NCBI GenBank assembly: GCA_034430655.1
Contig: DAOUEC010000120.1
Coordinates: forward strand, 1 to 58,483
Source: Anaerolineae bacterium
GTDB lineage: Bacteria; Chloroflexota; Anaerolineae; B4-G1
Direction of reading: 5' to 3'
DNA length: 58,483 nt
In this document: positions 1 to 58,483 of the stretch, one piece after another
How the letters are laid out: every line of letters starts with the position of its first letter
How positions within the stretch are numbered: position 1 is the stretch's first letter
The notes under the pieces: generated by a model
Seen by the model: the letters and a program-made list of their open reading frames with translations, nothing else
Database searches by the model: none
What the model was told of the DNA's origin: nothing
Translations under genes and position numbers: made by a program

Positions 1-1961
1 AAAGATCCTATCCGGCTGTAGGCCACGTAGTAGGCGCTCAATTTGCTGATCTCGGTCGCGTCCAGGTAGTAGGGGGCGTCGTAAGCCAGCACGACCAGGT
101 GCGGGCCGCGTAACACATCGGCCCGCTCGGCCAGGAAACGCCGCACGGCCCCTGATTGGGGTAGGTCACCGGTCGGGTTGAGCATGGCGAAGATGATCCA
201 GTCGGCCCCCAGCAGCGCCGCTTCTACGGGGTGAGGTTGTGAGGTTGGCGTGATGACTTCCCCGGCCGCAGGAGTCGGAGTCGGCATCGGCGTCGGGAGC
301 AGCGACGGTGCGCTCATGTATTCTTCCAGTTGATTGAAGGTGAAATTGGTCACCCGCCATGGAGTGATCTGCCCAGTTGCATCAGGGCCATAGAGTCTTA
401 CGACTGTGTCTCGCAACGCGAGCGGGTCAATGTAGGACACAGGAGCACACACAGCGCAGGGCTGTCCCTCTCGACCGTCGGTGAAGATGACGATGTTGTC
501 CTCAGGGGTCGGCGGGGAGGGAACCAGGTCAGGCGAGGGAGGAGAAAGCAGCGTGATGGCATCGCGGGCAATGACAGACATCTCCTCTCGATGAAGCCCT
601 ACCTGTTCGCTGACTGTCTCCACGTCCGGCTGGGTGGCAGCGAGCCCGAACGTACCGCCGTAGAGCGCAAGTTTCAGTCGCAATATGCGCGCTACAGCCG
701 CATCCACCGATGTCTGGAACGAGGGATCACTGTCGTATTTCTCGCGGAAGAAGGCGATCGTGGACTTGACGTTGGCGATCTGGTCTTCCCAATCGTCGCT
801 GAGTGCAAATTGGGAGAGGAGTAGGAGGTCATTGCCGGCAAGGAACGCCTCCTGCGCGATGCGACGGCTGTTGAAACTCTGTTCGCTGGGATCATAGAAG
901 CGCCGCAGCGCGCGCAGGCCCAACCCGTCGGAGACCGTCACCCCACCCCCCTCGCGCCAGCCAGCCAGTTCCGGCAACCTCAGCAGCCGCTGGAGCACCT
1001 GGCTGTCCACGCTGATCGGGCGGGTGGTGACAAAACGACCACCCTCCAGCCCCCGGAAGCGGATGTGAGACACCATCAACCCGTCTGGGTGTGCCAGGGA
1101 GTCTTCGGCCTGGGCCACAGCGAAAAAAGGAGCCAGGTCAATCTGCCTCAGTTTCTCCAGCGTGCGTTGTACGGTGGAGACCTCTTCATTGAGCGAGCGG
1201 TCTGAGGCACCCAGACCAGGGAAGTGCTTCGCTACGACCGCCACCTGCCCCTCGGCTCCCTCGTGAACACCACGAATATATGCCTGTCCCATCTGCCCCA
1301 CAAGGAACGGCTCGCCCCCGAAGGCTCTTACACCCAGGTCACCCGCACTCTCAGAACGCGGGTTTTCGAGCACATCCAGCGACGGGCCCAGCAGCATGTT
1401 CACACCCAGGGCGCGCAGTTCCTGCCCCACAATCTGGCCCACGGTCTCAGTGTGGCTCAGATTCCAGGTGGCCCCCAACGCCATCTCAGAGGGCAGAGGC
1501 GCCATGCCGTTGACGATGCTGGTGAAGGGCATGTCGTTGCCCTCGTGATTCACGGCGATAAAGAGAGGGATAAAAGGACCGAGGGGTGTTTCTTCCTCGA
1601 CGAGCGTCTCGGTCACCGGCTGTGTCGCCGCCCAGGCGGCCCCTTGGAGTTGACCGACCAGCGCGGCTACCTGCGCGGGGGTATCGCCCTCGTTGACGAT
1701 GTTGCCGTTATCGGGCAGAAGCACTACCCCGCCGATGTGATAATCGCGGATCAATTCCGCGATAACAGCATCCTCGGTGACCTCAGCCCCAGGGAAGGTG
1801 ACCAGGAAGAGTTGCCCGACCTTGTCCGCGCTGGACATGCGTTCCATCAACCGCGTGACGTCGTCCCCTTCCTGGGCACTGGCTACCCTGAGCGGTACGA
1901 GCGGTATCAATATGGCGACCACGAGGGCCAGTGTAACCAGCCGTTCTAATTGCTTAGCCAT
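1..1961 (-). CDS. Glycoside hydrolase family 3 (NagZ-like beta-N-acetylhexosaminidase), partial; the C-terminus lies beyond the left edge
   Basis: Absent from the ORF track because the frame stays open to position 1. My translation of the minus strand from ATG 1961 (GGGGGAA RBS upstream) gives MAKQLERLVTLALVVAILIPLVPLRVASAQE (signal-like). The GH3 signature KHFPGLGASDRS starts at 1229 in the same frame. The frame is still open at 2-59 (..ATEISKLSAYYVAYSRIGS). Confidence 0.7.
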   Translation of the reverse strand, partial: MAKQLERLVTLALVVAILIPLVPLRVASAQEGDDVTRLMERMSSADKVGQLFLVTFPGAEVTEDAVIAELIRDYHIGGVVLLPDNGNIVNEGDTPAQVAALVGQLQGAAWAATQPVTETLVEEETPLGPFIPLFIAVNHEGNDMPFTSIVNGMAPLPSEMALGATWNLSHTETVGQIVGQELRALGVNMLLGPSLDVLENPRSESAGDLGVRAFGGEPFLVGQMGQAYIRGVHEGAEGQVAVVAKHFPGLGASDRSLNEEVSTVQRTLEKLRQIDLAPFFAVAQAEDSLAHPDGLMVSHIRFRGLEGGRFVTTRPISVDSQVLQRLLRLPELAGWREGGGVTVSDGLGLRALRRFYDPSEQSFNSRRIAQEAFLAGNDLLLLSQFALSDDWEDQIANVKSTIAFFREKYDSDPSFQTSVDAAVARILRLKLALYGGTFGLAATQPDVETVSEQVGLHREEMSVIARDAITLLSPPSPDLVPSPPTPEDNIVIFTDGREGQPCAVCAPVSYIDPLALRDTVVRLYGPDATGQITPWRVTNFTFNQLEEYMSAPSLLPTPMPTPTPAAGEVITPTSQPHPVEAALLGADWIIFAMLNPTGDLPQSGAVRRFLAERADVLRGPHLVVLAYDAPYYLDATEISKLSAYYVAYSRIGS

Positions 1962-2004
1962 TTCCCCCAGCCAAATCTATTGTACCCGAAATGAGGCGGA
2001 ATGC

Positions 2005-2039
2005 AATCAAAGAACCCCGACTCCTGACAAGAGCCGGGG
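2005..2039 (-). terminator. Intrinsic terminator candidate downstream of the 2071..2937 gene
   Basis: Minus-strand RNA reads CCCCGGCUC-uugucag-GAGUCGGGG (9 bp including one G-U pair), followed by UUCUUUGAUU. Confidence 0.5.
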
Positions 2040-2070
2040 CCTGGCCGACCATTCACCGCGCGCCCGGTCA

Positions 2071-2937
2071 CTAAGGAATGACGTTGATCGCAACGGGCAG
2101 GACGACGTGGTCGTCACCCGTCTCGGTCGGGACTCGCCCGCTGCCCGAATCGTACAGGCCGATTGCGATCCTCGCCGGTCCGGTGTAGCCAGTATCTTGG
2201 AAGACCATCGAGTGAAGGTCTACGATGGTCTCACTGGAGGTCCAGCCGGTGATGGGACGGGCTCCACCAGCAGGAGGGCCGTCGTGCTGTGCAACGAGGT
2301 GGCCATCCCCTGCCAGAAGATGAGTGAACACCAGGTAGTCCATCGGGCTGGTCCCTTCCAGCGCCTTCCAATATAAGGTGAGCGGCAGAGGCTGCGCCGT
2401 GGTGACCTCGGCAGCCGGCAGGCTATAGCCGACCAGCGCTGCAAAGTCGCCGAAGCGGACGTATAACTCGCCCGCAATGGCAGCCTCAGGCGTATCGGTC
2501 GGCGCTGGAGTGGGGGTCTCAATCGGCTCCGGCGGAGGAGGTGTAGGAACTGACACGGCCGTAGCCACCGACGCGGAAGTCGGTATCACGAGTTCTGGCG
2601 TGGGATTGGGAGTAGGCGTGACGCCGGGGGTGAGAGGCTCCACGCCGGCTGACGACGTAGACGTTGGGAGCGGAGTTCCCGCGTTGTAGATGGGCAAGCC
2701 AGGCAGAATAAAAGTGGTGCTGACGAAGATGGCCACTCCAATGGCGATGAAGATCAACACCATCGCCACGGCCTGTATGACTCTTGCAATGGCCGTATCC
2801 CGTTCGAGCGTGAACAGGGCCAGGTTCCGCTCCTTCTGAGCCGCCAACGCACGCACTGCATAGATGATGACGCCGATGGCGCACGCAGCGTAGAAAATCC
2901 AGGCGTGCTCTACCAGCCATTGGAAGAGGATCGTCAT
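2071..2937 (-). CDS. Hypothetical membrane-anchored protein (two N-terminal TM helices, Pro/Thr-rich linker, C-terminal beta-rich domain)
   Basis: ORF track, 288 aa. Hydrophobic helices WIFYAACAIGVIIYAV and VAMVLIFIAIGVAIFVSTTFIL. PT-rich linker (TPTPNPTPE, PTPPPPEPIETPTPAPTDTPE). ATGA start/stop overlap with the upstream PNP gene at 2934-2937. No family recognised. Confidence 0.6.
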   Translation of the reverse strand: MTILFQWLVEHAWIFYAACAIGVIIYAVRALAAQKERNLALFTLERDTAIARVIQAVAMVLIFIAIGVAIFVSTTFILPGLPIYNAGTPLPTSTSSAGVEPLTPGVTPTPNPTPELVIPTSASVATAVSVPTPPPPEPIETPTPAPTDTPEAAIAGELYVRFGDFAALVGYSLPAAEVTTAQPLPLTLYWKALEGTSPMDYLVFTHLLAGDGHLVAQHDGPPAGGARPITGWTSSETIVDLHSMVFQDTGYTGPARIAIGLYDSGSGRVPTETGDDHVVLPVAINVIP

Positions 2938-3776
2938 AGCGCCCTCAACACCCCACGAATGATGGCCTCCAGCCGTGGTACCAGCACCCGACCAACCTCC
3001 AGCACCTCTTCGTGGGTCGTCTCCACGTGCAGCGCGCCTTCGACCGGCAGAATGTTGCTGATGCCGGAAAGGCCCAACACCCGCGTACCGCCGTGCCGGG
3101 CGACGATGACCTCTGGAACAGTGGACATGCCCACAGCATCCGCCCCAATCAGGCGCAGAAACCGCAAATCGGCTGGGCTCTCGAAACTGGGACCGGCCAG
3201 GCAGACGTACACTCCTTCTCGTAGAGGCACGTCTGCCCTGGTCGCCGCCTGTTTGGCGAGCGCGCGCGACTGGGCGTCGTACGGCTCCGACATGTCAGGG
3301 AAGCGTGGCCCGAACTCGTCGAGGTTGGGACCACGCAGCGGGTTCAGCCCGCCCATCCCGATCAGATTGATGTGATCGGCGATGAGCATCACGTCTCCTG
3401 CGTGGAACTCCGGGTTGAGGCCGCCGGCCGCGTTGGTGACGATCAGAGTCTCGACCCCCAAAACCTGCATCACCCGCACTGGCAAGGTGGTTTCAGCCAT
3501 CGAATAGCCCTCGTAGTAATGAACACGTCCCTGCATCACCACCACGGCTTGCCCTTCCAGCCGCCCGATGATCAGCCGGCCAACGTGTCCTTCCACAGTC
3601 ACGACGGGGAAGTGCGGGATTTCGCTGTAGGGGATTGCAACACCAGCCTCGACAGCGTCGGCCAGCGGGTTGAGGCCCGAACCAAGAATCAAGCCGATCT
3701 TTGGTTCGAGTTGGGTCCGTTTTCGTATTGCCGCAGCAGCAGCCTCGAAATGCGACCGTGAAAAGAATTCGGGCAT
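2934..3776 (-). CDS. punA: Purine nucleoside phosphorylase (trimeric PNP/MTAP family)
   Basis: 280 aa. Motifs GHVGRLIIGRLEGQAVVVMQGRVHYYEGY and LIVTNAAGGLNP are characteristic of this family. GGAGGCG RBS precedes ATG 3776. Confidence 0.85.
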   Translation of the reverse strand: MPEFFSRSHFEAAAAAIRKRTQLEPKIGLILGSGLNPLADAVEAGVAIPYSEIPHFPVVTVEGHVGRLIIGRLEGQAVVVMQGRVHYYEGYSMAETTLPVRVMQVLGVETLIVTNAAGGLNPEFHAGDVMLIADHINLIGMGGLNPLRGPNLDEFGPRFPDMSEPYDAQSRALAKQAATRADVPLREGVYVCLAGPSFESPADLRFLRLIGADAVGMSTVPEVIVARHGGTRVLGLSGISNILPVEGALHVETTHEEVLEVGRVLVPRLEAIIRGVLRAL

Positions 3777-3785
3777 GAACGCCTC

Positions 3786-4445
3786 CTAAATCTTAGTCAG
3801 CAATTGCTGCTTCTTCTCTTCGAACTCCACGTCGGTAATCACGCCCTGCTGACGCAATTCATCCAGTTCGGCAATCAGTCCAGGCACATCACTGGCACTT
3901 GGCGCTTCAGTAGGGGCAGGGTCACCCTGCCCTACGCGCCCCGCCCGCTCTTCAAAAACATCCAGGCTGGCAAGCGCCTCCTTCTGATCGAGGAGTTCCT
4001 TCTTGAACTCAATGGGGTCAGCGATGCGCCGGAAGACGTCAATGCCGCTTTCGGAGCCGGAGATGATTTCGATGTCACCAAACTTGAGCATGCACCCCAT
4101 CGCCGACTGCTCCATCACGATGTCGTTGATTTTCTCCAGTGAAGTATCCGACACCCGCTTGCCGAACGCCCCCGTGACCTGGAGAATACGCCGGTTGGTG
4201 ACGACGTACTGGTTGTTCCCCCATGCCCAGATGCGGAGCGCGAAGTGGCCGATGGGCACAACCAGCAACAGGAGGCCAAACCACGTCAAGGGCGGAGAGA
4301 GGATGACCCCCATTACCGAGAGCCCGATGATGACGATGCTGACCGCAACGTCAACCAGAATTGTAGGCAGCAACGTGATCCAGTGGTCGCGGGCGACTCG
4401 CACGATGTGCTCGTTGCGTGCTAGCAGTTTCTCGACGTAACTCAT
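3786..4445 (-). CDS. Membrane bacterial-PH (YdbT/bPH_2-like) domain protein with C-terminal SHOCT-like motif
   Basis: 219 aa. Two TM helices, then YVVTNRRILQVTG...FGDIEII (bacterial PH pattern). C-terminal ELRQQGVITDVEFEEKKQQLL resembles SHOCT. Confidence 0.65.
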   Translation of the reverse strand: MSYVEKLLARNEHIVRVARDHWITLLPTILVDVAVSIVIIGLSVMGVILSPPLTWFGLLLLVVPIGHFALRIWAWGNNQYVVTNRRILQVTGAFGKRVSDTSLEKINDIVMEQSAMGCMLKFGDIEIISGSESGIDVFRRIADPIEFKKELLDQKEALASLDVFEERAGRVGQGDPAPTEAPSASDVPGLIAELDELRQQGVITDVEFEEKKQQLLTKI

Positions 4446-4477
4446 TTGTGCCTCCTTTTGTGAGAGTGACCCGGCGA

Positions 4478-5368
4478 TTACGCTCGCGGGTGAGCCTCGT
4501 CGTAAGCCTCTCGCTTGCGCCGGGTGGAAACCTCGGTATAAACCTGCGTGCTGGAGATGCTGGAGTGGCCCAGCAGTTGTTGGAGTTCGCGCAATCCCGC
4601 CCCGCCGTCGAGCATGTGGGTGGCGAAAGAGTGACGAAATGTGTGAGGTGTGACCTTTCGTTCGAGATCGGCGGCTGCGGCGTATTTCTTGACAATCAGC
4701 CAGAGCCCCTGCCGGGTTAAAGGCTGCCCCCGGTGATTAACAAACAAGGCTGCTGTATCTCGCCCCCCTAGCAACCTGGCACGCCCGTCCTCAAGGTAAG
4801 CACCAATCGCTTCTCGCGCACGCTCATACAGCGGCAGGATGCGTTCTTTGTTCCCCTTGCCCAGGCAGCGCACCGTGCCGGCCTCCAGGTCCACTGCGTC
4901 CACATCGAGTCCGATGACCTCACTGGCCCGCATGCCGGTCGCGTACATCAACTCGAGCAGAGCCCAATCTCGCAGCGCCCTGGGCGTATTGGACTTGGCC
5001 GGCTCTGCCAGCAGGCGAGCCATCTCCTCCGGGGCCAGAGGACGCGGAAGATGCTTATCCACCGAGGGCGAATCCACCGCAGCGGTAGGGTCGTCCTGGA
5101 GCACCCCGTCAGCAACCAGGAAATGGAAGAGCGACTTGACAGATGCAACCTTGCGGGCCACCGTCGAAGAAGCATATTCACGTCCCTTCAGGTATACAAT
5201 GTAGTTCAGGATATGTGCCCGGCCCACGTCTTGCCAGGAAGAAATACCCTCGCCTGCCAGATAGGCCAGGAACTGGGTGAAGTCGTTGCGGTAGGCCGCG
5301 ATGGTATGTTTCGAGTAGCCTTTCTCCACCGTCAGGAAGCGGAGGAATTCTTCAACCTGTGTCTGCAT
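4478..5368 (-). CDS. Tyrosine recombinase, XerC/XerD family
   Basis: ORF track gives 303 aa from GTG 5389; I prefer ATG 5368 (MQTQVEEFLRFL). Core-binding region KHTIAAYRNDFTQFLAYL. Catalytic region TPHTFRHSFATHML and LLGHSSISSTQVYT (R..HxxR..Y pattern). Confidence 0.8.
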   Translation of the reverse strand: MQTQVEEFLRFLTVEKGYSKHTIAAYRNDFTQFLAYLAGEGISSWQDVGRAHILNYIVYLKGREYASSTVARKVASVKSLFHFLVADGVLQDDPTAAVDSPSVDKHLPRPLAPEEMARLLAEPAKSNTPRALRDWALLELMYATGMRASEVIGLDVDAVDLEAGTVRCLGKGNKERILPLYERAREAIGAYLEDGRARLLGGRDTAALFVNHRGQPLTRQGLWLIVKKYAAAADLERKVTPHTFRHSFATHMLDGGAGLRELQQLLGHSSISSTQVYTEVSTRRKREAYDEAHPRA

Positions 5369-5482
5369 CACCTGTCCCTTTCGACACACCGATTTCCGGC
5401 TCTATTATAGTATACTTTGCATAAACTCAAAATGCAAGTCCACAAAGGAGACTCGCTAGCGGCAACTCACAATGCAGGAGAT

Positions 5483-5510
5483 TTGACTCGGGCTGCACCT
5501 ATGCTATCAT
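5483..5510 (+). promoter_or_regulatory. Sigma70-like promoter candidate for nagA
   Basis: TTGACT (5483-5488), 16 nt spacer, TATCAT (5505-5510), in the divergent xer/nagA spacer. Confidence 0.4.
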
Positions 5511-5559
5511 ATTCAGCGTTTGAATGCGTATTGCCACTTTGTCAAGGAGCAGACCTGAC

Positions 5560-6726
5560 GTGAAGCACGGGCAAGTGAAGGCCATCACCGGCGGAACCGT
5601 CTACACGCCCGTCGAAGTCATCGCGCCGGGCGTAGTGCTCATAGAGGGCAACACCATCATGGCCGTGGGGGCGGCTGGCGTAACACCGGTGCCACCCGAA
5701 GCCGAACTCATTGAGGCAGATGGCATGGCCGTCGTGCCCGGCCTGATTGACGTGCACATGCACGGGCTGATGGGCCACGATGGGATGGGCCCCGGCCTGG
5801 CCCACGTCATCCGCGCTCTACCCGCCTTCGGCGTCACCGCGTTTCTCGCCACGACGTTGACGCTACCCCGCGACGAGACTCTCGCCAGCCTGAAGACAAT
5901 GGCCGCAGTTCTGGATACACCGCCACCGGGTGCCCAATGTTTGGGGATCCACCTGGAGGGGCCGTTCCTGTCCCCGGCCCGACCCGGCATGGCGACCTCC
6001 GACTGGTTCGAGCCGCTGACGTGGGATAGGTTTCAGACATTTCAGCAGACGGCCCGGGGCCACATCCGCATGCTCACCTTCGCCCCAGAAATAGGCGAAG
6101 CCATGGCCTGCATCCCGCGCCTGGTTGAGGCGGGCGTCGTCCCCGTCATCGGCCACTCCGATGCGACCTTTGAGCAGGTAGCCCAGGCAGTGCAACTGGG
6201 GCTTTCGCACGCCACCCACACCTTCAACGCCATGCGTCCGCTTCACCACCGCGAGCCCGGCGTCGTGGGAGCGGTGATGTACTTCGACGACATCGTGGCC
6301 GAGTTAATTGCCGACGGGGTGCACGTCCACCCGGCGGTGATGGCGATTCTGCTGCGGGTCAAGGGACTGGAGCACGTGGCACTGGTGAGCGACGCCGCCC
6401 CGCTGGCAGGGCTGCCAGACGGCGATTATGAGTGGGAGCACAAGCCGGTCTTTGTCCGGGATGGCTCCTGCCGCCTGGCGGACGGCACCATCGCCGGGGC
6501 ACACGCGCTGTTGGATACTGGCGTGCGCAACCTTGTGCGGCTGGTGGGGCTGCCGTTGGAGCAGGCACTCGTGCCCGCCACCCGCGTTCCGGCCGGGGTG
6601 CTGAGGCTGCGCAAGGGCCGCCTGGCCCCCGGCTACGACGCCGATGTCGTGCTGCTGGACGAAGCATTACAACCGGTCCTGACCATCGTCGGCGGGGAGG
6701 AAGTGTTCCGGCGCGAAGAAGTATAA
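5560..6726 (+). CDS. nagA: N-acetylglucosamine-6-phosphate deacetylase
   Basis: ORF track gives 400 aa from 5524. An AAGGAG RBS 9 nt before GTG 5560 favours the shorter form. Contains GLIDVHMHG, HLEGPFLS and GHSDAT amidohydrolase/NagA motifs. Confidence 0.85.
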   Translation: MKHGQVKAITGGTVYTPVEVIAPGVVLIEGNTIMAVGAAGVTPVPPEAELIEADGMAVVPGLIDVHMHGLMGHDGMGPGLAHVIRALPAFGVTAFLATTLTLPRDETLASLKTMAAVLDTPPPGAQCLGIHLEGPFLSPARPGMATSDWFEPLTWDRFQTFQQTARGHIRMLTFAPEIGEAMACIPRLVEAGVVPVIGHSDATFEQVAQAVQLGLSHATHTFNAMRPLHHREPGVVGAVMYFDDIVAELIADGVHVHPAVMAILLRVKGLEHVALVSDAAPLAGLPDGDYEWEHKPVFVRDGSCRLADGTIAGAHALLDTGVRNLVRLVGLPLEQALVPATRVPAGVLRLRKGRLAPGYDADVVLLDEALQPVLTIVGGEEVFRREEV

Positions 6727-6736
6727 TCTTCGCCAG

Positions 6737-6826
6737 CGCGCCAACCAGTCTCCTGACGATGTGCTACCCCCCATCGGCCCGGCGGACGATCCCGCCGGGC
6801 CGACGACTATCTGGCCAGCGTGCACA
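6737..6826. repeat. Intergenic repeat, copy A (about 90 nt, GC hairpin core)
   Basis: Aligns by eye with 11300-11389: CGCGCCAACCA(G/A)TCTCCTGACG ... CCCGGCGGACGATCCCGCCGGGCCGACGACTATCTGG(C/T)CAGC(G/A)TGCACA. Hairpin GGCCCGGCGG-acgatc-CCGCCGGGCC at 6776-6801, with no U tract. Confidence 0.6.
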
Positions 6827-6884
6827 GTGCTGCACCAAGTCCCTCAAGGTTTTGAGCTATACCCAAGTTACTGTTGCTACCCTA

Positions 6885-6912
6885 TTGACATTGCCTGAAA
6901 ATCTGCTATAAT
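6885..6912 (+). promoter_or_regulatory. Near-consensus sigma70 promoter upstream of the DeoR-family regulator
   Basis: TTGACA (6885-6890), 16 nt spacer, TATAAT (6907-6912). Inverted repeats ACAAGC-N8-GCTTGT and AAGCAC...GTGCTT lie between the -10 box and ATG 6960 and could be operators. Confidence 0.55.
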
Positions 6913-6959
6913 ATTCACAAGTGAACAAATACAAGCACTAATATGCTTGTACGTGCTTC

Positions 6960-7748
6960 ATGATGAACTCCAAGAGGCACAAAGTGCTCGCTGAAGAACG
7001 CCGGGCCATCCTGCTGCGAGAGTTACAGGACAAAGATTACATAGAAGTAACCGCTGTAGCCTCGCATTTAGACGTTTCCGCAGCCACAGTCCGCCGCGAT
7101 CTGACACGACTGGAGCAGGAAGGCCACCTCATACGCACGCGAGGAGGCGCAGTCAGAGTCGGGAAAAGCACCACCCTGGAACTCCCGTACGACATTAAGC
7201 GCCATCGCAGGATAGAAGAAAAACGCCGCATCGCCGCCGCGGCGGCGGAGATGGTACGCAACGGCGAGACCATCATCCTCGATGCGGGCTCCACCACTTA
7301 CGAACTTGCCCTTCTGCTTCTCCGCATGCGCAGCCTCACCGTGGTCACCAACGACCTGCACATTGCAGCCAAGCTCGCCTCCAACCCCAATATCACCCTG
7401 GTGTGCACAGGCGGCATTGCCCGCGCCAACGTGTATACCCTGCTGGGTCCCCAAGTCGAAGCGTTCCTGAGAACGTTGCGGGTCCACAAAACCTTCCTGG
7501 GTGCCGACGCTATCCATCCGGATGGCGCCATCGCGAATGTGAACTTGAAAGAAGTTGCGGTCAAGCAGGCGATGATTCGCGCTGCCGAAGAGGTTATCCT
7601 GTTAACGGATTCTTCGAAGTTTGATGTAGTCGGATTCGCAAAGGTGTGTGACTTTGGAGAAGTGGATGTACTTGTCACCGATGGCAACGTGGCGAGGGTC
7701 ACTCTCGACCTACTCGAAGCATGGCCCACCGTGGTGAAGATAGCATGA
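6960..7748 (+). CDS. DeoR/GlpR-family transcriptional regulator
   Basis: 262 aa. N-terminal HTH ERRAILLRELQDKDYIEVTAVASHLDVSAATVRRDLTRLEQEG, followed by a DeoR C-terminal sugar-phosphate sensor domain pattern. Confidence 0.85.
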   Translation: MMNSKRHKVLAEERRAILLRELQDKDYIEVTAVASHLDVSAATVRRDLTRLEQEGHLIRTRGGAVRVGKSTTLELPYDIKRHRRIEEKRRIAAAAAEMVRNGETIILDAGSTTYELALLLLRMRSLTVVTNDLHIAAKLASNPNITLVCTGGIARANVYTLLGPQVEAFLRTLRVHKTFLGADAIHPDGAIANVNLKEVAVKQAMIRAAEEVILLTDSSKFDVVGFAKVCDFGEVDVLVTDGNVARVTLDLLEAWPTVVKIA

Positions 7749-7805
7749 CGAGAGTGATCGGGCTGGGGTGACAAGCCAGACCCTAAACAGAAAGGAGGTG
7801 AACAT

Positions 7806-8213
7806 TTGACCGGAAAAAAGAGAATCCTCATCGTCTGTGGCACTGCGATCACTACCTCAACCATGGTAGCCATGAAGGTCGAAGATTTGCTCAAGAAGCA
7901 TGGCCTGCATGCAGAGATCCGGCGCGCCCTGACTTCAGAAGCGAAAGTCAAATCAAAAGACGCAGATTTGATCATTGCGACCACGCAGGTGCCCAGCGTT
8001 GAGGTACCCGTCATCAGCGGCATCCCGTTTATCACGGGCATCGGAGTTGACAAGGTCGAACTGTTGGCCATAGCCGAGAAGGAAATACAACAGGTAGTCG
8101 CCCTTCAACAACTAGCGGACTTGTTTCAGGACGGCGTGACCCTGAGGAAGATTGCCGCTGCTCGCAGCAGCAACGAGGTGTATCGCGCCATGCTGAAAGG
8201 CGCTGGAGCATAA
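7806..8213 (+). CDS. PTS EIIB component, galactitol/lactose-type Cys loop, with C-terminal extension
   Basis: 135 aa. RILIVCGTAITTSTMVAMK active-site Cys loop. TTG start 5 nt after a GGAGGTG RBS. Confidence 0.7.
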   Translation: MTGKKRILIVCGTAITTSTMVAMKVEDLLKKHGLHAEIRRALTSEAKVKSKDADLIIATTQVPSVEVPVISGIPFITGIGVDKVELLAIAEKEIQQVVALQQLADLFQDGVTLRKIAAARSSNEVYRAMLKGAGA

Positions 8214-8311
8214 GAGGAAAGGCCTTCCTGGCAAGCCCAACAAGACGGGCTGATGGAAATGACCAGACTGATGCTGTGTAAGAACTCGACCACTCGATCA
8301 AGGAGAAAGAT

Positions 8312-9007
8312 ATGCTGCTAGAAGAACTACGGATCCAGGTGCTTGCGACCGCTCGGCAGATGGTAGCCGACGGCGTGGCCCACGGGGCCCAAGGCAACGT
8401 GAGCGCGCTCGACCGAGAGACCGGCCTGATCGCTATCACGCCCAGCGCTATCCCCTACAACCAAATGCAGATAGAAGACGTGGTTTTGCTTGACCGGCAT
8501 AGCAAGGTGGTGGAAGGCCGATGGAAACCCACCAGCGAGACGCCGATGCACCTCATATTCTACCACGAGCGGTCAGACGTGGGCGCAGTAGTGCACTCTC
8601 ACGCTCCTTACGCGACAACCTTCGCGTTGATCAACGCCCCCCTGCCGGTCGTTTTGATCGAGTCCGCCACCTGCCTCGGCGGACCAGTGCCCGTGGCTCC
8701 TTACCGCCGTCCAGGAACTACGGAGGTTGGCAGGATTGCAGTGGAGACAATGGGGGCCGGCGTAGCCGTCCTCTTGGCCAACCACGGATTGGTGACAGTA
8801 GGCGCCGACCTCGCTCAAGCCTATGACGCTACCATCGCAGCCGAAACGACGGCCCGGCTGGTGATAATGGCCCGTGCTATGAACGCTGAGCCAGTGCCCT
8901 TTGACCCGGACGAGGCGGCTTTTATGCGGGAAACATACCTGCGCGGGTATCACCGCACTCCCATATCCAAAGGCACTCCCACCGCACCCAAGAACGCGGT
9001 GCAGTAA
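8312..9007 (+). CDS. Class II aldolase/adducin-family protein (FucA/AraD-like aldolase or epimerase)
   Basis: 231 aa. VVHSHAPYATTFA metal-binding His region and the overall family pattern. AAGGAGA RBS. Confidence 0.8.
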   Translation: MLLEELRIQVLATARQMVADGVAHGAQGNVSALDRETGLIAITPSAIPYNQMQIEDVVLLDRHSKVVEGRWKPTSETPMHLIFYHERSDVGAVVHSHAPYATTFALINAPLPVVLIESATCLGGPVPVAPYRRPGTTEVGRIAVETMGAGVAVLLANHGLVTVGADLAQAYDATIAAETTARLVIMARAMNAEPVPFDPDEAAFMRETYLRGYHRTPISKGTPTAPKNAVQ

Positions 9008-9044
9008 AACGGACAATGTGGACGGACAAGGAGGTTCACCCCCT

Positions 9045-10097
9045 ATGACAGCTCAATTGATGCGTGCTGTGGTATACCTGGCCCCAGGCCGCCTGGAACT
9101 ACGCCAGGTGCCCATCCCTCAGCCCGGGCCGGATGAAATCTTGGTTCGGATCCGCACCGCGCTTACTTGCGGCACAAACGTAAAGACTTATCGCCGCGGG
9201 CATCCCAAGATTACACCGCCGGCCCTGTTCGGCCATGAGTTGGGCGGTGATGTGGTGGCGGTAGGGGCCGAGGTCAAGAAGTTTAAGCCCGGGATGCGGG
9301 TGGTGCCGCACAACTCGGCACCCTGCGGCGTGTGTTATGCGTGCAAGCATGGCCAGCACAGCATGTGCGACAACATCCTGTTCTATTCCGGCGCTTTCGC
9401 CGAGTACATAGTGGTTCCTGGCCCCGTTGTGCGTCTTAACACCTTTGAGATCCCGGATCACCTTTCCTACGGCCAGGCGGCGGCGATGGAGCCGTTGGCC
9501 TGTGTCGTCCACGGGCAGGATGTGATCCAGATCCAGCCGGGGGAGAGTGTGGCTATCATCGGCGCCGGTGGCCCGATCGGGTTGATGCATCTTCAGATGG
9601 CCCTCCGACGGGGAGCATCCCAGGTGATCGCGGTTGATCTAAAGGACAATCGGCTGGCTGTGGCCGATCAACTCGGAGCCACGCGGATTGTCAACGCCCA
9701 GCGTGAGGACCCGGTACATGTGATCCACGACCTTACCGAGGGACGTGGGGCGGATGTGGCCATCGAGAGCGCCGGGGCCAAGGCGGCCTGGCTGACGGCC
9801 ATCCAATCCGTCCGCAAGGGCGGGCGAGTACTGTGGTTCGGCGGCCTGGCAAGTGGGACGACCATTGAGTTGGACACAACATGGATCCACTATGGTGAAC
9901 TCACGCTGCACGGTGTCTATCACGCCACGCCGCTGGACGTGTACCGCGCCTTTCGGCTCATCACATCAGGCGTCATCAACACTGAAATCCTGATCTCTGG
10001 CAAACTCCCATTGGAGCGGGTGGAAGACGCGCTGAAAATGATGATTGAAGGGCAGTGCATAAAGATGGCTATTGTACCCGACTTGGCCCCGAGTTGA
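9045..10097 (+). CDS. Zn-dependent medium-chain dehydrogenase (polyol/polyol-phosphate dehydrogenase-like, GatD/sorbitol DH type)
   Basis: The ORF track starts at 8901. ATG 9045 is preceded by AAGGAGG (9028-9034) and follows the previous stop. Contains GHELGG, the CGVCYACKHGQHSMC structural-zinc cluster and a GAGGPIGL Rossmann motif. Confidence 0.8.
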   Translation: MTAQLMRAVVYLAPGRLELRQVPIPQPGPDEILVRIRTALTCGTNVKTYRRGHPKITPPALFGHELGGDVVAVGAEVKKFKPGMRVVPHNSAPCGVCYACKHGQHSMCDNILFYSGAFAEYIVVPGPVVRLNTFEIPDHLSYGQAAAMEPLACVVHGQDVIQIQPGESVAIIGAGGPIGLMHLQMALRRGASQVIAVDLKDNRLAVADQLGATRIVNAQREDPVHVIHDLTEGRGADVAIESAGAKAAWLTAIQSVRKGGRVLWFGGLASGTTIELDTTWIHYGELTLHGVYHATPLDVYRAFRLITSGVINTEILISGKLPLERVEDALKMMIEGQCIKMAIVPDLAPS

Positions 10098-10189
10098 CCC
10101 CACTCCCCTCTACGCTTCACGAGAAAGGCAGAAGCAAGATCAGTAGAGTAGAAAGGAAGAGTAATACCGTGCCAACTGTCAACGGCACT

Positions 10190-11230
10190 ATGAAAGTTGC
10201 CGTGTACTATAACAACGACGATGTGCGCCTTGAGAAGCGCCCGATTCCCACTCTCGGGCCTGGCGACCTGTTGGTGAAGACCGAGGCCTGCGGCCTGTGC
10301 GCTGGCGAGACAGCGGAGGCATATCAGGCTAAGCGTGCGCCCAGGGTTATCGGGCACGAGCCCACGGGGATGGTTGTGGCGGTAGGCCCTGGGGTCACCA
10401 AGTTCAAGGAAGGCGACCGTATCTTCGCACACCACCACGTCCCCTGCATGTCCTGCCACTTCTGCAATCGGGGCCTCTACACCTTATGTGAACACTTCCG
10501 CCAGACACACCTGGATCCCGGTGCCTTCGCAGAGTACTTCCGCGTTCCGGCTGAGAATGCCCAACTCGATACCCTCCTCCTGCCGGACAGCGTCTCGTTC
10601 GAAGCGGGGACGATCATCGAGCCAATGGGCTGCGTGCTGAAGGGCATCAGGCAGACACCCATCCAACTAGGCGACACAGTAGCCATCGTCGGCGACGGCT
10701 TCATGGGGTTGTGCTTCGTGCAGTTAGTCCGCCTCTCGCCAGCCAGTAGGATCGTTTCGGTGGGTCACAACGATTGGCGACTGGAAAAGGCACGCTCGCT
10801 CGGCGCCACCCACACGATCAATTCAAAGACAGAGGACGCCGTCGCAACGCTCAGAGACCTCAACGAGGGGCGCGGCGCCGATGCCGTCTTTGTAACCGTG
10901 CCAAATCTGCAGGCAGACGACCTGGGACTGGCGCTGTGCGCGAGGGGAGCAGCGCTGCACTTGAATGCCCCGCCGCCGCCTAATGCAGTCTGGCAGGTCA
11001 ATCCGAACCAACTATTCTTCCGCGAGATTCGGATCAACAGCGCCTATTCAGCCAGCCACATAGACACGCGAGCGGTGCTGGATCTGCTTGCCTCCGGGCG
11101 GGTGGACGCAAAGGCGCTAATCACACACCGCTTCGGGCTGGACGGTGTGGAAGAGGCTATCCACCTGCATCTCACAAAACGAGAGGGATACCTCAAGTCC
11201 CTGATTATCCCGGCGCTCACCGCAGCGTAA
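10190..11230 (+). CDS. Second Zn-dependent medium-chain dehydrogenase
   Basis: The ORF track starts at 10055. I prefer ATG 10190 (MKVAVYYNNDDVRLEKRPIP), with GTG 10169 as an alternative. Contains CGLCAGE, GHEPTG, CMSCHFCNRGLYTLC and VGDGFMGL. Confidence 0.8.
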   Translation: MKVAVYYNNDDVRLEKRPIPTLGPGDLLVKTEACGLCAGETAEAYQAKRAPRVIGHEPTGMVVAVGPGVTKFKEGDRIFAHHHVPCMSCHFCNRGLYTLCEHFRQTHLDPGAFAEYFRVPAENAQLDTLLLPDSVSFEAGTIIEPMGCVLKGIRQTPIQLGDTVAIVGDGFMGLCFVQLVRLSPASRIVSVGHNDWRLEKARSLGATHTINSKTEDAVATLRDLNEGRGADAVFVTVPNLQADDLGLALCARGAALHLNAPPPPNAVWQVNPNQLFFREIRINSAYSASHIDTRAVLDLLASGRVDAKALITHRFGLDGVEEAIHLHLTKREGYLKSLIIPALTAA

Positions 11231-11299
11231 CAGGCCACCCATACTACAAAGACAACCCAGTGCTCGCAGCCCCCGTCCTTGGAGACGTGTCAACATGCA

Positions 11300-11389
11300 C
11301 GCGCCAACCAATCTCCTGACGGCGCGCTACCTCTCATCGACCCGGCGGACGATCCCGCCGGGCCGACGACTATCTGGTCAGCATGCACA
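11300..11389. repeat. Intergenic repeat, copy B
   Basis: Second copy of the 6737-6826 element. Hairpin at 11339-11364. It sits in the same position relative to a consensus promoter and a regulator gene. Confidence 0.6.
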
Positions 11390-11410
11390 TTTGTGCAAAT
11401 TGTTGCACAA
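11384..11410. promoter_or_regulatory. Overlapping palindromes built from TGCACA half-sites (operator/activator-site candidate)
   Basis: TGCACA-tt-TGTGCA (11384-11397) and TTGTGCAA-attg-TTGCACAA (11391-11410), immediately upstream of the -35 box. Copy A has TGCACA (6821-6826) and TGCACC (6831-6836) at the equivalent place. Confidence 0.35.
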
Positions 11411-11413
11411 GTG

Positions 11414-11442
11414 TTGACAATGGCTTCTCTGTATGCTATAAT
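11414..11442 (+). promoter_or_regulatory. Consensus sigma70 promoter upstream of the SorC-family regulator
   Basis: TTGACA (11414-11419), 17 nt spacer, TATAAT (11437-11442). Confidence 0.55.
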
Positions 11443-11546
11443 TAAATAATGAGCATTGGTGCAAATAATGAAAAAAGGTGCTCACTTTCCAGAATGCCGA
11501 TTGTTTTCGGTATCTCAACATCCTCCACATTAAGCGGCGGGAACTG

Positions 11547-12542
11547 ATGGAGCGCACAGAACTTCTGACTCAGGTCGCCAATCTGTACTACGAAGACAAC
11601 CTGACCCAGGCTGAGATCGCACGACGGATCAACATATCTCGCTCCACAGTCTCCCGCCTGCTCCGCAAAGCCAGGGAGGCCGGCGTGGTGGAGATCACCA
11701 TCCACCATCTCTGGAAGACCGCCCCTGAAATCGAGCGTGATCTCATCGCTCGTTTCCATCTGCGCCATGCCCAGGTATTGGTCGGGCGAGGCCGGCCCTA
11801 CGAGGAGATCCTGTGCGGACTAGGGGCACTGACCGCCCGCTACATCGAAAGCACACTTGTCGAAGGCACAATCTTTGGCATCTCCTGGGGCTCGGCGGTC
11901 CACAGCACGGTCAGGGCACTGCGGCCCGATCAGAGGTTGCCGATCACGGTGGTACAGATGATTGGCGCCGTGGGGATGGGCAACCCGCAGATTGACGGCC
12001 CCGACCTGGCCCGTCTGCTGGCCAACGTCTACGGCGGAGAGTACCGCTACCTTCACGCCCCGCTGATCGTCGACGACGCTCAGGTGCGGGAAATGTTGCT
12101 CCAGGAGCCGAGTATCCGCGAAACGCTGTCGCTAGCCCATCGCGCGGACATAGCGCTGCTGGGCATTGGCTCACTGGTGCCGGATGTCTCCAGCCTGTTA
12201 CGGGCGGGTTACCTGGACCAGGAGGCGCTGGATCAACTGCGGGCACAGGGGGCGGTGGGGGATATCTGTGCGCGGCATTATGATGCTCAGGGGCACGTGC
12301 TCGACATCGAACTGAACCACCATATCGTCGGCATCGAACTGGAAACCCTGCACTCCATCGAACGGGTGATCGGCGTGGCGGGGGGAGAGGCCAAGGCAGA
12401 GGCCATTCTGGGCGCGCTGCGTGGCGAGCACGTGAATGTGCTCGTGACTGATGATGCAACAGCGCAGAAAGTCTTGGCCCTGGATGACGGGCCCGACGGG
12501 AAACCACTTGCACTGCGGGCGGCGCCGACGAGAGAACGCTAG
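11547..12542 (+). CDS. SorC/CggR-family sugar-binding transcriptional regulator
   Basis: The ORF track starts at 11478; I prefer ATG 11547 (MERTELLTQVANLYYEDNLTQAEIARRINISRSTVSRLLRKAREAG, HTH). A SorC-type sugar-phosphate-binding domain follows. Confidence 0.85.
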   Translation: MERTELLTQVANLYYEDNLTQAEIARRINISRSTVSRLLRKAREAGVVEITIHHLWKTAPEIERDLIARFHLRHAQVLVGRGRPYEEILCGLGALTARYIESTLVEGTIFGISWGSAVHSTVRALRPDQRLPITVVQMIGAVGMGNPQIDGPDLARLLANVYGGEYRYLHAPLIVDDAQVREMLLQEPSIRETLSLAHRADIALLGIGSLVPDVSSLLRAGYLDQEALDQLRAQGAVGDICARHYDAQGHVLDIELNHHIVGIELETLHSIERVIGVAGGEAKAEAILGALRGEHVNVLVTDDATAQKVLALDDGPDGKPLALRAAPTRER

Positions 12543-12593
12543 GTGGCGCAAAGAAGGGTTAGTTGCCGCGCCACGTGTTCACCATTTAACCCT

Positions 12594-13475
12594 TTGAGAC
12601 TCGACAAAGGCTATAAGATAGTAGAATTGCTAATCTTTGCAATAATGAGTGTAGAGCTTTCGGCTTGTGGTTCGATTGCGGGACAACCAATTGATATCCA
12701 ATTGAAATCCTTTGATTTGGCGAGTGGACAAGCAGTCGTAATTGAGGTAAACACGGGGCACATCAATATTGTTGGTGTGTCGGGAGATGTGCTCGAAGTG
12801 GACGGGCATCTTGCTTTCTCAGAGAAGACAGATTATGATGTCACCGAATCATCCAATGAGGTTTTGATTCTTGTAAACTATACAGGTCCCCCGTTGCCCG
12901 ATTCTGCGGGTCCGGCAACCACAATGAATGTGCGCGTTCCACGAGACACGCCTGTAAGAGTCGAAACCTTTGATGCGACTGTAGCCATAAACGAGTTTCG
13001 TGGGACAGTGGAGATCTCATCAATTGCCGGGGACATTACGGCTAACAACATAAATGGAGTAGCTTCACTCAGAACCGCACGTGGGGACGCATCATTGACT
13101 GGTGGCTCTGGAGATTTCCAACTAATCGGCGAACATGGGATTCTCGTTGTGGAACGTGTGAGTGGAAAGGTATCAGCATCTACAATCATGGGGACGATCC
13201 GATTTCTTGGTGTACCGGGTTCTGCCGATGAAGTACACCTGGAGACAGATCATGGCCCGGTCGAGATCCAACTGGACGAGGAGTCAGATATAAGTGTCGC
13301 AGTAACCTCAATCAGTGGGAATGTGGCTTGTATGCTACCTGGCCTTGACCAGTCAGCCAGGGGGTGCACTGGCACTATGGGGAATGGGGAAGGAAGCCTG
13401 TGGGTACGAACGGTTAGTGGGGCAATTACCATTCAACGCTTGCCATGGAAGCCTGTTAACCAGCGGTTAACTTGA
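12594..13475 (+). CDS. DUF4097-like beta-strand-repeat protein (putative lipoprotein)
   Basis: Repeating beta patterns (INIVGVSGDVLEVDG, VRVETFDATVAINEF, GDITANNINGVASLRTARGDASLTG, VSGKVSASTIMGTIRF). Possible lipobox LSAC. The start is uncertain (GTG 12543, TTG 12594 or ATG 12645). First gene of the lower-GC segment. Confidence 0.6.
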   Translation: MRLDKGYKIVELLIFAIMSVELSACGSIAGQPIDIQLKSFDLASGQAVVIEVNTGHINIVGVSGDVLEVDGHLAFSEKTDYDVTESSNEVLILVNYTGPPLPDSAGPATTMNVRVPRDTPVRVETFDATVAINEFRGTVEISSIAGDITANNINGVASLRTARGDASLTGGSGDFQLIGEHGILVVERVSGKVSASTIMGTIRFLGVPGSADEVHLETDHGPVEIQLDEESDISVAVTSISGNVACMLPGLDQSARGCTGTMGNGEGSLWVRTVSGAITIQRLPWKPVNQRLT

Positions 13476-13559
13476 CGAGAAATGGAATTCATTCTACAAG
13501 TCACGTATGTGAAGTGCTACTCACAAAGGTGAGCCTACAGGAAGAGGAGGGAAACCCAC

Positions 13560-14714
13560 ATGCCCGAAACCATGATTCCCCGGGAAAGGGTAATAGCCAC
13601 TCTTAATCATGAAGAGCCTGATCGCGTCCCGATTACACTGGGCGGCTCTGCGAACCACCTCACTGAGCAACGCTATATGTTGTTAAGAGACCATTTCGGT
13701 TTGGAAAGCGTTCCCCGCAGAACCCTGGTCGGCTTTTACACTACCCCGGATTACAACCCCTTATTAGAGAAATTGGGAACCGATTTTCGTTTTATCCACA
13801 TTCGCCCCCCAAAGGGGTATATCGCGAATTCGCTGGTAGGGGAGTTCCAAAGCTTCGTTGACGAGTGGGGGTTGACCCACCGGATGATGGGAGGCTACTA
13901 CGATTTGGCCGGTGCGCCCTTGGCGGAAGACCTGACTGTAGAGAAGATTGAACATTATCCCTGGCCTGATCCTTATGACCCTGCCCGACTGGAAGGCGTG
14001 AGAGAGGAAGTGGAGGATCTCTACTACAACACGGACTACGCCATTGTCGCTCACCGACCGGTCTATGGCAATATCTGGGAGATGGCTCGTCTGATGGTGG
14101 GGATGGAGAACGCGTTGATGATGACAGTGTTGGATCCCAAGCTCTTTGACGCCTTACTCTCCAAACTCACCGAGATCTTGGATGGGATATATGATGCTTT
14201 TCTAAGCGTGGTTGGTCCTTACGTCCAAATTGTGGAGATGGCTGAAGACCTGGGGACGAATACTGGCCCTATGTTTAACCCCAGGATTTACACCAAGTAT
14301 ATCAAACCCAAGCACAAGAAAACCATTGAGCTAGTCAAGAAAAGAGCTCCGAATGCCAAAGTTCTTCTGCACTGTGATGGTGATATTCGAAGATTTATCC
14401 CTGATCTAATCGAAGCTGGGTTTGATATTCTAAACCCCATCGAAGGCCACCTGCCTGGTATGGATCCGGCGAAACTTAAGAAAGACTTTGGCAATGAGTT
14501 GACTTTCCAGGGTGGCGTAGACGTAAAGGAAGTCCTCCCCAAAGGGACAGTCGAGGATGTGCGCAAAGAGGTTCGTTTGCGAATTGAGCAGATGGCCGTT
14601 GGTGGTGGTTACATCTTGTGCACGGCGCATAACTTTGGGAATGATATCCCCCTCGAAAACATGCTGGCCTTCTTTGAGGCTGGACACGAATTGGGATTTT
14701 ATCCAATTGCTTAG
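13560..14714 (+). CDS. Uroporphyrinogen-decarboxylase (URO-D) family protein, MtaA/CmuA/MtsA-like methyltransferase type
   Basis: 384 aa. N-terminal RERVIATLNHEEPDRVPITLGG and the overall URO-D-like TIM-barrel pattern. GGAGGG RBS. No haem-biosynthesis context nearby. Confidence 0.75.
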   Translation: MPETMIPRERVIATLNHEEPDRVPITLGGSANHLTEQRYMLLRDHFGLESVPRRTLVGFYTTPDYNPLLEKLGTDFRFIHIRPPKGYIANSLVGEFQSFVDEWGLTHRMMGGYYDLAGAPLAEDLTVEKIEHYPWPDPYDPARLEGVREEVEDLYYNTDYAIVAHRPVYGNIWEMARLMVGMENALMMTVLDPKLFDALLSKLTEILDGIYDAFLSVVGPYVQIVEMAEDLGTNTGPMFNPRIYTKYIKPKHKKTIELVKKRAPNAKVLLHCDGDIRRFIPDLIEAGFDILNPIEGHLPGMDPAKLKKDFGNELTFQGGVDVKEVLPKGTVEDVRKEVRLRIEQMAVGGGYILCTAHNFGNDIPLENMLAFFEAGHELGFYPIA

Positions 14715-14722
14715 AGATAACG

Positions 14723-15403
14723 ATGATTAACGAATCTTTGCGCCAGGAAGTTCTAGAAACGGCCAGATCGCTTAAGAAATATGGAGTAATTTGGATGGCC
14801 GGGGGCACGGTGTGCGCACGCGACCCGGAGAGTAGTCGCGTCGTGGTTACCCCTAGTGGAATGGATTACGACGAGCTTACGCCCGCCGATATGATCGTCA
14901 CCGATATGGATATGCGAGTGATCGATGGAAAGCATCGCCCTTCTGTAGCCATGAACCTGTGGACTGCGATCTTGCACGCGCGTCCCGACATCCACGCTGT
15001 TGTTCATACCCACTCTCCATACGCGACTGCATTTTCAGTAATCAATGAACCGATCCCCATTATTACGGAGACTCAGGCCGATTGGTTCGGGAAACCGATT
15101 CCTGTGACGCGCTATGCTCACATCGAGGATGCTCACTTTGTAACTGCGCCTGTGGAAGCCTTGGGCGATGGCTTTGCGGTGCTGCTTGGTCAGCATGGTC
15201 CGATCACGGTTGGAGAGACTCTGGCCCATGCGCTCGAGCGTGCGATTACCTTGGAAGAAGCGGCCAAGACCTATTCCATTGCTAACTCGCTCGGCCAGCC
15301 ACTTATCTTTAGCGAGGCACAGGCCAAGCGTTCATTTGACTATTATCATAGTCGCTATGGACAACGCACCGACGTGACTAGTCAAGGAGAGTTAAATTGT
15401 TAG
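14723..15403 (+). CDS. Class II aldolase/adducin-family protein (L-ribulose-5-phosphate 4-epimerase-like)
   Basis: 226 aa. VVHTHSPYATAFS motif and an AraD/UlaF/SgbE-like pattern. Confidence 0.8.
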   Translation: MINESLRQEVLETARSLKKYGVIWMAGGTVCARDPESSRVVVTPSGMDYDELTPADMIVTDMDMRVIDGKHRPSVAMNLWTAILHARPDIHAVVHTHSPYATAFSVINEPIPIITETQADWFGKPIPVTRYAHIEDAHFVTAPVEALGDGFAVLLGQHGPITVGETLAHALERAITLEEAAKTYSIANSLGQPLIFSEAQAKRSFDYYHSRYGQRTDVTSQGELNC

Positions 15404-15858
15404 AAATAGATGTCGCCCTTATAGCCGTAGACGTTTCCGCGCCGGACGCAGAGAGTGTGATTCGTTTGCTCACAGATAAACTACACAAACACGGCGCAGT
15501 AGAGGCAGGCTATGGTGCAGCCACCCTCGAACGTGAGCAGAAGCATCCCACTGGTCTACCAACTAAGCCCTTTTGTATTGCCTTCCCACACGCCGACGCA
15601 GACGGCGTTAATCGTTCCGCTTTGGCGTTTGCATCTCTGCGCGAGCCTGTTTCCTTCAGGAACATGGCAGATCCCGACGAGGAACTGTCTGTAGGGTTGG
15701 TCTTCCTGCTGGCCAACAACAGCCCTGAAGAACAGGTACAGGCGTTACGTAATCTATCAATCGTATTTAGCCAACCTGAGAAACTGGTGGCAGTGCGAGC
15801 TTTATCCTCGCCGTCTGAGATCGCTCTGTGGCTCAAGCAGGAACTCGATCTGAGCTGA
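15397..15858 (+). CDS. PTS EIIA component, galactitol (GatA) / EIIA-2 family
   Basis: 153 aa. HPTGLP and CIAFPHADADG (phosphorylatable His), LVFLLANNSPEEQVQALRNL; these align by eye with E. coli GatA (FPTG, IAIPH, NPQQQLKLL). TTG start 7 nt after AAGGAGAG, overlapping the previous gene by 7 nt. Confidence 0.75.
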   Translation: MLEIDVALIAVDVSAPDAESVIRLLTDKLHKHGAVEAGYGAATLEREQKHPTGLPTKPFCIAFPHADADGVNRSALAFASLREPVSFRNMADPDEELSVGLVFLLANNSPEEQVQALRNLSIVFSQPEKLVAVRALSSPSEIALWLKQELDLS

Positions 15859-15985
15859 TGTTGCAGTCGGCCTGGATGATTCTCAGGAAAGGAGGTTGCC
15901 TGGAAACAATAAATGAACTTGAACCGTTTTGCTCAAGCGTGGTTGACTATCTTGTTGTTTCGTTTGAGGAGAAAGGAGTGAGCCT

Positions 15986-16285
15986 ATGAGCAGGTTAATT
16001 CTCGTCTCATGTGGTGCCGGGATCAACACCTCGACAATTGCTGAGGAGACGATCCAACAAAGAATGGAGGCAGAGGGCCTCGACGACGTCGTAGTCAAGC
16101 GCATCCTGGATGCCGATCTTAGTGGTTACCTCGACCGGCCAGAGCTTGTCCTCATCGTCTCAATGATGAGGCTCTACCGCGATGACATCACTGTGCCAAT
16201 CGTAAAGGGGATGCCTTTCCTGATTGGCACGCGAGAAGAGAAAAACAAGCTTCTGGACGAAATCGTCAGCCTGATCGGAGGATAG
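15986..16285 (+). CDS. PTS EIIB component, galactitol (GatB) type
   Basis: 99 aa. LILVSCGAGINTSTI active-site Cys loop. AAAGGAG RBS. Confidence 0.8.
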   Translation: MSRLILVSCGAGINTSTIAEETIQQRMEAEGLDDVVVKRILDADLSGYLDRPELVLIVSMMRLYRDDITVPIVKGMPFLIGTREEKNKLLDEIVSLIGG

Positions 16286-16400
16286 GACTAGCTAATGTTG
16301 TTACTCGGTCTGTGGCCCGGTTGGCTGCAGGCTTGGGCTGTTGCTTATGACAGTCCGCGATATTCACTTACACAAGTCTCTTAAAGGAGGTTTAACAATA

Positions 16401-17678
16401 ATGCAAGCAATCTCGACCGCTATAGCTTGGTTCCTTGGCCTGGGATCAACGGTGATGGTTCCCATCATCTTGATCATCCTGGGTCTTGTCTTTCGCGTCG
16501 GCTGGCAGAAGGCTGTCCGTGGAGGTGTTACGACAGGCATCGGTCTGGCTGGCCTCTTCCTGATCGTTGACCTGATCGTGGCAGCCTTGCAGCCTGCTAT
16601 CCAGGCCCTGGCAAACCGGCTTGGCCTCGCGCTGAGCCTAATCGACGTGAACTGGGCAGACTGCGGAATCGCCTGGGGGTGGCCGGGTGTCGCCATGGTC
16701 ATCGTCGGCATCATCGTCGTCAACGTCATCCTGGTGCTGCTAAAGCTCCAAAAGACCATCTGGACGGACATGTGGAGCTATTGGCACGGCTCGGCGATCG
16801 GTGGCATCATTTGGGGGCTTACCGGCAACATCACCCTTGGCGTAATCGGCGCGATCGTCTATCTCACGCTTGGGGCCTGGATGAGCGACCTGACCGCAAA
16901 GAAATACCAGGAATTCAACGAAATGCCGGGCATCGGTGTGCCTTGCGGCCCGACTGTAATGTCCAGCCTTTTCGCCATCCCGGTAGTTTGGGTGCTCGAT
17001 AGGATTCCGGGCCTCAAAGACTGGGATGCTTCCCCAGAAGGCATCCGCAAGCGCTTCGGCGTGGTCGGCGAGCCCGCCATCCTGGGTTTGCTTCTGGGCA
17101 GCATCATCGGCATCGCCGCTGGCTACGGCGTCGCTGGGATCCTGGTGCTGGGTATGCAGGTGGGTACTATGATGCTCATCCTGCCCCGCATGGTTTCCAT
17201 CATCGCCGAGGGCCTGATCCCCATCACCCAGTCGATCGTCCAGTTCATGCGCGAGCGCTTCAAGGATCGCGAGATCTACGTGGCTGTGGACTGCGCTGTG
17301 CTGTTGGGTCACCCCTCAGTGATGGCGTCTTCCATCATCATCTTCCCGCTCAGTGTTCTGCTGGCAGCGGCCCTGCCTGGGGTTGAGATGTTGCCCATCG
17401 CCAGCCTGGCCATCGTCCCCTTCATGGCTGGCGCGGTGGTTCCTTACACCAAAGGGAACGTGGTCAAGACCGTGATCGTGATCTTGCTCTTCTTGATCCC
17501 GTACATGTACTTCTCCACCATCACAGCCCCCGAACACACTGCCGCTTATGCTGCTATGGGGCAATTCACGGAGCAAATCGGAGCCGGTTCCATGCTCGCC
17601 AGTTGGGACATAGGCGGCGACCCGCTGGGCTGGCTGTTGCTCTCTATCTTCAAGCTGTTTGGTTTATCAGCACTGTAA
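16401..17678 (+). CDS. PTS EIIC permease, galactitol (GatC) family
   Basis: The ORF track starts at 16341; ATG 16401 follows the AAAGGAGG RBS. By eye it aligns along most of its length with E. coli GatC (GSTVMVPIILII / GPTVMLPIVIII; IDVNW / VDVGW; GIGVPCG / GIAIPHG; IRKRFGVVGEP / IQRKFGPFGEP; IIGIAAGYG / IIGILAGYD). Confidence 0.85.
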   Translation: MQAISTAIAWFLGLGSTVMVPIILIILGLVFRVGWQKAVRGGVTTGIGLAGLFLIVDLIVAALQPAIQALANRLGLALSLIDVNWADCGIAWGWPGVAMVIVGIIVVNVILVLLKLQKTIWTDMWSYWHGSAIGGIIWGLTGNITLGVIGAIVYLTLGAWMSDLTAKKYQEFNEMPGIGVPCGPTVMSSLFAIPVVWVLDRIPGLKDWDASPEGIRKRFGVVGEPAILGLLLGSIIGIAAGYGVAGILVLGMQVGTMMLILPRMVSIIAEGLIPITQSIVQFMRERFKDREIYVAVDCAVLLGHPSVMASSIIIFPLSVLLAAALPGVEMLPIASLAIVPFMAGAVVPYTKGNVVKTVIVILLFLIPYMYFSTITAPEHTAAYAAMGQFTEQIGAGSMLASWDIGGDPLGWLLLSIFKLFGLSAL

Positions 17679-17705
17679 TAGGGTAAACCTACGACACACC
17701 ACTCT

Positions 17706-17737
17706 CCCCCTGCCGTGGGCTGTCCTGCGGCAGGGGG
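17706..17737 (+). other. GC-rich hairpin after the EIIC gene (no U tract)
   Basis: CCCCCTGCCG (17706-17715), 12-nt loop, CGGCAGGGGG (17728-17737), followed by AAAACTG. It could be a stabiliser, processing site or non-canonical terminator. Confidence 0.3.
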
Positions 17738-17780
17738 AAAACTGAAACGATGACCTCAATCAGGGAACGGAGACCACGAG

Positions 17781-18140
17781 ATGGCGAGGTATCATGTCCG
17801 AGTAGTCGGTGGCTGGTGTGGCAACCGGATTGTTATGGTCGCGGACTACCTGGCGGAATTATTCGCAGAAAAAGGCTACGATTGCCAGGTTACTCACCAA
17901 AGTATCTGGGAAACTTATTCCTTGCCGCCATCGGTTGACCTGATCCTCCAATTGATGCCCGCTTTTACCGAGGGGGAAGCGAGCTGTCCGGTCATCAATA
18001 TCAAGCTCTTAATCCATGATCTGGATCATCCCCCAACAATCAATAAAATCCTGGATTTCCTACAACGGCAATTTGCTGCCCCGCCGGGCCGAGATTTGAG
18101 CGAAGGTGAGGTTACTGCCTCTCTAATGAGGACTTCGTGA
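17781..18140 (+). CDS. Small hypothetical protein with a Cys loop after the first beta strand (EIIB/LMW-phosphatase/rhodanese-like topology guess)
   Basis: 119 aa. YHVRVVGGWCGNRIVMVADYLAELFAEKGYDCQVTH...VDLILQLMP has the beta-loop(Cys)-alpha-beta pattern of EIIB-type folds. Its stop overlaps the start of the cysteine desulfurase (TGATG at 18138-18142). Confidence 0.45.
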   Translation: MARYHVRVVGGWCGNRIVMVADYLAELFAEKGYDCQVTHQSIWETYSLPPSVDLILQLMPAFTEGEASCPVINIKLLIHDLDHPPTINKILDFLQRQFAAPPGRDLSEGEVTASLMRTS

Positions 18141-19279
18141 TGGCCCGACGAGTGTACCTGGATTACTGCGCCACCACGCCGGTGAATCCGGCTGTACGCA
18201 CTGCGATGTTGCCCACGCTGGGCGAGGTTTTCGGGAACCCGTCAAGCCTTCACCAGGTGGGCCAGGAGGCTGCGCAACTCGTCGAACAGGCGCGCGCCCA
18301 GGTAGCGGAGGGAATTGGGGCTTGTCCAGAGGAAATCTGCTTTACCAGTGGAGCAACGGAGGCAGACAACCTGGCGTTGATTGGCGTCTTGCGCAATCAT
18401 GATCCCCACCACAGCCACCTCATAACCAGCGCTATCGAGCATCATGCAATCTTACATACGGCCCAGGCGCTCGAAGGCGATGGCTATGCAGTGACCTATT
18501 TACCGGTGGATTCCAGTGGGCTGGTAGACCCTGAGGACGTTCGCCAGGCCATCAGACCCGAAACGGCTCTGATTTCGATTATGATGGTCAACAACGAAGT
18601 CGGGACGATCCAACAGATAGCTGAGATTGGGTGCATCGCCCACCAACACGGCATTCTCATGCACACTGATGCTGTTCAGGGCATGGGCTTGCTCGACGTT
18701 GGTGTGGATGATCTGGCGGTTGATCTGCTATCACTCTCGGCGCACAAGATTTATGGCCCCAAGGGGGTAGGGGCGCTGTACGTCCGTAAAGGCACGCCGT
18801 TGACGCCGATCACTTTTGGCGGCCCACAGGAATCAGCCTTGCGCACCGGGACGGAGAATGTCCCCGGCATTGTTGGTCTGAGCGCGGCTGTGAAACTGAT
18901 CACTGAGCACAAGGCAGAAGAACGTGAGAGGCTAAGTGGGCTTCACCAGCGCCTGATTACGGGCTTGCAAGAGGCCATCCCAACCATGATCGTGAACGGT
19001 TCACCGACACGCTTTGCGCCCCACATCGCGTCTGTGAGTTTCCCAGGAGCGGATGGTGAGATGATGCTCTTCCGGTTGAATATGCAAGGGATTGCTGTCT
19101 CGATGGGGTCTGCTTGTACGGCGGAGGACATTGAGCCATCGCACGTGCTGATGGCTATGGGATTGCCTGTGTCGCAGATTGAGGGAACGCTGCGGTTGTC
19201 TATGGGCTATCCTACAACAAGTCATGACATTGATTATGTTTGTGAGGTTTTGCCCGTAGTGGTTGCACAGTGCCGTTAA
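18140..19279 (+). CDS. Cysteine desulfurase (NifS/IscS family, class V aminotransferase)
   Basis: 379 aa from ATG 18140. Contains YLDYCATTP, SAHKIYGPKGVGALYVR (PLP Lys), RTGTENVPGI and SMGSACTA (catalytic Cys). Confidence 0.85.
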   Translation: MARRVYLDYCATTPVNPAVRTAMLPTLGEVFGNPSSLHQVGQEAAQLVEQARAQVAEGIGACPEEICFTSGATEADNLALIGVLRNHDPHHSHLITSAIEHHAILHTAQALEGDGYAVTYLPVDSSGLVDPEDVRQAIRPETALISIMMVNNEVGTIQQIAEIGCIAHQHGILMHTDAVQGMGLLDVGVDDLAVDLLSLSAHKIYGPKGVGALYVRKGTPLTPITFGGPQESALRTGTENVPGIVGLSAAVKLITEHKAEERERLSGLHQRLITGLQEAIPTMIVNGSPTRFAPHIASVSFPGADGEMMLFRLNMQGIAVSMGSACTAEDIEPSHVLMAMGLPVSQIEGTLRLSMGYPTTSHDIDYVCEVLPVVVAQCR

Positions 19280-19374
19280 TTCGATGCTTTTGCCTTACCA
19301 GGCGTTTGCCCATAGAGGGCGTGAATAATGTCAGGTAGACACCTGAGAATTCTGAAAGCTATTTGGAGGTTCTT

Positions 19375-20013
19375 ATGGACAACAAACTCGAACCAGCTTA
19401 TCAAGCGATCTTGGACGGAGATTTGGAGACCGCCCAAGAGCAAATAAAAATCGCGGTAGATGCAGGAGTAGCCGCTGACAAGATTCTTAAGGAAGGCTTG
19501 ATTCCCGCGATGGGTGAAGTGGGTAGGCTTTTTGAGCAGGGCGAGTACTTTGTACCCGAGATGTTGATCGCGGCTCGGGCAATGAAGGGGGGTTTGGAAA
19601 TTCTGCGCCCTTTGTTGGTTGAAGCTGACGTTCAGCCAGCGGGCAAAATCGTCATCGGAACAGTACAGGGTGATCTGCACGACATTGGGAAGAATCTAGT
19701 GGGGATGATGCTTGAAGGGGCAGGCTTCGAGGTGATAGACCTGGGTACTGATGTGCCACCGGACAGGTTCGTGGAAGCAGCTCGAGAGGGCGCCGACCTG
19801 ATCGGGATGTCGGCCCTGCTGACGACCACCATGACTAACATGCCCAGAGTCCTCGAAGCGCTTACTAAAGCCGGATTGCGCAACAAGACGAAAGTCATCA
19901 TCGGTGGAGCCCCGGTGACGCAGGACTTTGCTGACCAGATAGGCATAGATGGGTATGCCGAGGACGCCAGCCAGGCTGTCAAAGTGGCCAAGGCGCTGTT
20001 GGAGCTGGACTGA
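19375..20013 (+). CDS. Cobalamin-binding corrinoid protein (MtaC/MtbC/MtsB-like; B12-binding plus N-terminal cap domain)
   Basis: The ORF track starts at TTG 19363; ATG 19375 lies 5 nt after GGAGG. Contains the DxHxxG motif VQGDLHDIGKNLV, GFEVIDLGTDVP and MSALLTTTM. Confidence 0.85.
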   Translation: MDNKLEPAYQAILDGDLETAQEQIKIAVDAGVAADKILKEGLIPAMGEVGRLFEQGEYFVPEMLIAARAMKGGLEILRPLLVEADVQPAGKIVIGTVQGDLHDIGKNLVGMMLEGAGFEVIDLGTDVPPDRFVEAAREGADLIGMSALLTTTMTNMPRVLEALTKAGLRNKTKVIIGGAPVTQDFADQIGIDGYAEDASQAVKVAKALLELD

Positions 20014-20066
20014 CTCTGAGGCGACTGACCTTACCATCCTAGACGAGACGAGATAAGGAGAGACGC

Positions 20067-20723
20067 ATGAGTTGCAAGATACAAGTCGCCCTTGATGTGG
20101 TGGACGAGGATCGAGCTTTGGAAATCGCCCGGGCGGTCAGCCCCTGGGTAGACATCCTGGAAGCAGGCACTCCACTAATCAAGGCGGTTGGCCTGGGCGT
20201 CGTGAGTCAACTGCGCCAGGAGCACCCCGACAAGTTGATCCTGGCCGACATGAAGTCGACTGACGTAGGTGGCCTGGAAGCCGATCTGGCCTTCAGAGCC
20301 GGGGCTGACATCACCGTAGCTTTGGGCGTCGCCCCTTTAGCCACCTCCGAAGCGGTACAGCGAGAGGCCGAACGCTGGGGGCGACGCTGTCTGGTCGATC
20401 TCACCGGCGTGGCGGATCCCGTCTCCAGAGCCCAAGAGTTGCAGGAGATCGGGGTGGACCTGGTCCTGTACCATCGCAGCGTAGACGAGGAGACGACCAA
20501 AGGTGCTACCTGGAGCCCCGAGGTCTGTCAGGAGGTGGGCAAGCTCTGTCAGTTAGGTCTCGATGTGGGTATAGCCGGTGGCCTGAGTCTCTCCAATGTA
20601 TCCCTCTTCTGCGACTTCCCTGTGTTTGCCCTGGTCTTCGGCCGGGCCATCACGGGTCAACCCGATCCGGCATCAGCGGCCAGAGAGATTTCCCAGAAGG
20701 TGGCCGAGCTATGGCCGGATTGA
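20067..20723 (+). CDS. 3-hexulose-6-phosphate synthase / 3-keto-L-gulonate-6-phosphate decarboxylase family (OMP-decarboxylase fold)
   Basis: 218 aa. Contains IQVALDV, DILEAGTPLIK, ILADMKSTDVG and FGRAITG. Confidence 0.8.
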   Translation: MSCKIQVALDVVDEDRALEIARAVSPWVDILEAGTPLIKAVGLGVVSQLRQEHPDKLILADMKSTDVGGLEADLAFRAGADITVALGVAPLATSEAVQREAERWGRRCLVDLTGVADPVSRAQELQEIGVDLVLYHRSVDEETTKGATWSPEVCQEVGKLCQLGLDVGIAGGLSLSNVSLFCDFPVFALVFGRAITGQPDPASAAREISQKVAELWPD

Positions 20724-20742
20724 CGAAGCTGATCTGGGTCTA

Positions 20743-21402
20743 GTGGTTACGGTGCGAATAGGTGCTTCCCTCCTGGCTGCGGATTTCGCTCGCTTGGGAC
20801 AGGAGGTTCAGCGGGCCGAACGAGCGGGGGTTGATTCCTTTCACCTGGATATTATGGATGGCCACTACGTACCCAACCTGGCCTTGACCCCTCACCACAT
20901 CGAGGCCCTACGGCCATACACCCACCTGCCGTTCAGCGTCCACTTGGAGGTTGAGGAGCCAGACTGGATCCTGAGGGCTTTCAACCCGCTGGGCGCTGAG
21001 ATGGTCATTGTGCAGGCCGACACGTGCCCGCAACCGCTTAAGACCTTCGCTCTTATCCGCTCTCAAGATGCGAGAGTGGGCTTGGCCCTCAACCTCTCCC
21101 AGCCACTGGGCAGCATCCGAGACCTACTGACCGAGCTGGACCTGCTCCTTATTCTGGGGGTCCAGCCCGGCTTTGGAGGCCAACCGCTCCAGCCGCAGAC
21201 AACGCCCAGAGTCGCCGCGGCCCGAGAACTTGTCGAGAAGGAGGACCTCGACCTGCCTATCGGCGTGGATGGCGGCATCGACCCGGCCAATGCAGGTGAA
21301 CTGATCAAGGCTGGTGCCAGTCTCCTCATCGTCGGCACCGCTCTATTCCAGGCGGACGATATGGCGATGGCAGTGGAGGCCATCAAGGGAGCTGCTGAGT
21401 AG
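20743..21402 (+). CDS. rpe: Ribulose-phosphate 3-epimerase
   Basis: The ORF track runs from 20596 and overlaps the previous gene. I prefer GTG 20743 or 20752. Contains IGASLLAADFARLGQEV, FHLDIMDGHYVPNL, GFGGQ and VDGGI. Confidence 0.85.
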   Translation: MVTVRIGASLLAADFARLGQEVQRAERAGVDSFHLDIMDGHYVPNLALTPHHIEALRPYTHLPFSVHLEVEEPDWILRAFNPLGAEMVIVQADTCPQPLKTFALIRSQDARVGLALNLSQPLGSIRDLLTELDLLLILGVQPGFGGQPLQPQTTPRVAAARELVEKEDLDLPIGVDGGIDPANAGELIKAGASLLIVGTALFQADDMAMAVEAIKGAAE

Positions 21403-21433
21403 AATTATCTGATGTAGGGAGACAACGGAACAG

Positions 21434-22393
21434 ATGACCTTAAGTGCAGCAAGGAAACGGGAGTTGCTCCGCCAGATGTACACCATCCGCGCCTTCGAGG
21501 AGCAGGCAGAGCAACTGTACGCGCTGGGCAAGATCCACGGTACGATGCACCTCTCCATCGGCATGGAGGCTTCATCCGTGGGATCTATGGCAACACTACG
21601 CCCCGATGACCTGGCCCTCCTCCACCATCGTGCCCACGGCCACTGCATTGCCAGGGGAGCTGACTTAAACCGCATGATGGCTGAGTTCATGGGCAAGGAG
21701 ACCGGCTACTGTCGTGGGCGGGGCGGCTCGATGCACATCGCCGACGTCGAGGGGGGCAACCTGGGGGCCAATGGCGTCGTCGGCGGCGGCATCCCCATCG
21801 CGGTGGGCGTGGGGCTCAGCCTCAAGATGCAGAAGCGTGACCAGATCATCCTCTGCTTCTTCGGCGACGGCGCGGCCAACACCGGCCCCTTCCACGAGGC
21901 GCTGAATATGGCCGCCATCTGGACGCTCCCGGTGGTGTTCGTGTGCGAGAACAACCAGTACGCCATGTCCTTCTCGGTGAAGAAGGCCTTCGCCATCGAG
22001 CGCATCTCCGACCGGGCTGCCGCCTACGGCATGCCGGGCGTGACGGTGGATGGCAACGATTTGATGGCGGTGTACGAAGCGGTGAGCCAGGCGGTGAAAC
22101 GGGCGCGGGAAGGAGAGGGGCCGTCGCTGATTGAGAATGTGACCTATCGCTGGCGCGGCCACTCCAAGAGCGACGCCAACCGCTACCGCACCCGCGAGGA
22201 GATCGAGGCCTGGAAGCAGAAATGCCCCATCAAGCGCTTCCGCGCCCATCTGATCGAGGAGGGGGTGCTGACCGAGGAAGAGACCGACCAGATTGAGCAG
22301 GAGGCCTATGCCGCGATTGACGCGGCCGTGGCCTTCGCCGAGGCCAGCCCGGAGCCCGCTCTCGAGACCATCGAGGAAGGGGTGTACGCCTGA
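21434..22393 (+). CDS. 2-oxoacid (pyruvate/acetoin) dehydrogenase E1 component, alpha subunit (TPP-dependent)
   Basis: 319 aa. Contains [26 protein letters not shown] and CENNQYAMS motifs. Confidence 0.85.
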
Positions 22394-22475
22394 TGCGGGA
22401 ACTGGGCTGCCTGATTGGTCATTTGTCATTGGTCATTGGTCATTCTCCAGGGATGTACGCCTGATGCGGGAACTG
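22378..22475 (+). repeat. Duplicated E1alpha/E1beta junction (27 nt, twice) bracketing four STRR-like heptamers
   Basis: AGGG(G/A)TGTACGCCTGATGCGGGAACTG occurs at 22378-22404 and 22449-22475. TTGGTCA TTTGTCA TTGGTCA TTGGTCA lies at 22415-22442. This creates a 23-codon ORF at 22393-22464. Confidence 0.8.
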
Positions 22476-23450
22476 AGTTACGCGGAAGCGATTCGGGAGG
22501 CGCTGCGGCAGGAGATGCGGCGCGACGAGCGGGTCTTCATCATCGGCGAGGACGTGGGCGTCTACGGCGGCGCTTTCGGCGTGACGCTGGGGCTGGTCGA
22601 GGAGTTCGGCGAGGAGCGGGTGATTGATACCCCCATCAGTGAACTGGGCATCGCCGGCGCGATCACCGGCGCGGCGCTGACCGGGATGCGGCCCGTCGGC
22701 GAGATCATGTTTATGGACTTCACTACGCTGGCCGCCGAACAACTGGTCAACCAGGCGGCCAAGATCCGCTTCATGTTCGGCGGCAAAGCCAAGGTGCCCT
22801 TCGTGCTGCGCACCCCGGCCGGATCGGGCACCGGTGCAGCGGCTCAGCACTCCCAGAGCCTGGAAAACTGGTTTGTGCACGTCCCCGGCCTGAAGGTGGT
22901 GATGCCCAGCACTCCCTACGACGTCAAGGGACTGCTCCTGGCCTCTATCCGCGACGATAACCCGGTCATCTTCGTCGAGCACAAATTGCTTTACAAGACC
23001 AAAGGACCTGTGCCTGAGGAATCGTACACCATCCCGCTGGGCACCGCCGAGGTGAAACGGGAAGGCCGGGACCTGACCATCGTCGCCACCTCGATTATGG
23101 TCAAGCGCTCGCTGAACGCGGCGGAGCAACTGGCCCAGGAGGGCATTGAGGCGGAGGTGGTGGATCCGCGCACGCTCAAGCCACTGGATGAGGAGACGAT
23201 CATCCGCTCGGTGATGAAGACCAGTCGAGCGCTGATCGTGCACGAAGCGTGCAAGACCGGCGGTTACGGAGGAGAACTGGCGGCCGTCGTCGCCGGTAGC
23301 GAGGCTTTCGACTACCTGGACGCCCCCATCGTCCGGCTGGCAGGGCGGGATATGCCCATCCCCTATAACCGCACGCTGGAGTACCACACCGTGCCGCAGG
23401 TCGAAACAATCGTCGAGGCTGCCCGCCGGTTGGCGCAGGGCCTGTCCTGA
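22464..23450 (+). CDS. 2-oxoacid dehydrogenase E1 component, beta subunit
   Basis: The ORF track starts at 22293. The true start is ATG 22464 ([18 protein letters not shown]), overlapping a TGA by 1 nt. Typical transketolase-like pyrimidine-binding and C-terminal domains. Confidence 0.85.
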
Positions 23451-23475
23451 GCCAGGTCGAAGGAGAGAATGTAGC

Positions 23476-24855
23476 ATGGCCGTCCCGGTCATTATGCCCA
23501 AACTGGAGATGGCCCAGGAGACGGCGACCGTCGTCGAGTGGCTCAAGCAGGAGGGAGAGCACATCGAGAAGGGCGAGCCGCTGCTGACGGTGGAGACGGA
23601 CAAGGTCACGCTCGAAATCGAGTCCCCCGCCTCAGGCATCCTGGCGGGCGTTCGGGCGGAACCCCAGCAGGTAGTGCCGGTCACAGAGGTCATCGCCTAC
23701 ATTCTCCAACCAGGTGAAGAACTGGACGAATCAGCGAGGCAGCGAGTCAGCGAATCAGTGACTCCTGTTGCGCAACGATTGGCTGCCTCGGTCGGCGTGG
23801 ATTTAAGTACGGTGAAAGGCACCGGGCCGCGTGGAAGGATTACAAAGTCGGACGTGGAGGCTGTCCTGAGCCTGCCCCGAGCCTTCGGGCCGAGGCCCCT
23901 CAGTCCGAGGGCGAAGTCGAGGGGCGAAGCCGAAGAGGCAGCGCTGGCGGCTACTGCCCGCCCCACGGTCGAACCGCTGCCCGGGAAGGTGCGCGCCACG
24001 CCCGCCGCCCGGCGCATCGCCAGAGAGCGCGGGGTGGAACTCGCGGCCGTGAACGGAAGCGGCCCAAAGGGACGTGTCCAGGCCGCCGATGTGCTGGTGT
24101 TGGCCCTCACCCCCGGCCCCTCTCCCGAAATCGGACGAGGGGAGAACGTGATACCGCTGCAAGGGATGCAGCGCACCATCGCCGAGAGGATGACCGCCAG
24201 TTACCAAATGACCCCCCACGTCACCTTCACTGTGCGGGTGGATATGAGCGCTTTCGAGAAAGCACGGGCGCGGCTCAATGCACGAACGGAGGCCACCGGG
24301 CAGTCCCACGTCTCGGCCACGGCGCTTATCGTCAAGGCGGTGGCCTGGGCACTCCAGCACCATCCCTGGCTGAACAGCACCCTTCGACGGCGCTCAGAGC
24401 AAGCCCTGCGCGATGAGGAGATTCACCTCCTGTCCGAAATCAACGTCGGCGTGGCGGTGGCGCTGGAGGAGGGGTTGATCGTGCCGGTGGTGCGCCAGGC
24501 GGACCGCAAGAGCGTGGCGGAGATCGCCGCCGAGGTGAACGACCTGGCAACCCGCGCCCGCGAAGGGCAATTGATGCCGGCCGACGTCGCCGGAGGCACC
24601 TTTACCGTCTCCAACCTGGGGCCGTTCGGCATCGAGCAGTTCACCGCCATCATCAATCCGCCGCAGGCGGCTATTCTGGCGGTGGGAGCCACCCGGCCGG
24701 AACCGGTTGTTGACGAAGCAGGACAGGTCGTCGTGCGCCCGGTGATGCGGATGACCCTATCTGCCGACCACCGCATTGTGGATGGGGCGGCGGCCGCCCG
24801 TTTCTTGACCGATCTACGAGAGGCGCTGGAAGCACCGGCGTTACTCTTGTGGTAG
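23476..24855 (+). CDS. Dihydrolipoamide acyltransferase (E2)
   Basis: 459 aa. Lipoyl domain (VETDKVTLEIESPASG). Two peripheral-subunit-binding-like segments (PVAQRLAASVGVDLSTVKGTGPRGRITKSDV and TPAARRIARERGVELAAVNGSGPKGRVQAADV). Catalytic LSADHRIVDGA. Confidence 0.85.
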   Translation: MAVPVIMPKLEMAQETATVVEWLKQEGEHIEKGEPLLTVETDKVTLEIESPASGILAGVRAEPQQVVPVTEVIAYILQPGEELDESARQRVSESVTPVAQRLAASVGVDLSTVKGTGPRGRITKSDVEAVLSLPRAFGPRPLSPRAKSRGEAEEAALAATARPTVEPLPGKVRATPAARRIARERGVELAAVNGSGPKGRVQAADVLVLALTPGPSPEIGRGENVIPLQGMQRTIAERMTASYQMTPHVTFTVRVDMSAFEKARARLNARTEATGQSHVSATALIVKAVAWALQHHPWLNSTLRRRSEQALRDEEIHLLSEINVGVAVALEEGLIVPVVRQADRKSVAEIAAEVNDLATRAREGQLMPADVAGGTFTVSNLGPFGIEQFTAIINPPQAAILAVGATRPEPVVDEAGQVVVRPVMRMTLSADHRIVDGAAAARFLTDLREALEAPALLLW

Positions 24856-24865
24856 GAGCACACCG

Positions 24866-25135
24866 ATGCCAGAGATAGCACTGACCGTCCGCAACAAAGT
24901 GGGCCTGCACGCCCGGCCCGCCGCGCTGTTCGTTCAGACCGCCAAGCGGTTCAGTTGCGACATCAAGGTCACGCACGATGAGCGAGAAGCGAACGCCAAG
25001 AGCATCCTGAACGTGCTGACGCTGGGAGCCAACCAGGGAGCGGTGCTCACAATCCACGCCGAAGGAGAGGATGCCGGTCAGGCCCTGGCAGCGTTGGAGG
25101 CGCTGGTCGAGGACAACTTCGGGGAGGAGGAATGA
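24866..25135 (+). CDS. ptsH: Phosphocarrier protein HPr
   Basis: 89 aa. GLHARPAA (His15) and NAKSILNV (Ser46 region). Confidence 0.9.
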   Translation: MPEIALTVRNKVGLHARPAALFVQTAKRFSCDIKVTHDEREANAKSILNVLTLGANQGAVLTIHAEGEDAGQALAALEALVEDNFGEEE

Positions 25136-26859
25136 AGACTCTACAGGGCATCGCCGCCTCGCGCGGAATCGCCATTGGGCCGGCCTTTCATTTCCAACGG
25201 GCCGACCTTTCTTTTGAGCGCTGCACGGTGGAGGACCCGGCCGCCGAGTGGGCCCGCTGCCAGGCCGCGCTGGAGACGGCCCGCGAGCAACTGGCCGACG
25301 TGTGCGCCAAAGCGGAGGCCGAGTCCGGGGAAGAGCAGGCCGTCATCTTCCAGGCCCACGCGCTGATGCTCGAGGACCCCGAATTGCTGGAGGCAGTGCA
25401 GACCGCCATCGAGGAACAGTGCACCAACGCTGAATCCGCGCTGAGCGACGCCGCCGAGATGTACGCGCAGATGCTGGAAGCGCTGGATAACGAGTACCTC
25501 AGCGCCCGCGCCGCCGATGTGCGCGACGTCGCGACCCGTGTCCTGCGCATCCTCCTCGGCGTGGCCGAATCCCCCACCGCCGGGCTGGCGATCCCCTCCA
25601 TCGTCCTGGCTCGCGACCTGACCCCCTCCGACACGGTGCTGCTGGATAAGTCGCTGGTGCTGGGCTTTTGCACCGCCGAGGGGGGCGCGACCTCTCACAC
25701 GGCCATCCTGGCCCGTGGGCTGGGGCTGCCCGCCATCGTGGGCACCGGCCCGGACATTCTGGATACGCCTGCTGGCGCGACGCTGGTGCTGGACGGGAGC
25801 GACGGGACGCTATTGGTGGAACCGGACAAGGAGACGGTAGCGAGGTGCCGGGCACGACAGGCGGCTGCTGCCACGGTGCTGACGCAGGCCCGCCAGGTAG
25901 CCCACGAGCCTGCCGTCACCCACGACGGCCACCGCGTCGAGGTCGTCGCCAACGTCGGCAACGTGGAGGGGGCACAGGCGGCGTTGGAGGCTGGCGCAGA
26001 GGGCGTGGGCCTCTTCCGCACCGAGTTCCTCTACCTGGAGCGGTCGTGCCTGCCCGATGAGGAGGAGCAGTACCGCGCCTACCGTGCCGTCGTGGACGTG
26101 TTCGGCGACCAGCTGGTCATCCTGCGCACACTGGACATCGGCGGCGACAAGCACCTGCCCTACCTGGATCTGCCCCGCGAGATGAATCCCTTCCTGGGCC
26201 TGCGGGCCATCCGGCTGTGCCTGGCGCGGCCCGAACTGTTCAGGCCACAACTGCGGGCGGCGCTGCGGGCCGGGGCCGGGCGCCACCTCAAGCTGATGTT
26301 CCCGATGGTGGCGACGGTCGCCGAGGTGCGGGCAGCCCGGGCGGCGCTGGAGGAATGTCGCGCCGAACTGCTGGCCGAGGGGCAACCAGTGGCGGAGGAG
26401 ATGGAGGTCGGCATCATGGTCGAGATCCCCGCCGCCGCGCTGCTGGCAGATCACCTGGCGGCCGAGGTAGACTTCTTCTCCATCGGCACCAACGACCTGA
26501 GCCAGTACACGCTGGCGGCCGACCGCACCAACGCATCCGTTGCCGCGCTGGCCGATGCCTTCCACCCCGCCGTGCTGCGCCTGGTGCGCGACGTCATCGC
26601 CGCCGCCCATGCGCAGGGCAAGTGGGTGGGGCTGTGCGGCGAACTGGCCGGCGAGCCACTGGCGATCCCCATCCTGCTCGGCCTGGGACTCGACGAGTTC
26701 AGCATGACCCCGCCCGCCATCCCCCTGGCCAAACAGGTCATCCGCGCCCTCACGCTGGACGAGGCACGGGAGGTGGCCCAGGCCGTGCTGGAACTGGACA
26801 GCGCCGGCGCGGTACGGGCGTTGGTGCATGAGCGGGTGCCCGCGGCCAACGTGGAGTAG
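25132..26859 (+). CDS. ptsI: Phosphoenolpyruvate-protein phosphotransferase (PTS Enzyme I)
   Basis: 575 aa. GGATSHTAILARGLGLPAIVG (phospho-His), GLFRTEFLY and IGTNDLSQY. ATGA overlap with ptsH. Confidence 0.9.
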   Translation: MKTLQGIAASRGIAIGPAFHFQRADLSFERCTVEDPAAEWARCQAALETAREQLADVCAKAEAESGEEQAVIFQAHALMLEDPELLEAVQTAIEEQCTNAESALSDAAEMYAQMLEALDNEYLSARAADVRDVATRVLRILLGVAESPTAGLAIPSIVLARDLTPSDTVLLDKSLVLGFCTAEGGATSHTAILARGLGLPAIVGTGPDILDTPAGATLVLDGSDGTLLVEPDKETVARCRARQAAAATVLTQARQVAHEPAVTHDGHRVEVVANVGNVEGAQAALEAGAEGVGLFRTEFLYLERSCLPDEEEQYRAYRAVVDVFGDQLVILRTLDIGGDKHLPYLDLPREMNPFLGLRAIRLCLARPELFRPQLRAALRAGAGRHLKLMFPMVATVAEVRAARAALEECRAELLAEGQPVAEEMEVGIMVEIPAAALLADHLAAEVDFFSIGTNDLSQYTLAADRTNASVAALADAFHPAVLRLVRDVIAAAHAQGKWVGLCGELAGEPLAIPILLGLGLDEFSMTPPAIPLAKQVIRALTLDEAREVAQAVLELDSAGAVRALVHERVPAANVE

Positions 26860-26913
26860 TTCCTGGCATGGAGCGATACGCTGGATAGGGCTAACGCCCT
26901 TCCCCAACATCCC

Positions 26914-28599
26914 CTATTTGCGGCCCCTGACCGCCGTGAAGGCTCTCCGCACCTTCACGGGGGCATTCCTGGGCAGGAGTATGACCAGATGGTTGCGGGC
27001 ACGCGAGCAACCCACGTAGAGCAGCCGGATCATATCATCCCACTCGGGCGGCCAGCGGCGTACATCCGCCAGAATGACCACGGCGCGCTCCAGCCCTTTG
27101 AAATCATAAATCGTAGTGCAATAGACCTGGCCTCGTGGGGACGGCCAGATATCAGTCAACAGCGGCCCTTCGCTAGCACTGCCTTGCAAAAGCCGGTCCC
27201 TGCTCAGCGCCCGAGGTGTGAGCACGACAATCTCGTCGGCGGGGACCTGCTCGTCCACGGTCAGCCGGCGCAGAACATCTTGTAGGGTGAGGCACAGGCT
27301 TTGCGGATCATCGTAGGAGATCACTTCCACCTGCTGGCCCAGAGGGCCACGGGCGGTGGGAGAGACCTCGGCCTCGTAGAACTTCACGACCATCTGATGG
27401 ATGTTCTGGGTGTTGCGGCAGTTCACTGTCAGAGAATAGGGTGGCTGCTGGATGGGGAACGTGCCGTGCCGCACATAGAGGCGCTGGTTGTCGTCGAAGA
27501 AGATGTAGAGAATGCCGTGATCGGGGTCACGGAGTAGGGTTTGCAGTGGGATCCACCAGTCCTCACGAAAGTCCTGCCCCTCATCCATGACGATAGCGTC
27601 GTAGCGGATGCCCAGGGCGTCGGCGGCGTCCATCAGCGCCTCGGGCAGTTGTTGGTTAAAGAATGTGTCATTATCCCGTCTCACCGGCAGCACGCCAGCC
27701 CGCCGGGCCAGATCATAGCACAAGGCATGGAAGTTGGCGATGTCGAGGTTGGGAGATGGCTTCAACCGGGCCCGCAGATCGGCAGCCAGGTGCTTGTTGA
27801 AGCAGGTGAGCAAGACCCGGAATCCCTGGCGGGCCAGGCGACTGGCCTTTTCGACCGCCAGCATGGTCTTGCCCGACCCGGCACAGCCGCAGATGGCTGC
27901 CCGACGCTGCCGGTTGAGCGCGTCGAGGATCATATACTGCTGCTCGGTGAGGCGGAGGAGCTGTTCTCCCTCCTGGACGAACTTGCCCCACAGGGCCGGG
28001 CGCAGTTCCCGGGCCTTACCCAGGAGGTCCATAAGGGCCTGGAGTGCCTCTTCACCGGGAGCGGTGTCACGCTGGCTCTCCTGACCGCGCCAATAAGCCA
28101 GGGCTCGGCCGACCCATCCAGACAGGTCGGTCAAGTCGGTGGCGTCGAGGATGATCTGACGCGGCTTATCCGGACCCAGCGATATCTCACCAACGACGAC
28201 GTCGGGGAGGGCAATGGCATGGCCGACGTTGATGTGGTAACGAGGCATGTTTGGCATGCTCTGGAGCTGCTCCTGCAGCGCATACTTACTGTACCGCACC
28301 TGAACAAAGGGGGCCCTGATTTTGTGGGTCCGACCGTACCGGTCGGTGCTGGTCCAGTAGCCGGTGCGAGGATCGTAGCCGATACCGCCGCCCTTGGCTT
28401 CCAGGACCAGGATGCCACGCCGGGGGTGGGCGATGACGAAGTCGGCCTCCCCGTCGCGGGGACGGCCCTCGCCATCCAGCGACAGCCAGGCGACGCTGTG
28501 AAAGACAATATAGTCGTTATCCAGACCGTCGCGGAAGGCCTTATAGAGCTGCCGCTCGGCGTCGCTCTCGGTGTCTGGACTGAGTTGGTTGGGGTACAT
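26914..28599 (-). CDS. NERD-domain nuclease-like / SF1 (UvrD-type) helicase fusion protein
   Basis: The ORF track gives 606 aa from 28734; I prefer ATG 28599 (MYPNQLSPDTESDAERQLYKAF). NERD-like GEADFVIAHPRRGILVLEAKGG. Walker A GCAGSGKT. C-terminal YDFKGLERAVVIL and LLYVGCSRARNHLVIL (UvrD_C-like). Confidence 0.8.
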   Translation of the reverse strand: MYPNQLSPDTESDAERQLYKAFRDGLDNDYIVFHSVAWLSLDGEGRPRDGEADFVIAHPRRGILVLEAKGGGIGYDPRTGYWTSTDRYGRTHKIRAPFVQVRYSKYALQEQLQSMPNMPRYHINVGHAIALPDVVVGEISLGPDKPRQIILDATDLTDLSGWVGRALAYWRGQESQRDTAPGEEALQALMDLLGKARELRPALWGKFVQEGEQLLRLTEQQYMILDALNRQRRAAICGCAGSGKTMLAVEKASRLARQGFRVLLTCFNKHLAADLRARLKPSPNLDIANFHALCYDLARRAGVLPVRRDNDTFFNQQLPEALMDAADALGIRYDAIVMDEGQDFREDWWIPLQTLLRDPDHGILYIFFDDNQRLYVRHGTFPIQQPPYSLTVNCRNTQNIHQMVVKFYEAEVSPTARGPLGQQVEVISYDDPQSLCLTLQDVLRRLTVDEQVPADEIVVLTPRALSRDRLLQGSASEGPLLTDIWPSPRGQVYCTTIYDFKGLERAVVILADVRRWPPEWDDMIRLLYVGCSRARNHLVILLPRNAPVKVRRAFTAVRGRK

Positions 28600-28738
28600 A
28601 CGGGCCACAGGCCGGTTTCCTCCTACGTATTCGTTTTCTCCGTCCGCGAGCAGGCTCAAATCGTAACACTTCCTGCTACTCTGTTCAACCACTCCTCTTC
28701 CGAGGCATTGGCGCTCACCCGCGCCGACCCACACTCAC

Positions 28739-29164
28739 TCACGTCAGGTAGACGCCCGCGGCCGTGTCGAAGGCCTCCTCCGGCGTGCCGTAGAAGTCGC
28801 CCGACGGGAACATGGCCAGTTCGTACTTCTCGTTGCTGTAGGTGTAGAAGGCAAAACCCCAGCGCTCCTCGTCGCCGAAGTAGCGCAGGCGACACAGGTG
28901 CGTGGGCCTGTTGCGCAGCCGCTCCAGGTACTCCTCCCGGCTCTCGGGCCAGTCGGGCGGAGGCCAGCCGGGCGAGTCGACCGGCTCGGTATAGGCGTCA
29001 ATGTAGCAGAACTGACCTCGGAAGCGAAACTCCAGGCGGATGTACTTCTCAGCGAAGTGTTGCTCAGCATAGCGCCGGATGCGCTCCTCGGTCCGGCGCC
29101 TGACGGCCTCGGGGATTTTGACCCCGCCTGCATCCGGGTCACGCACCCAAACTCTTCGTGGCAT
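28739..29164 (-). CDS. Conserved-looking hypothetical protein
   Basis: 141 aa (MPRRVWVRDPDAGGVKIPEAVRRRTEERIRRYAEQHF...RWGFAFYTYSNEKYELAMFPSGDFYGTPEEAFDTAAGVYL). I chose this frame over the overlapping 28744..29169 frame, whose product is Ala/Arg/Ser/Pro-rich. Family not assigned. Confidence 0.55.
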   Translation of the reverse strand: MPRRVWVRDPDAGGVKIPEAVRRRTEERIRRYAEQHFAEKYIRLEFRFRGQFCYIDAYTEPVDSPGWPPPDWPESREEYLERLRNRPTHLCRLRYFGDEERWGFAFYTYSNEKYELAMFPSGDFYGTPEEAFDTAAGVYLT

Positions 29165-29182
29165 GACAAACCTCCCGTCAGT

Positions 29183-29939
29183 TCAAAGCGTATAGCGCTC
29201 CTCGATCTCCTGTGCCCGAAGTATCCCCTCTTCCGTCAGCGTCACCGACTTGGCGCGGCGAGTCTGGCTGATGTACCCCTGCTCCTCCAGTGCGTCCAGC
29301 ACCTCGAAGAGATACCCCTTCCAGGCCCGGCGAACGATGAGGTCAGGCGCCAGTTTCTCCTCCCACGAGCAGAGATAGATCAGCAGCAGCGTCAAGTCCT
29401 CGATCAGCGCGTCACGGGACGGTTCCTCCTCGGGCTCCGGCTCGGGTTCCTCGGGCGGCTCAATGGGGTTGGTCGGTTCAATATCCTCGCTCTCCAGCCA
29501 CCAGGAGATGCGCTCGTAGATGCAGCGGTCACTAAAGGCAAACCAACGCTCTCGCTCGGCCGGGTATTCGGCCAGGACATCCTTGAAGTAGCGAAACGCC
29601 CCCTGCCCCTGGATCGCCTGCCACAGCCGGTCTCGCAGGCGATCGTTGCGCACCGTGGAGATAAAGCGCTCCATATCGCGGTAGTCCTCGTGGCTATCGG
29701 CCTGGGATTGCGATGTAGCGGGTGCCGTACCCTTCCTCGACTTGCCGTGCCTGCTCAATCGCATGCTGCATCCAGTCGGGCAGTTCGTACTCGGGCGGCT
29801 CCTCCAGGTAGCCGGAGACCTCGTCGGTGACCGTTACGACCTCACCGGTCTCCAGGTCCAGATAAGACTGCATCTCCCACGAGCCGGTCTGGAAGGCAGC
29901 GTCCAGTTCCATCCAGTCAATCTCAAGCTTGCGCTTCAT
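29183..29939 (-). pseudogene. UPF0158-like gene split by a 1-nt frameshift (or sequencing error), with an extra C-terminal winged-helix-like domain
   Basis: ORF 29694..29939 ends ..GTRYIAIPGR*. The other frame (29183..29764) continues ..QADSHEDYRDMERFISTVRNDRLRDRLWQAIQGQGAFRYFKDVLAEYPAERERW. The junction is atc cca g gcc gat agc, around 29700-29712. Confidence 0.6.
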
Positions 29940-32900
29940 CCGCCTCTCCTTCCAGGTACCCCTGCACCAGTTCGATCACCGCAGCCCCATACTGCTCCAG
30001 TTTGCGCGGGCCAACGCCCTTCAACCCGGACAAAGCCTCCAGCGTAACGGGCCGGTGTGCGGCGATGGCACGCAGGTGGCTGTCGTGGAAGACGGTGTAG
30101 GGCGGCACCTCCTGCGCGTGGGCCTGCTCCAGCCGCCACGCGCGCAAGGTCTGGAACAGTGCCTCGTCCATATCCAGTCCCACCGCATCTTTCTTGGATG
30201 ATTCCCTAGACGGCTTGCGTGATGTTGGTGGTGACGGTGGCTGCTTCTCCACTGGACTGAGCAGGCCATCTAACGCATCCGGGTTCTGCAGCGCCGCCTG
30301 GCCCGCGGGCGTGAGGTCGAGCACGGCGCCGCCGTGGTCGAGACGCCGTGCCCGCAGAAACCCGCCGCCCTCCAGGTGGTCCAGCATACGCTCGACGGCC
30401 GTCTTCGAGCGGAAGGCCAGCGCCCCAAAACCAGCACAGTCGCGGGCCTTCTCGTGGAGAGGCTGTGCGCCAGGGCGAGTCCGGTCGTCGCCGCGCAAGA
30501 TGCGCACCAGGCTGAACCGTCCCCAGCTCCACGGCGCGTCCGACACACAGCGCAGGGTAGTCAACAACTGCTCCCGCTCGTCGGGTAGACCGGCATCGGG
30601 CAGGGGTGGGATCTCTACGCAGTTATCGCAGGCAGTGCAGCGCTCGATGACGCGGCCGCCCAGGTAAGCATTGATGTAGCCGTGGCGGCAGCGGCCGGTC
30701 CGGGCGTAGGCGGCGATCTCGTCCACGCGCTGGGCCTGGATGGTCTCGTCCCGCTCCAGCAACGTGCCGATCCGCCCGGCGGCGTCCGCGGGTGGCGGCA
30801 GCAATTCCAGCAGCAGGTCACGCCCGGACGAGTGGTAGTTCAGCCAGCCGGCGTCGGCCCACTCCAACACCCTCCGCTCAACGTCATCAAGGGACAACCC
30901 GGCCCGCCGCGCCACGTCCGCCAGGTCCAAGGTCAGCGATTGGCCAGGGCGCAGGCGAGCAGCCTGGCAGAAGGCCGCCAAATCGGGCGCGGAGGCGGGC
31001 ACATCGCTGATCGTCAGGCGGATGACCGCGGTACGGGGGAAGTCGGGGCCGCGCCGCAAGAGGCCGGCCTCCTCCAGCAGGCTCAGGGTGACCCGCACGC
31101 GCGTCTCGTCGGCCTGCAAGTCGCGCTCCAGGTCCGCCGCCGCGACCCGGCCGGGCGAGACCCCTCCCAGGCGGCGTTTGACGGCCGCGTAAACCGCCCG
31201 CAGGAACTCGACCGGTAACACGTCTTTGCGGGCGCGGCGGGTCAGCGTGGCCCGGTCCGAGGGAGCGTACATCAGCAGACAGCGGGCGGGCAACCCATCT
31301 CGCCCGGCCCGGCCGGCCTCCTGATAGTAAGCCTCCAGCGAGTTGGACGGGACGAAATGGACAATGAAGCGGATGTCCGGCTTGTCAATGCCCAGGCCGA
31401 AGGCGATGGTCGCCACGACAACGCGGATGCGGCCGGCCATGAAGTCGTCCTGCGCCCGGGCGCGGTCGGCGATGCCGGCGTGGTAGTGACCGGCCACGAT
31501 GCCGCGTCCGCGCAGCAGCGCGGCCAGTTCCTCGCAGCGGGCGCGCGTGCCCGCGTAGATGATGCCACTGCCGGACTCGGCCCGGCAGAAGGCCAGCAGG
31601 CGGCGCAGTTTGTCGTCGGGGTTGCGGGCGTAGAAGACCTCCAGTTGCAGGTTGGGCCGGGTCACGTCCCCAGCGATGATGCGCATGCCATGTCCTGAGC
31701 CAGTCTCAGTGTCACCCAGGTGACGGATGATATCCCGCCGCACGCGGGGTGGTGCCGTCGCGGTCATCGCTAACAGCGGCGGGTTGCCCAACGCCTGCCG
31801 GGCCCGCCCGATGGTGAGATAATCGGGCCGGAAATCATGGCCCCACACGCTGACACAGTGTGCTTCGTCAATCACCAGCCGGTCCACGCCCGCGCGCCGC
31901 AGCGTGTGCAGGAAGACAGGTTGGCGCAGCCGCTCCGGGGCAGCGTAGACCAGCCGGTAGGCACCATCGGCGGCCTGCTCTAGCCGCCGGCGCAGTGCAT
32001 CTCTCTCCAGGCTGCTGTCAATGTTAGCCGCCCGACGCCTCAGCCCTGCCGGCAATGAGTCTACCTGGTCCTTCATCAACGCGATGAGCGGCGAGATGAC
32101 CAAGGTCGTGCCCCGTTCGGCGAGAAGCGCCGGGAGTTGGTAGCAGAGCGACTTGCCGCCGCCAGTCGGCAGGATGGTCAGCACGTCCTCGCCACGCAGG
32201 ACGCAGGCGAGGGTCTCCAACTGGCCAGGCAGGAGGGTGTCGAAGCCGAAGAGCCGCCTGGCAGCCTCCGCGATGTGCACCCGCTCCTCTTCGGAGACAG
32301 GCACCTGGTCGAAGGTGGGCAGGGGTTCGGCGGGCGGGGGTTCCCTCTCTTCCAAAGGACCGGGGCGCAGTGCGGGGGCAGCGGCAGGTCGCGCCCGGGG
32401 GGTCGGGGAAAGGACTGCTCTCAGTTCGGCCAGTTCGTCCGCGTAGCGGCGCTCCAGTTCGGCCTCCAGGTCGGCGACGCGGGTCTCCTCACCGCTGGCC
32501 TGGAAGTAGTCGCGCAGCCGGCGCAGGTAGGTGACGGGCAGCGGCGCTTCGTCGGTGGCAGTGCGCAGCAAGCGCACGGCGTAGCCGCTGGCGGTCACCA
32601 AGTCATCGCGGGCCTGGTAGAAGGAGACCATCCCCAGCAGGTAGGCGCGACCCTGGGGGCGCAACTCGCTCACGCGCCGGTAGGCGGCCAGTGCGGCCTC
32701 TGTGTCCCCTCGTGCCAGTTCAACCTCACCCAGTAGTCCCCAGTAGGTTGCCCTATTCTCCCGCTCCTGGATGAGTGCGCAGACGACTTGATTGGCGGTC
32801 TCCACATCCCCCTGGGTCAGGTGAATGTGGGCCAGGAGCGCCCGGGCAGCGAGGGATGTGCTGCGCTCCAGGCGCTCCTGCATCACCGCCAGCGCATTGT

Positions 32901-33150
32901 CGGGCCGGTCCTGGGCCAAGAAGGCCTTCGCCCGCCAGTCGAACAGCGAGACACGGGGGGAAGTGCTGGTGACGAGCGCATCCAGACAGGCGTGGAGCAC
33001 ATCCGCGTGCTCCCAGCGCAGAAGGAATCTAAACAAGCGGCCGCGGTCACGGCCTGAGAGCACGCGGACCCGAGCAATCGTCAGGCCAAGTTCATCCAAT
33101 ACAGATTGGGATTTGTTCATTGTCTCATTGTTCATTGGTTCATTGTTCAT
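29923..33150 (-). CDS. recQ: RecQ-family ATP-dependent DNA helicase with N-terminal TPR-like region and C-terminal HRDC domain
   Basis: 1075 aa. Contains LLPGQLETLACVLRGEDVLTILPTGGGKSLCYQLPAL, the DEAH box LVIDEAHCVSVWGHDFRPDY, the Zn-finger CRHGYINAYLGG..CTACDNC and the HRDC segment LFQTLRAWRLEQAHAQEVPPYTVFHDSHLRAIA. The candidate starts 33150, 33135 and 33120 all lie inside a heptamer repeat array. Confidence 0.85.
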   Translation of the reverse strand: MNNEPMNNETMNKSQSVLDELGLTIARVRVLSGRDRGRLFRFLLRWEHADVLHACLDALVTSTSPRVSLFDWRAKAFLAQDRPDNALAVMQERLERSTSLAARALLAHIHLTQGDVETANQVVCALIQERENRATYWGLLGEVELARGDTEAALAAYRRVSELRPQGRAYLLGMVSFYQARDDLVTASGYAVRLLRTATDEAPLPVTYLRRLRDYFQASGEETRVADLEAELERRYADELAELRAVLSPTPRARPAAAPALRPGPLEEREPPPAEPLPTFDQVPVSEEERVHIAEAARRLFGFDTLLPGQLETLACVLRGEDVLTILPTGGGKSLCYQLPALLAERGTTLVISPLIALMKDQVDSLPAGLRRRAANIDSSLERDALRRRLEQAADGAYRLVYAAPERLRQPVFLHTLRRAGVDRLVIDEAHCVSVWGHDFRPDYLTIGRARQALGNPPLLAMTATAPPRVRRDIIRHLGDTETGSGHGMRIIAGDVTRPNLQLEVFYARNPDDKLRRLLAFCRAESGSGIIYAGTRARCEELAALLRGRGIVAGHYHAGIADRARAQDDFMAGRIRVVVATIAFGLGIDKPDIRFIVHFVPSNSLEAYYQEAGRAGRDGLPARCLLMYAPSDRATLTRRARKDVLPVEFLRAVYAAVKRRLGGVSPGRVAAADLERDLQADETRVRVTLSLLEEAGLLRRGPDFPRTAVIRLTISDVPASAPDLAAFCQAARLRPGQSLTLDLADVARRAGLSLDDVERRVLEWADAGWLNYHSSGRDLLLELLPPPADAAGRIGTLLERDETIQAQRVDEIAAYARTGRCRHGYINAYLGGRVIERCTACDNCVEIPPLPDAGLPDEREQLLTTLRCVSDAPWSWGRFSLVRILRGDDRTRPGAQPLHEKARDCAGFGALAFRSKTAVERMLDHLEGGGFLRARRLDHGGAVLDLTPAGQAALQNPDALDGLLSPVEKQPPSPPTSRKPSRESSKKDAVGLDMDEALFQTLRAWRLEQAHAQEVPPYTVFHDSHLRAIAAHRPVTLEALSGLKGVGPRKLEQYGAAVIELVQGYLEGEADEAQA

Positions 33151-33177
33151 TGTTCATTGTCCATTGTTCATTGATTC
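33113..33177. repeat. Heptamer (7-8 nt) tandem array, TTGTTCA type
   Basis: TTGTTCA TTGTCTCA TTGTTCA TTGGTTCA TTGTTCA TTGTTCA TTGTCCA TTGTTCA TTGATTC. It spans the stop codon of the 33154..33876 gene and the first codons of the RecQ ORF. Confidence 0.85.
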
Positions 33178-33876
33178 GTAATCCGGCACGACGTGCACGC
33201 CGACGACGAGGGGCCAATACTCCCCCTGCCAGTTGCGGCTCAGCCCCACAGCCAGGTAAAGGGCCTCGGCCCCCAGCCGCTCACAGAGCGCCTCGTGGTC
33301 CAGCGTCAGAAGGCCGCCTCTCTCCCCCAGCCAGGCCCGGCCCAGCGCGCGCCACTTGAGGTCGGTCACAGAGACGCCGCGTCGGCTGGTGGCCCGAGGA
33401 TGGTTGACATCGTCCGGCAGCACGAAGCCCATCCGCGCCTCGTACTTGCCGGAGTAACCGTCCAGCGAGAAGCGCGCCCACACCTGCTCCGGCTGCACCA
33501 GGCAGAGCGAGCGGGTGTGTTGGATAAGCACGTCCTCTGGGGCGCGGTCGAGATATTTGGCGAAGAATCGGGCCCGCTTCCCCCCCTCCAGGCGGCGCAG
33601 CAGCCGTGGGCGGTGGTGGACGAAATCGGTGAGCCAGTCCTCGACGTGGGGCGGATCGGGATGCGGCGCGAGCAGGTTCAATTCGACCACGTCGCCGCAT
33701 TGCACCAGGCGATCGCCAGCATCGGTCATGTCGCCCGGCAGAAGGGTGTCGAATTCACGCACCGGGCGCACCCAGCGCAGGCTGGTGACGGGATCGGGCT
33801 CGCGGGTGAAGCCGGCCGTGCAGATACCGCTGAGCATTTTGGTCATTGCCAGGATGAGGACTTCTCGTGGGGGCAT
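33154..33876 (-). CDS. Hypothetical protein, family unassigned (faint recollection of a dual-OB-type domain family)
   Basis: 240 aa. MPPREVLILAMTKMLSGICTAGFT...LRWVRPV. I vaguely recall this N-terminal pattern from a family described as a dual OB domain, but I cannot verify that without an HMM search. It ends 3 nt before the RecQ ORF, in the same frame. Confidence 0.5.
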   Translation of the reverse strand: MPPREVLILAMTKMLSGICTAGFTREPDPVTSLRWVRPVREFDTLLPGDMTDAGDRLVQCGDVVELNLLAPHPDPPHVEDWLTDFVHHRPRLLRRLEGGKRARFFAKYLDRAPEDVLIQHTRSLCLVQPEQVWARFSLDGYSGKYEARMGFVLPDDVNHPRATSRRGVSVTDLKWRALGRAWLGERGGLLTLDHEALCERLGAEALYLAVGLSRNWQGEYWPLVVGVHVVPDYESMNNGQ

Positions 33877-33898
33877 GGTGTTCTCCGGATAAGGCCGT

Positions 33899-34375
33899 TC
33901 AATCTTCGCGGTCTGCCACTGCTCTTCCTTGCCGTTCTCGCAACTTGAGCAACGCCCGCAGGTCCTCCAGGTCCTTGGGACGGCCGGCGGCCTGCTTCAT
34001 AGCAATCAGGTCATCCAGGCTGGCGAACCAGGTCCGCGTCTCCCCGATGACTCCTTCCACCCTGTTGGCCCACACCTGGTCAAAAGTGACCCCGGCGACG
34101 AAGGGATGTATATCCGTCTCCACCCAGTACTGGCGGATGAGGATCTTCTTGGTCAGCATATCCTCAATCGTCAGGTCAGTCACGTCGTAGCCGAAACCCC
34201 TTAGCGCGGCCCAGGTGCGCTGGGCGTTCTCTTCCGCCGGTTCGATGAAGATGTCCACGTCCAGCGTGGCCCGCACGTAGCCGTGCACCGGAAATGCGGT
34301 CGCACCGATGATGATGTACCGCACGCTATGATCGTTTAACGATTTCAACAGGCCTTCGATGTCCATGTCGCTCAA
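33899..34375 (-). CDS. Small nucleotidyltransferase-fold protein (MNT/AbiEii-like, DUF6036-type)
   Basis: 158 aa. YIIIGATAFPVHGYVRATLDVDIFI (a GxxA...DxD pattern like the NTase GS...DxD motif) and C-terminal ASLDDLIAMKQAAGRPKDLEDL. Confidence 0.65.
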   Translation of the reverse strand: MSDMDIEGLLKSLNDHSVRYIIIGATAFPVHGYVRATLDVDIFIEPAEENAQRTWAALRGFGYDVTDLTIEDMLTKKILIRQYWVETDIHPFVAGVTFDQVWANRVEGVIGETRTWFASLDDLIAMKQAAGRPKDLEDLRALLKLRERQGRAVADRED

Positions 34376-34517
34376 GCATCTCCTGAAGTTGTCGGCTGCG
34401 CCAGAACATCATCTCGAACCGTCGCTGGAGGGGGATGGTCGCCAGATAGTCCAGTTCAAATTCCAGTTCCCGTTCCTCGTCCTGCTCGCCCTGGGAGACT
34501 TTCAGAATAGGAGACAT
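34326..34517 (-). CDS. Small acidic protein, putative partner of the nucleotidyltransferase
   Basis: 63 aa from ATG 34517 (MSPILKVSQGEQDEERELEFELDYLATIPLQRRFEMMFW..). It overlaps the NTase gene by 41-50 nt, a toxin-antitoxin-like arrangement. Confidence 0.45.
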   Translation of the reverse strand: MSPILKVSQGEQDEERELEFELDYLATIPLQRRFEMMFWRSRQLQEMLERHGHRRPVEIVKRS

Positions 34518-34548
34518 CGTGTCCCTCCTCCAGCCGCAGCCATATCGG

Positions 34549-34989
34549 TTACAAATGGACAATGTTTAGCCCTGGCAGGTGCGCGGCCCAGTATTCGGCG
34601 ACGAGGCGGCGGTGGCAGTGGTCGGCGGTCGGTTCGGCGCAGAGGAGGCACGGGGCGCGATAGCGGGCCAGGATTTCGCGGCCCACCTCCTCGGCGTCTC
34701 GTTCCGCCAAAAGTGGGATGAAGCGGATTTCGTAGGCCACCCAATCCTTATCCTCGCGATAGGCATCGAAGATCTCGGGCGCGGGGGCCAATTCGGGGCG
34801 GTGCTCGTAGGCGATGGAGAATCCCTCGCGCAGCAGAAACGCCAGGTCGTCCCGCTTGGTGTAACCGGCCAGGTGAGAGGTGTTGCGCAGGCGCACGTCA
34901 ATCACCGCGTCCACGCCGGCCTCTTGCAGTTGGCCGATGAACATCGCCAGCGGTTTGCGCTGGTAGCCGATGGTGTAAATGGTAGACAT
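34549..34989 (-). CDS. DUF488-family protein (paralog 1)
   Basis: The ORF track starts at 35181; I prefer ATG 34989 (MSTIYTIGYQRKPLAMFIGQLQEAGVDAVIDVRLRNTS...LLCAEPTADHCHRRLVAEYW). Typical DUF488 pattern. Confidence 0.75.
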   Translation of the reverse strand: MSTIYTIGYQRKPLAMFIGQLQEAGVDAVIDVRLRNTSHLAGYTKRDDLAFLLREGFSIAYEHRPELAPAPEIFDAYREDKDWVAYEIRFIPLLAERDAEEVGREILARYRAPCLLCAEPTADHCHRRLVAEYWAAHLPGLNIVHL

Positions 34990-35030
34990 CCGATGCTCTC
35001 CCCAGAGGTAGGGGCGGGGTGACCCCGCCC

Positions 35031-35531
35031 CTACCCGAATAATAGGAGTTGCTGTGGCATCCGCTCCCCCTCGACCGTCTTGCCATCGGGCTGGATGTGG
35101 AGCACGCGAACACCACGCGCAAGCAACGTCTGAGAAATGAGCAGGTGGCGGTGGCAGCGACGGTGGTCGCCCTCGCTGCACATCACAGCCACCTGTTCGG
35201 TGCGGGCCAGGTCGAGCAACTGGTCAATGCCAGCCTGGTACGTGGGCGTCTGCTCCACGCGCCGGTAGTTGGGCTGCTCCTGTCCAGGGTCATATAGGGC
35301 GGGATCGGATGGACGGCCGCCGAGGGCGTCACCCAGGTAGATATAGGCCACGCCAGCCACCTCCAGGTCGCGGACCAGCACCTCGCGGTTGAACTGCGGC
35401 GTCCAGCGGCTGTAGGGCTGGCTGCGCACGTCCACGACGAGAGTGATCCCGTGGCGACGCAGCAGAGCGATGAATGCTGCCAGGTCGTGGTCGCTGTGGC
35501 CGACAGTGTAAATCAGCGGGGCTTCGGACAT
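35031..35531 (-). CDS. DUF488-family protein (paralog 2)
   Basis: The ORF track starts at 35612. ATG 35531 follows GGAGGA (MSEAPLIYTVGHSDHDLAAFIALLRRHGITLVVDVRSQPYSR...VMCSEGDHRRCHRHLL). Confidence 0.75.
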   Translation of the reverse strand: MSEAPLIYTVGHSDHDLAAFIALLRRHGITLVVDVRSQPYSRWTPQFNREVLVRDLEVAGVAYIYLGDALGGRPSDPALYDPGQEQPNYRRVEQTPTYQAGIDQLLDLARTEQVAVMCSEGDHRRCHRHLLISQTLLARGVRVLHIQPDGKTVEGERMPQQLLLFG

Positions 35532-35572
35532 AGTCCCTCGTTCCATCCTCCAATAGTATAGCGAAATCTGTG

Positions 35573-35590
35573 CAAATGACAAATGACCAA
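35573..35590. repeat. Short heptamer repeat (reverse complement TTGGTCA TTTGTCA TTTG)
   Basis: CAAATGACAAATGACCAA in the divergent DUF488/mgsA spacer. The first 16 nt of its reverse complement (TTGGTCATTTGTCATT) are identical to the start of the array at 22415. Confidence 0.6.
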
Positions 35591-35717
35591 CAGAGCCCAG
35601 CCCAGAAGCCAATTGCCAACCGCCGACCGCTATCTGCTACCTGCCAACGGGTGACGGCTAACCACTGGCTTGACGGCATCCTACTTCGTGGTACACTTCA
35701 AAACCTCAGGAGGTGCT

Positions 35718-36092
35718 ATGCCAGAGAAAACCATTGCGCTGATCGCGCACGACGGCAAGAAGGCGGACATGGTCGCCTTCGCCACGTTCAACCGGGAGAA
35801 ATTGAGCGGCTTCAACCTGATCGCCACAGCCACGACCGGCCGCCTGTTGGTTGAAAAAGTGGGGCTTGACGTCGAGTGCCTGCTTTCGGGGCCACATGGA
35901 GGCGACGCACAGATCGCAGCCCGCGTGGTGCAGGGCGAAGTGGACGCTGTGTTCTTTTTCGTGGATCCGCTCGACAAGCACCCCCACGACCCCGACATCC
36001 AGACGCTGCTGCGCGCCTGCAACGTCCACAACGTGCCCATCGCGACCAACACCAACACAGCCGACCTGATCATATCCGACGAGTCACTGTGA
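35718..36092 (+). CDS. mgsA: Methylglyoxal synthase
   Basis: 124 aa from ATG 35718 (AGGAGG RBS). Contains IALIAHDGKKADMV, ATATTGRLL, SGPHGGDAQI and DPLDKHPHDPDIQTLLRACNVHNVP. Confidence 0.9.
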   Translation: MPEKTIALIAHDGKKADMVAFATFNREKLSGFNLIATATTGRLLVEKVGLDVECLLSGPHGGDAQIAARVVQGEVDAVFFFVDPLDKHPHDPDIQTLLRACNVHNVPIATNTNTADLIISDESL

Positions 36093-37363
36093 GCAAAGAC
36101 TCTGGCTCGTTGCCTCCGCACTACCGCTGGAACTTCGCCGCCTTCCTGGTGGACTACGTCTGCTTCGGGGTAGCGTTCGCTTTCATCAACCCCAACAGCG
36201 TGATGCCCGTGTTCGTTCGCCAATTGACCACTTCGGCTCCTGTGATCGGGCTGGTCGGTACGGTCTTCAACGGCGGTTGGCTGTTGCCCCAATTGGCAGT
36301 CGCCCGCCTGATCAACGACAAGCCGCGCAAGAAGCCGTATATGATCGCCGGGCTGGGTGGACGGACCTTGTTGTGGGTCATAGCACTGGCCTTGTGGGCC
36401 GGGCTGGCCCATCACCCCACGGCTATGCTGATCCTGTTCTTCGCCTGCCTGGGCCTCTTCACCGCCAGCGATGGAGTCGCCAGCGTGGCCTGGCTCGACA
36501 TCATGGCGCGGGCCATCCCGCTGAAGCAGCGGAGTCGCTTAATGGGGATAGGGCAGGTCATCAGCGGGTTGGCGGGGATCGGGGTAGGGGCGCTGGTAGG
36601 GCTGATCCTGGACCAGCGCCCTTTTCCCGACGACTACGCGCTGCTCTTCACACTGGCGGGCGTGGCCCTCATCCCCTCGGTGATCGCGCTGATCTTGATA
36701 CGGGAACCCCCGCCGGAGAACGTGAGCCCGGGGACAAATGATCGGGCAAAGGACCGCTGGCTGAAACTCCTGGTCACTCACCCCGCCTTTCGCCGCCTGA
36801 TGGTCTGTCGCATCCTGGTCGGCATGATGGGACTGGCAGTCCCATTCTACGTTGTACACGCGGCTGACGTGCTGCACCTGCCACAGAGCGCCGTCGGCGG
36901 CTTCGTAGTCGCCCAGACACTGGCAGGGGTGATCGCCAGCGCCGTGATGGGCCTGGTCAGTGAGCGCTGGGGGCCACAATACGTGGCCCGCATTGGGAGC
37001 GCGGCGGCCGTGACAGGGCCGCTTTTCGCACTGGCGGTGCACCTGGCGGGTGGCGGGTGGCTGGCCCAAGGCTATCCTTTCGTCTACGTATCACTAGGAG
37101 TTGTAAACAGCGCATGGATGCTGGGCTTCTTCAACTACCTGTTGGAGATCGCGCCGCAGGGGATGCGATCGGCCTACGTCGGCCTGGGCAACACCACGAT
37201 GGGGGTGCTGACATTGGTGCCGATGGCAGGCGGGTGGCTGCTGGAGGCAACCTCGTACTCCACGCTCTTTGGCGTGACGGCGGCCGCCGTGGCGGCCGGC
37301 TTCCTGCTTACCCTGGGACTGAAACCGCCTCAGCGAGCCGCGCCAGTGGAGGATCAACTGTGA
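36089..37363 (+). CDS. MFS transporter
   Basis: The ORF track starts at 35876, inside mgsA. I prefer GTG 36089, which overlaps the mgsA stop (GTGA). About 12 hydrophobic helices with MFS-like loops. Confidence 0.75.
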   Translation: MSKDSGSLPPHYRWNFAAFLVDYVCFGVAFAFINPNSVMPVFVRQLTTSAPVIGLVGTVFNGGWLLPQLAVARLINDKPRKKPYMIAGLGGRTLLWVIALALWAGLAHHPTAMLILFFACLGLFTASDGVASVAWLDIMARAIPLKQRSRLMGIGQVISGLAGIGVGALVGLILDQRPFPDDYALLFTLAGVALIPSVIALILIREPPPENVSPGTNDRAKDRWLKLLVTHPAFRRLMVCRILVGMMGLAVPFYVVHAADVLHLPQSAVGGFVVAQTLAGVIASAVMGLVSERWGPQYVARIGSAAAVTGPLFALAVHLAGGGWLAQGYPFVYVSLGVVNSAWMLGFFNYLLEIAPQGMRSAYVGLGNTTMGVLTLVPMAGGWLLEATSYSTLFGVTAAAVAAGFLLTLGLKPPQRAAPVEDQL

Positions 37364-38145
37364 GCGAGCGGCAGGACGATAGTACGGGTGCGGTCACCGC
37401 GCCCCCACGGATACGCACTGTGCTTCTGGCAGTACTGGTCATTGCCATCGGCGGGGCGCTGTGGTACTGGCACGAACCGCTATGGACTCTTTTCGGCGAT
37501 CAGGAGCGCATACGGGAATGGGTGGCGGGCTTCGGCCCGTGGGGCCCACTGGTCAGCATCGCGCTCAACGTGGCGCAGGTGCTGTTGGCGCCGATCCCGG
37601 GCCAATTCGTAGGGCTGGCGAACGGCTACCTGTACAGCGTATGGCTGGGCACCCTCTACAGCATGGTCGGGCTGCTGCTGGGGACGGCGCTGGCGATGGC
37701 CCTGGGACGGTGGTTTGGGCGGCCACTGGTCGAGCGGCTGGTGAACCCGGCAAAGTTGGCGCACTGGGACCGACTCGCCAGCCGCCAGGGGCCGCCGTTT
37801 TTCTTCCTCGTCTTCCTGTTCCCCTTCGTCCCCGACGACGTCGCCTGTTTCCTGATCGGCCTCAGCCCGCTCGCGATCCCGCGTATGGTCGTGCTGGCTA
37901 TGCTGGGGCGATTACCGGGCGTGTTCGTCTCCTGCTGGATGGGAATCTACGCGGCGGAGTTACCGTGGTGGGCATGGATCCCATTGGGCGGCGGAGCGGC
38001 CGGGCTGACGTGGGCCTTCTGGCACTATCAAGCACAGTTAGAGGCTGCAGTCGTGCGCCTCATCCAACAATTGGCAGGACAGCGTAGATCAAAGGCAGCG
38101 CCGGAACACTCCACAGCGAAGGAGGCACATTCAGCGCCTCCCTGA
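37360..38145 (+). CDS. TVP38/TMEM64 (DedA-related, SNARE-associated) family membrane protein
   Basis: GTG 37360 overlaps the MFS stop (GTGA). Contains LLAPIPGQFVGLANGYLYS, GRWFGRPLVERL and FPFVPDDVACFLIGLS. Confidence 0.75.
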   Translation: MSERQDDSTGAVTAPPRIRTVLLAVLVIAIGGALWYWHEPLWTLFGDQERIREWVAGFGPWGPLVSIALNVAQVLLAPIPGQFVGLANGYLYSVWLGTLYSMVGLLLGTALAMALGRWFGRPLVERLVNPAKLAHWDRLASRQGPPFFFLVFLFPFVPDDVACFLIGLSPLAIPRMVVLAMLGRLPGVFVSCWMGIYAAELPWWAWIPLGGGAAGLTWAFWHYQAQLEAAVVRLIQQLAGQRRSKAAPEHSTAKEAHSAPP

Positions 38146-38290
38146 GCAAGCCGCCGTTGTGCGAGAGAGTGGTGGGAGTGCCTGTGACTAGATGATGCGT
38201 GAGGGGGGCCAAAAAACAAAAAAACGCCCTATTTCGGGAAGTATCGTCCCCCAAAACGCGCGTTCTTGACCTCTTTGTGGGGCACCAGGC

Positions 38291-38325
38291 TGGGGGGACA
38301 AGGATTCGAACCTTGACTTACGGAT
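38291..38325 (-). pseudogene. tRNA 3-prime fragment (acceptor 3-prime strand, T arm, variable loop, 3-prime half of the anticodon stem); att-site-like scar
   Basis: Minus strand reads ATCCG-TAAGT-CAAGG-TTCGAAT-CCTTG-TCCCCCC-A. No complementary anticodon-stem 5-prime half, D arm or acceptor 5-prime strand can be found further upstream. Confidence 0.65.
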
Positions 38326-38336
38326 CCAAATAGTGC

Positions 38337-38365
38337 TTGACTATCTGGCGAAAGTAGTGTATAAT
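38337..38365 (+). promoter_or_regulatory. Near-consensus sigma70 promoter directly abutting the tRNA fragment
   Basis: TTGACT (38337-38342), 17 nt spacer, TATAAT (38360-38365). The next plus-strand CDS starts about 230 nt downstream. Confidence 0.5.
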
Positions 38366-38594
38366 AGATACAAGTCTTCATTGCCTCCAGATTACGTAGC
38401 ACTCCAATAAGTCGGATGCGATCGGACAACATGTAGGCGAAACTGATCTCGTCTTGAAAAGCTTGCTCAAATGCGTTCATAGTGCATGGATTCTACTACA
38501 GAGCCTGCTTTCAGTCGCATTTGCTCATTGGAACGGAGTTCGCTATGGTTTGTCTTGACAACCCGGGTATCAACATCCTAGGGGGAACGTGGCG

Positions 38595-39584
38595 ATGAGG
38601 AAAGCGCGATCTAGCCTGACAGTGGCCGTAATGGTTGCCGTACTTCTTGGCAGCGTGTCTGCTACTTATCCCCAGACCACAGCCGAAGACTGTCGCTATT
38701 TCGTCGAGACAGGCCATTACGTATGTGGCGAGTTCCTCGAATTCTACGAGACACGGGGGGAACTGGAGGTCTTCGGCTACCCTCTCACGGAAGCATTCGA
38801 CGATCCCACCCACGGGCTGCGCGTGCAGTACTTCCAGCGTGCCCGGATGGAGTGGTACCCGGACAACCCGGACCCCTACAGAGTGCAACTGGGGTTGCTG
38901 GTTGACGAACTGGGTTATCACTTTCCTCCAGTCCGCCCGGAACAGATTCCCGCCTCCAACAGTGCCCTCCACCACCACTTTCCCGAGACCGGCCACGTCG
39001 TCTCCTATGCCTTTCTCGATTACTTCCGCGCGAAGGGAGGGCTGGACATCTTCGGCTATCCCCGTTCCGAATTCATGTACGAAAGTGGATACATTATCCA
39101 GTACTTCCAACGGGTACGGATGGAGTGGCACCCTGAGGTCGTCTCCGACCCACAGATGCGCTTGACTAACCTGGGAGAGATTTACATCGAGCACTTCGGC
39201 ATTTCTGGGAATTATGATAAGCCGCTTCCGTCCCCCGCGCTGGGTGACCCTTACACGTCGACCTCAGGATCCTCAGTCACAGAACTATACATCAGCGCTT
39301 CGGTGCGATACGCCGTCACTGGGCGACAGGGTGTGCAGACAGTCTTCGTGTACGTGACGGACCAGTGGTGCCAGCCGGTTCAGGGGGCAGCCGTCAAGAT
39401 GACGGTTCATTACCAATCGAGCGACCAGCACTACGAGTTCAACCCCACCAACGCCAGCGGGTTCACGCGGCACGGTTTTGACATCTTGCTGTCACCACCG
39501 GGTCAGAAGGTGGTGATTGATGCGACGGTGACGTATGGCGACTTGACGGCCACGACGCAGACTCTCTTCCTGCCGTGGTGGTAG
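38595..39584 (+). CDS. Secreted repeat protein (two roughly 75-aa FGYP...QYFQR(A/V)RMEW modules plus a C-terminal Ig-like beta domain)
   Basis: Signal peptide MRKARSSLTVAVMVAVLLGSVSA. Internal repeat: ETGHYVCGEFLEFYETRGELEVFGYPLTEAF..VQYFQRARMEWYP versus ETGHVVSYAFLDYFRAKGGLDIFGYPRSEF..IQYFQRVRMEWHP. Preferred over the antisense 38511..39194 ORF. Confidence 0.65.
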   Translation: MRKARSSLTVAVMVAVLLGSVSATYPQTTAEDCRYFVETGHYVCGEFLEFYETRGELEVFGYPLTEAFDDPTHGLRVQYFQRARMEWYPDNPDPYRVQLGLLVDELGYHFPPVRPEQIPASNSALHHHFPETGHVVSYAFLDYFRAKGGLDIFGYPRSEFMYESGYIIQYFQRVRMEWHPEVVSDPQMRLTNLGEIYIEHFGISGNYDKPLPSPALGDPYTSTSGSSVTELYISASVRYAVTGRQGVQTVFVYVTDQWCQPVQGAAVKMTVHYQSSDQHYEFNPTNASGFTRHGFDILLSPPGQKVVIDATVTYGDLTATTQTLFLPWW

Positions 39585-39590
39585 AGTCAG

Positions 39591-39732
39591 TCAATAGGCA
39601 ACAAGCCCGCTCTCAAGCGGGTCCCTCTTACTCTCCACTGTAATCTCGTCGCCGTGCAGGCGGATCAGTTCCCGCGCGATGGCCAGTCCAGACCCACCTC
39701 CTGCTGCTCCATCTGCTTCCGACTGATCCGCC
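39591..39732 (-). pseudogene. Relic of a histidine-kinase C-terminus (HATPase_c G2 box onward)
   Basis: My translation gives ADQSEADGAAGGGSGLAIARELIRLHGDEITVESKRDPLESGLVAY*. There is no upstream kinase body; the fragment begins right after the stop of the 1425-aa gene. Confidence 0.6.
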
Positions 39733-39733
39733 C

Positions 39734-42700
39734 TTACGTACTAGCTTCTTCCCTGATCGCATTGAGGACGACAGGCTTGCCCTCCAACCCGAAGGACGCC
39801 TGATCGCCCACCGGCTCATAGCGATAGAACACCACGCCAGTGACCGGCCGTTCTTCGCGAAAGTAGCCAAGGGCCTCGTGCACCCACTCGGCGTTATCTG
39901 ACAGCCAACCAGTTGCACCTCGATTCGCCTCCAGACATTGAGGATTCAGTTCAGTAACGAAGACTGGCACTGAGCGGAATCTGTCTGGCACAACCGCTAA
40001 GACTGTCTCCACTGTCTTCAAATGCAGGTACTGCCAGGTCAAGGGGTTGTCCGTGAACCGGTCTCTTGACCGCACCTCGGCCGAGTCGTTGGTCTGCGTC
40101 TTAGCATGGAGGAACAACACGTCGGCGCCGGCGAGGTTGTCCAAGATATGCATCCACCAGTCTCGGTTATTTGAACTAGGACCGAAGTACGGGTCTATCG
40201 GCGGCGGTCCAATCTTGGCCCGACCGGCCACTCTCTGCCATATCTCGTTATAGATCTCGGTGACATAATCCGCCGTCAGCGCGAACTCGTCGTCAGTTCC
40301 GAACCCAGGCCACTCTTGACGATTGTTCGGCTCATTGCCAATGTGGAAATATTCTACTCCCCGGGCCGCTAATATGGTCTGCGCTACAGCATTGACAAAG
40401 AAGTCCTTGTTTTCTGGCCGCGGCAATGTCCCTGTGCCATCGGCGTAGCCCCAATTGAGACGGCAGATGACTGTGATCCCCGCATCTCGAAGACATCTGC
40501 AGTCAATTTGGACCGGTTGGCGTTGCACCATCCGATGCACTAAGCAACATCCCTCCATTCGCTGATTGGCCATCCATTCCCCTCCCCTCCTATCGTGTAG
40601 ACCGAGCAGTATCTTGCGCAGTGGGGATGGGGGGCCTTGAGGCTTGATGTGCGCTGCCCTGATCCCCACGTACTGGGCGGCGGCCTTTTCGTACCGTTTT
40701 CCATCCCACGTGTCAATGATGTGCAAGTTGTCTCCCTTAACGTCCTCCAGGTAGACGAAATGGCCCCCGTCCGCCCGCCTGAGGATGATCTCCCACCCAT
40801 TTCTGAGCAACCTCCCTAACTCACGAGCGGAGCGTTGCTTGTTGTCCTTGATGCTGTCGTCGAAGGCCGGGAACAAAGGGACCGCGCTGCCCCACACCAT
40901 AATGTTGTCGCTGACATAAGCCGCGCGGGCAGCTACCAGGAGCTTGTCGAGCAGCGGCGGCGTGACGTCTCGCTGGTAAACCTTGCGTAGCATGATGGCC
41001 AACCCGGTCAGGAAGCACCCGTAATGTCCGATGGTTTCTCCGTTTGCGTCGGGGTCCTCGCCAAAGTCGTAGTCCGCCCACTGTGGATCGGTTTGCCCTA
41101 AGGCGATGTCCTCACCCAGTATAGGCCGGAGCCTTGTCGCCATCTCCCAGGGACTCTCCGTTTCGATCGTCCTGTACTCAGCATTGGGGTAGTGTTCGTC
41201 ATACCACGCCTTCAGATCCTCGCCCCACTCCTTGGGATTGACAGCGATGATCTCCCGGTCTTGCGGTCCGACGCCAGCATCGTCGGCTGAGTGTCCAATC
41301 GTCTGCATCTCTTCAGAAGATCCGATGGCGGCGGCGATACGCCAATCAAGGCGCTCAATGGTGTCTTCGATCTGTGGCAAGAGTACATAGGTGCGCCTAT
41401 AGGGCTTTCTTGGTGGCACGCAGTCCGGCACAGCATCACTGCTCAGTGACTTGATTGATCCAGACGGAGGCCTCCGCTCCCTGACACGTGCCGCCCTTAT
41501 GCCCTTATACTCGGCGGCGGCTTTTTCTTTCCGTTCTCCGTCCCACGTGTCAATGATGTGCAAGACGTCTCCCTTGACTTCCTCCAGGTAGACGAAATGG
41601 CCTCCATCCGTCCGCCTGAGGATGATCTCCCACCCATCGCTCAGCAACCCCTCCAACTGACGAGCAGAGCGCTGCTCGTTGTCTTTGATGCTGTCATCGA
41701 AGGCCGGGAACAAAGGGAGCACGCTACCCCACACCATAATGTTGTCGCTGACATAAGCCGCGCGGGCAGCCACCAGGAGCTTGTCGAGCAGCGGCGGCGT
41801 GACGTCTCGCTGGTAAACCTTGCGTAGCATGATGGCCAACCCGGTCAGGAAACACCCATAACGTCCAATGCTTTCCTCGTCGGCGGGCTTGTCAGGATGC
41901 TCACCGAAGTCGTAGTCTGCCCATCGTGGATCGGTTTGCCCTAAGGCGATGTCCTCACCCAGTATAGGCAAGAGCCTTGTCGCCATCTCCCAGGGACTCT
42001 CCGTTTCGATCGTCCTGTACTCAGCATTGGGGTAGTGTTCGTCATACCACGCCTTCAGATCCTCACCCCACTCCTTGGGATTGACAGCGACGATCTCCCG
42101 GTCTTGCGGTCCGACGCCAGCATCGTCGGCTGAGTGTCCAATCGTCCGCATCTCTTCAGAAGATCCGATGGCGGCGGCGACACGCCAATCAAGGCGCTCA
42201 ATGGTGTCTTCGATCTGTGGCAAGAGTACATAGGTGCGCCTATAGGGCTCTCTTGGTGGCACGCAGTCCAACACCTTGGAACCGCCGCCGGTGTACTCAG
42301 AGTACTCGAATGATTCTGCGGGGTTGCCCCTTGCATATTGGATCAGCCTCTCCGCAACCGCTGTCCCGGCGACATCGAAGTCCTTCCAAGTTCCACCCCA
42401 GTTGCCCCAGGTGAAAAGCGTCATACCAACCACATAGTCGTCCTTGCGCAGCTCATTGTCGTACCAGACCAACTGCCGGAAGTAGTAGTCGGCCTTGTCA
42501 GGTTCATTGTCGTGCTCCTTCCAGTACTCGCCCAAGCCCTTCCAGGTTGCGGCCGGCGCTCCGGGAGGTTTCGGGTTCACCAGCGGGTCAATACCACACT
42601 CGGTGATGACCAACGGTACCTGTAGCTCGTTGGGTAGCAAGTACTGGCGGTAGACCTTGCGGTAGCGCAGCGTTGTCCAGCCCTCATCGCCCTGATCCTC

Positions 42701-44011
42701 ATCTGGGTCTAACTGATAATCCCCCGTCATCCACCACATCCAGGGGCAACTATACTCATGTAGACCTAGGATGGCCTCATATTCAAGACCTACCTCGATC
42801 GCTGGCAGGAATGCAGGCCACAGGTCAAAGGGCGGCGTGCCCGTAGCGAAGTTCCCGATGACACACTTGAGCCCTAGCTCGCTCATCAGCTTCATCCGCT
42901 CGATCTCGAATTGCGCGTACCAGCCCATCTCCTCTGGCGTGTTCCAGACCGGCTCGTTGTGGCCCTCCCAATATTCGACGAGCGGGTTGGCCTGATACAT
43001 CTCCAGCATATCATTGACGAACTGCCTCGCTGCTTCGAGCGGCGTCTTGCCGCTGTTCCTATGGAGCCGGGCGTCGTAGGCCCCCGCCCTCGCCCCGATC
43101 ACCAGGACGCCTTCGGGGACATCCTTTGCCATGCCCCAATCGCCAACGAACTTGACGACGGCTGGCCTGGCCTGGATGAACTCCATCAGATGAGAAGCCG
43201 CCCGGAGGACGTGGGCTCCCACCTTTGTGTGGCGTTCGGTCGGTGCCGGGGGTGGAGAGGGAGGCGGTGGCGGAGATGGGGGAGGAAAAGGCGACGGCGA
43301 AGTCACCTCAACCAACTCTGCGGTATCCCAATAGGCATCGTTATGCTTGAACGGCCACATCGCCTTGCTGCGGAGAAATAGCGTCACTGTCTCAGCCTGG
43401 GCCGTCGCTTCCACGGCTGGAACTTCCCGATACCCATTATAGATATGCGCTACTGGGCCCCATTCCACCGTGCCAGCGTACGGATCGGTGCCGCCAGTAG
43501 GGTCTATACCGAGCATAAAGGAGAAATTCCCAATGGCATCATTCCAGGAATCTCCACTGAGCGGTGGGACATCCTCTTCCAGCAGGAACGCTGCACCTCG
43601 TCCCACGCCACACGAGCAGCGAGGGTCGTCCGCGCAGTCTTCATATCCCTCAAGGCGATGGTTGCTCCAGGCATGCGCCCAGGCTGTCAAGCGGAGGTGG
43701 ATGCCTGGTTCAACCTGTACCTGTTGCAGAAATCCCGCATCGTGCTTGCGGTGAAACGTGAACAGCAATATTCCCTTCTCACCGCTCTGGACCCGTTCCG
43801 GATCCCTGCTCTTCCACGCATCTCGCACCTCGGGTTGATCCCACGTGCCTGGTTCGTGACGGAACCAGGTCAACCAGTTGGGTGGCGTGAAGATGTTGCC
43901 CACATCTCTCTCTTGCGGATTTCCATCCGCGGGGAAAACCAGGCAACGATGACTTTTCTCCTCTAACCAATCGGCCTCGAACCCGCTATTCTTCAGCAAG
44001 TTCTTCGACAT
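39734..44011 (-). CDS. 1425-aa multi-domain wall-hydrolase-like protein: CBM-like jelly roll, Pro-rich linker, clan-A GH-like TIM barrel, two copies of (alpha/beta module plus C39-like Cys peptidase), second clan-A GH-like barrel
   Basis: N-terminal NSGFEADW (CBM4/9-like). PPPSPPPPPSPPPAP linker. GHNEPVW and VITECGID; IGNEPNN and FVTELN (acid/nucleophile-like Glu motifs). GQTDPRWADYDFG...YGCFLTGLAIML...GGHFVYLE..HIIDTWDG occurs twice. No signal peptide is evident. Confidence 0.7.
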   Translation of the reverse strand: MSKNLLKNSGFEADWLEEKSHRCLVFPADGNPQERDVGNIFTPPNWLTWFRHEPGTWDQPEVRDAWKSRDPERVQSGEKGILLFTFHRKHDAGFLQQVQVEPGIHLRLTAWAHAWSNHRLEGYEDCADDPRCSCGVGRGAAFLLEEDVPPLSGDSWNDAIGNFSFMLGIDPTGGTDPYAGTVEWGPVAHIYNGYREVPAVEATAQAETVTLFLRSKAMWPFKHNDAYWDTAELVEVTSPSPFPPPSPPPPPSPPPAPTERHTKVGAHVLRAASHLMEFIQARPAVVKFVGDWGMAKDVPEGVLVIGARAGAYDARLHRNSGKTPLEAARQFVNDMLEMYQANPLVEYWEGHNEPVWNTPEEMGWYAQFEIERMKLMSELGLKCVIGNFATGTPPFDLWPAFLPAIEVGLEYEAILGLHEYSCPWMWWMTGDYQLDPDEDQGDEGWTTLRYRKVYRQYLLPNELQVPLVITECGIDPLVNPKPPGAPAATWKGLGEYWKEHDNEPDKADYYFRQLVWYDNELRKDDYVVGMTLFTWGNWGGTWKDFDVAGTAVAERLIQYARGNPAESFEYSEYTGGGSKVLDCVPPREPYRRTYVLLPQIEDTIERLDWRVAAAIGSSEEMRTIGHSADDAGVGPQDREIVAVNPKEWGEDLKAWYDEHYPNAEYRTIETESPWEMATRLLPILGEDIALGQTDPRWADYDFGEHPDKPADEESIGRYGCFLTGLAIMLRKVYQRDVTPPLLDKLLVAARAAYVSDNIMVWGSVLPLFPAFDDSIKDNEQRSARQLEGLLSDGWEIILRRTDGGHFVYLEEVKGDVLHIIDTWDGERKEKAAAEYKGIRAARVRERRPPSGSIKSLSSDAVPDCVPPRKPYRRTYVLLPQIEDTIERLDWRIAAAIGSSEEMQTIGHSADDAGVGPQDREIIAVNPKEWGEDLKAWYDEHYPNAEYRTIETESPWEMATRLRPILGEDIALGQTDPQWADYDFGEDPDANGETIGHYGCFLTGLAIMLRKVYQRDVTPPLLDKLLVAARAAYVSDNIMVWGSAVPLFPAFDDSIKDNKQRSARELGRLLRNGWEIILRRADGGHFVYLEDVKGDNLHIIDTWDGKRYEKAAAQYVGIRAAHIKPQGPPSPLRKILLGLHDRRGGEWMANQRMEGCCLVHRMVQRQPVQIDCRCLRDAGITVICRLNWGYADGTGTLPRPENKDFFVNAVAQTILAARGVEYFHIGNEPNNRQEWPGFGTDDEFALTADYVTEIYNEIWQRVAGRAKIGPPPIDPYFGPSSNNRDWWMHILDNLAGADVLFLHAKTQTNDSAEVRSRDRFTDNPLTWQYLHLKTVETVLAVVPDRFRSVPVFVTELNPQCLEANRGATGWLSDNAEWVHEALGYFREERPVTGVVFYRYEPVGDQASFGLEGKPVVLNAIREEAST
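40652..42268 (-). repeat. Intragenic tandem duplication (period 843 nt; units 41489-42268 and 40652-41425)
   Basis: The DCVPPR(E/K)PYRRTYVLLPQIEDTIERLDW ... GIRAA units are nearly identical in protein and DNA. The off-frame ORFs 41212..41439 and 42055..42336 are near-identical, with their ends exactly 843 nt apart. One 6-nt indel (PDKPADEES versus PDANGET). Confidence 0.85.
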
Positions 44012-44033
44012 TTGACAACTCCTGGTGATAGTC

Positions 44034-44288
44034 CTACTTGGATGAGGTGAGCTTGATTATCTCCCCTGTTTGATCCATAGTGACGCGCACCGCTCGCATC
44101 AGGCATCCCCCGTCCTGTAACGAGATGCTTTTTTGGAAAGTCAAGACGTAGAGGGTCCCGATGCCTTCCCCGCCTTTGCTGTGAGCCTTTTTCGAGGACA
44201 CAGTCGGCTCGGTGCCAGCCATCTCGGGGAACTTTTCGTGCACGATTTCTTTCGCCTTAGAGACATATTGGGGGTCTAGCTCAGGCAA
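44034..44288 (-). CDS. Small hypothetical protein translationally coupled to ftsZ
   Basis: 84 aa from TTG 44288. A GGAGGAG RBS lies 7 nt upstream, inside the ftsZ 3-prime end, and the gene overlaps ftsZ by 8 nt. Alternative start ATG 44222. No family recognised. Confidence 0.45.
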
Positions 44289-45357
44289 CTCTCAACTCCT
44301 CCAATTCAACTCGCCTATGAGACCGCATAAAAGCAGGCACGGCCAAGTCTTCCCCAAATATCTCTGCCGAAGAAAGGCGCTCTGCCTGTGGCGGGACGGT
44401 CGTCGTCCGCTCCACTCCCACCCCTGTGGCTATCAAAGTGATCCGGGCCCGGCCCTCCATTTTCGGATCGATGACACTGCCGAGAAGGATCTGGGCTTGA
44501 GGCATGGCTGCCTGAGATATGATCTCCATGGCCTGGCTGACCTCTGCCAGAGTGAGGTCGGCTCCTCCCGTGATATTGACCAGGATGTTTTCCATCCTAC
44601 TGGCGGATTCTATGTTGAGAAGTGGATTTCTAAGAGCTGTCCTAGCTGCCTCGATAGCCTTCTCCTCCCCTTCTCCGTGGCCAATTGATATGAGGGCCCC
44701 GCCTGCCCCATTCATAATGGATCTAACGTCTGCAAAGTCAAGATTGATTAAACCAGGCCGTGTGACCAGCTCGGAGATTCCTTGAACTCCCTGGCGAAGC
44801 ACTTCGTCGGCGATGCGGAAAGCGACATCGAGTGAAACCCGCTTATTGACAATTTCGAGCAAGCGATCATTGGGCACGATGATCAGCGTGTCTACTTCTT
44901 CTTTGAGGCGCGTAATCCCCTCTTCAGCAATAGCCAATCGCTTAGTCCCTTCAAAGGAGAAAGGCTTCGTGACCACAGCGATGGTCAGAGCCTTCTCCGC
45001 CCGGGCAATCTGGGCCACAATGGGGGCTGCGCCCGTGCCTGTGCCACCACCCATCCCTGCAGCGATGAATACCATATCAGCCCCGCGCAGGGCTTTGCTA
45101 AGCTGCTCTCGACTTTCGCGGGCGGCTTTAGCTCCCATGGCTGGGTTCCCGCCAGCCCCTAAAGACCTGGTGAGCTTCGCTCCCAGCTGGATCTTGCAAG
45201 GCGCTTCGGAGCGGGCAAGCGCCTGGGTATCACTGTTGGCGGCGATGAAATCAACGCCAGGGATGCCTATTTGAATCATCCGATCGACAGCATTGCTGCC
45301 GGCTCCACCGAGGCCAACCACCTTTATCGTCGCTCCTTTCCAGACCTGTGATTCCAT
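44281..45357 (-). CDS. ftsZ: Cell division GTPase FtsZ (canonical)
   Basis: 358 aa. Contains [17 protein letters not shown], the tubulin signature [22 protein letters not shown] and the conserved C-terminal peptide DLAVPAFMR. Confidence 0.9.
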
Positions 45358-45449
45358 GCTGAAACCTCCCGTCTTAAGAACTGCACGAAGATCGTTGCGT
45401 TCCCAAGGCTCCTTCGTTTCCCCTATCGTAACTACTCACCACGTTCAAG

Positions 45450-45884
45450 TCAAACCCCCAGATGGCTCAGTCTTTCTACTACGATCACTCCCTCTTCAAC
45501 CATCTCAGCCCTAACCTCCTGCCAACGTTGGGGGCTCCATACCTCCAAATGGGTGCACAGGCCAACAACGATGGCCTCATTCTCGATGCCTGCATATTGC
45601 CGCAGATTGTTGGGCAAGGGGATTCGGCCTTGTTGATCTGGGACGCAGCTCAGAGCTCCCGAGAACATGAGGCGGGCGAAAGCCCGAGCATCCCGGCTAG
45701 TGAGAGGCAGGCGACATTGCATTTCCTTTGCAAGCTTTCGCCACTCTTCAGCAGGGTAGATGAACAGGCATCTGTCAATTCCCCGCGTCAAAGTCGATCC
45801 CTCACCGAGTTCAGCACAAAACTCGACGGGAATAGTCAATCTTCCGCTACTATCGGCCACACAACGAAACTCACCTAATAACAT
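45450..45884 (-). CDS. mraZ: Transcriptional regulator MraZ
   Basis: 144 aa. Two SpoVT/AbrB-like halves (DSSGRLTIPVEF and DQQGRIPLPNNLRQYAGI), LFIYPAEEW and LEVWSPQRW. Confidence 0.85.
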   Translation of the reverse strand: MLLGEFRCVADSSGRLTIPVEFCAELGEGSTLTRGIDRCLFIYPAEEWRKLAKEMQCRLPLTSRDARAFARLMFSGALSCVPDQQGRIPLPNNLRQYAGIENEAIVVGLCTHLEVWSPQRWQEVRAEMVEEGVIVVERLSHLGV

Positions 45885-45900
45885 CGTTTCTCGGTCCCAG

Positions 45901-45948
45901 CAGGTAGGCTTGTGAGTAGTTGCCAGGTTTCCTTCATGGGCCTACCTG
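45901..45948 (-). other. Stem-loop in the protease/mraZ spacer
   Basis: A 9-bp perfect inverted repeat, CAGGTAGGC (45901-45909) and GCCTACCTG (45940-45948), with a 30-nt loop. One arm covers the protease stop codon. A weak promoter-like TTGATG-16-TAAGAT (minus strand, 45958-45985) lies just upstream. Confidence 0.35.
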
Positions 45949-47681
45949 GACACAGCCATCTTAAGAATATGGCCTTTTTCATCAACAGTTACCTTGACCA
46001 CTTGACAATGCGCGCCATCACCTCTGACAGGAATATCTTTTTCCAAGGTAAAGGCCCAATTTCCCGAGTATCCCTTAGAAACTTCAACAGCTCCGCAGGC
46101 AAGGGCACATCGGTGGCCACAGTTTCCGTTGCAGAACCTCAGCGGGACTGCGCGCACCCGTGCTTGAGCCATATGCGGCAAGCTGGTCTCCATGCGGCCC
46201 TTGACCAATCTTACCAATTCGTCAGGGACGGGTCCCTTCTGGAGGTTGGCCATTTTCTGGCAGATGATAGGAGGACAGAAAGTTTTACCCGAAACCCCCA
46301 TATCTGATCTACCCTGGAGAGCCATGACTGGGAGGGATGGGTCTCCATAGAGCACAAAACTGATGAGCGTTTTTTGATCTTCACCATCCAAGTAGCCCTG
46401 TCGGTCTTGCATTTCTCTGGCCAGATTTGCCTTGGCATACTGTAGGGCCTCACCTACGGCCAGGTGAGCCTGCAACCCTTCCCAGAAGTACCTGCCAATT
46501 AGATCGGCTCCTAGCAGAGGGGGAGCGATGGCGCCGTAGGAGATCTTGGTCGAACCGACCAGGGCCAACGCTTGGGAGGCCAGGAATTGCAAAGCTATGG
46601 AGTTGCCGGTATGCTTTCCCACGATGTTGGCCCCGTAGCAGGCCTCGGTGAAAACTACCGAGTTGGCGTGTTCATCTACGGTCAAGTCCTGGGGGCGCAG
46701 GGCCACGGGGAAGAGGGGATAATTCGCAGGGAACAAGGAATCTCGCTGGCCGTACCAGTTGGCTCCATCCTCGCTGCCATGGAGATTGAAGTAGCTGAAA
46801 TGCGGACGCTCTGCAATCTTGAACTCTTCATAAGTGAGAGGAGGGGAGATTCTCAGTTGGCGATCGTCGCCGATAACCTGAAACACAGCCCGGGCGGCCT
46901 TTCTCCAAATGCTGGCTGAATATCCCAAGCCGTGTCCATTCCGTTGGTCTCGACTGGCTGGCCAGAACGTTCCGAAGATGGTGCTGAATAACCCTCTAGC
47001 CACGCCTGGCTCTAGATGCCCGGCTACAGCTGTTTGGATGAGGGAGTGTAAGAAACCTATCCCTTCTCCTTCTCCGTCAGGCATTCTCCCTACCGCCCTT
47101 TCCGGGACGAGATAGTTGGCGTCACGCGATGCGTAAGGATTGTCTGAGAGAACATCCGTATCCTGATCGTCAATGGGGTTAGGTAGGCGGTGAAAAGGGA
47201 TGATGGGGTCTCCACCGACGATCAGAATGTACCGGATCTCTTGGCCTTGCTCGTTTAGGCGGGCATCCAGGTTATCTATCAGCATCTTGATCTGCCCAGG
47301 ATTGGTCGGATCCACAGGTTGTAGGCTGTATGGGAGCAGAGAAGGCCTGTCATCTACATAGATGATTATGACCTCCAAGTCAGTTTGGCCTTCAATTGCT
47401 TGCTTGAGATTGCGCAAGTCCTTATCCAGTTGATTGAAGCCAAGTTGTCCATATTTTCTCGTCAAACCATCCTTGTTGGAAATGATCAGATACAGGGGAG
47501 CAGCGTCCCTGACCTCAGCCTCAGGTCGTTGTGTGCTTCCCACTGAGAGCGATTCGATCAGACGATTCAGCTCGGCTTGGGCCTCGTCCACTGCCTTTGC
47601 TGCCTGACTCGCAGTACTTGCTGGCCACCGTCCGCTGCCAGAGACCGAGGAAGGCCAAGGGGACTCGTTGAATTCTGCCAT
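45942..47681 (-). CDS. Clan-CD cysteine protease-like protein (caspase/gingipain C25-type His-Cys dyad) with Cys-rich C-terminal region
   Basis: 579 aa. PHFSYFNLHGSEDG (hydrophobic strand plus HG) and NSVVFTEACYGANI (hydrophobic strand plus AC). ILIVGGDPIIPFHRLPNP...SDNPYA resembles Peptidase_C25. GGGAGG RBS. Confidence 0.65.
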   Translation of the reverse strand: MAEFNESPWPSSVSGSGRWPASTASQAAKAVDEAQAELNRLIESLSVGSTQRPEAEVRDAAPLYLIISNKDGLTRKYGQLGFNQLDKDLRNLKQAIEGQTDLEVIIIYVDDRPSLLPYSLQPVDPTNPGQIKMLIDNLDARLNEQGQEIRYILIVGGDPIIPFHRLPNPIDDQDTDVLSDNPYASRDANYLVPERAVGRMPDGEGEGIGFLHSLIQTAVAGHLEPGVARGLFSTIFGTFWPASRDQRNGHGLGYSASIWRKAARAVFQVIGDDRQLRISPPLTYEEFKIAERPHFSYFNLHGSEDGANWYGQRDSLFPANYPLFPVALRPQDLTVDEHANSVVFTEACYGANIVGKHTGNSIALQFLASQALALVGSTKISYGAIAPPLLGADLIGRYFWEGLQAHLAVGEALQYAKANLAREMQDRQGYLDGEDQKTLISFVLYGDPSLPVMALQGRSDMGVSGKTFCPPIICQKMANLQKGPVPDELVRLVKGRMETSLPHMAQARVRAVPLRFCNGNCGHRCALACGAVEVSKGYSGNWAFTLEKDIPVRGDGAHCQVVKVTVDEKGHILKMAVSR

Positions 47682-47702
47682 TTGCCTGGTGAACCTCCCA
47701 CA

Positions 47703-50700
47703 CTAGATTTTCCGCCGTTGCCAGAGAAAGGACACGGCACTTACTGCTGCCCATTGCTTGTAGGCATTGGCATCATTGGGGCGTAGTTCGATAGCCTTGC
47801 GGAACATCGTCACAGCCTCAGGATACCGTTGCAGTTGCTTGTACATTGCGCCAGCGTTGCAATAGTAATCCGCTGTGTGCGAATCCCGCTTGGTGGCTTC
47901 GAGATAGGCATCCAAGGCCACATCATACTGATCCTGCAATTCGTAGGACTTGCCCAGTTCACAGTAAGCCATGGCATTATCGGGCTGGAGCTTGATCATT
48001 TGCCTGAAGTGGGCTATAGCCTTGTCTAAATGCCCGAGTTGCCGCCACAGCCTGCCTATTTGACCATGCTGGGCTGCCTCGTGGGGCGCTACCGTGATAG
48101 CCTGTTCATAGGCCTGCAGGGCTTCATCGTAGCGCTGCTGGGCCTCATATACGTCACCCAGTTGCCCGTAAGCCTCGGTCATTTGGGGTTGTAATTCGAC
48201 TGCCTTCTCCAGATGCTCGGTGGCCTCCTGATACCGAGCCATCCGCTTGTCAATCACCCCCATCTTGTAGTGATAGAAAGCGTTATTCGGATCCAGGACC
48301 AAGGCTCGCTGGTAGGTCGCCAGAGCTTCGGCCCACCGTTTTTCCCTTTCATAGAGGTCGCCCAGGCGTTCATAGGCTGGGGTATGATCACTCTTCAACG
48401 CGATAGCCTCTTTAAACCTCGCCAGGGCCTCATCAACGTCGCCTAACTCAACGGCCACACTGCCCAGGTTGAGCAAGTAAGCGGGCTCCTCGGGAGCAAG
48501 ATCGATAGCACGCTGATAAATCTCTCGTGCCCTACGATGCTGGCCTTGCCGGACGTAGGCATCGCCCAGCTCTGAATACCATCGGGGATTGTCCACTCGT
48601 AATTGGACAACCTTCTCCAAGAGATCGGCAGCCTGTTTATCGTTCCCCATCTTGGCGTAGGCTGAAGCTGCATTATGCAGATATTCAGGCTCCTCGGGCG
48701 CCAATTCTGCAGCACGCAGATACTGTTCCAGGGCCAAGTGAGGCCGCCCCTGTTCTGCATATATGTCGCCCAAGGTGTTGTGCCATGGGACGACGCCCGA
48801 TTTCAGCCCTACAGCCTGCCCCAAGACGACGCTGGCTTCCTGATTCTGCCCTGCCTCATGCAGCATCAGCCCGAGCACATAGTGATACAACGCTTTTGTA
48901 GGATCCAATTGCCTAGCCTTCTCCAGAGCAGCCATGGCTTTCTCTGCTTGCCCTGCTTGCCTATGACTTAGGGCCAATTCATATTGAGTCTCTGCACAAT
49001 CTGGCTCCAAACTCTCCGCCTTACGCAGCTCCCGGATGCTATCCCGATGTTTCCCCATCAATCGGTAGGCTATCCCCAACGCGCGGTGATGAGAGGCTTC
49101 GTAGGGAGCGGCTTCTATGGCCCTCTCAAGTTGCGCGATGGCTTCTGCATGTTGCCCACTTAAGGCGAGGAGTTCCCCTAGCTCTGCATGGGCCTCGGGC
49201 GACTCCTCTCCCAAGGCCATAGCGCTCCGTATGGCAGCGATGGCTCCATCATAATCCTCCGCCAAGGGGGCCTGCTCGGAGATGCCAGCCTGCCTCAGGG
49301 TCCAAGCCTGCTGTCCGATCTTTCGCCAGATAGTGCCCAACCGCAATTGATAGCGCACCTCATCGGGGCTTAACTCGGCGGCTTCTTTGTATTCGGAACA
49401 TGCTTCCCCGTAATGCCCCTGAGCCTCAAGTGTGGCCGCCAATTGCCAGTGGGCTTCTGCATCTGATGGATCCAAGGCCAGGGCTTTGGCCAGGACGTCT
49501 GCGGCCTCGACGTACCGCTCTAGCCTACACAAGACTGCTCCGCAGGCCCGTCGGTAAAGCGATTCGTCCGGCTTCAGGTCGGCCGCCTGGCGATACTCGG
49601 CCAGAGCGTCCTCCCAGTGCCCCTGGGCCTCGAAGATGGTGCCCAGCGTATAGTGAGCCTCAACATCGGTCGGGTTCAAGGAGATGACCTTTCTCAAGAA
49701 TTGTATCGCCTTGTCATCCTCACCTAATTCGTGGTACAGCAAGCCCATGTCGCGACAATGGATAGCCTCCTCCGGCTCCAAGGAGATCGCTTCCTGGAAC
49801 GCTGCCAGGGCATCGTCGTGAAGCCCCAGTTGCTCGCAGGCCTTTCCCAGCAGGTGCTGAGCCTCCGCATCACCTGGCTCCAAAGCCGTCGCTTCTCGCA
49901 GGACACGGGCAGCCTGCTCATATTGGCCCACATGATACAGCATCAGACCAACCTGACGATGATAAACTGCTTGATTGGGGGCCAAAGACGACGCCTGCCC
50001 GTACTCGGTGAGGGCTTCCTCATAGCGTCCCTGTTCCTCGAATATGACGCCCAGTTGATAGTGAGTCTGGGGCTCCTCTGCATCCAAGGCGATGGCCTTC
50101 GTCAGGACGCGGACCGCTCGATCTCCTTGGCCCAGTTCGTGCAGGGCTTCAGCAAGATGCCGGTGGTAGAGAGACCGATCAGGCGCTAGACTAGCCGCTT
50201 CCTCGTATTCGGTCACGGCCTTGGGATGCCGATCCAATTCGTGATAGGTACGGCCTAGTTCGTAGTGCGTTTGGGCATCGTCGGGCTTCAGGGTCAATGC
50301 CTTCCTGAGAACCTCTATCGCCCGGTCATATTCCCCTAGGTGGCGCAATGTGGCCCCTATGTCGCGATGGTAAGCAACCTCGTGAGGGGCCAGGTCGGCC
50401 GCGCGCTGATACTGGCTGAGGGCTTCTGTCAGCCAACCCTTATCGGCGAACGCCCTGGCTAATTCGCCATGTAAAACCGGGTCGCTGGGATCTAAACTGA
50501 TCGCCTCCTCCAAGGCAGCGATGGCCTCGCCCATCTTCCCCATCTGTCTGAATACCAGACCAATCGCGCACTTGTAGGCAGCCTCTTCTGAGGCCAGCCT
50601 GGCAGCCTCTTCATAATGCTCCAAAGCCTCGGTCAAATTGCCTCGTTGCTGATACGATTGACCCAAGTGATAGTGGGCCTCGGCCCAATTCGGCTGTAGC

Positions 50701-53700
50701 GCCAGAGCGCACTGCAGGCCAACGATTGCCTCCTCGTGATTGTCCAATCGTTGACAGGCTCTACCGTAGTCATAGAAAGGGGTTGGACTCTGAGGTGAAA
50801 GCTCCATAGCCCGTCGGAAAGCAGCCACTGCTTCTTGGTCTTGGCCTTGCACTTCAAAGATTGCTCCCAGTTGGTGGTAGGCCATAGCACATTCTTCGTC
50901 CAGCCGGATGGCACTCTTCAGCTCGTCCATGGCTTCACTGTGCTGTCCTGATCGTCGCAGGAGCACTCCCTTGTTAAGATGATACAGAGGTTCCGAGGCG
51001 TTCAATGTTGTGGCCTGACCATACTCCCGCAGGGCTTTCTCGTATTCCTCGTAGTGCTCATAGATATTGCCGACCGCATTGTGCAGGGCCGCATCCTCAG
51101 GGGCTATCTCTAAACCGGCCTTTAGTTCGGCCAGGGCCTCATCGTGTAGCCCCTTCCGCTGGTAGATGGAAGCCGTCCTCCGTCTGTACTCCACCTCTTG
51201 GGGGGCCAATTCGATGGCTTGCCGGTATTGGGCCAGGGCCTCCTCGTGTTTCTCCCCGGCCTCGGCTATCTTTCCCAACTGGGCCCGGATAGCAGCATCG
51301 GCAGGGCTCAGTTCCGAGGCTCGCAATGTCTCGGCTTTGGCCTCATTAAGCCGTCCCAGGCGATATGCGGCCAGGCCGAGTACGGCGTGAAAGGTAGGCT
51401 CTTGAGGATTGAGGCTCACAGCTTGTCGGTAAGCGCCCAGAGCTTTTTCTTGTTTGCCCTGCTGGGCGTATGCCAAGCCCAAATGGTAATGCACCATCGG
51501 GTTGTGAGGATGAAGGCTGCGCGTTGCTTCCAATAAAGCCAAAGCATCCTCGTGGCGACCTAGCCGTCGGCAAATTATGCCTGCTCGGAGCCCATATTTC
51601 ACTACCTTTGGTTCCAATTGAACAGCCTTTCCATAGGCGGTCAAGGCATCCTCATAAGCGCCCAGCTTCTCGTAGATCCTGCCCTGTTGGCCATACGCAT
51701 CTCCGTAGTCAGGCTTCAGTTGGATGGCATGTTGTAGCGTCTCCAGGGCACGATCGTGGTCGCTTAGGCGACCATACGTCGCGCCCAAATTATGATAGTA
51801 GAGAGCCTGGTCGGGCTCCAGGGCACACGCCAGGAGATACTCGTCAAGGGCCTCCTTCATTCGCCCTTGAACCTCATAAATCATCCCCTTCTGGTTATGG
51901 GCTTCTGCGTGGCTAGGGACCAAGGCAATAGCCTCCTCTAGCTCCGCTAAGGCTTCACCATATTCCCCCAAATGATAGAGCGAACATCCTGCGCCGTAGT
52001 GATAATCGGCCCTGTGGGAATCGAGGGCTAACGCTGTTCGGTATCCGCTCAGCGCCTCGACGTGTTCCCCTTGCCAACTTAGAGCTTTGGCCAAGTCACC
52101 CTGCCACTCAGCTTGATTGGGCGAAAGCTCCACCGCGCGGCGCAGGCATCGGATGGTCTCTCCATGCCGTCCTATGCGCTGGTTGGCTAAGCCGAGATGA
52201 TGGTAATAGGCTACGTTGGTCGGCTCAAGCGCCACAGCCTCCTCGTACTCCTGGCAGGCCTCTTTCCAGCGCTCTGCGGCCTCGTAAAGTGTCCCCAACT
52301 CGTCGTGCCAAGGGACTTGGTCGGGTTGCAGAGTTAAGGCGTGCTTTAGATAGGCGATAGATTGCTCATATTGACCTTGCCTGGCTAAGACGACACTGGC
52401 TTCTTGATACAACGAGCCGTTTCTGGGGGCCAGTTTGATGGCCTGTTCGAGCACACCCAAAGCCTCACTATACCAGCGCTGTTGCTGGTAGGAATAGCCG
52501 ATCTCCCGATATATGTCTGCTTGCTCCGGGTTCTGGGCCTGCGCTTGTTTCAGTTTTTCCAATGCCTCCTTGTAGCGTCCCAACTGGTTGAGAGTGACCC
52601 CAGCCTGGTAGAGGTATGCCCCTGCTTTAGGTTGCCGGCTCAAAGCCTGATGAAAAGCCTCAAGGGCATCTTCATAATTACCTTGCCTCTGGAGGGCTAG
52701 ACCCAGCTCACAGTATATCTCAGCACAAAGCCGGTCAGCCTCATGAAGGGCGCTTTGCAACTCGGCTACGGCTTCGCTGCCGCGCTCCAGTTCCCGATGG
52801 ATGACGCCCAAGTTGTAGCGGTGGATGACTTTGCCGGGCTGCCAACCTTCTGCGGAAAGGGCAGTGCTTGGCATCAGATGCCGATAGATAGGCGGCAATA
52901 GAGCATCTGGGGATTTAACGGTCAATGCGTTCAGGGCTATGGTGGCCCCCTCGATCGCCCCCAATTCCTTTAAGGCTATGCCCAATTGATAGACGGTGGT
53001 CTTGGGAAGGTACATCTTCATTAGCCGCCTTACTTGTTCCCACAACCCTTGCTGATCCTCGTTGCTGATCAGACATCGTGCGGCTAAGCGGACCACTTCG
53101 TATCCAGCCTGGGTATCTAGCAGCCTTCGGATCAGACCCAGACGGTCGGATTCCAAGCCATAGAGTTGAAGGAGAGGCCCCTGCCATCTCTCTCGCACGC
53201 TCTGGTCCTGAACGAGTTGGCCTACGTCCAGGTCATCCTTCAACCTTTGCCTGAGCGTCAGAGCGGCAAAGAAGTCTTGCACTAGAGCGTGAAGAAAACT
53301 CACCCGCTTGCCATCCTCCGTCAAGACCAGCAGGCCGCTGCGGAGGGCATCGTCGATCCGCTGGCCGGCTTCGGCCATTATCTCAATGCAACCTCGCCGC
53401 CCTATGTTGTCAGTTCGTGCTTGTTGGAGGGCGAAAGCCAATTCAGCCAACCCGCGGCCCTCGCTCTCCAGCCATTGCTCGACCTGGCCTGTCTCTGCCG
53501 TACCCAAGGCGATCCGTATGCCTTCTTTGATGGCGCGGCTACGGCTCCACCAGGGGCCTTTCCCACCAGAGGGCGCGGCTAAGTTGAGGATCGCTCTAAG
53601 GAAAAGAGGAATGCGCGCCAGGTCCCACAGGGCGCCATCTTTTCTCAGCCCGAGGTTCAGTTCTGCCGATCTTTTTTCGGATGCATATTCCCGCAGGAAT

Positions 53701-54353
53701 TGTCCCATCGAACCGTCGTTCAGCGCGAGGATGTTCAAGGCTGGAATATGACCTAGCCAGGATCGATGTGCAGGCAGGCTTTGGGTGCGGCAAGCAATGA
53801 CCATCCTGGCTGAAGGACATTCCTGGGTGCAAGATGCCAGCCAAGATCTCAACTCCTCCAAGAGGCGGCTATCCGCAACCCTGTCCAGGTTGTCCAGCAG
53901 GAAAAGGGGCGTTTGCTGGTTTAGGATAGATCGCAAGCTCGCATCGCTGGCTGCTGGCTGATGGCACCGAAAGGCCTCCAACAGCAAGTCCCTCACCCCT
54001 TTGTTGTCTTGCAACAGGGATAGATCGACAAGGAAAGGGATCGGGGCTTCCCGTCCTGGCGAAAGGGCTTCCTCGGCACCCTTGTGGGCCAGGCGCTGCA
54101 GCAAGGTGGTCTTGCCTGCCCCCAAATGCCCGTGGAACACCACCCTGTCCAGACCTTTCACTGCTTCCAGGGCATCTTTCTCGTCCTCGCCCGGCTCCGT
54201 CCTTACCTTGAGGGCCACGTAATGCCTGCTGACTTCGGCCAAATGGGGATCATCTCGCATATCTTGCAGGTATTGATACAAAAGCGGCTGATCAAGGGAG
54301 TGGGGAAGACCCGCCGAACTACCCCTGTTTTCTTGCGCCCTATGATCGAACAT
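47703..54353 (-). CDS. STAND NTPase (NACHT-type) fused to about 50 TPR repeats (2216 aa)
   Basis: The ORF track starts at GTG 54368; ATG 54353 follows AGGAGAGGG. Walker A VVFHGHLGAGKTTLL, Walker B PLFLLDNLDRV, MVIACRT. From about residue 520 to the C-terminus there is an almost uninterrupted 34-aa TPR periodicity (..A..Y..A..L.P..A.....LG......G.Y.EA..). Confidence 0.8.
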   Translation of the reverse strand: MFDHRAQENRGSSAGLPHSLDQPLLYQYLQDMRDDPHLAEVSRHYVALKVRTEPGEDEKDALEAVKGLDRVVFHGHLGAGKTTLLQRLAHKGAEEALSPGREAPIPFLVDLSLLQDNKGVRDLLLEAFRCHQPAASDASLRSILNQQTPLFLLDNLDRVADSRLLEELRSWLASCTQECPSARMVIACRTQSLPAHRSWLGHIPALNILALNDGSMGQFLREYASEKRSAELNLGLRKDGALWDLARIPLFLRAILNLAAPSGGKGPWWSRSRAIKEGIRIALGTAETGQVEQWLESEGRGLAELAFALQQARTDNIGRRGCIEIMAEAGQRIDDALRSGLLVLTEDGKRVSFLHALVQDFFAALTLRQRLKDDLDVGQLVQDQSVRERWQGPLLQLYGLESDRLGLIRRLLDTQAGYEVVRLAARCLISNEDQQGLWEQVRRLMKMYLPKTTVYQLGIALKELGAIEGATIALNALTVKSPDALLPPIYRHLMPSTALSAEGWQPGKVIHRYNLGVIHRELERGSEAVAELQSALHEADRLCAEIYCELGLALQRQGNYEDALEAFHQALSRQPKAGAYLYQAGVTLNQLGRYKEALEKLKQAQAQNPEQADIYREIGYSYQQQRWYSEALGVLEQAIKLAPRNGSLYQEASVVLARQGQYEQSIAYLKHALTLQPDQVPWHDELGTLYEAAERWKEACQEYEEAVALEPTNVAYYHHLGLANQRIGRHGETIRCLRRAVELSPNQAEWQGDLAKALSWQGEHVEALSGYRTALALDSHRADYHYGAGCSLYHLGEYGEALAELEEAIALVPSHAEAHNQKGMIYEVQGRMKEALDEYLLACALEPDQALYYHNLGATYGRLSDHDRALETLQHAIQLKPDYGDAYGQQGRIYEKLGAYEDALTAYGKAVQLEPKVVKYGLRAGIICRRLGRHEDALALLEATRSLHPHNPMVHYHLGLAYAQQGKQEKALGAYRQAVSLNPQEPTFHAVLGLAAYRLGRLNEAKAETLRASELSPADAAIRAQLGKIAEAGEKHEEALAQYRQAIELAPQEVEYRRRTASIYQRKGLHDEALAELKAGLEIAPEDAALHNAVGNIYEHYEEYEKALREYGQATTLNASEPLYHLNKGVLLRRSGQHSEAMDELKSAIRLDEECAMAYHQLGAIFEVQGQDQEAVAAFRRAMELSPQSPTPFYDYGRACQRLDNHEEAIVGLQCALALQPNWAEAHYHLGQSYQQRGNLTEALEHYEEAARLASEEAAYKCAIGLVFRQMGKMGEAIAALEEAISLDPSDPVLHGELARAFADKGWLTEALSQYQRAADLAPHEVAYHRDIGATLRHLGEYDRAIEVLRKALTLKPDDAQTHYELGRTYHELDRHPKAVTEYEEAASLAPDRSLYHRHLAEALHELGQGDRAVRVLTKAIALDAEEPQTHYQLGVIFEEQGRYEEALTEYGQASSLAPNQAVYHRQVGLMLYHVGQYEQAARVLREATALEPGDAEAQHLLGKACEQLGLHDDALAAFQEAISLEPEEAIHCRDMGLLYHELGEDDKAIQFLRKVISLNPTDVEAHYTLGTIFEAQGHWEDALAEYRQAADLKPDESLYRRACGAVLCRLERYVEAADVLAKALALDPSDAEAHWQLAATLEAQGHYGEACSEYKEAAELSPDEVRYQLRLGTIWRKIGQQAWTLRQAGISEQAPLAEDYDGAIAAIRSAMALGEESPEAHAELGELLALSGQHAEAIAQLERAIEAAPYEASHHRALGIAYRLMGKHRDSIRELRKAESLEPDCAETQYELALSHRQAGQAEKAMAALEKARQLDPTKALYHYVLGLMLHEAGQNQEASVVLGQAVGLKSGVVPWHNTLGDIYAEQGRPHLALEQYLRAAELAPEEPEYLHNAASAYAKMGNDKQAADLLEKVVQLRVDNPRWYSELGDAYVRQGQHRRAREIYQRAIDLAPEEPAYLLNLGSVAVELGDVDEALARFKEAIALKSDHTPAYERLGDLYEREKRWAEALATYQRALVLDPNNAFYHYKMGVIDKRMARYQEATEHLEKAVELQPQMTEAYGQLGDVYEAQQRYDEALQAYEQAITVAPHEAAQHGQIGRLWRQLGHLDKAIAHFRQMIKLQPDNAMAYCELGKSYELQDQYDVALDAYLEATKRDSHTADYYCNAGAMYKQLQRYPEAVTMFRKAIELRPNDANAYKQWAAVSAVSFLWQRRKI

Positions 54354-54364
54354 TGTCCCTCTCC

Positions 54365-54688
54365 TCACAGCCCAGGAAGGATCCAGAAGGCCACCAAGCA
54401 GAGCATTACCCCAACCAGGCAGAGAAATACCCCAACGCCAACGGACGTGCGGATTAGTTGATCTACGGCCTTGACTAGCCCAGATAAAGCCTCTATTAGA
54501 GGTGCCAGCCCGGCATCAGTGACGGCCTTGCTGCTGACCTTCGCCGACTGGGCCGAAATGCTCTTTAGCACTTGTTGATACTGCCTGGACAAAATAGTCC
54601 AGAGCCCTGCTATGCACGAGCATAAGCCTAGTAAGAACAAACATCCTGACATCGCAATTTGGAGATTCGTGATCATCATGCTTTCCAT
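54365..54688 (-). CDS. Small membrane protein (two TM helices flanking an amphipathic segment)
   Basis: 107 aa. CLFLLGLCSCIAGLWTIL and VGVGVFLCLVGVMLCLVAFWILPGL. Separated by 7 nt from the kinase gene and 11 nt from the NACHT-TPR start. Confidence 0.5.
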   Translation of the reverse strand: MESMMITNLQIAMSGCLFLLGLCSCIAGLWTILSRQYQQVLKSISAQSAKVSSKAVTDAGLAPLIEALSGLVKAVDQLIRTSVGVGVFLCLVGVMLCLVAFWILPGL

Positions 54689-54695
54689 CCTTTCA

Positions 54696-57600
54696 TCAGG
54701 TCAAGCGGCTTCCAGAAAAATGTAAAACCTCACTCTCAGGTAACTCGTCCCTGCTCAAGGGTAAACTGATATAGAATGTGCTTCCCTCATGCAACTCACT
54801 ATCTACCCACACTTTCCCCTCGTGCCGTTCGACGATGGACTTGACAATGGCAAGCCCCAAGCCAGTCCCCGATACGTCCGGTGTGTCGCGTCGCCTGATG
54901 CGGTGGAATTTCTCAAACAGCCGCATTTGATCATCTGGCGCAACGCCGATGCCCGTGTCGGCGACGCGGATCACCGCCCGGTCCCCTTCGCCGTCCGTGC
55001 GTACTGATAACCCTACCGTCACGACGCCACCACTGGGAGTGTACTTGATCGCGTTATCCACCAGATTGGTGACCGCTCGGCGTAGCAATGCTGCGTCACC
55101 AGCGACGATCACCGCACTCTCGACTGGCTCCATCCGCAGTGTGATCTCTTTGACGGCCGCCTGGGCTCGCATGCTGTCCATTGCCTCAATCAGAACCCCC
55201 CGCAGGTGGCAGGGTACGCGCTCCAATCCTACGCCGGCCTCAATGCGTCCTAGATCAAGCAAATCGCCAACCAGTTCATTGATTTGTTCAACACCGCATA
55301 AGATATTCTCGACGTACTCGCGCTCCTCGTCGCTGAGACTGTCCACTGTCAGGAGCATGCTCGCATAGCCGCGCATAAACATCAGCGGTGCACGCAAGTC
55401 ATGCGAAACCGTAGATAGGAACTCCGACTTCATCTCATCCAGCTCCTTGAAATAGGTGATGTCGTGCATCACAGCGACACGGCCAATCCGTTCACCGTCA
55501 GCGCCCAAGATCGTCGAGACGTTGACGTACAGCGTCCGACCACTGGGCAGAGAGATCTCCTCGGTCAACGCTTCGTCTGGAGATGAAGTCACCTCAAGGG
55601 CTTGTACCAGCGCAGGGGCTAACCCGGCCCTCTCCATCTTTTGCCCCAAAACGGCATCGGCTGCGATATCAAAGGCCCGTTCAGCAGCCGGGTTGGCCAA
55701 CAGTATTCGATTCTGCTGATCAGTGACCAGAACAGCGTCCGTGGTGCTGTCAAGGATTGCTGCCAGCCGCCGCCGCCCACCCTCGGCGGCTTGGAAAAGG
55801 CGACTATTCTCCATCACCACGGCCGTCTGACCGGCCAGCATGGATAGGAAATCTACCTCCAAGTCATCGAAGTGCCGAACCTCTCCGCACCCAATCCATA
55901 TCACAGCCAATGTCTGGTCTTTCGTACGCACAGGCAGCGCAATGACGGCTTTGATCGGCCCGTTGAGTGTCTCGGGATCGGCCAGTGTTCTGGCCCGAGC
56001 CAGGTTCTCCACGATCACGGGACGTTGCCGGTCATTGGCTGCTGCAGCCAATGACCGATCTAGCGCCTCCAATCCCTCACTCGGCTCTCCCCTTGACATT
56101 ACCATTTGCGGTTCGCCGCCGGCCGTAAGGAGAACAATGCGGGCTACCTGAGCCCTGGTCGCCCTTAACGCCCCCTCAAGAACAAACGGCACTCCCCTGG
56201 ACAACTCCAGCGTCGCCGAGACCGCCTGGCTGATCGCAAGCAGCAGTGAGATGTCCTCCATACGGTCTTTTAACCGTACACGCATGTCCTCAAAAGCATC
56301 CCCTACCCGTCCTACTTCGTCTTCGCCGCTCACTTGCACCGGCTGTGTGAGATCTCCCCCGGCGATGCGATCGGCGGCGCCGGCCAACTGCTTGAGCGGA
56401 CGTGTCACAAAACCGATGACCACGGACATGACGACCACCAATCCGCTCCCGAAAAGAAGCTGAAGGAGAAGCAGCGGGGTGGCAACCTCCTGGGCCTGCT
56501 TCAGCACGACTGCGTAGGGAAGACGGATCACAACTGCCCAGCGGCACCCCTCTACCGGCAAGTAATAGATCCACTGGCGCGTGTTGCGTACGGGATCGAG
56601 ACTCTCATAAGCCTGACCGCGCGGCACTGTGGCGATGCGGGGACGGTCCTCATCCAATCGCCATTCAGTAAGGAGCATGCTGGAATCTGAGTGAGAGACA
56701 ATGCGCCCTTCTGAATCCACTATGAATCCCTCACCCTGGCCGCCAGTCCACTGCAGACTGGTCAGTATGCGGTTGATCATGGGATTGACATCGAGATGGG
56801 TGCGTCCAAGCAGCGCCTTGAAGCGCGTGCCGTTCCCCGTCGGCCCCACCGGTGCCAGAAACGACAAGAGGGGTCCACCTCGATGTGAGCGGTGTGCGGA
56901 ACTGATCTGGGTCGCCCCATGCTCAAGCACTCGCTGCAAAAGCATCTCCTCCTGGGCTGTCAGTTCCGGGTCACCCGTTGGCGCCGGAGGATACATCACC
57001 AGGAGCTGGCCATCCGGGTCAAACAACATCAACTGATCGAAAAAGGCCATAGTTTGGACATCGCTGCGTAGGCGGGCTTCCAACGTGAGCGGATCACCGT
57101 GCCACAACCGCTCATCATTGGCGAACTCCGTCAGCAGCCCCTGGCCGGTGTAGATGAAATAGGGGATCTCTTCGGCGGCGCTGATAGCATCCTGTGTCAT
57201 CTCATTCACCACTTCCAATGTCGCCATACGGAGAGTTGTCACTGTCACAGCGTAAACCAGCACGCAGGTCATAATCAATATCAGAGGCACAAACAGGAAA
57301 AGCAGTCTGCGATTCACGCTGCGGATGTAGGGAGGAGATCGGCGCGCCACGCGGATAGGACGGAGACGTGGGAAGAACAGGTAGAGAGTCTGGACAACAA
57401 TTGCCGCTGCCAGGCTTTCCACCACTGCAGGGCCGAAGTAGGCCTTCGTCAGCGTCACCGCGTAATCGAACCCTGACAAACCCGAAGCGGCCACATGCGC
57501 GAAGACCGAGAGTAGCAACAGTAGCATTGCGAACGGAGTCATCACCATGGCCGCGACGAGAGGCTGGCGTGCGATAAGTGGCAATCTTCCACGGTAGTCT

Positions 57601-58049
57601 TGGCGCAGAAGGAGTCCAATCAAGAAACCAAAGAAGGCGAGATGAAATGGCTCAGCGATACCGCAGATTGTCGTATCGGCACGCAAGATGCCGCTGACCA
57701 ATCCCACCAACAACGCTGGCCCGGCGCCGAGCCACGCGCCAGCAGCAAGAATCGGCAGAGCTCCCAGCAGTGGCACAAGCGGCTGAGGGGGTTTGACAGG
57801 AACATTTGGGGGAGGCAGAAGATTGGGCGCAGAAAAACTCAGCACCAGCAAGTGGTTGACGAGCAGCGGAGCTGCCAGCAAGCCTGCAAACAGGAGAAGA
57901 CGATGCCGGGTTAGTCTGGTGAAATCCCGGCGGAAGCAGATGAGGAGCACCAAGGCCAGCAGTGCATAGAACACCAGGAGGACATACTCCCAGGCCTCCA
58001 GTGCAGGGAAGACCAGCCACGACCACGGCTTCCAAATTACAGATTCCAT
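54696..58049 (-). CDS. Large sensor histidine kinase (multi-TM N-terminus, periplasmic Cache-like domain, HAMP, GAF, PAS, HisKA, HATPase_c)
   Basis: 1117 aa. HAMP RPLKQLAGAADRIAGGDLTQ, H-box EFLSTVSHDLRAPL, N-box VTNLVDNAIKYT, G boxes DTGIGV and GTGLGLAIVKSIVERHEG. No receiver domain or response regulator gene lies in the window. Confidence 0.85.
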   Translation of the reverse strand: MESVIWKPWSWLVFPALEAWEYVLLVFYALLALVLLICFRRDFTRLTRHRLLLFAGLLAAPLLVNHLLVLSFSAPNLLPPPNVPVKPPQPLVPLLGALPILAAGAWLGAGPALLVGLVSGILRADTTICGIAEPFHLAFFGFLIGLLLRQDYRGRLPLIARQPLVAAMVMTPFAMLLLLLSVFAHVAASGLSGFDYAVTLTKAYFGPAVVESLAAAIVVQTLYLFFPRLRPIRVARRSPPYIRSVNRRLLFLFVPLILIMTCVLVYAVTVTTLRMATLEVVNEMTQDAISAAEEIPYFIYTGQGLLTEFANDERLWHGDPLTLEARLRSDVQTMAFFDQLMLFDPDGQLLVMYPPAPTGDPELTAQEEMLLQRVLEHGATQISSAHRSHRGGPLLSFLAPVGPTGNGTRFKALLGRTHLDVNPMINRILTSLQWTGGQGEGFIVDSEGRIVSHSDSSMLLTEWRLDEDRPRIATVPRGQAYESLDPVRNTRQWIYYLPVEGCRWAVVIRLPYAVVLKQAQEVATPLLLLQLLFGSGLVVVMSVVIGFVTRPLKQLAGAADRIAGGDLTQPVQVSGEDEVGRVGDAFEDMRVRLKDRMEDISLLLAISQAVSATLELSRGVPFVLEGALRATRAQVARIVLLTAGGEPQMVMSRGEPSEGLEALDRSLAAAANDRQRPVIVENLARARTLADPETLNGPIKAVIALPVRTKDQTLAVIWIGCGEVRHFDDLEVDFLSMLAGQTAVVMENSRLFQAAEGGRRRLAAILDSTTDAVLVTDQQNRILLANPAAERAFDIAADAVLGQKMERAGLAPALVQALEVTSSPDEALTEEISLPSGRTLYVNVSTILGADGERIGRVAVMHDITYFKELDEMKSEFLSTVSHDLRAPLMFMRGYASMLLTVDSLSDEEREYVENILCGVEQINELVGDLLDLGRIEAGVGLERVPCHLRGVLIEAMDSMRAQAAVKEITLRMEPVESAVIVAGDAALLRRAVTNLVDNAIKYTPSGGVVTVGLSVRTDGEGDRAVIRVADTGIGVAPDDQMRLFEKFHRIRRRDTPDVSGTGLGLAIVKSIVERHEGKVWVDSELHEGSTFYISLPLSRDELPESEVLHFSGSRLT

Positions 58050-58110
58050 ACTGAGGTCCTTCCTTCAAGTAGCGTAAAGCCGCCACCTCTGTCCTTCATT
58101 GGCCTATTCC

Positions 58111-58147
58111 TTTGAACAGGAACAGACAATGAACAGAACAGACAAAG
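58111..58147. repeat. Degenerate heptamer/hexamer repeat related to the TTGTTCA family
   Basis: TTTGAACAGGAACAGACAATGAACAGAACAGACAAAG. Its reverse complement contains TGTTCATTGTCT, identical to 33115-33126. It lies about 60-100 nt upstream of the kinase start. Confidence 0.5.
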
Positions 58148-58483
58148 ACTCTGGATGTTGGCATCGAATTCAGTCCAAGAGACACTGTTAGTCAAGGGTT
58201 TGTCTTTATATGAATCCAGGTTCACTTTACTTGAGTTGCAAGAAACGTGCCAACATCGCGTTGGTTCGGGAGGAAGGGATGCATCCTCCTAAGAAAGTCA
58301 ACATAGAAAGTCAACGTTGGCCACGTGAAAGAACACCGAATCCATGCCTCATAACTTAAGGCCATTTTGGGTTTCCAAGGAGCGGTTTTCCTGCGATTCA
58401 GGGCAAATCTTGCCAGCCAGACCTGAATTTCAGACCAAATCGAGTGTCCAGATTCATCCCGGGCACGAAAACAGGCCGTTTCG

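Follow-up and report, generated by a model that had tools for sequence, protein, structure and literature searches.

Separase-type proteases combine a helical-repeat scaffold with a clan-CD protease, and their likeness to the cluster described below is one of analogy. The sporulation-specific ftsZ promoter of Streptomyces is a developmentally regulated ftsZ promoter. In Anabaena, the clan-CD protease HetF is a component of the divisome and degrades PatU3 (PMC8406250, PMC9457339). The dcw cluster occurs in a reduced form, mraZ-mraW-ftsA-ftsZ, in Dehalococcoidia and Mollicutes (PMC10608941, PMC8475190). The locus considered here, from a bacterium of the filamentous class Anaerolineae, brings a sensor kinase, a giant TPR protein and a clan-CD protease together with mraZ and ftsZ. 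It lies in a window of 58,483 nucleotides, the whole stretch of DNA that was analysed, and the conserved cluster points to an undescribed form of division control, not to cell suicide or defence against phages.

The eight genes are co-directional on the minus strand (Table 1). The first-pass annotation of this locus is partly confirmed: the ORFs and all seven spacers (7, 11, 21, 57, 92, -8 and 22 nt) match, and the domain assignments of the eight products hold overall in profile searches, fold matches and motifs. Its account of the surroundings fared less well. The tRNA-fragment scar said to border the cluster was returned neither by ARAGORN nor by Rfam, whether the gathering score was applied or E<=1 over 33000-40500. 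The placement of the block in the lower-GC part of the window is weak, as the cluster has 56.9% GC against 60.8% for the rest, but the window minimum of 50-51% lies elsewhere, at 13-16 kb. Upstream of the kinase, 434 nt of sequence remain before the end of the window, in which neither an NtrC-type activator gene nor rpoN is seen.

Table 1. Features of the cluster, numbered from the first nucleotide of the window
Feature	Position	Strand	Basis or remark
Eight co-directional genes	39734-58049	-	ORFs present
Two copies of GTTGACTTTCT	58292..58315	-	read from sequence; start-to-start 13 nt; candidate regulator site, membership tentative
Sigma-54 (-24/-12) promoter motif TGGCACGTTTCTTGC(A)	58238..58252	-	~190 nt upstream of kinase start; putative promoter
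Sensor histidine kinase, 1117 aa	54696..58049	-	Pfam: multi-TM N-terminus, dCache_1, HAMP, GAF, PAS, HisKA, HATPase_c
Small two-TM protein, 104-107 aa	54365..54688	-	two hydrophobic segments (hydropathy)
Giant NACHT-TPR protein, 2216/2221 aa	47703..54368	-	Pfam
Giant: Walker A	54108-54131	-	GHLGAGKT
Giant: NACHT domain, aa 75-231	53676-54146	-	PF05729, E 1.6e-15
Giant: TPR array, aa ~540-2200	47769-52751	-	Pfam
Clan-CD (C25-like) cysteine protease, 579 aa, predicted cytoplasmic	45942..47681	-	Pfam C25, AF2, Foldseek
Protease: His301	46779-46781	-	NLHG
Protease: Cys348	46638-46640	-	EACYG
Protease: C-terminal domain resembling the 84-aa protein	45945-46250	-	hhalign
MraZ, 144 aa	45450..45884	-	TIGR00242
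FtsZ, 358 aa, short linker	44281..45357	-	TIGR00065
FtsZ: conserved C-terminal peptide LAVPAFMR	44323-44346	-	sequence
84-aa protein	44034..44288	-	start overlaps ftsZ stop by 8 nt
Leaderless multidomain putative wall hydrolase, phage-shared family, 1425 aa	39734..44011	-	AF2 model, fold matches
Hydrolase: CenC-like CBM	43304-44011	-	fold
Hydrolase: first GH-A TIM barrel	42287-43234	-	fold
Hydrolase: two [alpha/beta + papain-like] modules	41432-42271; 40622-41428	-	fold
Hydrolase: second GH-A barrel	39737-40621	-	fold

The cluster was compared across 79 Anaerolineae species loci from GTDB genomes, found via the protease and fetched with 10-kb flanks; 62 have enough flank. A TPR giant precedes the protease in 76/79 loci, the small TM protein is found in 65/79, FtsZ is encoded downstream in 48 of these 62, and the 84-aa protein follows FtsZ in 49 loci. 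The order is (rpoN)-kinase-NtrC-type regulator, sigma-54 promoter, small TM protein, TPR giant, clan-CD protease, (inactive GH-like barrel or MraZ), FtsZ and 84-aa protein. It is retained in full down to a protease identity of about 38%, and further down, to 35%, only the protease module is left. Kinase orthologues of clades A and B, 49-68% identical, occupy the same position. When the contigs of three divergent protease homologues (59%, 54% and 43% identity) were looked up, all showed this gene order, and look-ups started from the 84-aa family recovered the full cluster in 4/4 cases and a plsX-fabF flank in 3/4. Across the class Anaerolineae, the cluster is inherited at a fixed site with housekeeping genes on its flanks. 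Because the arrangement is conserved across 79 species, it is more than chance; the notion that homologues of these genes are never neighbours in related genomes clearly fails. Of the partners proposed for the protease, ftsZ does co-occur with it, but mraZ lies within the cluster in only 28/79 loci (all in clades A and B; it is missing from the cluster in C and D) and the 1425-aa protein in only 14/79.

The protease matches Peptidase_C25 (PF01364, 5e-13), the only Pfam family found at E<=0.01; no CHAT match was obtained. Foldseek on its AF2 model (pTM 0.77) returned gingipain K (4rbm, E 1.1e-10), and also SAVED-CHAT and TPR-CHAT proteases (8tl0, 7y84) and caspase-8. The dyad, His301-Gly and Ala-Cys348, is invariant in 86 database homologues and in 77/77 complete GTDB ORFs. 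The clan-CD call made in the first pass is thus borne out by the profile match, the caspase-type fold of the model and the invariant dyad, and the His/Cys pair predicted with it is intact in the alignment of the 77 orthologues. By inspection the protease has no signal peptide, and its C-terminus is a domain common to the 84-aa protein; it therefore shares the C25 fold without being a secreted enzyme of gingipain type, with signal peptide, propeptide and T9SS C-terminal domain. Judged by profile comparison (hhalign 97.6%, E 2.7e-12), the 84-aa protein is a free-standing, homologous copy of this domain, a relationship that the first reading overlooked. Its family counts 773 database relatives, none of them named and none with a Pfam family.

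A further feature that had been overlooked is a set of sigma-54 promoter motifs. In the window, TGGCACGTTTCTTGCA at 58238-58252 (plus one further base) is an exact TGGCAC-N5-TTGC and fits the -24 GG / -12 GC form TGGCAC-N5-TTGCW. It is the single exact match in the whole window, a count that by itself is not significant, and no such motif lies in the window's 57-nt, 92-nt or other intergenic gaps. Its position and strand are equivalent to those found in the relatives, where 56 exact sites occur in 46 loci, 55/56 on the cluster strand, with about 3 expected across the 46 loci by base-count arithmetic. The relatives' sites are concentrated ahead of the kinase or the small TM gene and, at a distance of 5-19 nt, behind the protease stop. 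In clades C and D, the small TM gene comes first behind the sigma-54 promoter motif. A second such motif precedes, in clade C, a gene that overlaps ftsZ by 4 nt, and ftsZ there lies within an operon headed by a sigma-54 promoter motif. Of the related loci, 46 have an adjacent NtrC-type regulator (AAA+ Sigma54_activat) and 22 have rpoN; we know of no described case of a sigma-54 promoter, NtrC-type activator and adjacent rpoN serving ftsZ. The GTTGACTTTCT pair of the window lies 40-63 nt upstream of the -24 element. The earlier suggestion of a signal-controlled block is reasonable because the sensor kinase is a member of the conserved block, and it is reasonable to count the putative promoters, conserved in position, as strengthening it.

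Adjacency need not mean a shared function. A sigma-54-controlled TM-TPR-protease module could serve, for example, envelope or protein-quality control and stand beside a housekeeping ftsZ for historical reasons. Indeed, 13 loci, spread over at least three lineages and including Anaerolinea-like genomes, have alaS or smpB after the module and no FtsZ within 10 kb, so that the module can exist apart from ftsZ; the genes between protease and ftsZ also differ by clade (either MraZ or a GH-like ORF), and the gene downstream of the 84-aa ORF varies. We nevertheless consider this explanation unlikely. The FtsZ-coupled 84-aa protein has a domain in common with the protease, both halves of the clade C cluster have their own sigma-54 promoter motif and would therefore be co-regulated even as separate units, and adjacency is kept in 48/62 informative species despite protease divergence to about 38%.

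The mraZ and ftsZ calls of the first pass stand, both products scoring above the NCBIfam equivalog cut-offs: MraZ reaches 117.9 bits against 98.35 (TIGR00242), with two PF02381 stretches, and FtsZ 409.1 bits against 295.2 (TIGR00065), with PF00091 (1.9e-49) and PF12327 (FtsZ_C, 1.7e-25). The C-terminal peptide of FtsZ (aa 336-349) is of a type known to bind membrane anchors (FtsA, SepF, ZipA), and most orthologues retain its motif D-[LV]-P-[AT]-F-[LM]-R, which has been replaced in L013 and L035-L041. The cluster FtsZ is thus canonical in sequence. Could it be an accessory second copy for signal-induced division, such as filament fragmentation or the formation of dispersal or resting cells, with a housekeeping ftsZ elsewhere? 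Control by sigma-54 and an activator is typical of conditional programmes, the clade C operon places ftsZ under such a promoter motif, one subclade (L035-L041) has lost the canonical peptide to a replacement, and some lineages have the protease module without an adjacent ftsZ. However, it is uncommon for a second FtsZ copy to have a full C-terminal peptide, and here the partner-binding peptide is present in most species, in a protein scoring 409 bits against a cut-off of 295. In addition, no second FtsZ-like gene was found in any of the fetched loci (10-kb flanks), and ftsZ stands beside mraZ, recalling the reduced mraZ...ftsZ arrangement reported in Dehalococcoidia (PMC10608941). Taken together, these points make a second copy quite improbable.

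The giant had been described as a NACHT domain with roughly 50 TPRs, which agrees with the PF05729 match and an array of about 49 repeats judged by length, 28-32 of them resolved by Pfam. The array contains no DNA-level repeats and shows no recent repeat turnover. Within the 79-locus set, a P-loop/NACHT is found in only 14 orthologous giants, within one sub-branch; clade B giants begin directly with TPRs, and those of clades C and D differ at their N-terminus. TPR-protease fusions occur in clades C and D. The small two-TM protein is without a Pfam family.

The 1425-aa protein of the window has no Pfam match. Its AF2 model (pLDDT 87) and motifs (NEP and TEC/TEL in the GH-A barrels, Cys/His in both papain-like modules) sustain the CBM, the GH-A fold and the papain-like modules of its earlier CBM/GH/C39 description; the C39 label is indirect, coming from PF03412 in one homologue and a conserved Cys/His pair. 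No signal peptide was found in it, in line with the first reading. Homologues carry M23, Amidase_2, VanY or PG_binding domains, the first three in place of some modules. Relatives 45-59% identical occur at four IMG/VR loci (L100-L103) with terminase, portal or tape-measure neighbours; one phage-contig relative directly follows tape-measure and tail genes, two more (P0176 and P0179) lie on terminase/portal contigs, and the family is also present at an unrelated chromosomal site. On this distribution, the hydrolase can be assigned to a leaderless family common to phage tail and lysis modules, and its probable phage ancestry had gone unremarked. In the window, no phage genes lie near it beside the hydrolase itself. 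It adjoins the cluster, beside ftsZ and the 84-aa ORF, in 14/79 species, and is accessory rather than core, contrary to its earlier listing as a cluster member.

The first-pass annotation had suggested that the locus might be a conflict, abortive-infection or death system, in which an NLR-like NACHT-TPR sensor would act through a caspase-fold effector on FtsZ or MraZ and the hydrolase would lyse the cell. The window does encode NACHT and TPRs beside a clan-CD protease with an intact dyad, as well as a leaderless, phage-type putative wall hydrolase, and the protease fold is like that of the SAVED-CHAT and Craspase TPR-CHAT defence proteases. Yet NACHT is missing from all but 14 of the orthologous giants, the hydrolase is present in only 14/79 loci, and the TPR array has undergone no recent diversification at the DNA level. 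PADLOC matches are to generic TPR only, and the cluster, which contains a canonical ftsZ, is syntenic and housekeeping-flanked across the class rather than patchy. A death system is thus very improbable. What survives of the earlier interpretation is the conserved neighbourhood, the dyad and signal control; the death framing and the core hydrolase do not.

Altogether, we favour, with a probability of about one half, a lineage-specific division and septal-remodelling module under the control of a two-component system and sigma-54. The kinase would sense an external or metabolic cue via its dCache, GAF and PAS domains and phosphorylate the sigma-54 activator, which would fire the promoter(s), so that FtsZ would be produced together with the TPR-protease machine. 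The small TM protein and the TPR giant, which would have gained a NACHT switch in the window's sub-branch, would hold the cytoplasmic protease at the membrane. The shared domain would let the protease and the 84-aa protein bind one partner, either FtsZ or each other, and the protease would thereby either work at the division ring or be gated by it. It would then cleave a regulator of division or wall remodelling, as HetF degrades PatU3 in Anabaena. In the window's sub-branch, a domesticated phage-type wall hydrolase would have joined the cluster at its downstream end, plausibly to split septa or break filaments.

Counted against this division module are the 13 loci in which the module occurs without FtsZ, the one sigma-54 motif of the window and the leaderless hydrolase.

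A bolder version, which we put forward only tentatively, is that many Anaerolineae have no FtsZ but this one, that a dedicated rpoN-kinase-activator set drives its transcription from sigma-54 promoters, and that its ring is governed by a separase-like giant TPR scaffold and clan-CD protease, docking via the small domain also encoded as the free 84-aa protein. If true, the time and place at which multicellular filaments septate or break would be set by a proteolytic checkpoint that a signal gates.

Among known systems, HetF-PatU3 of Anabaena sp. PCC 7120 likewise gives a caspase-fold protease a functional tie to FtsZ-driven division, in a bacterium that is multicellular and filamentous, and the logic proposed is proteolysis of a division regulator. 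HetF is, however, a membrane-anchored, cyanobacterial CHAT protease that is not encoded beside ftsZ, whereas the Anaerolineae protease is C25-like, without a Pfam CHAT match, and predicted to be soluble, is accompanied by a TPR giant and lies beside ftsZ with sigma-54 motifs ahead. TPR-CHAT (Csx29, Craspase) also joins a TPR scaffold to a clan-CD protease, as do the fusions of clades C and D, and the window protease resembles 7y84 and 8tl0 in fold; yet it has no CRISPR or SAVED partner, its best fold and sequence match is gingipain/C25 rather than CHAT, and the TPR protein of the Anaerolineae cluster is a separate one of ~1700-2300 aa. NLR-like STAND defence proteins (Avs/AVAST, bNACHT) share with the window giant a NACHT NTPase followed by a long TPR array, but here PADLOC sees generic TPR only, NACHT is dispensable in orthologues, the chromosomal position is fixed and no effector is fused.

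The hydrolase, leaderless and modular (CBM, GH, peptidase), with phage relatives of 45-59% identity and a family that swaps in M23, Amidase_2 or VanY, is akin to phage tail-associated lysins, endolysins and domesticated phage autolysins; in contrast to these, it is solitary, with no phage genes nearby and no holin identified, and its position is kept in 14 species. As for the dcw cluster, its two classical ends, mraZ and ftsZ, are close and co-directional here. A classical dcw cluster was ruled out, since mraZ directly precedes ftsZ and no rsmH/mraW, ftsA, ftsQ, ftsW/I or mur genes were found in the window or annotated relatives; moreover, mraZ is out of the cluster in clades C and D, and the TPR giant, the protease and the 84-aa protein are non-dcw genes. 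Finally, the ftsZ promoter of Streptomyces offers the parallel of a single division gene under a conditional regulator in a filamentous bacterium, whereas the Anaerolineae element is a sigma-54 promoter motif with an NtrC-type activator and an adjacent rpoN.

All eight minus-strand ORFs of the cluster described in the first-pass annotation (sensor kinase, two-TM protein, giant NACHT-TPR protein, clan-CD protease, mraZ, ftsZ, an 84-aa gene and a hydrolase) are present where it had placed them, and the spacers it claimed were confirmed as 7, 11, 21, 57, 92, -8 (an overlap) and 22 nt. MraZ and FtsZ both exceed the NCBIfam equivalog cut-offs (409 bits for FtsZ, against a cut-off of 295), and FtsZ ends in the canonical partner-binding peptide. 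Because of the equivalog score, the kept C-terminal peptide and the adjacency of mraZ, the ftsZ of the cluster is likely to be the housekeeping copy. A reduced mraZ...ftsZ arrangement has been reported for Dehalococcoidia (PMC10608941), and the position of mraZ next to ftsZ is reminiscent of it. Outside the cluster, the window carries ordinary genes of metabolism and repair, with no other division genes. Set against the features of a canonical FtsZ, an accessory second ftsZ serving a specialised division event is distinctly unlikely.

Features of the window, with coordinates in nucleotides
Feature	Coordinates	Strand	Description
Sensor kinase	54696-58049	-	multi-TM N-terminus, then dCache_1, HAMP, GAF, PAS, HisKA, HATPase_c
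Small two-TM protein	54365-54688	-	two hydrophobic segments
Giant	47703-54368	-	NACHT at aa 75-231 (PF05729, 1.6e-15; Walker A GHLGAGKT); TPR array at ~aa 540-2200
579-aa protein		-	Peptidase_C25 match
Cys-rich linker of the protease	46080-46250		aa ~478-535; CPPIIC ... C-x3-C-x3-C
Tandem duplication in the hydrolase gene	40653-42190		unit of 837-843 nt
Duplicated segments	41048-41347 and 41891-42190		95% identical
Duplicated segments	40653-40952 and 41490-41789		88% identical
Sigma-54 motif	58238-58252 plus one base		TGGCACGTTTCTTGCA, ~190 nt upstream of the kinase start
Direct repeat	58292-58315	-	GTTGACTTTCT, two copies, 13 nt apart start to start
Segment of lowest GC	13000-16000		50-51% GC, against ~61%; URO-D-like gene and neighbours
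Two adjacent helicase genes	26914-33150		RecQ-type (1075 aa, N-terminal TPR, C-terminal HRDC); NERD-UvrD-type (606 aa)

The placement of the cluster in a lower-GC part of the window holds only weakly (56.9% GC, against 60.8% elsewhere), and the true GC minimum lies at 13-16 kb. This minimum is situated just upstream of a gene for a PTS EIIC of the GAT family and could be a horizontally acquired segment. The tRNA-fragment scar said to border the cluster was not recovered by ARAGORN, which found no tRNA, nor did Rfam return a match at the gathering score over the whole window or at E<=1 within 33-40.5 kb. A genomic island was considered and rejected, since the GC difference is small and the block occupies fixed housekeeping contexts in relatives. 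Scans of the cluster for sigma-70 promoters and terminators gave background levels only. Elsewhere in the window, the two adjacent helicase genes are unusual.

Homologues of the cluster genes do adjoin one another in related genomes, so the arrangement is not a chance juxtaposition. Gene order is identical around protease homologues of 59%, 54% and 43% identity, i.e., small TM protein, TPR giant, protease, MraZ or another ORF, FtsZ and a 79-91-aa ORF. A GTDB scan with one genome per species yielded 135 relatives, and 79 loci, which fall into clades A-D, were fetched and tabulated by tblastn. The names of the homologues assign the organism to Anaerolineae (Chloroflexota), and the cluster is conserved throughout this class: a TPR protein lies upstream of the protease in 76/79 loci, the small TM protein is found in 65/79, and FtsZ follows downstream in 48 of the 62 loci having at least 4 kb of downstream flank. 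MraZ (28 loci) is restricted to the closer clades. When members of the 84-aa family were looked up in search of an ftsZ and 84-aa gene lying away from the protease, all four look-ups reached the full cluster, three of them with plsX-fabF downstream, a stable housekeeping context. The TM-TPR-protease module also stands without FtsZ within 10 kb in 13 loci of at least three lineages, including genomes labelled Anaerolinea, where alaS or smpB comes after the protease gene. Conserved adjacency without shared function is regarded as unlikely.

Some variation is seen around this common order. Clade C (L048-L097) carries two more conserved ORFs 3' of the 84-aa gene, both absent from the window: one of ~60-70 aa with one or two TM segments, which overlaps or abuts the 84-aa gene, and one of ~247 aa, found in 24 loci. 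Where the window has the hydrolase, 3' of the small ORF that comes after ftsZ, a few genomes of clade B have a SARP/AfsR-like STAND regulator (Trans_reg_C, BTAD, AAA_16 and a MalT winged helix; 13720-15770 in loci L011 and L031). No Pfam, NCBIfam or PADLOC family could be assigned to the 84-aa protein, the two-TM protein, the 247-aa ORF, the N-termini of the clade C and D giants, or a 476-aa ORF of clade C.

The protease is an intact clan-CD enzyme. The His/Cys dyad predicted in the first-pass annotation corresponds to His301 (NLHG) and Cys348 (EACYG), invariant in the database alignment and in 77/77 complete GTDB ORFs. An AlphaFold2 model built from 86 homologues (pLDDT 72, pTM 0.77) best matches gingipain K (E 1e-10), and also SAVED-CHAT, the Craspase TPR-CHAT protease and caspase-8. 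The proteases of clades C and D (850-990 aa) bear N-terminal TPRs of their own, and the TPR-protease link thus also exists as a gene fusion. The giant itself varies at its N-terminus. The NACHT domain, for which the first-pass annotation called the protein NLR-like, is not a core feature: the P-loop was found in just 14 orthologous giants, all from the clade of the window or from subclade L035-L041, while clade B giants start straight with the TPR array and those of clades C and D have an unrelated N-terminus. Because the TPR array shows no DNA-level repeats, it is an old, divergent array and not the product of recent amplification. PADLOC returned only generic TPR matches on the cluster. The NLR/caspase death or defence system put forward in the first-pass annotation appears most improbable.

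In the protease model, the last ~100 residues form a helix and a four-stranded sheet after a Cys-rich linker. The 84-aa-family profile aligns over its full length to this C-terminal domain (hhalign probability 97.6%, E 2.7e-12), and the predicted shared domain is what, at the level of sequence, most strongly ties the protease side of the cluster to its ftsZ side. The family counts 773 database members, all unnamed and none with a Pfam family; in 49 of the fetched loci its gene comes after ftsZ, and the two mostly overlap or stand only a few bases apart. Direct sequence searches of the PDB with the protease, the hydrolase and the 84-aa profile gave nothing useful. The linker, with nearly invariant Cys residues, separates the catalytic from the C-terminal domain, is missing from the free 84-aa protein, and may be a metal or redox site. 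In one subclade (L013 and L035-L041), FtsZ ends in ...F-x-F-P-E-P-A-A...HVG and not in the canonical D-L-x-V-P-A-F-M-R, which suggests a different membrane-anchor partner; the 84-aa gene still overlaps the ftsZ stop codon in these loci.

Upstream of the kinase, TGGCACGTTTCTTGCA is the sole exact match in the 58-kb window to the sigma-54 consensus (a -24/-12 promoter of the TGGCAC-N5-TTGC type). Taken alone, this single site is weak evidence, since sites with one mismatch are no commoner than chance predicts. Across the fetched loci, the exact motif occurs at 56 sites in 46 loci, 55 of them on the cluster strand, where simple base-count arithmetic predicts ~3 in roughly 1.75 Mb. Positions are fixed within clades: 65-84 nt 5' of the kinase in clade B, 39-176 nt 5' of the small TM gene in clades C and D, and, in ~27 clade C loci, 5-19 nt beyond the protease stop codon. 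Directly downstream of this last motif lies a 410-480-aa ORF, and in many species its stop shares 4 nt with the start of ftsZ. In clades A and B, no motif was found in the protease-mraZ or mraZ-ftsZ gaps. On the upstream side, 46 loci encode NtrC-type AAA+ response regulators and 22 carry rpoN; the regulators of clades C and D (388-391 aa) have no DNA-binding HTH. Within the upstream 3.5 kb of L015 and L045-L091, rpoN, a PAS kinase and this HTH-less regulator directly precede the first predicted sigma-54 promoter. Such a regulator fits a small dedicated sigma-54 regulon, and there are hints that in clades C and D this cluster may be the main target of sigma-54.

No regulator gene can be seen in the window, which stops 434 nt 5' of the start of the kinase. 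Independent assemblies of this strain (the contigs behind L001, L003 and L004) end ~420-430 nt upstream of the same start, which suggests that the expected regulator gene is hidden by a repeat or by an element that varies between strains. Nine loci (L011, L023, L026, L028-L031, L033 and L044) share a palindrome similar to CCCCATATATGGGG, placed ~170-200 nt 5' of the predicted sigma-54 promoter within intergenic sequence that is not conserved otherwise. In clades A and B, the HTH-bearing NtrC-type regulator may use this palindrome as an enhancer site. The palindrome is absent from the 231 nt available upstream of the promoter in the window, where the GTTGACTTTCT repeats lie 40-63 nt upstream of the -24 element.

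The giant putative wall hydrolase claimed for the block is present at the locus. Its model over aa 1-860 (pLDDT 87) comprises three parts: a CenC/CBM4/16/61-like beta-sandwich (target TM-score 0.6-0.8), a clan GH-A TIM barrel best matching GH10, GH2 and GH26, and an alpha/beta region with a papain-like module. Catalytic-type motifs NEP and TEC/TEL occur in both barrels, and YGCF and GGHFVYL in both papain-like modules; among homologues, the Cys is kept mainly in the second module. The gene contains a tandem duplication, the copies of which are so alike that the two papain-like modules may have undergone gene conversion. The wall-degrading role is supported because family members substitute Peptidase_M23, Amidase_2, VanY/M15 with PG_binding_1, SH3_3 and, once, Peptidase_C39. 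The claimed lack of a signal peptide extends to the family (0/30 sampled members carry one). The papain-like module is found at only 14 loci, however, and the claim of a hydrolase integral to the block does not stand: the hydrolase is an addition of phage origin, specific to its clade and outside the conserved core. Terminase and portal genes accompany two homologues, on contigs of 70-110 kb. Four IMG/VR contigs bear relatives of 45-59% identity, one near terminase and portal genes and one directly after tape-measure and tail genes, while tblastn against INPHARED (GenBank phages) gave no match. A full-length copy, 54% identical, sits at an unrelated chromosomal site. Several cluster-linked copies lie on contigs equal in length to those of protease homologues, and as one of them is an M23 variant, module swapping appears to occur in place.

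A clade C ORF between protease and ftsZ is a distant relative of the second GH barrel that has lost both catalytic Glu residues. Only profile comparison (83.7%, E 8e-6) linked this 476-aa ORF to the hydrolase, pairwise BLAST being uninformative. In L017, whose protease is 71% identical to that of the window, the inactive GH-like ORF and MraZ both lie between protease and ftsZ (11712-13121); from this arrangement, the GH-like ORF was probably once present in the lineage of the window and later lost.

Altogether, these findings point to a sigma-54-controlled division module, to which we give about an even chance (roughly 0.5). Driven by the kinase-activator pair, FtsZ would be expressed together with a TPR-protease machine associated with the membrane, and the shared domain would bring the protease to the division ring or gate it there. 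The protease could then cleave a division or wall regulator, as modelled on HetF-PatU3 in Anabaena (PMC8406250, PMC9457339), while the hydrolase may split septa or filaments. If so, ftsZ would be under sigma-54/two-component control throughout a class of bacteria abundant in sediment, sludge and the subsurface, and would be tied to a caspase-fold protease through a small shared domain. Division specialists would be surprised by confirmed sigma-54 promoters before ftsZ with rpoN adjacent. Three uncharacterised families (84-aa, two-TM and inactive GH-like) would gain a concrete functional hypothesis, and the hydrolase would exemplify a phage tail lysin recruited beside ftsZ.

To our knowledge, division control in filamentous Chloroflexota has hardly been studied. 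Live imaging of division in this phylum was first reported in 2025 (10.1101/2025.08.19.671072). The cluster is not described in the literature found. At the family level, the 84-aa, two-TM and inactive GH-like proteins are new. The domains all belong to known superfamilies, and the cluster resembles lineage-specific divisome accessories and HetF; should the sigma-54-controlled division module prove correct, it would be the second independent case, after cyanobacterial HetF, of clan-CD proteolysis tied to division in multicellular bacteria.

What the first reader, a model, noticed from the sequence alone, without database searches (positions are those of the whole stretch)
45942..54353. NACHT plus about 50 TPR repeats, adjacent to a clan-CD (caspase/gingipain-fold) protease
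The N-terminal 300 aa carry a clean NACHT-type P-loop (GHLGAGKTTL), Walker B (LFLLDNLD) and an IACRT strand. The remaining roughly 1700 aa form an almost uninterrupted 34-aa TPR lattice, often alternating two repeat flavours with an apparent 68-aa super-period. That is unusually long even for STAND proteins. The next gene encodes a protein with HG and AC catalytic-type motifs, each preceded by a hydrophobic strand (YFNLHG, VVFTEAC). This is the hallmark of clan-CD peptidases. It also has a Cys-rich tail (CPPIIC, CNGNCGHRCALAC). The arrangement resembles a split sensor-effector NLR/caspase pair.
Basis: partly seen in the sequence, partly recalled or inferred. Interest (0 to 1): 0.7.

Follow-up and report, generated by a model that had tools for sequence, protein, structure and literature searches.

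The report
Protease and giant scaffold beside ftsZ
A gingipain-type cysteine protease and a 2,200-residue ATPase/repeat scaffold sit in a gene cluster kept next to the cell-division gene ftsZ in hundreds of Anaerolineae species, so they look like an undescribed division-linked module rather than an immune "NLR/caspase" pair.

Summary
ORF 47703-54353(-) encodes a NACHT NTPase (Pfam 1.6e-15) followed by 48 in-register 34-aa TPRs with a real 68-aa super-period. ORF 45942-47681(-) is a cytoplasmic C25 (clan CD) peptidase. It passes the Pfam threshold, His301 and Cys348 are invariant in 146 homologues, and a confident AF2 model matches RgpB/Kgp best.

The immune sensor-effector reading is not supported. 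The unit [2-TM protein, giant TPR protein, C25 protease, (MraZ), FtsZ, 84-aa protein] is syntenic in at least 555 Chloroflexota species genomes. ftsZ is adjacent in 38 of 40 loci with enough flank, while the genes outside the unit differ. Only 16 of 54 orthologous giants keep the NACHT P-loop. The others retain only the helical part plus TPRs, or TPRs alone.

The 84-aa gene overlapping the ftsZ stop is a paralogue of the protease's C-terminal domain. Sigma-54 promoter consensus sites precede the module genes and ftsZ, and sigma-54 activator and rpoN genes lie upstream in many loci.

Best reading: a sigma-54-controlled, ftsZ-linked scaffold/protease module, with a logic like HetF-PatU3. The substrate and the link to division are inferred, not shown. 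I found no published description.

The parts
58237..58252 (-). Sigma-54 (-24/-12) promoter consensus TGGCACGTTTCTTGCA, ~190 nt upstream of the histidine-kinase start
   Evidence: It is the only zero-mismatch match in the 58-kb window on either strand. The same consensus lies at the equivalent place in related loci.
54696..58049 (-). Membrane sensor histidine kinase (dCache-HAMP-GAF-PAS-HisKA-HATPase); first gene of the apparent operon
   Evidence: Pfam domains and hydrophobic segments. It is conserved upstream of the module only in the window's clade.
54365..54688 (-). 107-aa protein with two transmembrane helices (residues ~4-35 and ~77-107); no known family
   Evidence: Hydropathy and no Pfam hit. 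A homologue lies directly upstream of the giant gene in 54 of 54 loci with enough flank.
47703..54353 (-). Giant NACHT-helical-TPR protein (2216 aa from ATG 54353; 2221 aa from GTG 54368)
   Evidence: Translation, Pfam NACHT, Pfam TPR. An orthologous giant abuts the C25 gene in 52 of 54 loci.
53676..54146 (-). NACHT NTPase core. Walker A GHLGAGKT is at 54108-54131, Walker B LFLLDNLD at 53883-53906, followed by the sensor-type motif IACRT.
   Evidence: Pfam PF05729, E=1.6e-15. The motifs are conserved in all 17 NACHT-bearing orthologues, with one His for the sensor Arg. Coordinates checked.
52863..53723 (-). Post-NTPase helical region (residues ~216-502). It is retained in distant orthologues that have lost the P-loop core.
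   Evidence: hhalign of the N-termini of P-loop-less giants against this region: probability 97%, E=1e-10 to 3e-11.
47772..52724 (-). TPR array of 48 repeats of 34 aa (one with a 19-aa insert), alternating two repeat types (68-aa super-period)
   Evidence: Register listing, autocorrelation, the two consensus sequences. No DNA-level tandem repeat. The array is colinear with orthologues; length differences are +34 aa or -272 aa.
45942..47681 (-). Cytoplasmic C25-family (clan CD) cysteine protease, 579 aa. His301 codon at 46779-46781, Cys348 codon at 46638-46640.
   Evidence: Pfam PF01364 above threshold. H301 and C348 are invariant in 146 sequences. The AF2 model has pLDDT 82.5 and pTM 0.84. Foldseek top hits are RgpB and Kgp. 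No hydrophobic segment.
45945..46232 (-). C-terminal domain of the protease: a helix, a Cys-rich loop and a three-strand beta meander ending ...KMAVSR-COOH
   Evidence: Secondary structure of the model. Homologous to the 84-aa protein encoded after ftsZ: hhalign probability 98.6%, E=1.4e-15.
45450..45884 (-). mraZ (regulator of the division/cell-wall cluster)
   Evidence: TIGR00242, 117.9 bits against a cut-off of 98; Pfam MraZ.
44281..45357 (-). ftsZ, with a canonical C-terminal peptide ([10 protein letters not shown])
   Evidence: TIGR00065 equivalog, 409 bits against a cut-off of 295. C-terminal peptide shown.
44034..44288 (-). 84-aa protein gene whose TTG start overlaps the ftsZ stop; a stand-alone paralogue of the protease's C-terminal domain
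   Evidence: Present after ftsZ in 54 of 55 loci. 538 homologous clusters, all 71-100 aa in the listed top 120, none with a Pfam domain. Homology to the C25 C-terminus. Start codon checked.

Best explanation
The two genes are the centre of a conserved chromosomal module of Anaerolineae-type Chloroflexota. It comprises a 2-TM protein, the giant TPR protein, the C25 protease, (MraZ), FtsZ and an 84-aa protein. It is transcribed from sigma-54 promoters under a dedicated histidine kinase and sigma-54 activator.

Shown here:
- the domain identities;
- the invariant His/Cys pair in a gingipain-like fold;
- the cytoplasmic location of the protease and the scaffold;
- synteny with ftsZ while the outer flanks decay;
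- the recurrent sigma-54 sites;
- paralogy between the 84-aa protein and the protease's C-terminal domain;
- loss of the NACHT core in most lineages.

Inferred:
- The ~50-TPR solenoid is a fixed-length scaffold that holds or positions the protease. Most orthologous proteases carry TPRs of their own.
- The scaffold may be tethered to the membrane by the 2-TM protein.
- In this lineage an intact NACHT NTPase adds a nucleotide-dependent switch.
- The protease cleaves a division-related protein, so that septation is licensed or blocked in response to the kinase signal. The 84-aa paralogue or another FtsZ partner is the leading substrate candidate.
- The logic resembles HetF cleaving PatU3 at the Anabaena divisome.
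For: Domains.

Catalytic pair and fold: H301 and C348 are invariant in 146 sequences. The AF2 model has pLDDT 82.5. Its best PDB matches are RgpB at E=4e-13 and Kgp, followed by other clan-CD proteases (SAVED-CHAT, separase, Csx29). Each catalytic residue follows a beta strand.

Synteny:
- at least 555 species genomes encode a relative;
- the small 2-TM gene is present in 54 of 54 loci, and an intact giant in 52 of 54;
- ftsZ is adjacent in 38 of 40 loci, downstream in 33 and upstream in 5;
- the 84-aa gene follows ftsZ in 54 of 55 loci;
- genes outside the unit differ between clades.

Sigma-54:
- one exact site in the window;
- 51 gene-strand sites against 2 opposite-strand sites in 80 loci, placed before the kinase, the 2-TM gene, C25, the gene preceding ftsZ, or ftsZ itself;
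- an activator gene upstream in 24 of 48 loci and rpoN in at least 12 of 48.

TPR-protease link: most family members are TPR-C25 fusions.

Scaffold constraint: the arrays are colinear, and length changes come only in whole repeats, +34 or -272 aa.

Paralogy of the 84-aa protein and the C25 C-terminus.

Precedent for a clan-CD protease at a divisome: PMC8406250 and PMC9457339.
Against: No experiment or expression data links the module to division; the link rests on gene order and shared promoter motifs. Two of 40 loci with adequate flanks lack an adjacent ftsZ (L073, L077).

I could not verify that this ftsZ is the only copy in the genome. The substrate is unknown.

Sequence profiles do not reach gingipains in the PDB, so family membership rests on the Pfam hit and the fold match.

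The sigma-54 sites are consensus matches, not mapped transcription starts. In the window, ftsZ has no sigma-54 site of its own; a sigma-70-like hexamer pair lies in the mraZ-ftsZ gap.
Confidence: 0.5

Rival explanations
1. The module is a sigma-54-regulated housekeeping or developmental proteolysis unit whose job is not division itself. Examples would be stress or dormancy responses, filament fragmentation, envelope remodelling or protein quality control. Its position next to ftsZ would then reflect only shared regulation or a frozen gene order.
For: The same conservation and sigma-54 data fit any lineage-wide regulated function. Glycosidase-looking proteins of unknown family also travel with the cluster: a ~450-aa gene before ftsZ in distant clades and a 1425-aa gene after it here. 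In the window's clade the sigma-54 site sits before the kinase, not before ftsZ.
Against: ftsZ stays adjacent even where the order is permuted, with ftsZ and the 84-aa gene moved upstream of the 2-TM gene in 5 loci. The 84-aa paralogue of the protease's C-terminal domain overlaps the ftsZ stop codon. In three clade representatives the sigma-54 site lies directly before ftsZ.
Confidence: 0.25
2. One reading: a split NLR/caspase-like immune or programmed-cell-death pair. The NACHT-TPR protein senses an invader, oligomerises and activates the neighbouring clan-CD protease to kill or arrest the cell.
For: The architecture is of that type. It has a NACHT NTPase with intact Walker A/B, a repeat 'sensor' and a caspase-fold protease with an intact dyad. 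STAND plus caspase-like conflict systems are enriched in multicellular bacteria, including Chloroflexi, and rarely include FtsZ/tubulin-like effectors (PMC7159879).
Against: The module is present at one conserved locus in at least 555 species genomes, with flanks typical of a core chromosome. The P-loop core is absent in 38 of 54 orthologues. The TPR array is position-by-position conserved rather than diversifying. PADLOC gives no hit. The adjacent FtsZ is a full equivalog with its C-terminal peptide and lies next to mraZ.
Confidence: 0.08
3. The C25-like protein is not a working protease. It would be a structural or binding protein, or a transpeptidase-like enzyme, that merely keeps the fold.
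For: No sequence-level match to any solved gingipain. The His-to-Cys spacing is 47 residues against 33 in RgpB. The region around His301 has only moderate model confidence, about 70.
Against: His301, Gly302, Glu346, Ala347, Cys348 and several acidic residues are invariant across 146 sequences down to 36% identity. That pattern is what purifying selection on catalysis would give. The Cys-to-GDP-motif spacing (99 residues) matches RgpB (97).
Confidence: 0.07

Closest known systems
Gingipains RgpB/Kgp (MEROPS family C25, clan CD) of Porphyromonas gingivalis
   Same: They share a Pfam family hit, a two-subdomain catalytic fold (best Foldseek matches) and a His then Cys dyad with each residue after a beta strand. 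They also share the GD..IP...SD..Y...GR and GDPSL motifs.
   Different: Gingipains are secreted virulence proteases with a signal peptide, a pro-domain, an Ig-like domain and a type IX secretion C-terminal domain. This protein has no hydrophobic segment. It has an N-terminal coiled coil (TPRs in most relatives) and an unrelated Cys-rich/beta-meander C-terminal domain. Sequence similarity is too low for profile searches against the PDB.
HetF-PatU3 of Anabaena PCC 7120 (a clan-CD protease that is a divisome component and cleaves a small division inhibitor)
   Same: A caspase-fold cysteine protease tied to FtsZ-dependent division in a filamentous multicellular bacterium, with a small protein partner (PMC8406250, PMC9457339). 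This is the closest match in proposed logic.
   Different: HetF belongs to a different clan-CD family and is reported as a divisome component. It has no giant TPR/NACHT partner and no known sigma-54 control. Here the division link is inferred from gene order only.
TPR-CHAT (Csx29) of type III-E CRISPR 'Craspase', and SAVED-CHAT
   Same: TPR repeats are coupled to a clan-CD protease whose activity is gated by a partner. Both appear among the structural matches. Most members of this family are TPR-protease fusions.
   Different: There is no CRISPR or cyclic-nucleotide sensor context. The protease family differs (C25, not CHAT). The distribution is core-genome and vertical rather than that of a defence island.
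Separase-securin (eukaryotic clan-CD protease with a large helical/TPR-like regulatory region and a pseudo-substrate inhibitor)
   Same: A caspase-fold protease coupled to a very large helical-repeat region and acting in the cell-division cycle. Human separase is among the structural matches.
   Different: This is a resemblance only. Scaffold and protease are separate polypeptides here, there is no evidence of a pseudo-substrate inhibitor, and the substrates are unrelated.
Bacterial and eukaryotic NACHT/STAND proteins (bacterial NACHT and Avs anti-phage proteins; NLRP and NAIP)
   Same: A NACHT core with Walker A/B and a sensor-type Arg, a following helical region and a C-terminal repeat array. 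The best PDB sequence matches are NLRP9 and NAIP, though weak.
   Different: It is not patchy or associated with a defence island. The NTPase core is dispensable across orthologues. The repeat array is conserved repeat by repeat rather than variable.

Membership tests
Peptidase family C25 (clan CD) | Match to the family profile above its curated threshold | tested here: met
   PF01364, E=5e-13, 49.5 bits against a cut-off of 23. Only residues 337-451 align, to profile positions 258-373 of 374. NCBIfam gives no hit. Some homologues are named 'C25 family cysteine peptidase' by NCBI.
Peptidase family C25 (clan CD) | Catalytic His then Cys, each at the end of a hydrophobic beta strand (H-G ... A-C) | tested here: met
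   H301-G302 follows strand 295-299, and A347-C348 follows strand 342-345 in the model. Both are invariant in 146 sequences.
Peptidase family C25 (clan CD) | Caspase/gingipain fold | tested here: met
   Foldseek against the PDB: RgpB 1cvr E=4.1e-13 (TM 0.45/0.59), 4ief, Kgp 4rbm, then other clan-CD proteases. Model pLDDT 82.5 and pTM 0.84.
Peptidase family C25 (clan CD) | His and Cys side chains within catalytic distance (dyad geometry) | not testable with these tools
   Model coordinates are not returned, and pLDDT near His301 is only about 70.
Peptidase family C25 (clan CD) | Secreted enzyme with signal peptide, pro-domain and secretion C-terminal domain (typical of gingipains and PorU) | tested here: not met
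   No hydrophobic segment anywhere. The N-terminus is a coiled coil, and the C-terminal domain belongs to no known family.
Peptidase family C25 (clan CD) | Proteolytic activity | not testable with these tools
   Needs purified protein and the C348A/H301A controls.
NACHT / STAND NTPase | Family profile match plus Walker A, Walker B and a sensor-type Arg | tested here: met
   PF05729, E=1.6e-15, 57.7 bits against a cut-off of 26.7. GHLGAGKT, LFLLDNLD and IACRT are conserved in the 17 NACHT-bearing orthologues.
NACHT / STAND NTPase | Helical/winged-helix region followed by a repeat array | tested here: met
   The helical region, residues ~216-502, is conserved even in P-loop-less orthologues. It is followed by 48 TPRs.
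Tetratricopeptide repeat proteins | 34-residue helix-turn-helix repeats matching TPR profiles | tested here: met
   TPR_2 E=2.6e-224 with 28 stretches, TPR_11 with 32 stretches. Autocorrelation peaks at multiples of 34.
Anti-phage NLR-like/STAND defence systems (bacterial NACHT, Avs) | Match to known defence-system profiles | tested here: not met
   PADLOC gave nothing significant for the protease, the NACHT region, the 2-TM protein or the 1425-aa neighbour. The best hit was VakA at E=0.017.
Anti-phage NLR-like/STAND defence systems (bacterial NACHT, Avs) | Patchy, mobile distribution in variable genome islands | tested here: not met
   The locus is the same, next to ftsZ, in at least 555 species genomes. 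The rest of the window is ordinary chromosomal metabolism.
Anti-phage NLR-like/STAND defence systems (bacterial NACHT, Avs) | The NTPase switch is indispensable | tested here: not met
   Only 16 of 54 orthologous giants keep a P-loop. The others start at the helical region or at the TPRs.
Divisome-associated clan-CD protease (HetF type) | Clan-CD protease genetically or physically tied to FtsZ-dependent division | tested here: inconclusive
   Gene-order linkage to ftsZ is strong. Localisation, interaction and phenotype were not testable. The family differs from HetF's.
Sigma-54-dependent operon | A -24 GG / -12 GC promoter consensus upstream, with an enhancer-binding activator encoded nearby | tested here: inconclusive
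   An exact TGGCAC-N5-TTGCA lies at 58237-58252. The activator gene lies just upstream in related loci, but the window ends before that position. No transcription start is mapped.

The most novel reading that the evidence does not exclude
Anaerolineae-type filamentous Chloroflexota use a dedicated proteolytic checkpoint on FtsZ-dependent septation. In this reading a ~50-repeat TPR solenoid of fixed length acts as scaffold or ruler. It is gated by a NACHT ATPase in some lineages and tethered by a 2-TM protein. It positions a cytoplasmic gingipain-family protease at the division machinery through a small domain that the protease shares with an FtsZ-coupled 84-aa protein. The protease then cleaves an inhibitor or partner of FtsZ, under a sigma-54 two-component signal. 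That would make it a bacterial analogue of separase/securin or HetF/PatU3 built from different parts.
Probability: 0.2. Interest if true: 0.85.

Novelty: new variant of a known kind. Interest (0 to 1): 0.62.

Why it matters
Cell division in Chloroflexota is poorly understood, and Anaerolineae are abundant, mostly uncultured filamentous bacteria in sediments, digesters and sludge.

A gene set kept beside ftsZ across several Chloroflexota lineages (Anaerolineales, Thermoflexales, Ardenticatenales, Ca. Roseilinea, Ca. Aquidulcis) gives concrete, testable candidates for lineage-specific division control and for sigma-54-dependent regulation of ftsZ. The set comprises a giant repeat scaffold, a caspase-fold protease, a membrane anchor and a small FtsZ-coupled protein.

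It also shows a STAND/NACHT-plus-caspase-fold architecture, normally read as immunity, embedded in a core cellular process. The NTPase has been lost repeatedly in that setting. That is a useful caution for domain-based defence-system prediction.

Tried and rejected
- Sequence and profile searches of the protease family against PDB sequences found no gingipain. With the larger alignment the hits were only TPR proteins, from the N-terminal extension of the long forms.
- Aligning the family to RgpB was not significant. The RgpB sequence came from my memory and was verified against 1cvr/4ief. The hhalign run mis-placed the Cys region, and hmmsearch found only the GDPSL anchor. I therefore rely on Pfam, spacing and fold.
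- The first AF2 model, from 24 sequences, was poor around the active site (pLDDT 62.6). It was replaced by the 146-sequence model.
- PADLOC gave no defence hit.
- Tandem-repeat search on the TPR gene found no DNA-level repeats, so this is not a recent expansion.
- The generic promoter/terminator scan was uninformative.
- Pfam and PDB profile searches of the 84-aa family found no known family. Its resemblance to PepSY domains is by eye only and unverified.
- A test of whether the ~450-aa gene before ftsZ in distant clades is related to the 1425-aa neighbour here was not significant (hhalign probability 9%).
- Literature searches for any description of this cluster found none.
- No MraZ-box pattern was evident upstream of mraZ.

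Full report
**1. The observation**

All genes in 44-58 kb lie on the minus strand. The long ORF is 47703-54368 from a GTG that overlaps the stop of the upstream ORF.

The long ORF contains GHLGAGKTTL, LFLLDNLD and IACRT. Its first 540 residues match Pfam NACHT at E=1.6e-15, 57.7 bits against a cut-off of 26.7. The rest matches every TPR profile, with E down to 1e-224.

Laying the protein out in rows of 34 shows the repeat structure (GTG numbering). There are 33 repeats with no indel from residue 549 to 1670. One repeat carries a 19-aa insert. Fourteen more run to residue 2199, followed by a 22-aa cap. That makes 48 clear repeats.

The 68-aa super-period is real. BLOSUM autocorrelation is 1.19 at lag 68 against 0.72 at lag 34. 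Mean repeat identity is 33% for i,i+2 against 25% for i,i+1, and the two types have distinct consensus sequences. There is no DNA-level tandem repeat, so the array is old.

The next ORF, 45942-47681, contains YFNLHG, VVFTEAC, CPPIIC and CNGNCGHRCALAC. It passes the Pfam Peptidase_C25 threshold at E=5e-13.

**2. The protease**

- His301 and Cys348 are invariant in 24 and then in 146 homologues, down to 36% identity. So are G302, E346, A347 and several acidic residues.
- A first AF2 model was poor. With 146 sequences the model reached pLDDT 82.5 and pTM 0.84.
- In that model His301 follows strand 295-299 and Cys348 follows strand 342-345.
- Foldseek against the PDB returns RgpB (1cvr, E=4e-13), 4ief and Kgp first. 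Other clan-CD proteases follow: SAVED-CHAT, human separase and Csx29.
- Sequence profiles do not reach gingipains. Direct alignment to RgpB is not significant apart from shared motifs and the GDPSL anchor.
- The protein has no hydrophobic segment, so unlike gingipains it is cytoplasmic.
- The family is large: 773 clusters at 50% identity with E<1e-30.
- Most members are ~880-930 aa and carry a genuine N-terminal TPR extension. The window's 579-aa form is a minority.
- NCBI already names some members 'C25 family cysteine peptidase'.

**3. Context changes the picture**

Contigs carrying homologues at 43-63% identity show the same order. It runs: small ~105-aa gene, giant gene of 1760-2300 aa, C25, (MraZ), FtsZ, small ~84-aa gene.

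A scan of one genome per species found at least 555 genomes with a relative. All of the best 80 are Chloroflexota: Anaerolineales, Thermoflexales, Ardenticatenales, Ca. Roseilinea and Ca. Aquidulcis.

Labelling the ORFs of those 80 loci with the window's proteins gave these counts:

| Feature | Loci with feature / loci with enough flank |
|---|---|
| 2-TM gene upstream of the giant | 54 / 54 |
| Intact giant gene abutting C25 | 52 / 54 (the two exceptions are frameshifted) |
| 84-aa gene after ftsZ | 54 / 55 |
| ftsZ adjacent | 38 / 40 (33 downstream, 5 immediately upstream in a permuted order) |

Genes outside this unit differ between clades. The kinase and the 1425-aa protein occur only in the window's clade; elsewhere the flanks hold SpoIID, NifU and other genes.

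The FtsZ is a full equivalog, at 409 bits against a cut-off of 295. It has the canonical C-terminal peptide and lies beside mraZ. The rest of the window is ordinary chromosomal metabolism.

**4. The NACHT core is optional**

Only 16 of 54 orthologous giants have a P-loop. Close relatives such as L004 and L022 begin exactly where the window's TPR region begins.

Distant giants begin with a helical region that is homologous to window residues ~216-502, the part after the P-loop core. The hhalign probability is 97%, with E about 1e-10.

NACHT-bearing giants occur in both deep branches and share Walker A, Walker B and the sensor Arg. The simplest history is an ancestral NACHT with repeated loss. 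The NTPase is probably active here, but it is not part of the conserved core.

**5. The TPR array is constrained repeat by repeat**

Orthologues at 58-77% identity align over all ~1,700 residues with no indel of 5 aa or more. Those near 50% identity differ by a single 5-aa insert. Larger differences are +34 aa (one repeat) or -272 aa (eight repeats). This pattern fits a scaffold of defined geometry, not a diversifying sensor.

**6. Two further links to ftsZ**

- The 84-aa gene starts at a TTG that overlaps the ftsZ stop. It is homologous over its whole length to the last ~95 residues of the protease: a helix, then a beta meander ending [ST]S[KR]-COOH. The hhalign probability is 98.6%, E=1.4e-15. 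The family has 538 clusters. All of the 120 best hits listed are 71-100 aa with no Pfam domain, and there is no PDB relative.
- The only exact sigma-54 consensus in the window, TGGCACGTTTCTTGCA, lies ~190 nt upstream of the kinase gene. In the 80 loci the consensus occurs 51 times on the gene strand and twice on the other. It lies just upstream of the kinase, the 2-TM gene, C25, the ~450-aa gene preceding ftsZ, or ftsZ itself.
- A sigma-54 activator response regulator is encoded upstream in 24 of 48 loci, and rpoN in at least 12.

**7. Interpretation**

The immune NLR/caspase reading does not fit the distribution, the dispensable NTPase, the conserved repeats, the lack of PADLOC hits or the neighbours.

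The best-supported reading is a sigma-54-controlled, ftsZ-linked module. In it a fixed-length TPR scaffold partners a cytoplasmic C25 protease, and here the scaffold carries a NACHT switch. The shared C-terminal domain suggests that the protease and the FtsZ-coupled 84-aa protein bind the same partner or each other.

The nearest functional precedent is HetF, a clan-CD divisome protease of Anabaena that cleaves the small inhibitor PatU3 (PMC8406250, PMC9457339). The substrate, the localisation and any effect on division are all inferred.

**8. Novelty**

Searches of the held literature found no description of this cluster. The main survey of STAND/caspase conflict systems in multicellular bacteria does not mention C25 or this arrangement. 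The parts are new members of known families. The conserved association with ftsZ and sigma-54 appears undescribed.

Noticed in passing
window 58237-58252 (-); related loci L008-L090: There is an exact sigma-54 promoter consensus upstream of the kinase gene. The same consensus recurs on the gene strand in front of module genes and of ftsZ in related genomes (51 gene-strand sites against 2 opposite). rpoN and a sigma-54 activator are often encoded just upstream. This suggests sigma-54-dependent control of ftsZ in this lineage.
   Followed up: partly
window 44034-44288 (-) and 45945-46232 (-): The 84-aa ORF overlapping the ftsZ stop is a stand-alone paralogue of the protease's C-terminal domain. 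Both usually end in [ST]S[KR]. It has no known family. By eye it looks PepSY-like (a helix plus a beta meander with a 'D..G.I.K' turn), which is untested.
   Followed up: partly
window 39734-44011 (-): A 1425-aa cytoplasmic protein with no family assignment is conserved right after the 84-aa gene in the window's clade. It contains an ~840-nt internal tandem duplication at 88-95% DNA identity (40653-41347 against 41490-42190). It also has 'NEP'-type motifs reminiscent of clan-A glycosidases.
   Followed up: partly
L006 12652-14082, L008 12741-14099 and ~20 other loci: In the distant clades a ~450-aa protein of unknown family sits between C25 and ftsZ in place of mraZ, often behind its own sigma-54 site. 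It is conserved, has no Pfam hit, and shows glycosidase-like motifs by eye. Some loci add a 176-aa protein with a weak DivIVA-like hit (E=0.13).
   Followed up: partly
window 45425-45453 (-): A sigma-70-like hexamer pair (TTGACT, 17 nt, TACGAT) lies in the mraZ-ftsZ gap. ftsZ may therefore also have its own promoter in this genome.
   Followed up: no
window 26914-35181: A group of DNA-related genes lies here: a NERD-UvrD-like helicase, a 1075-aa RecQ-type helicase with an N-terminal TPR and an HRDC domain, a dual-OB (DuOB) protein and a DUF488 protein. It may be a repair or defence-type cluster.
   Followed up: no
window 12001-20000: G+C drops to 0.51-0.57, against ~0.60-0.69 around it, over a block of sugar-PTS, aldolase, URO-D-like, aminotransferase and B12-binding genes. 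A XerC/integrase-type recombinase gene lies at 4478-5389.
   Followed up: no
L023, L033, L038 against window 47772-52724: Three orthologous giants lack exactly 272 residues (8 TPRs) in the middle of the array, and three others have one extra 34-aa repeat. Length therefore changes only in whole repeats.
   Followed up: yes
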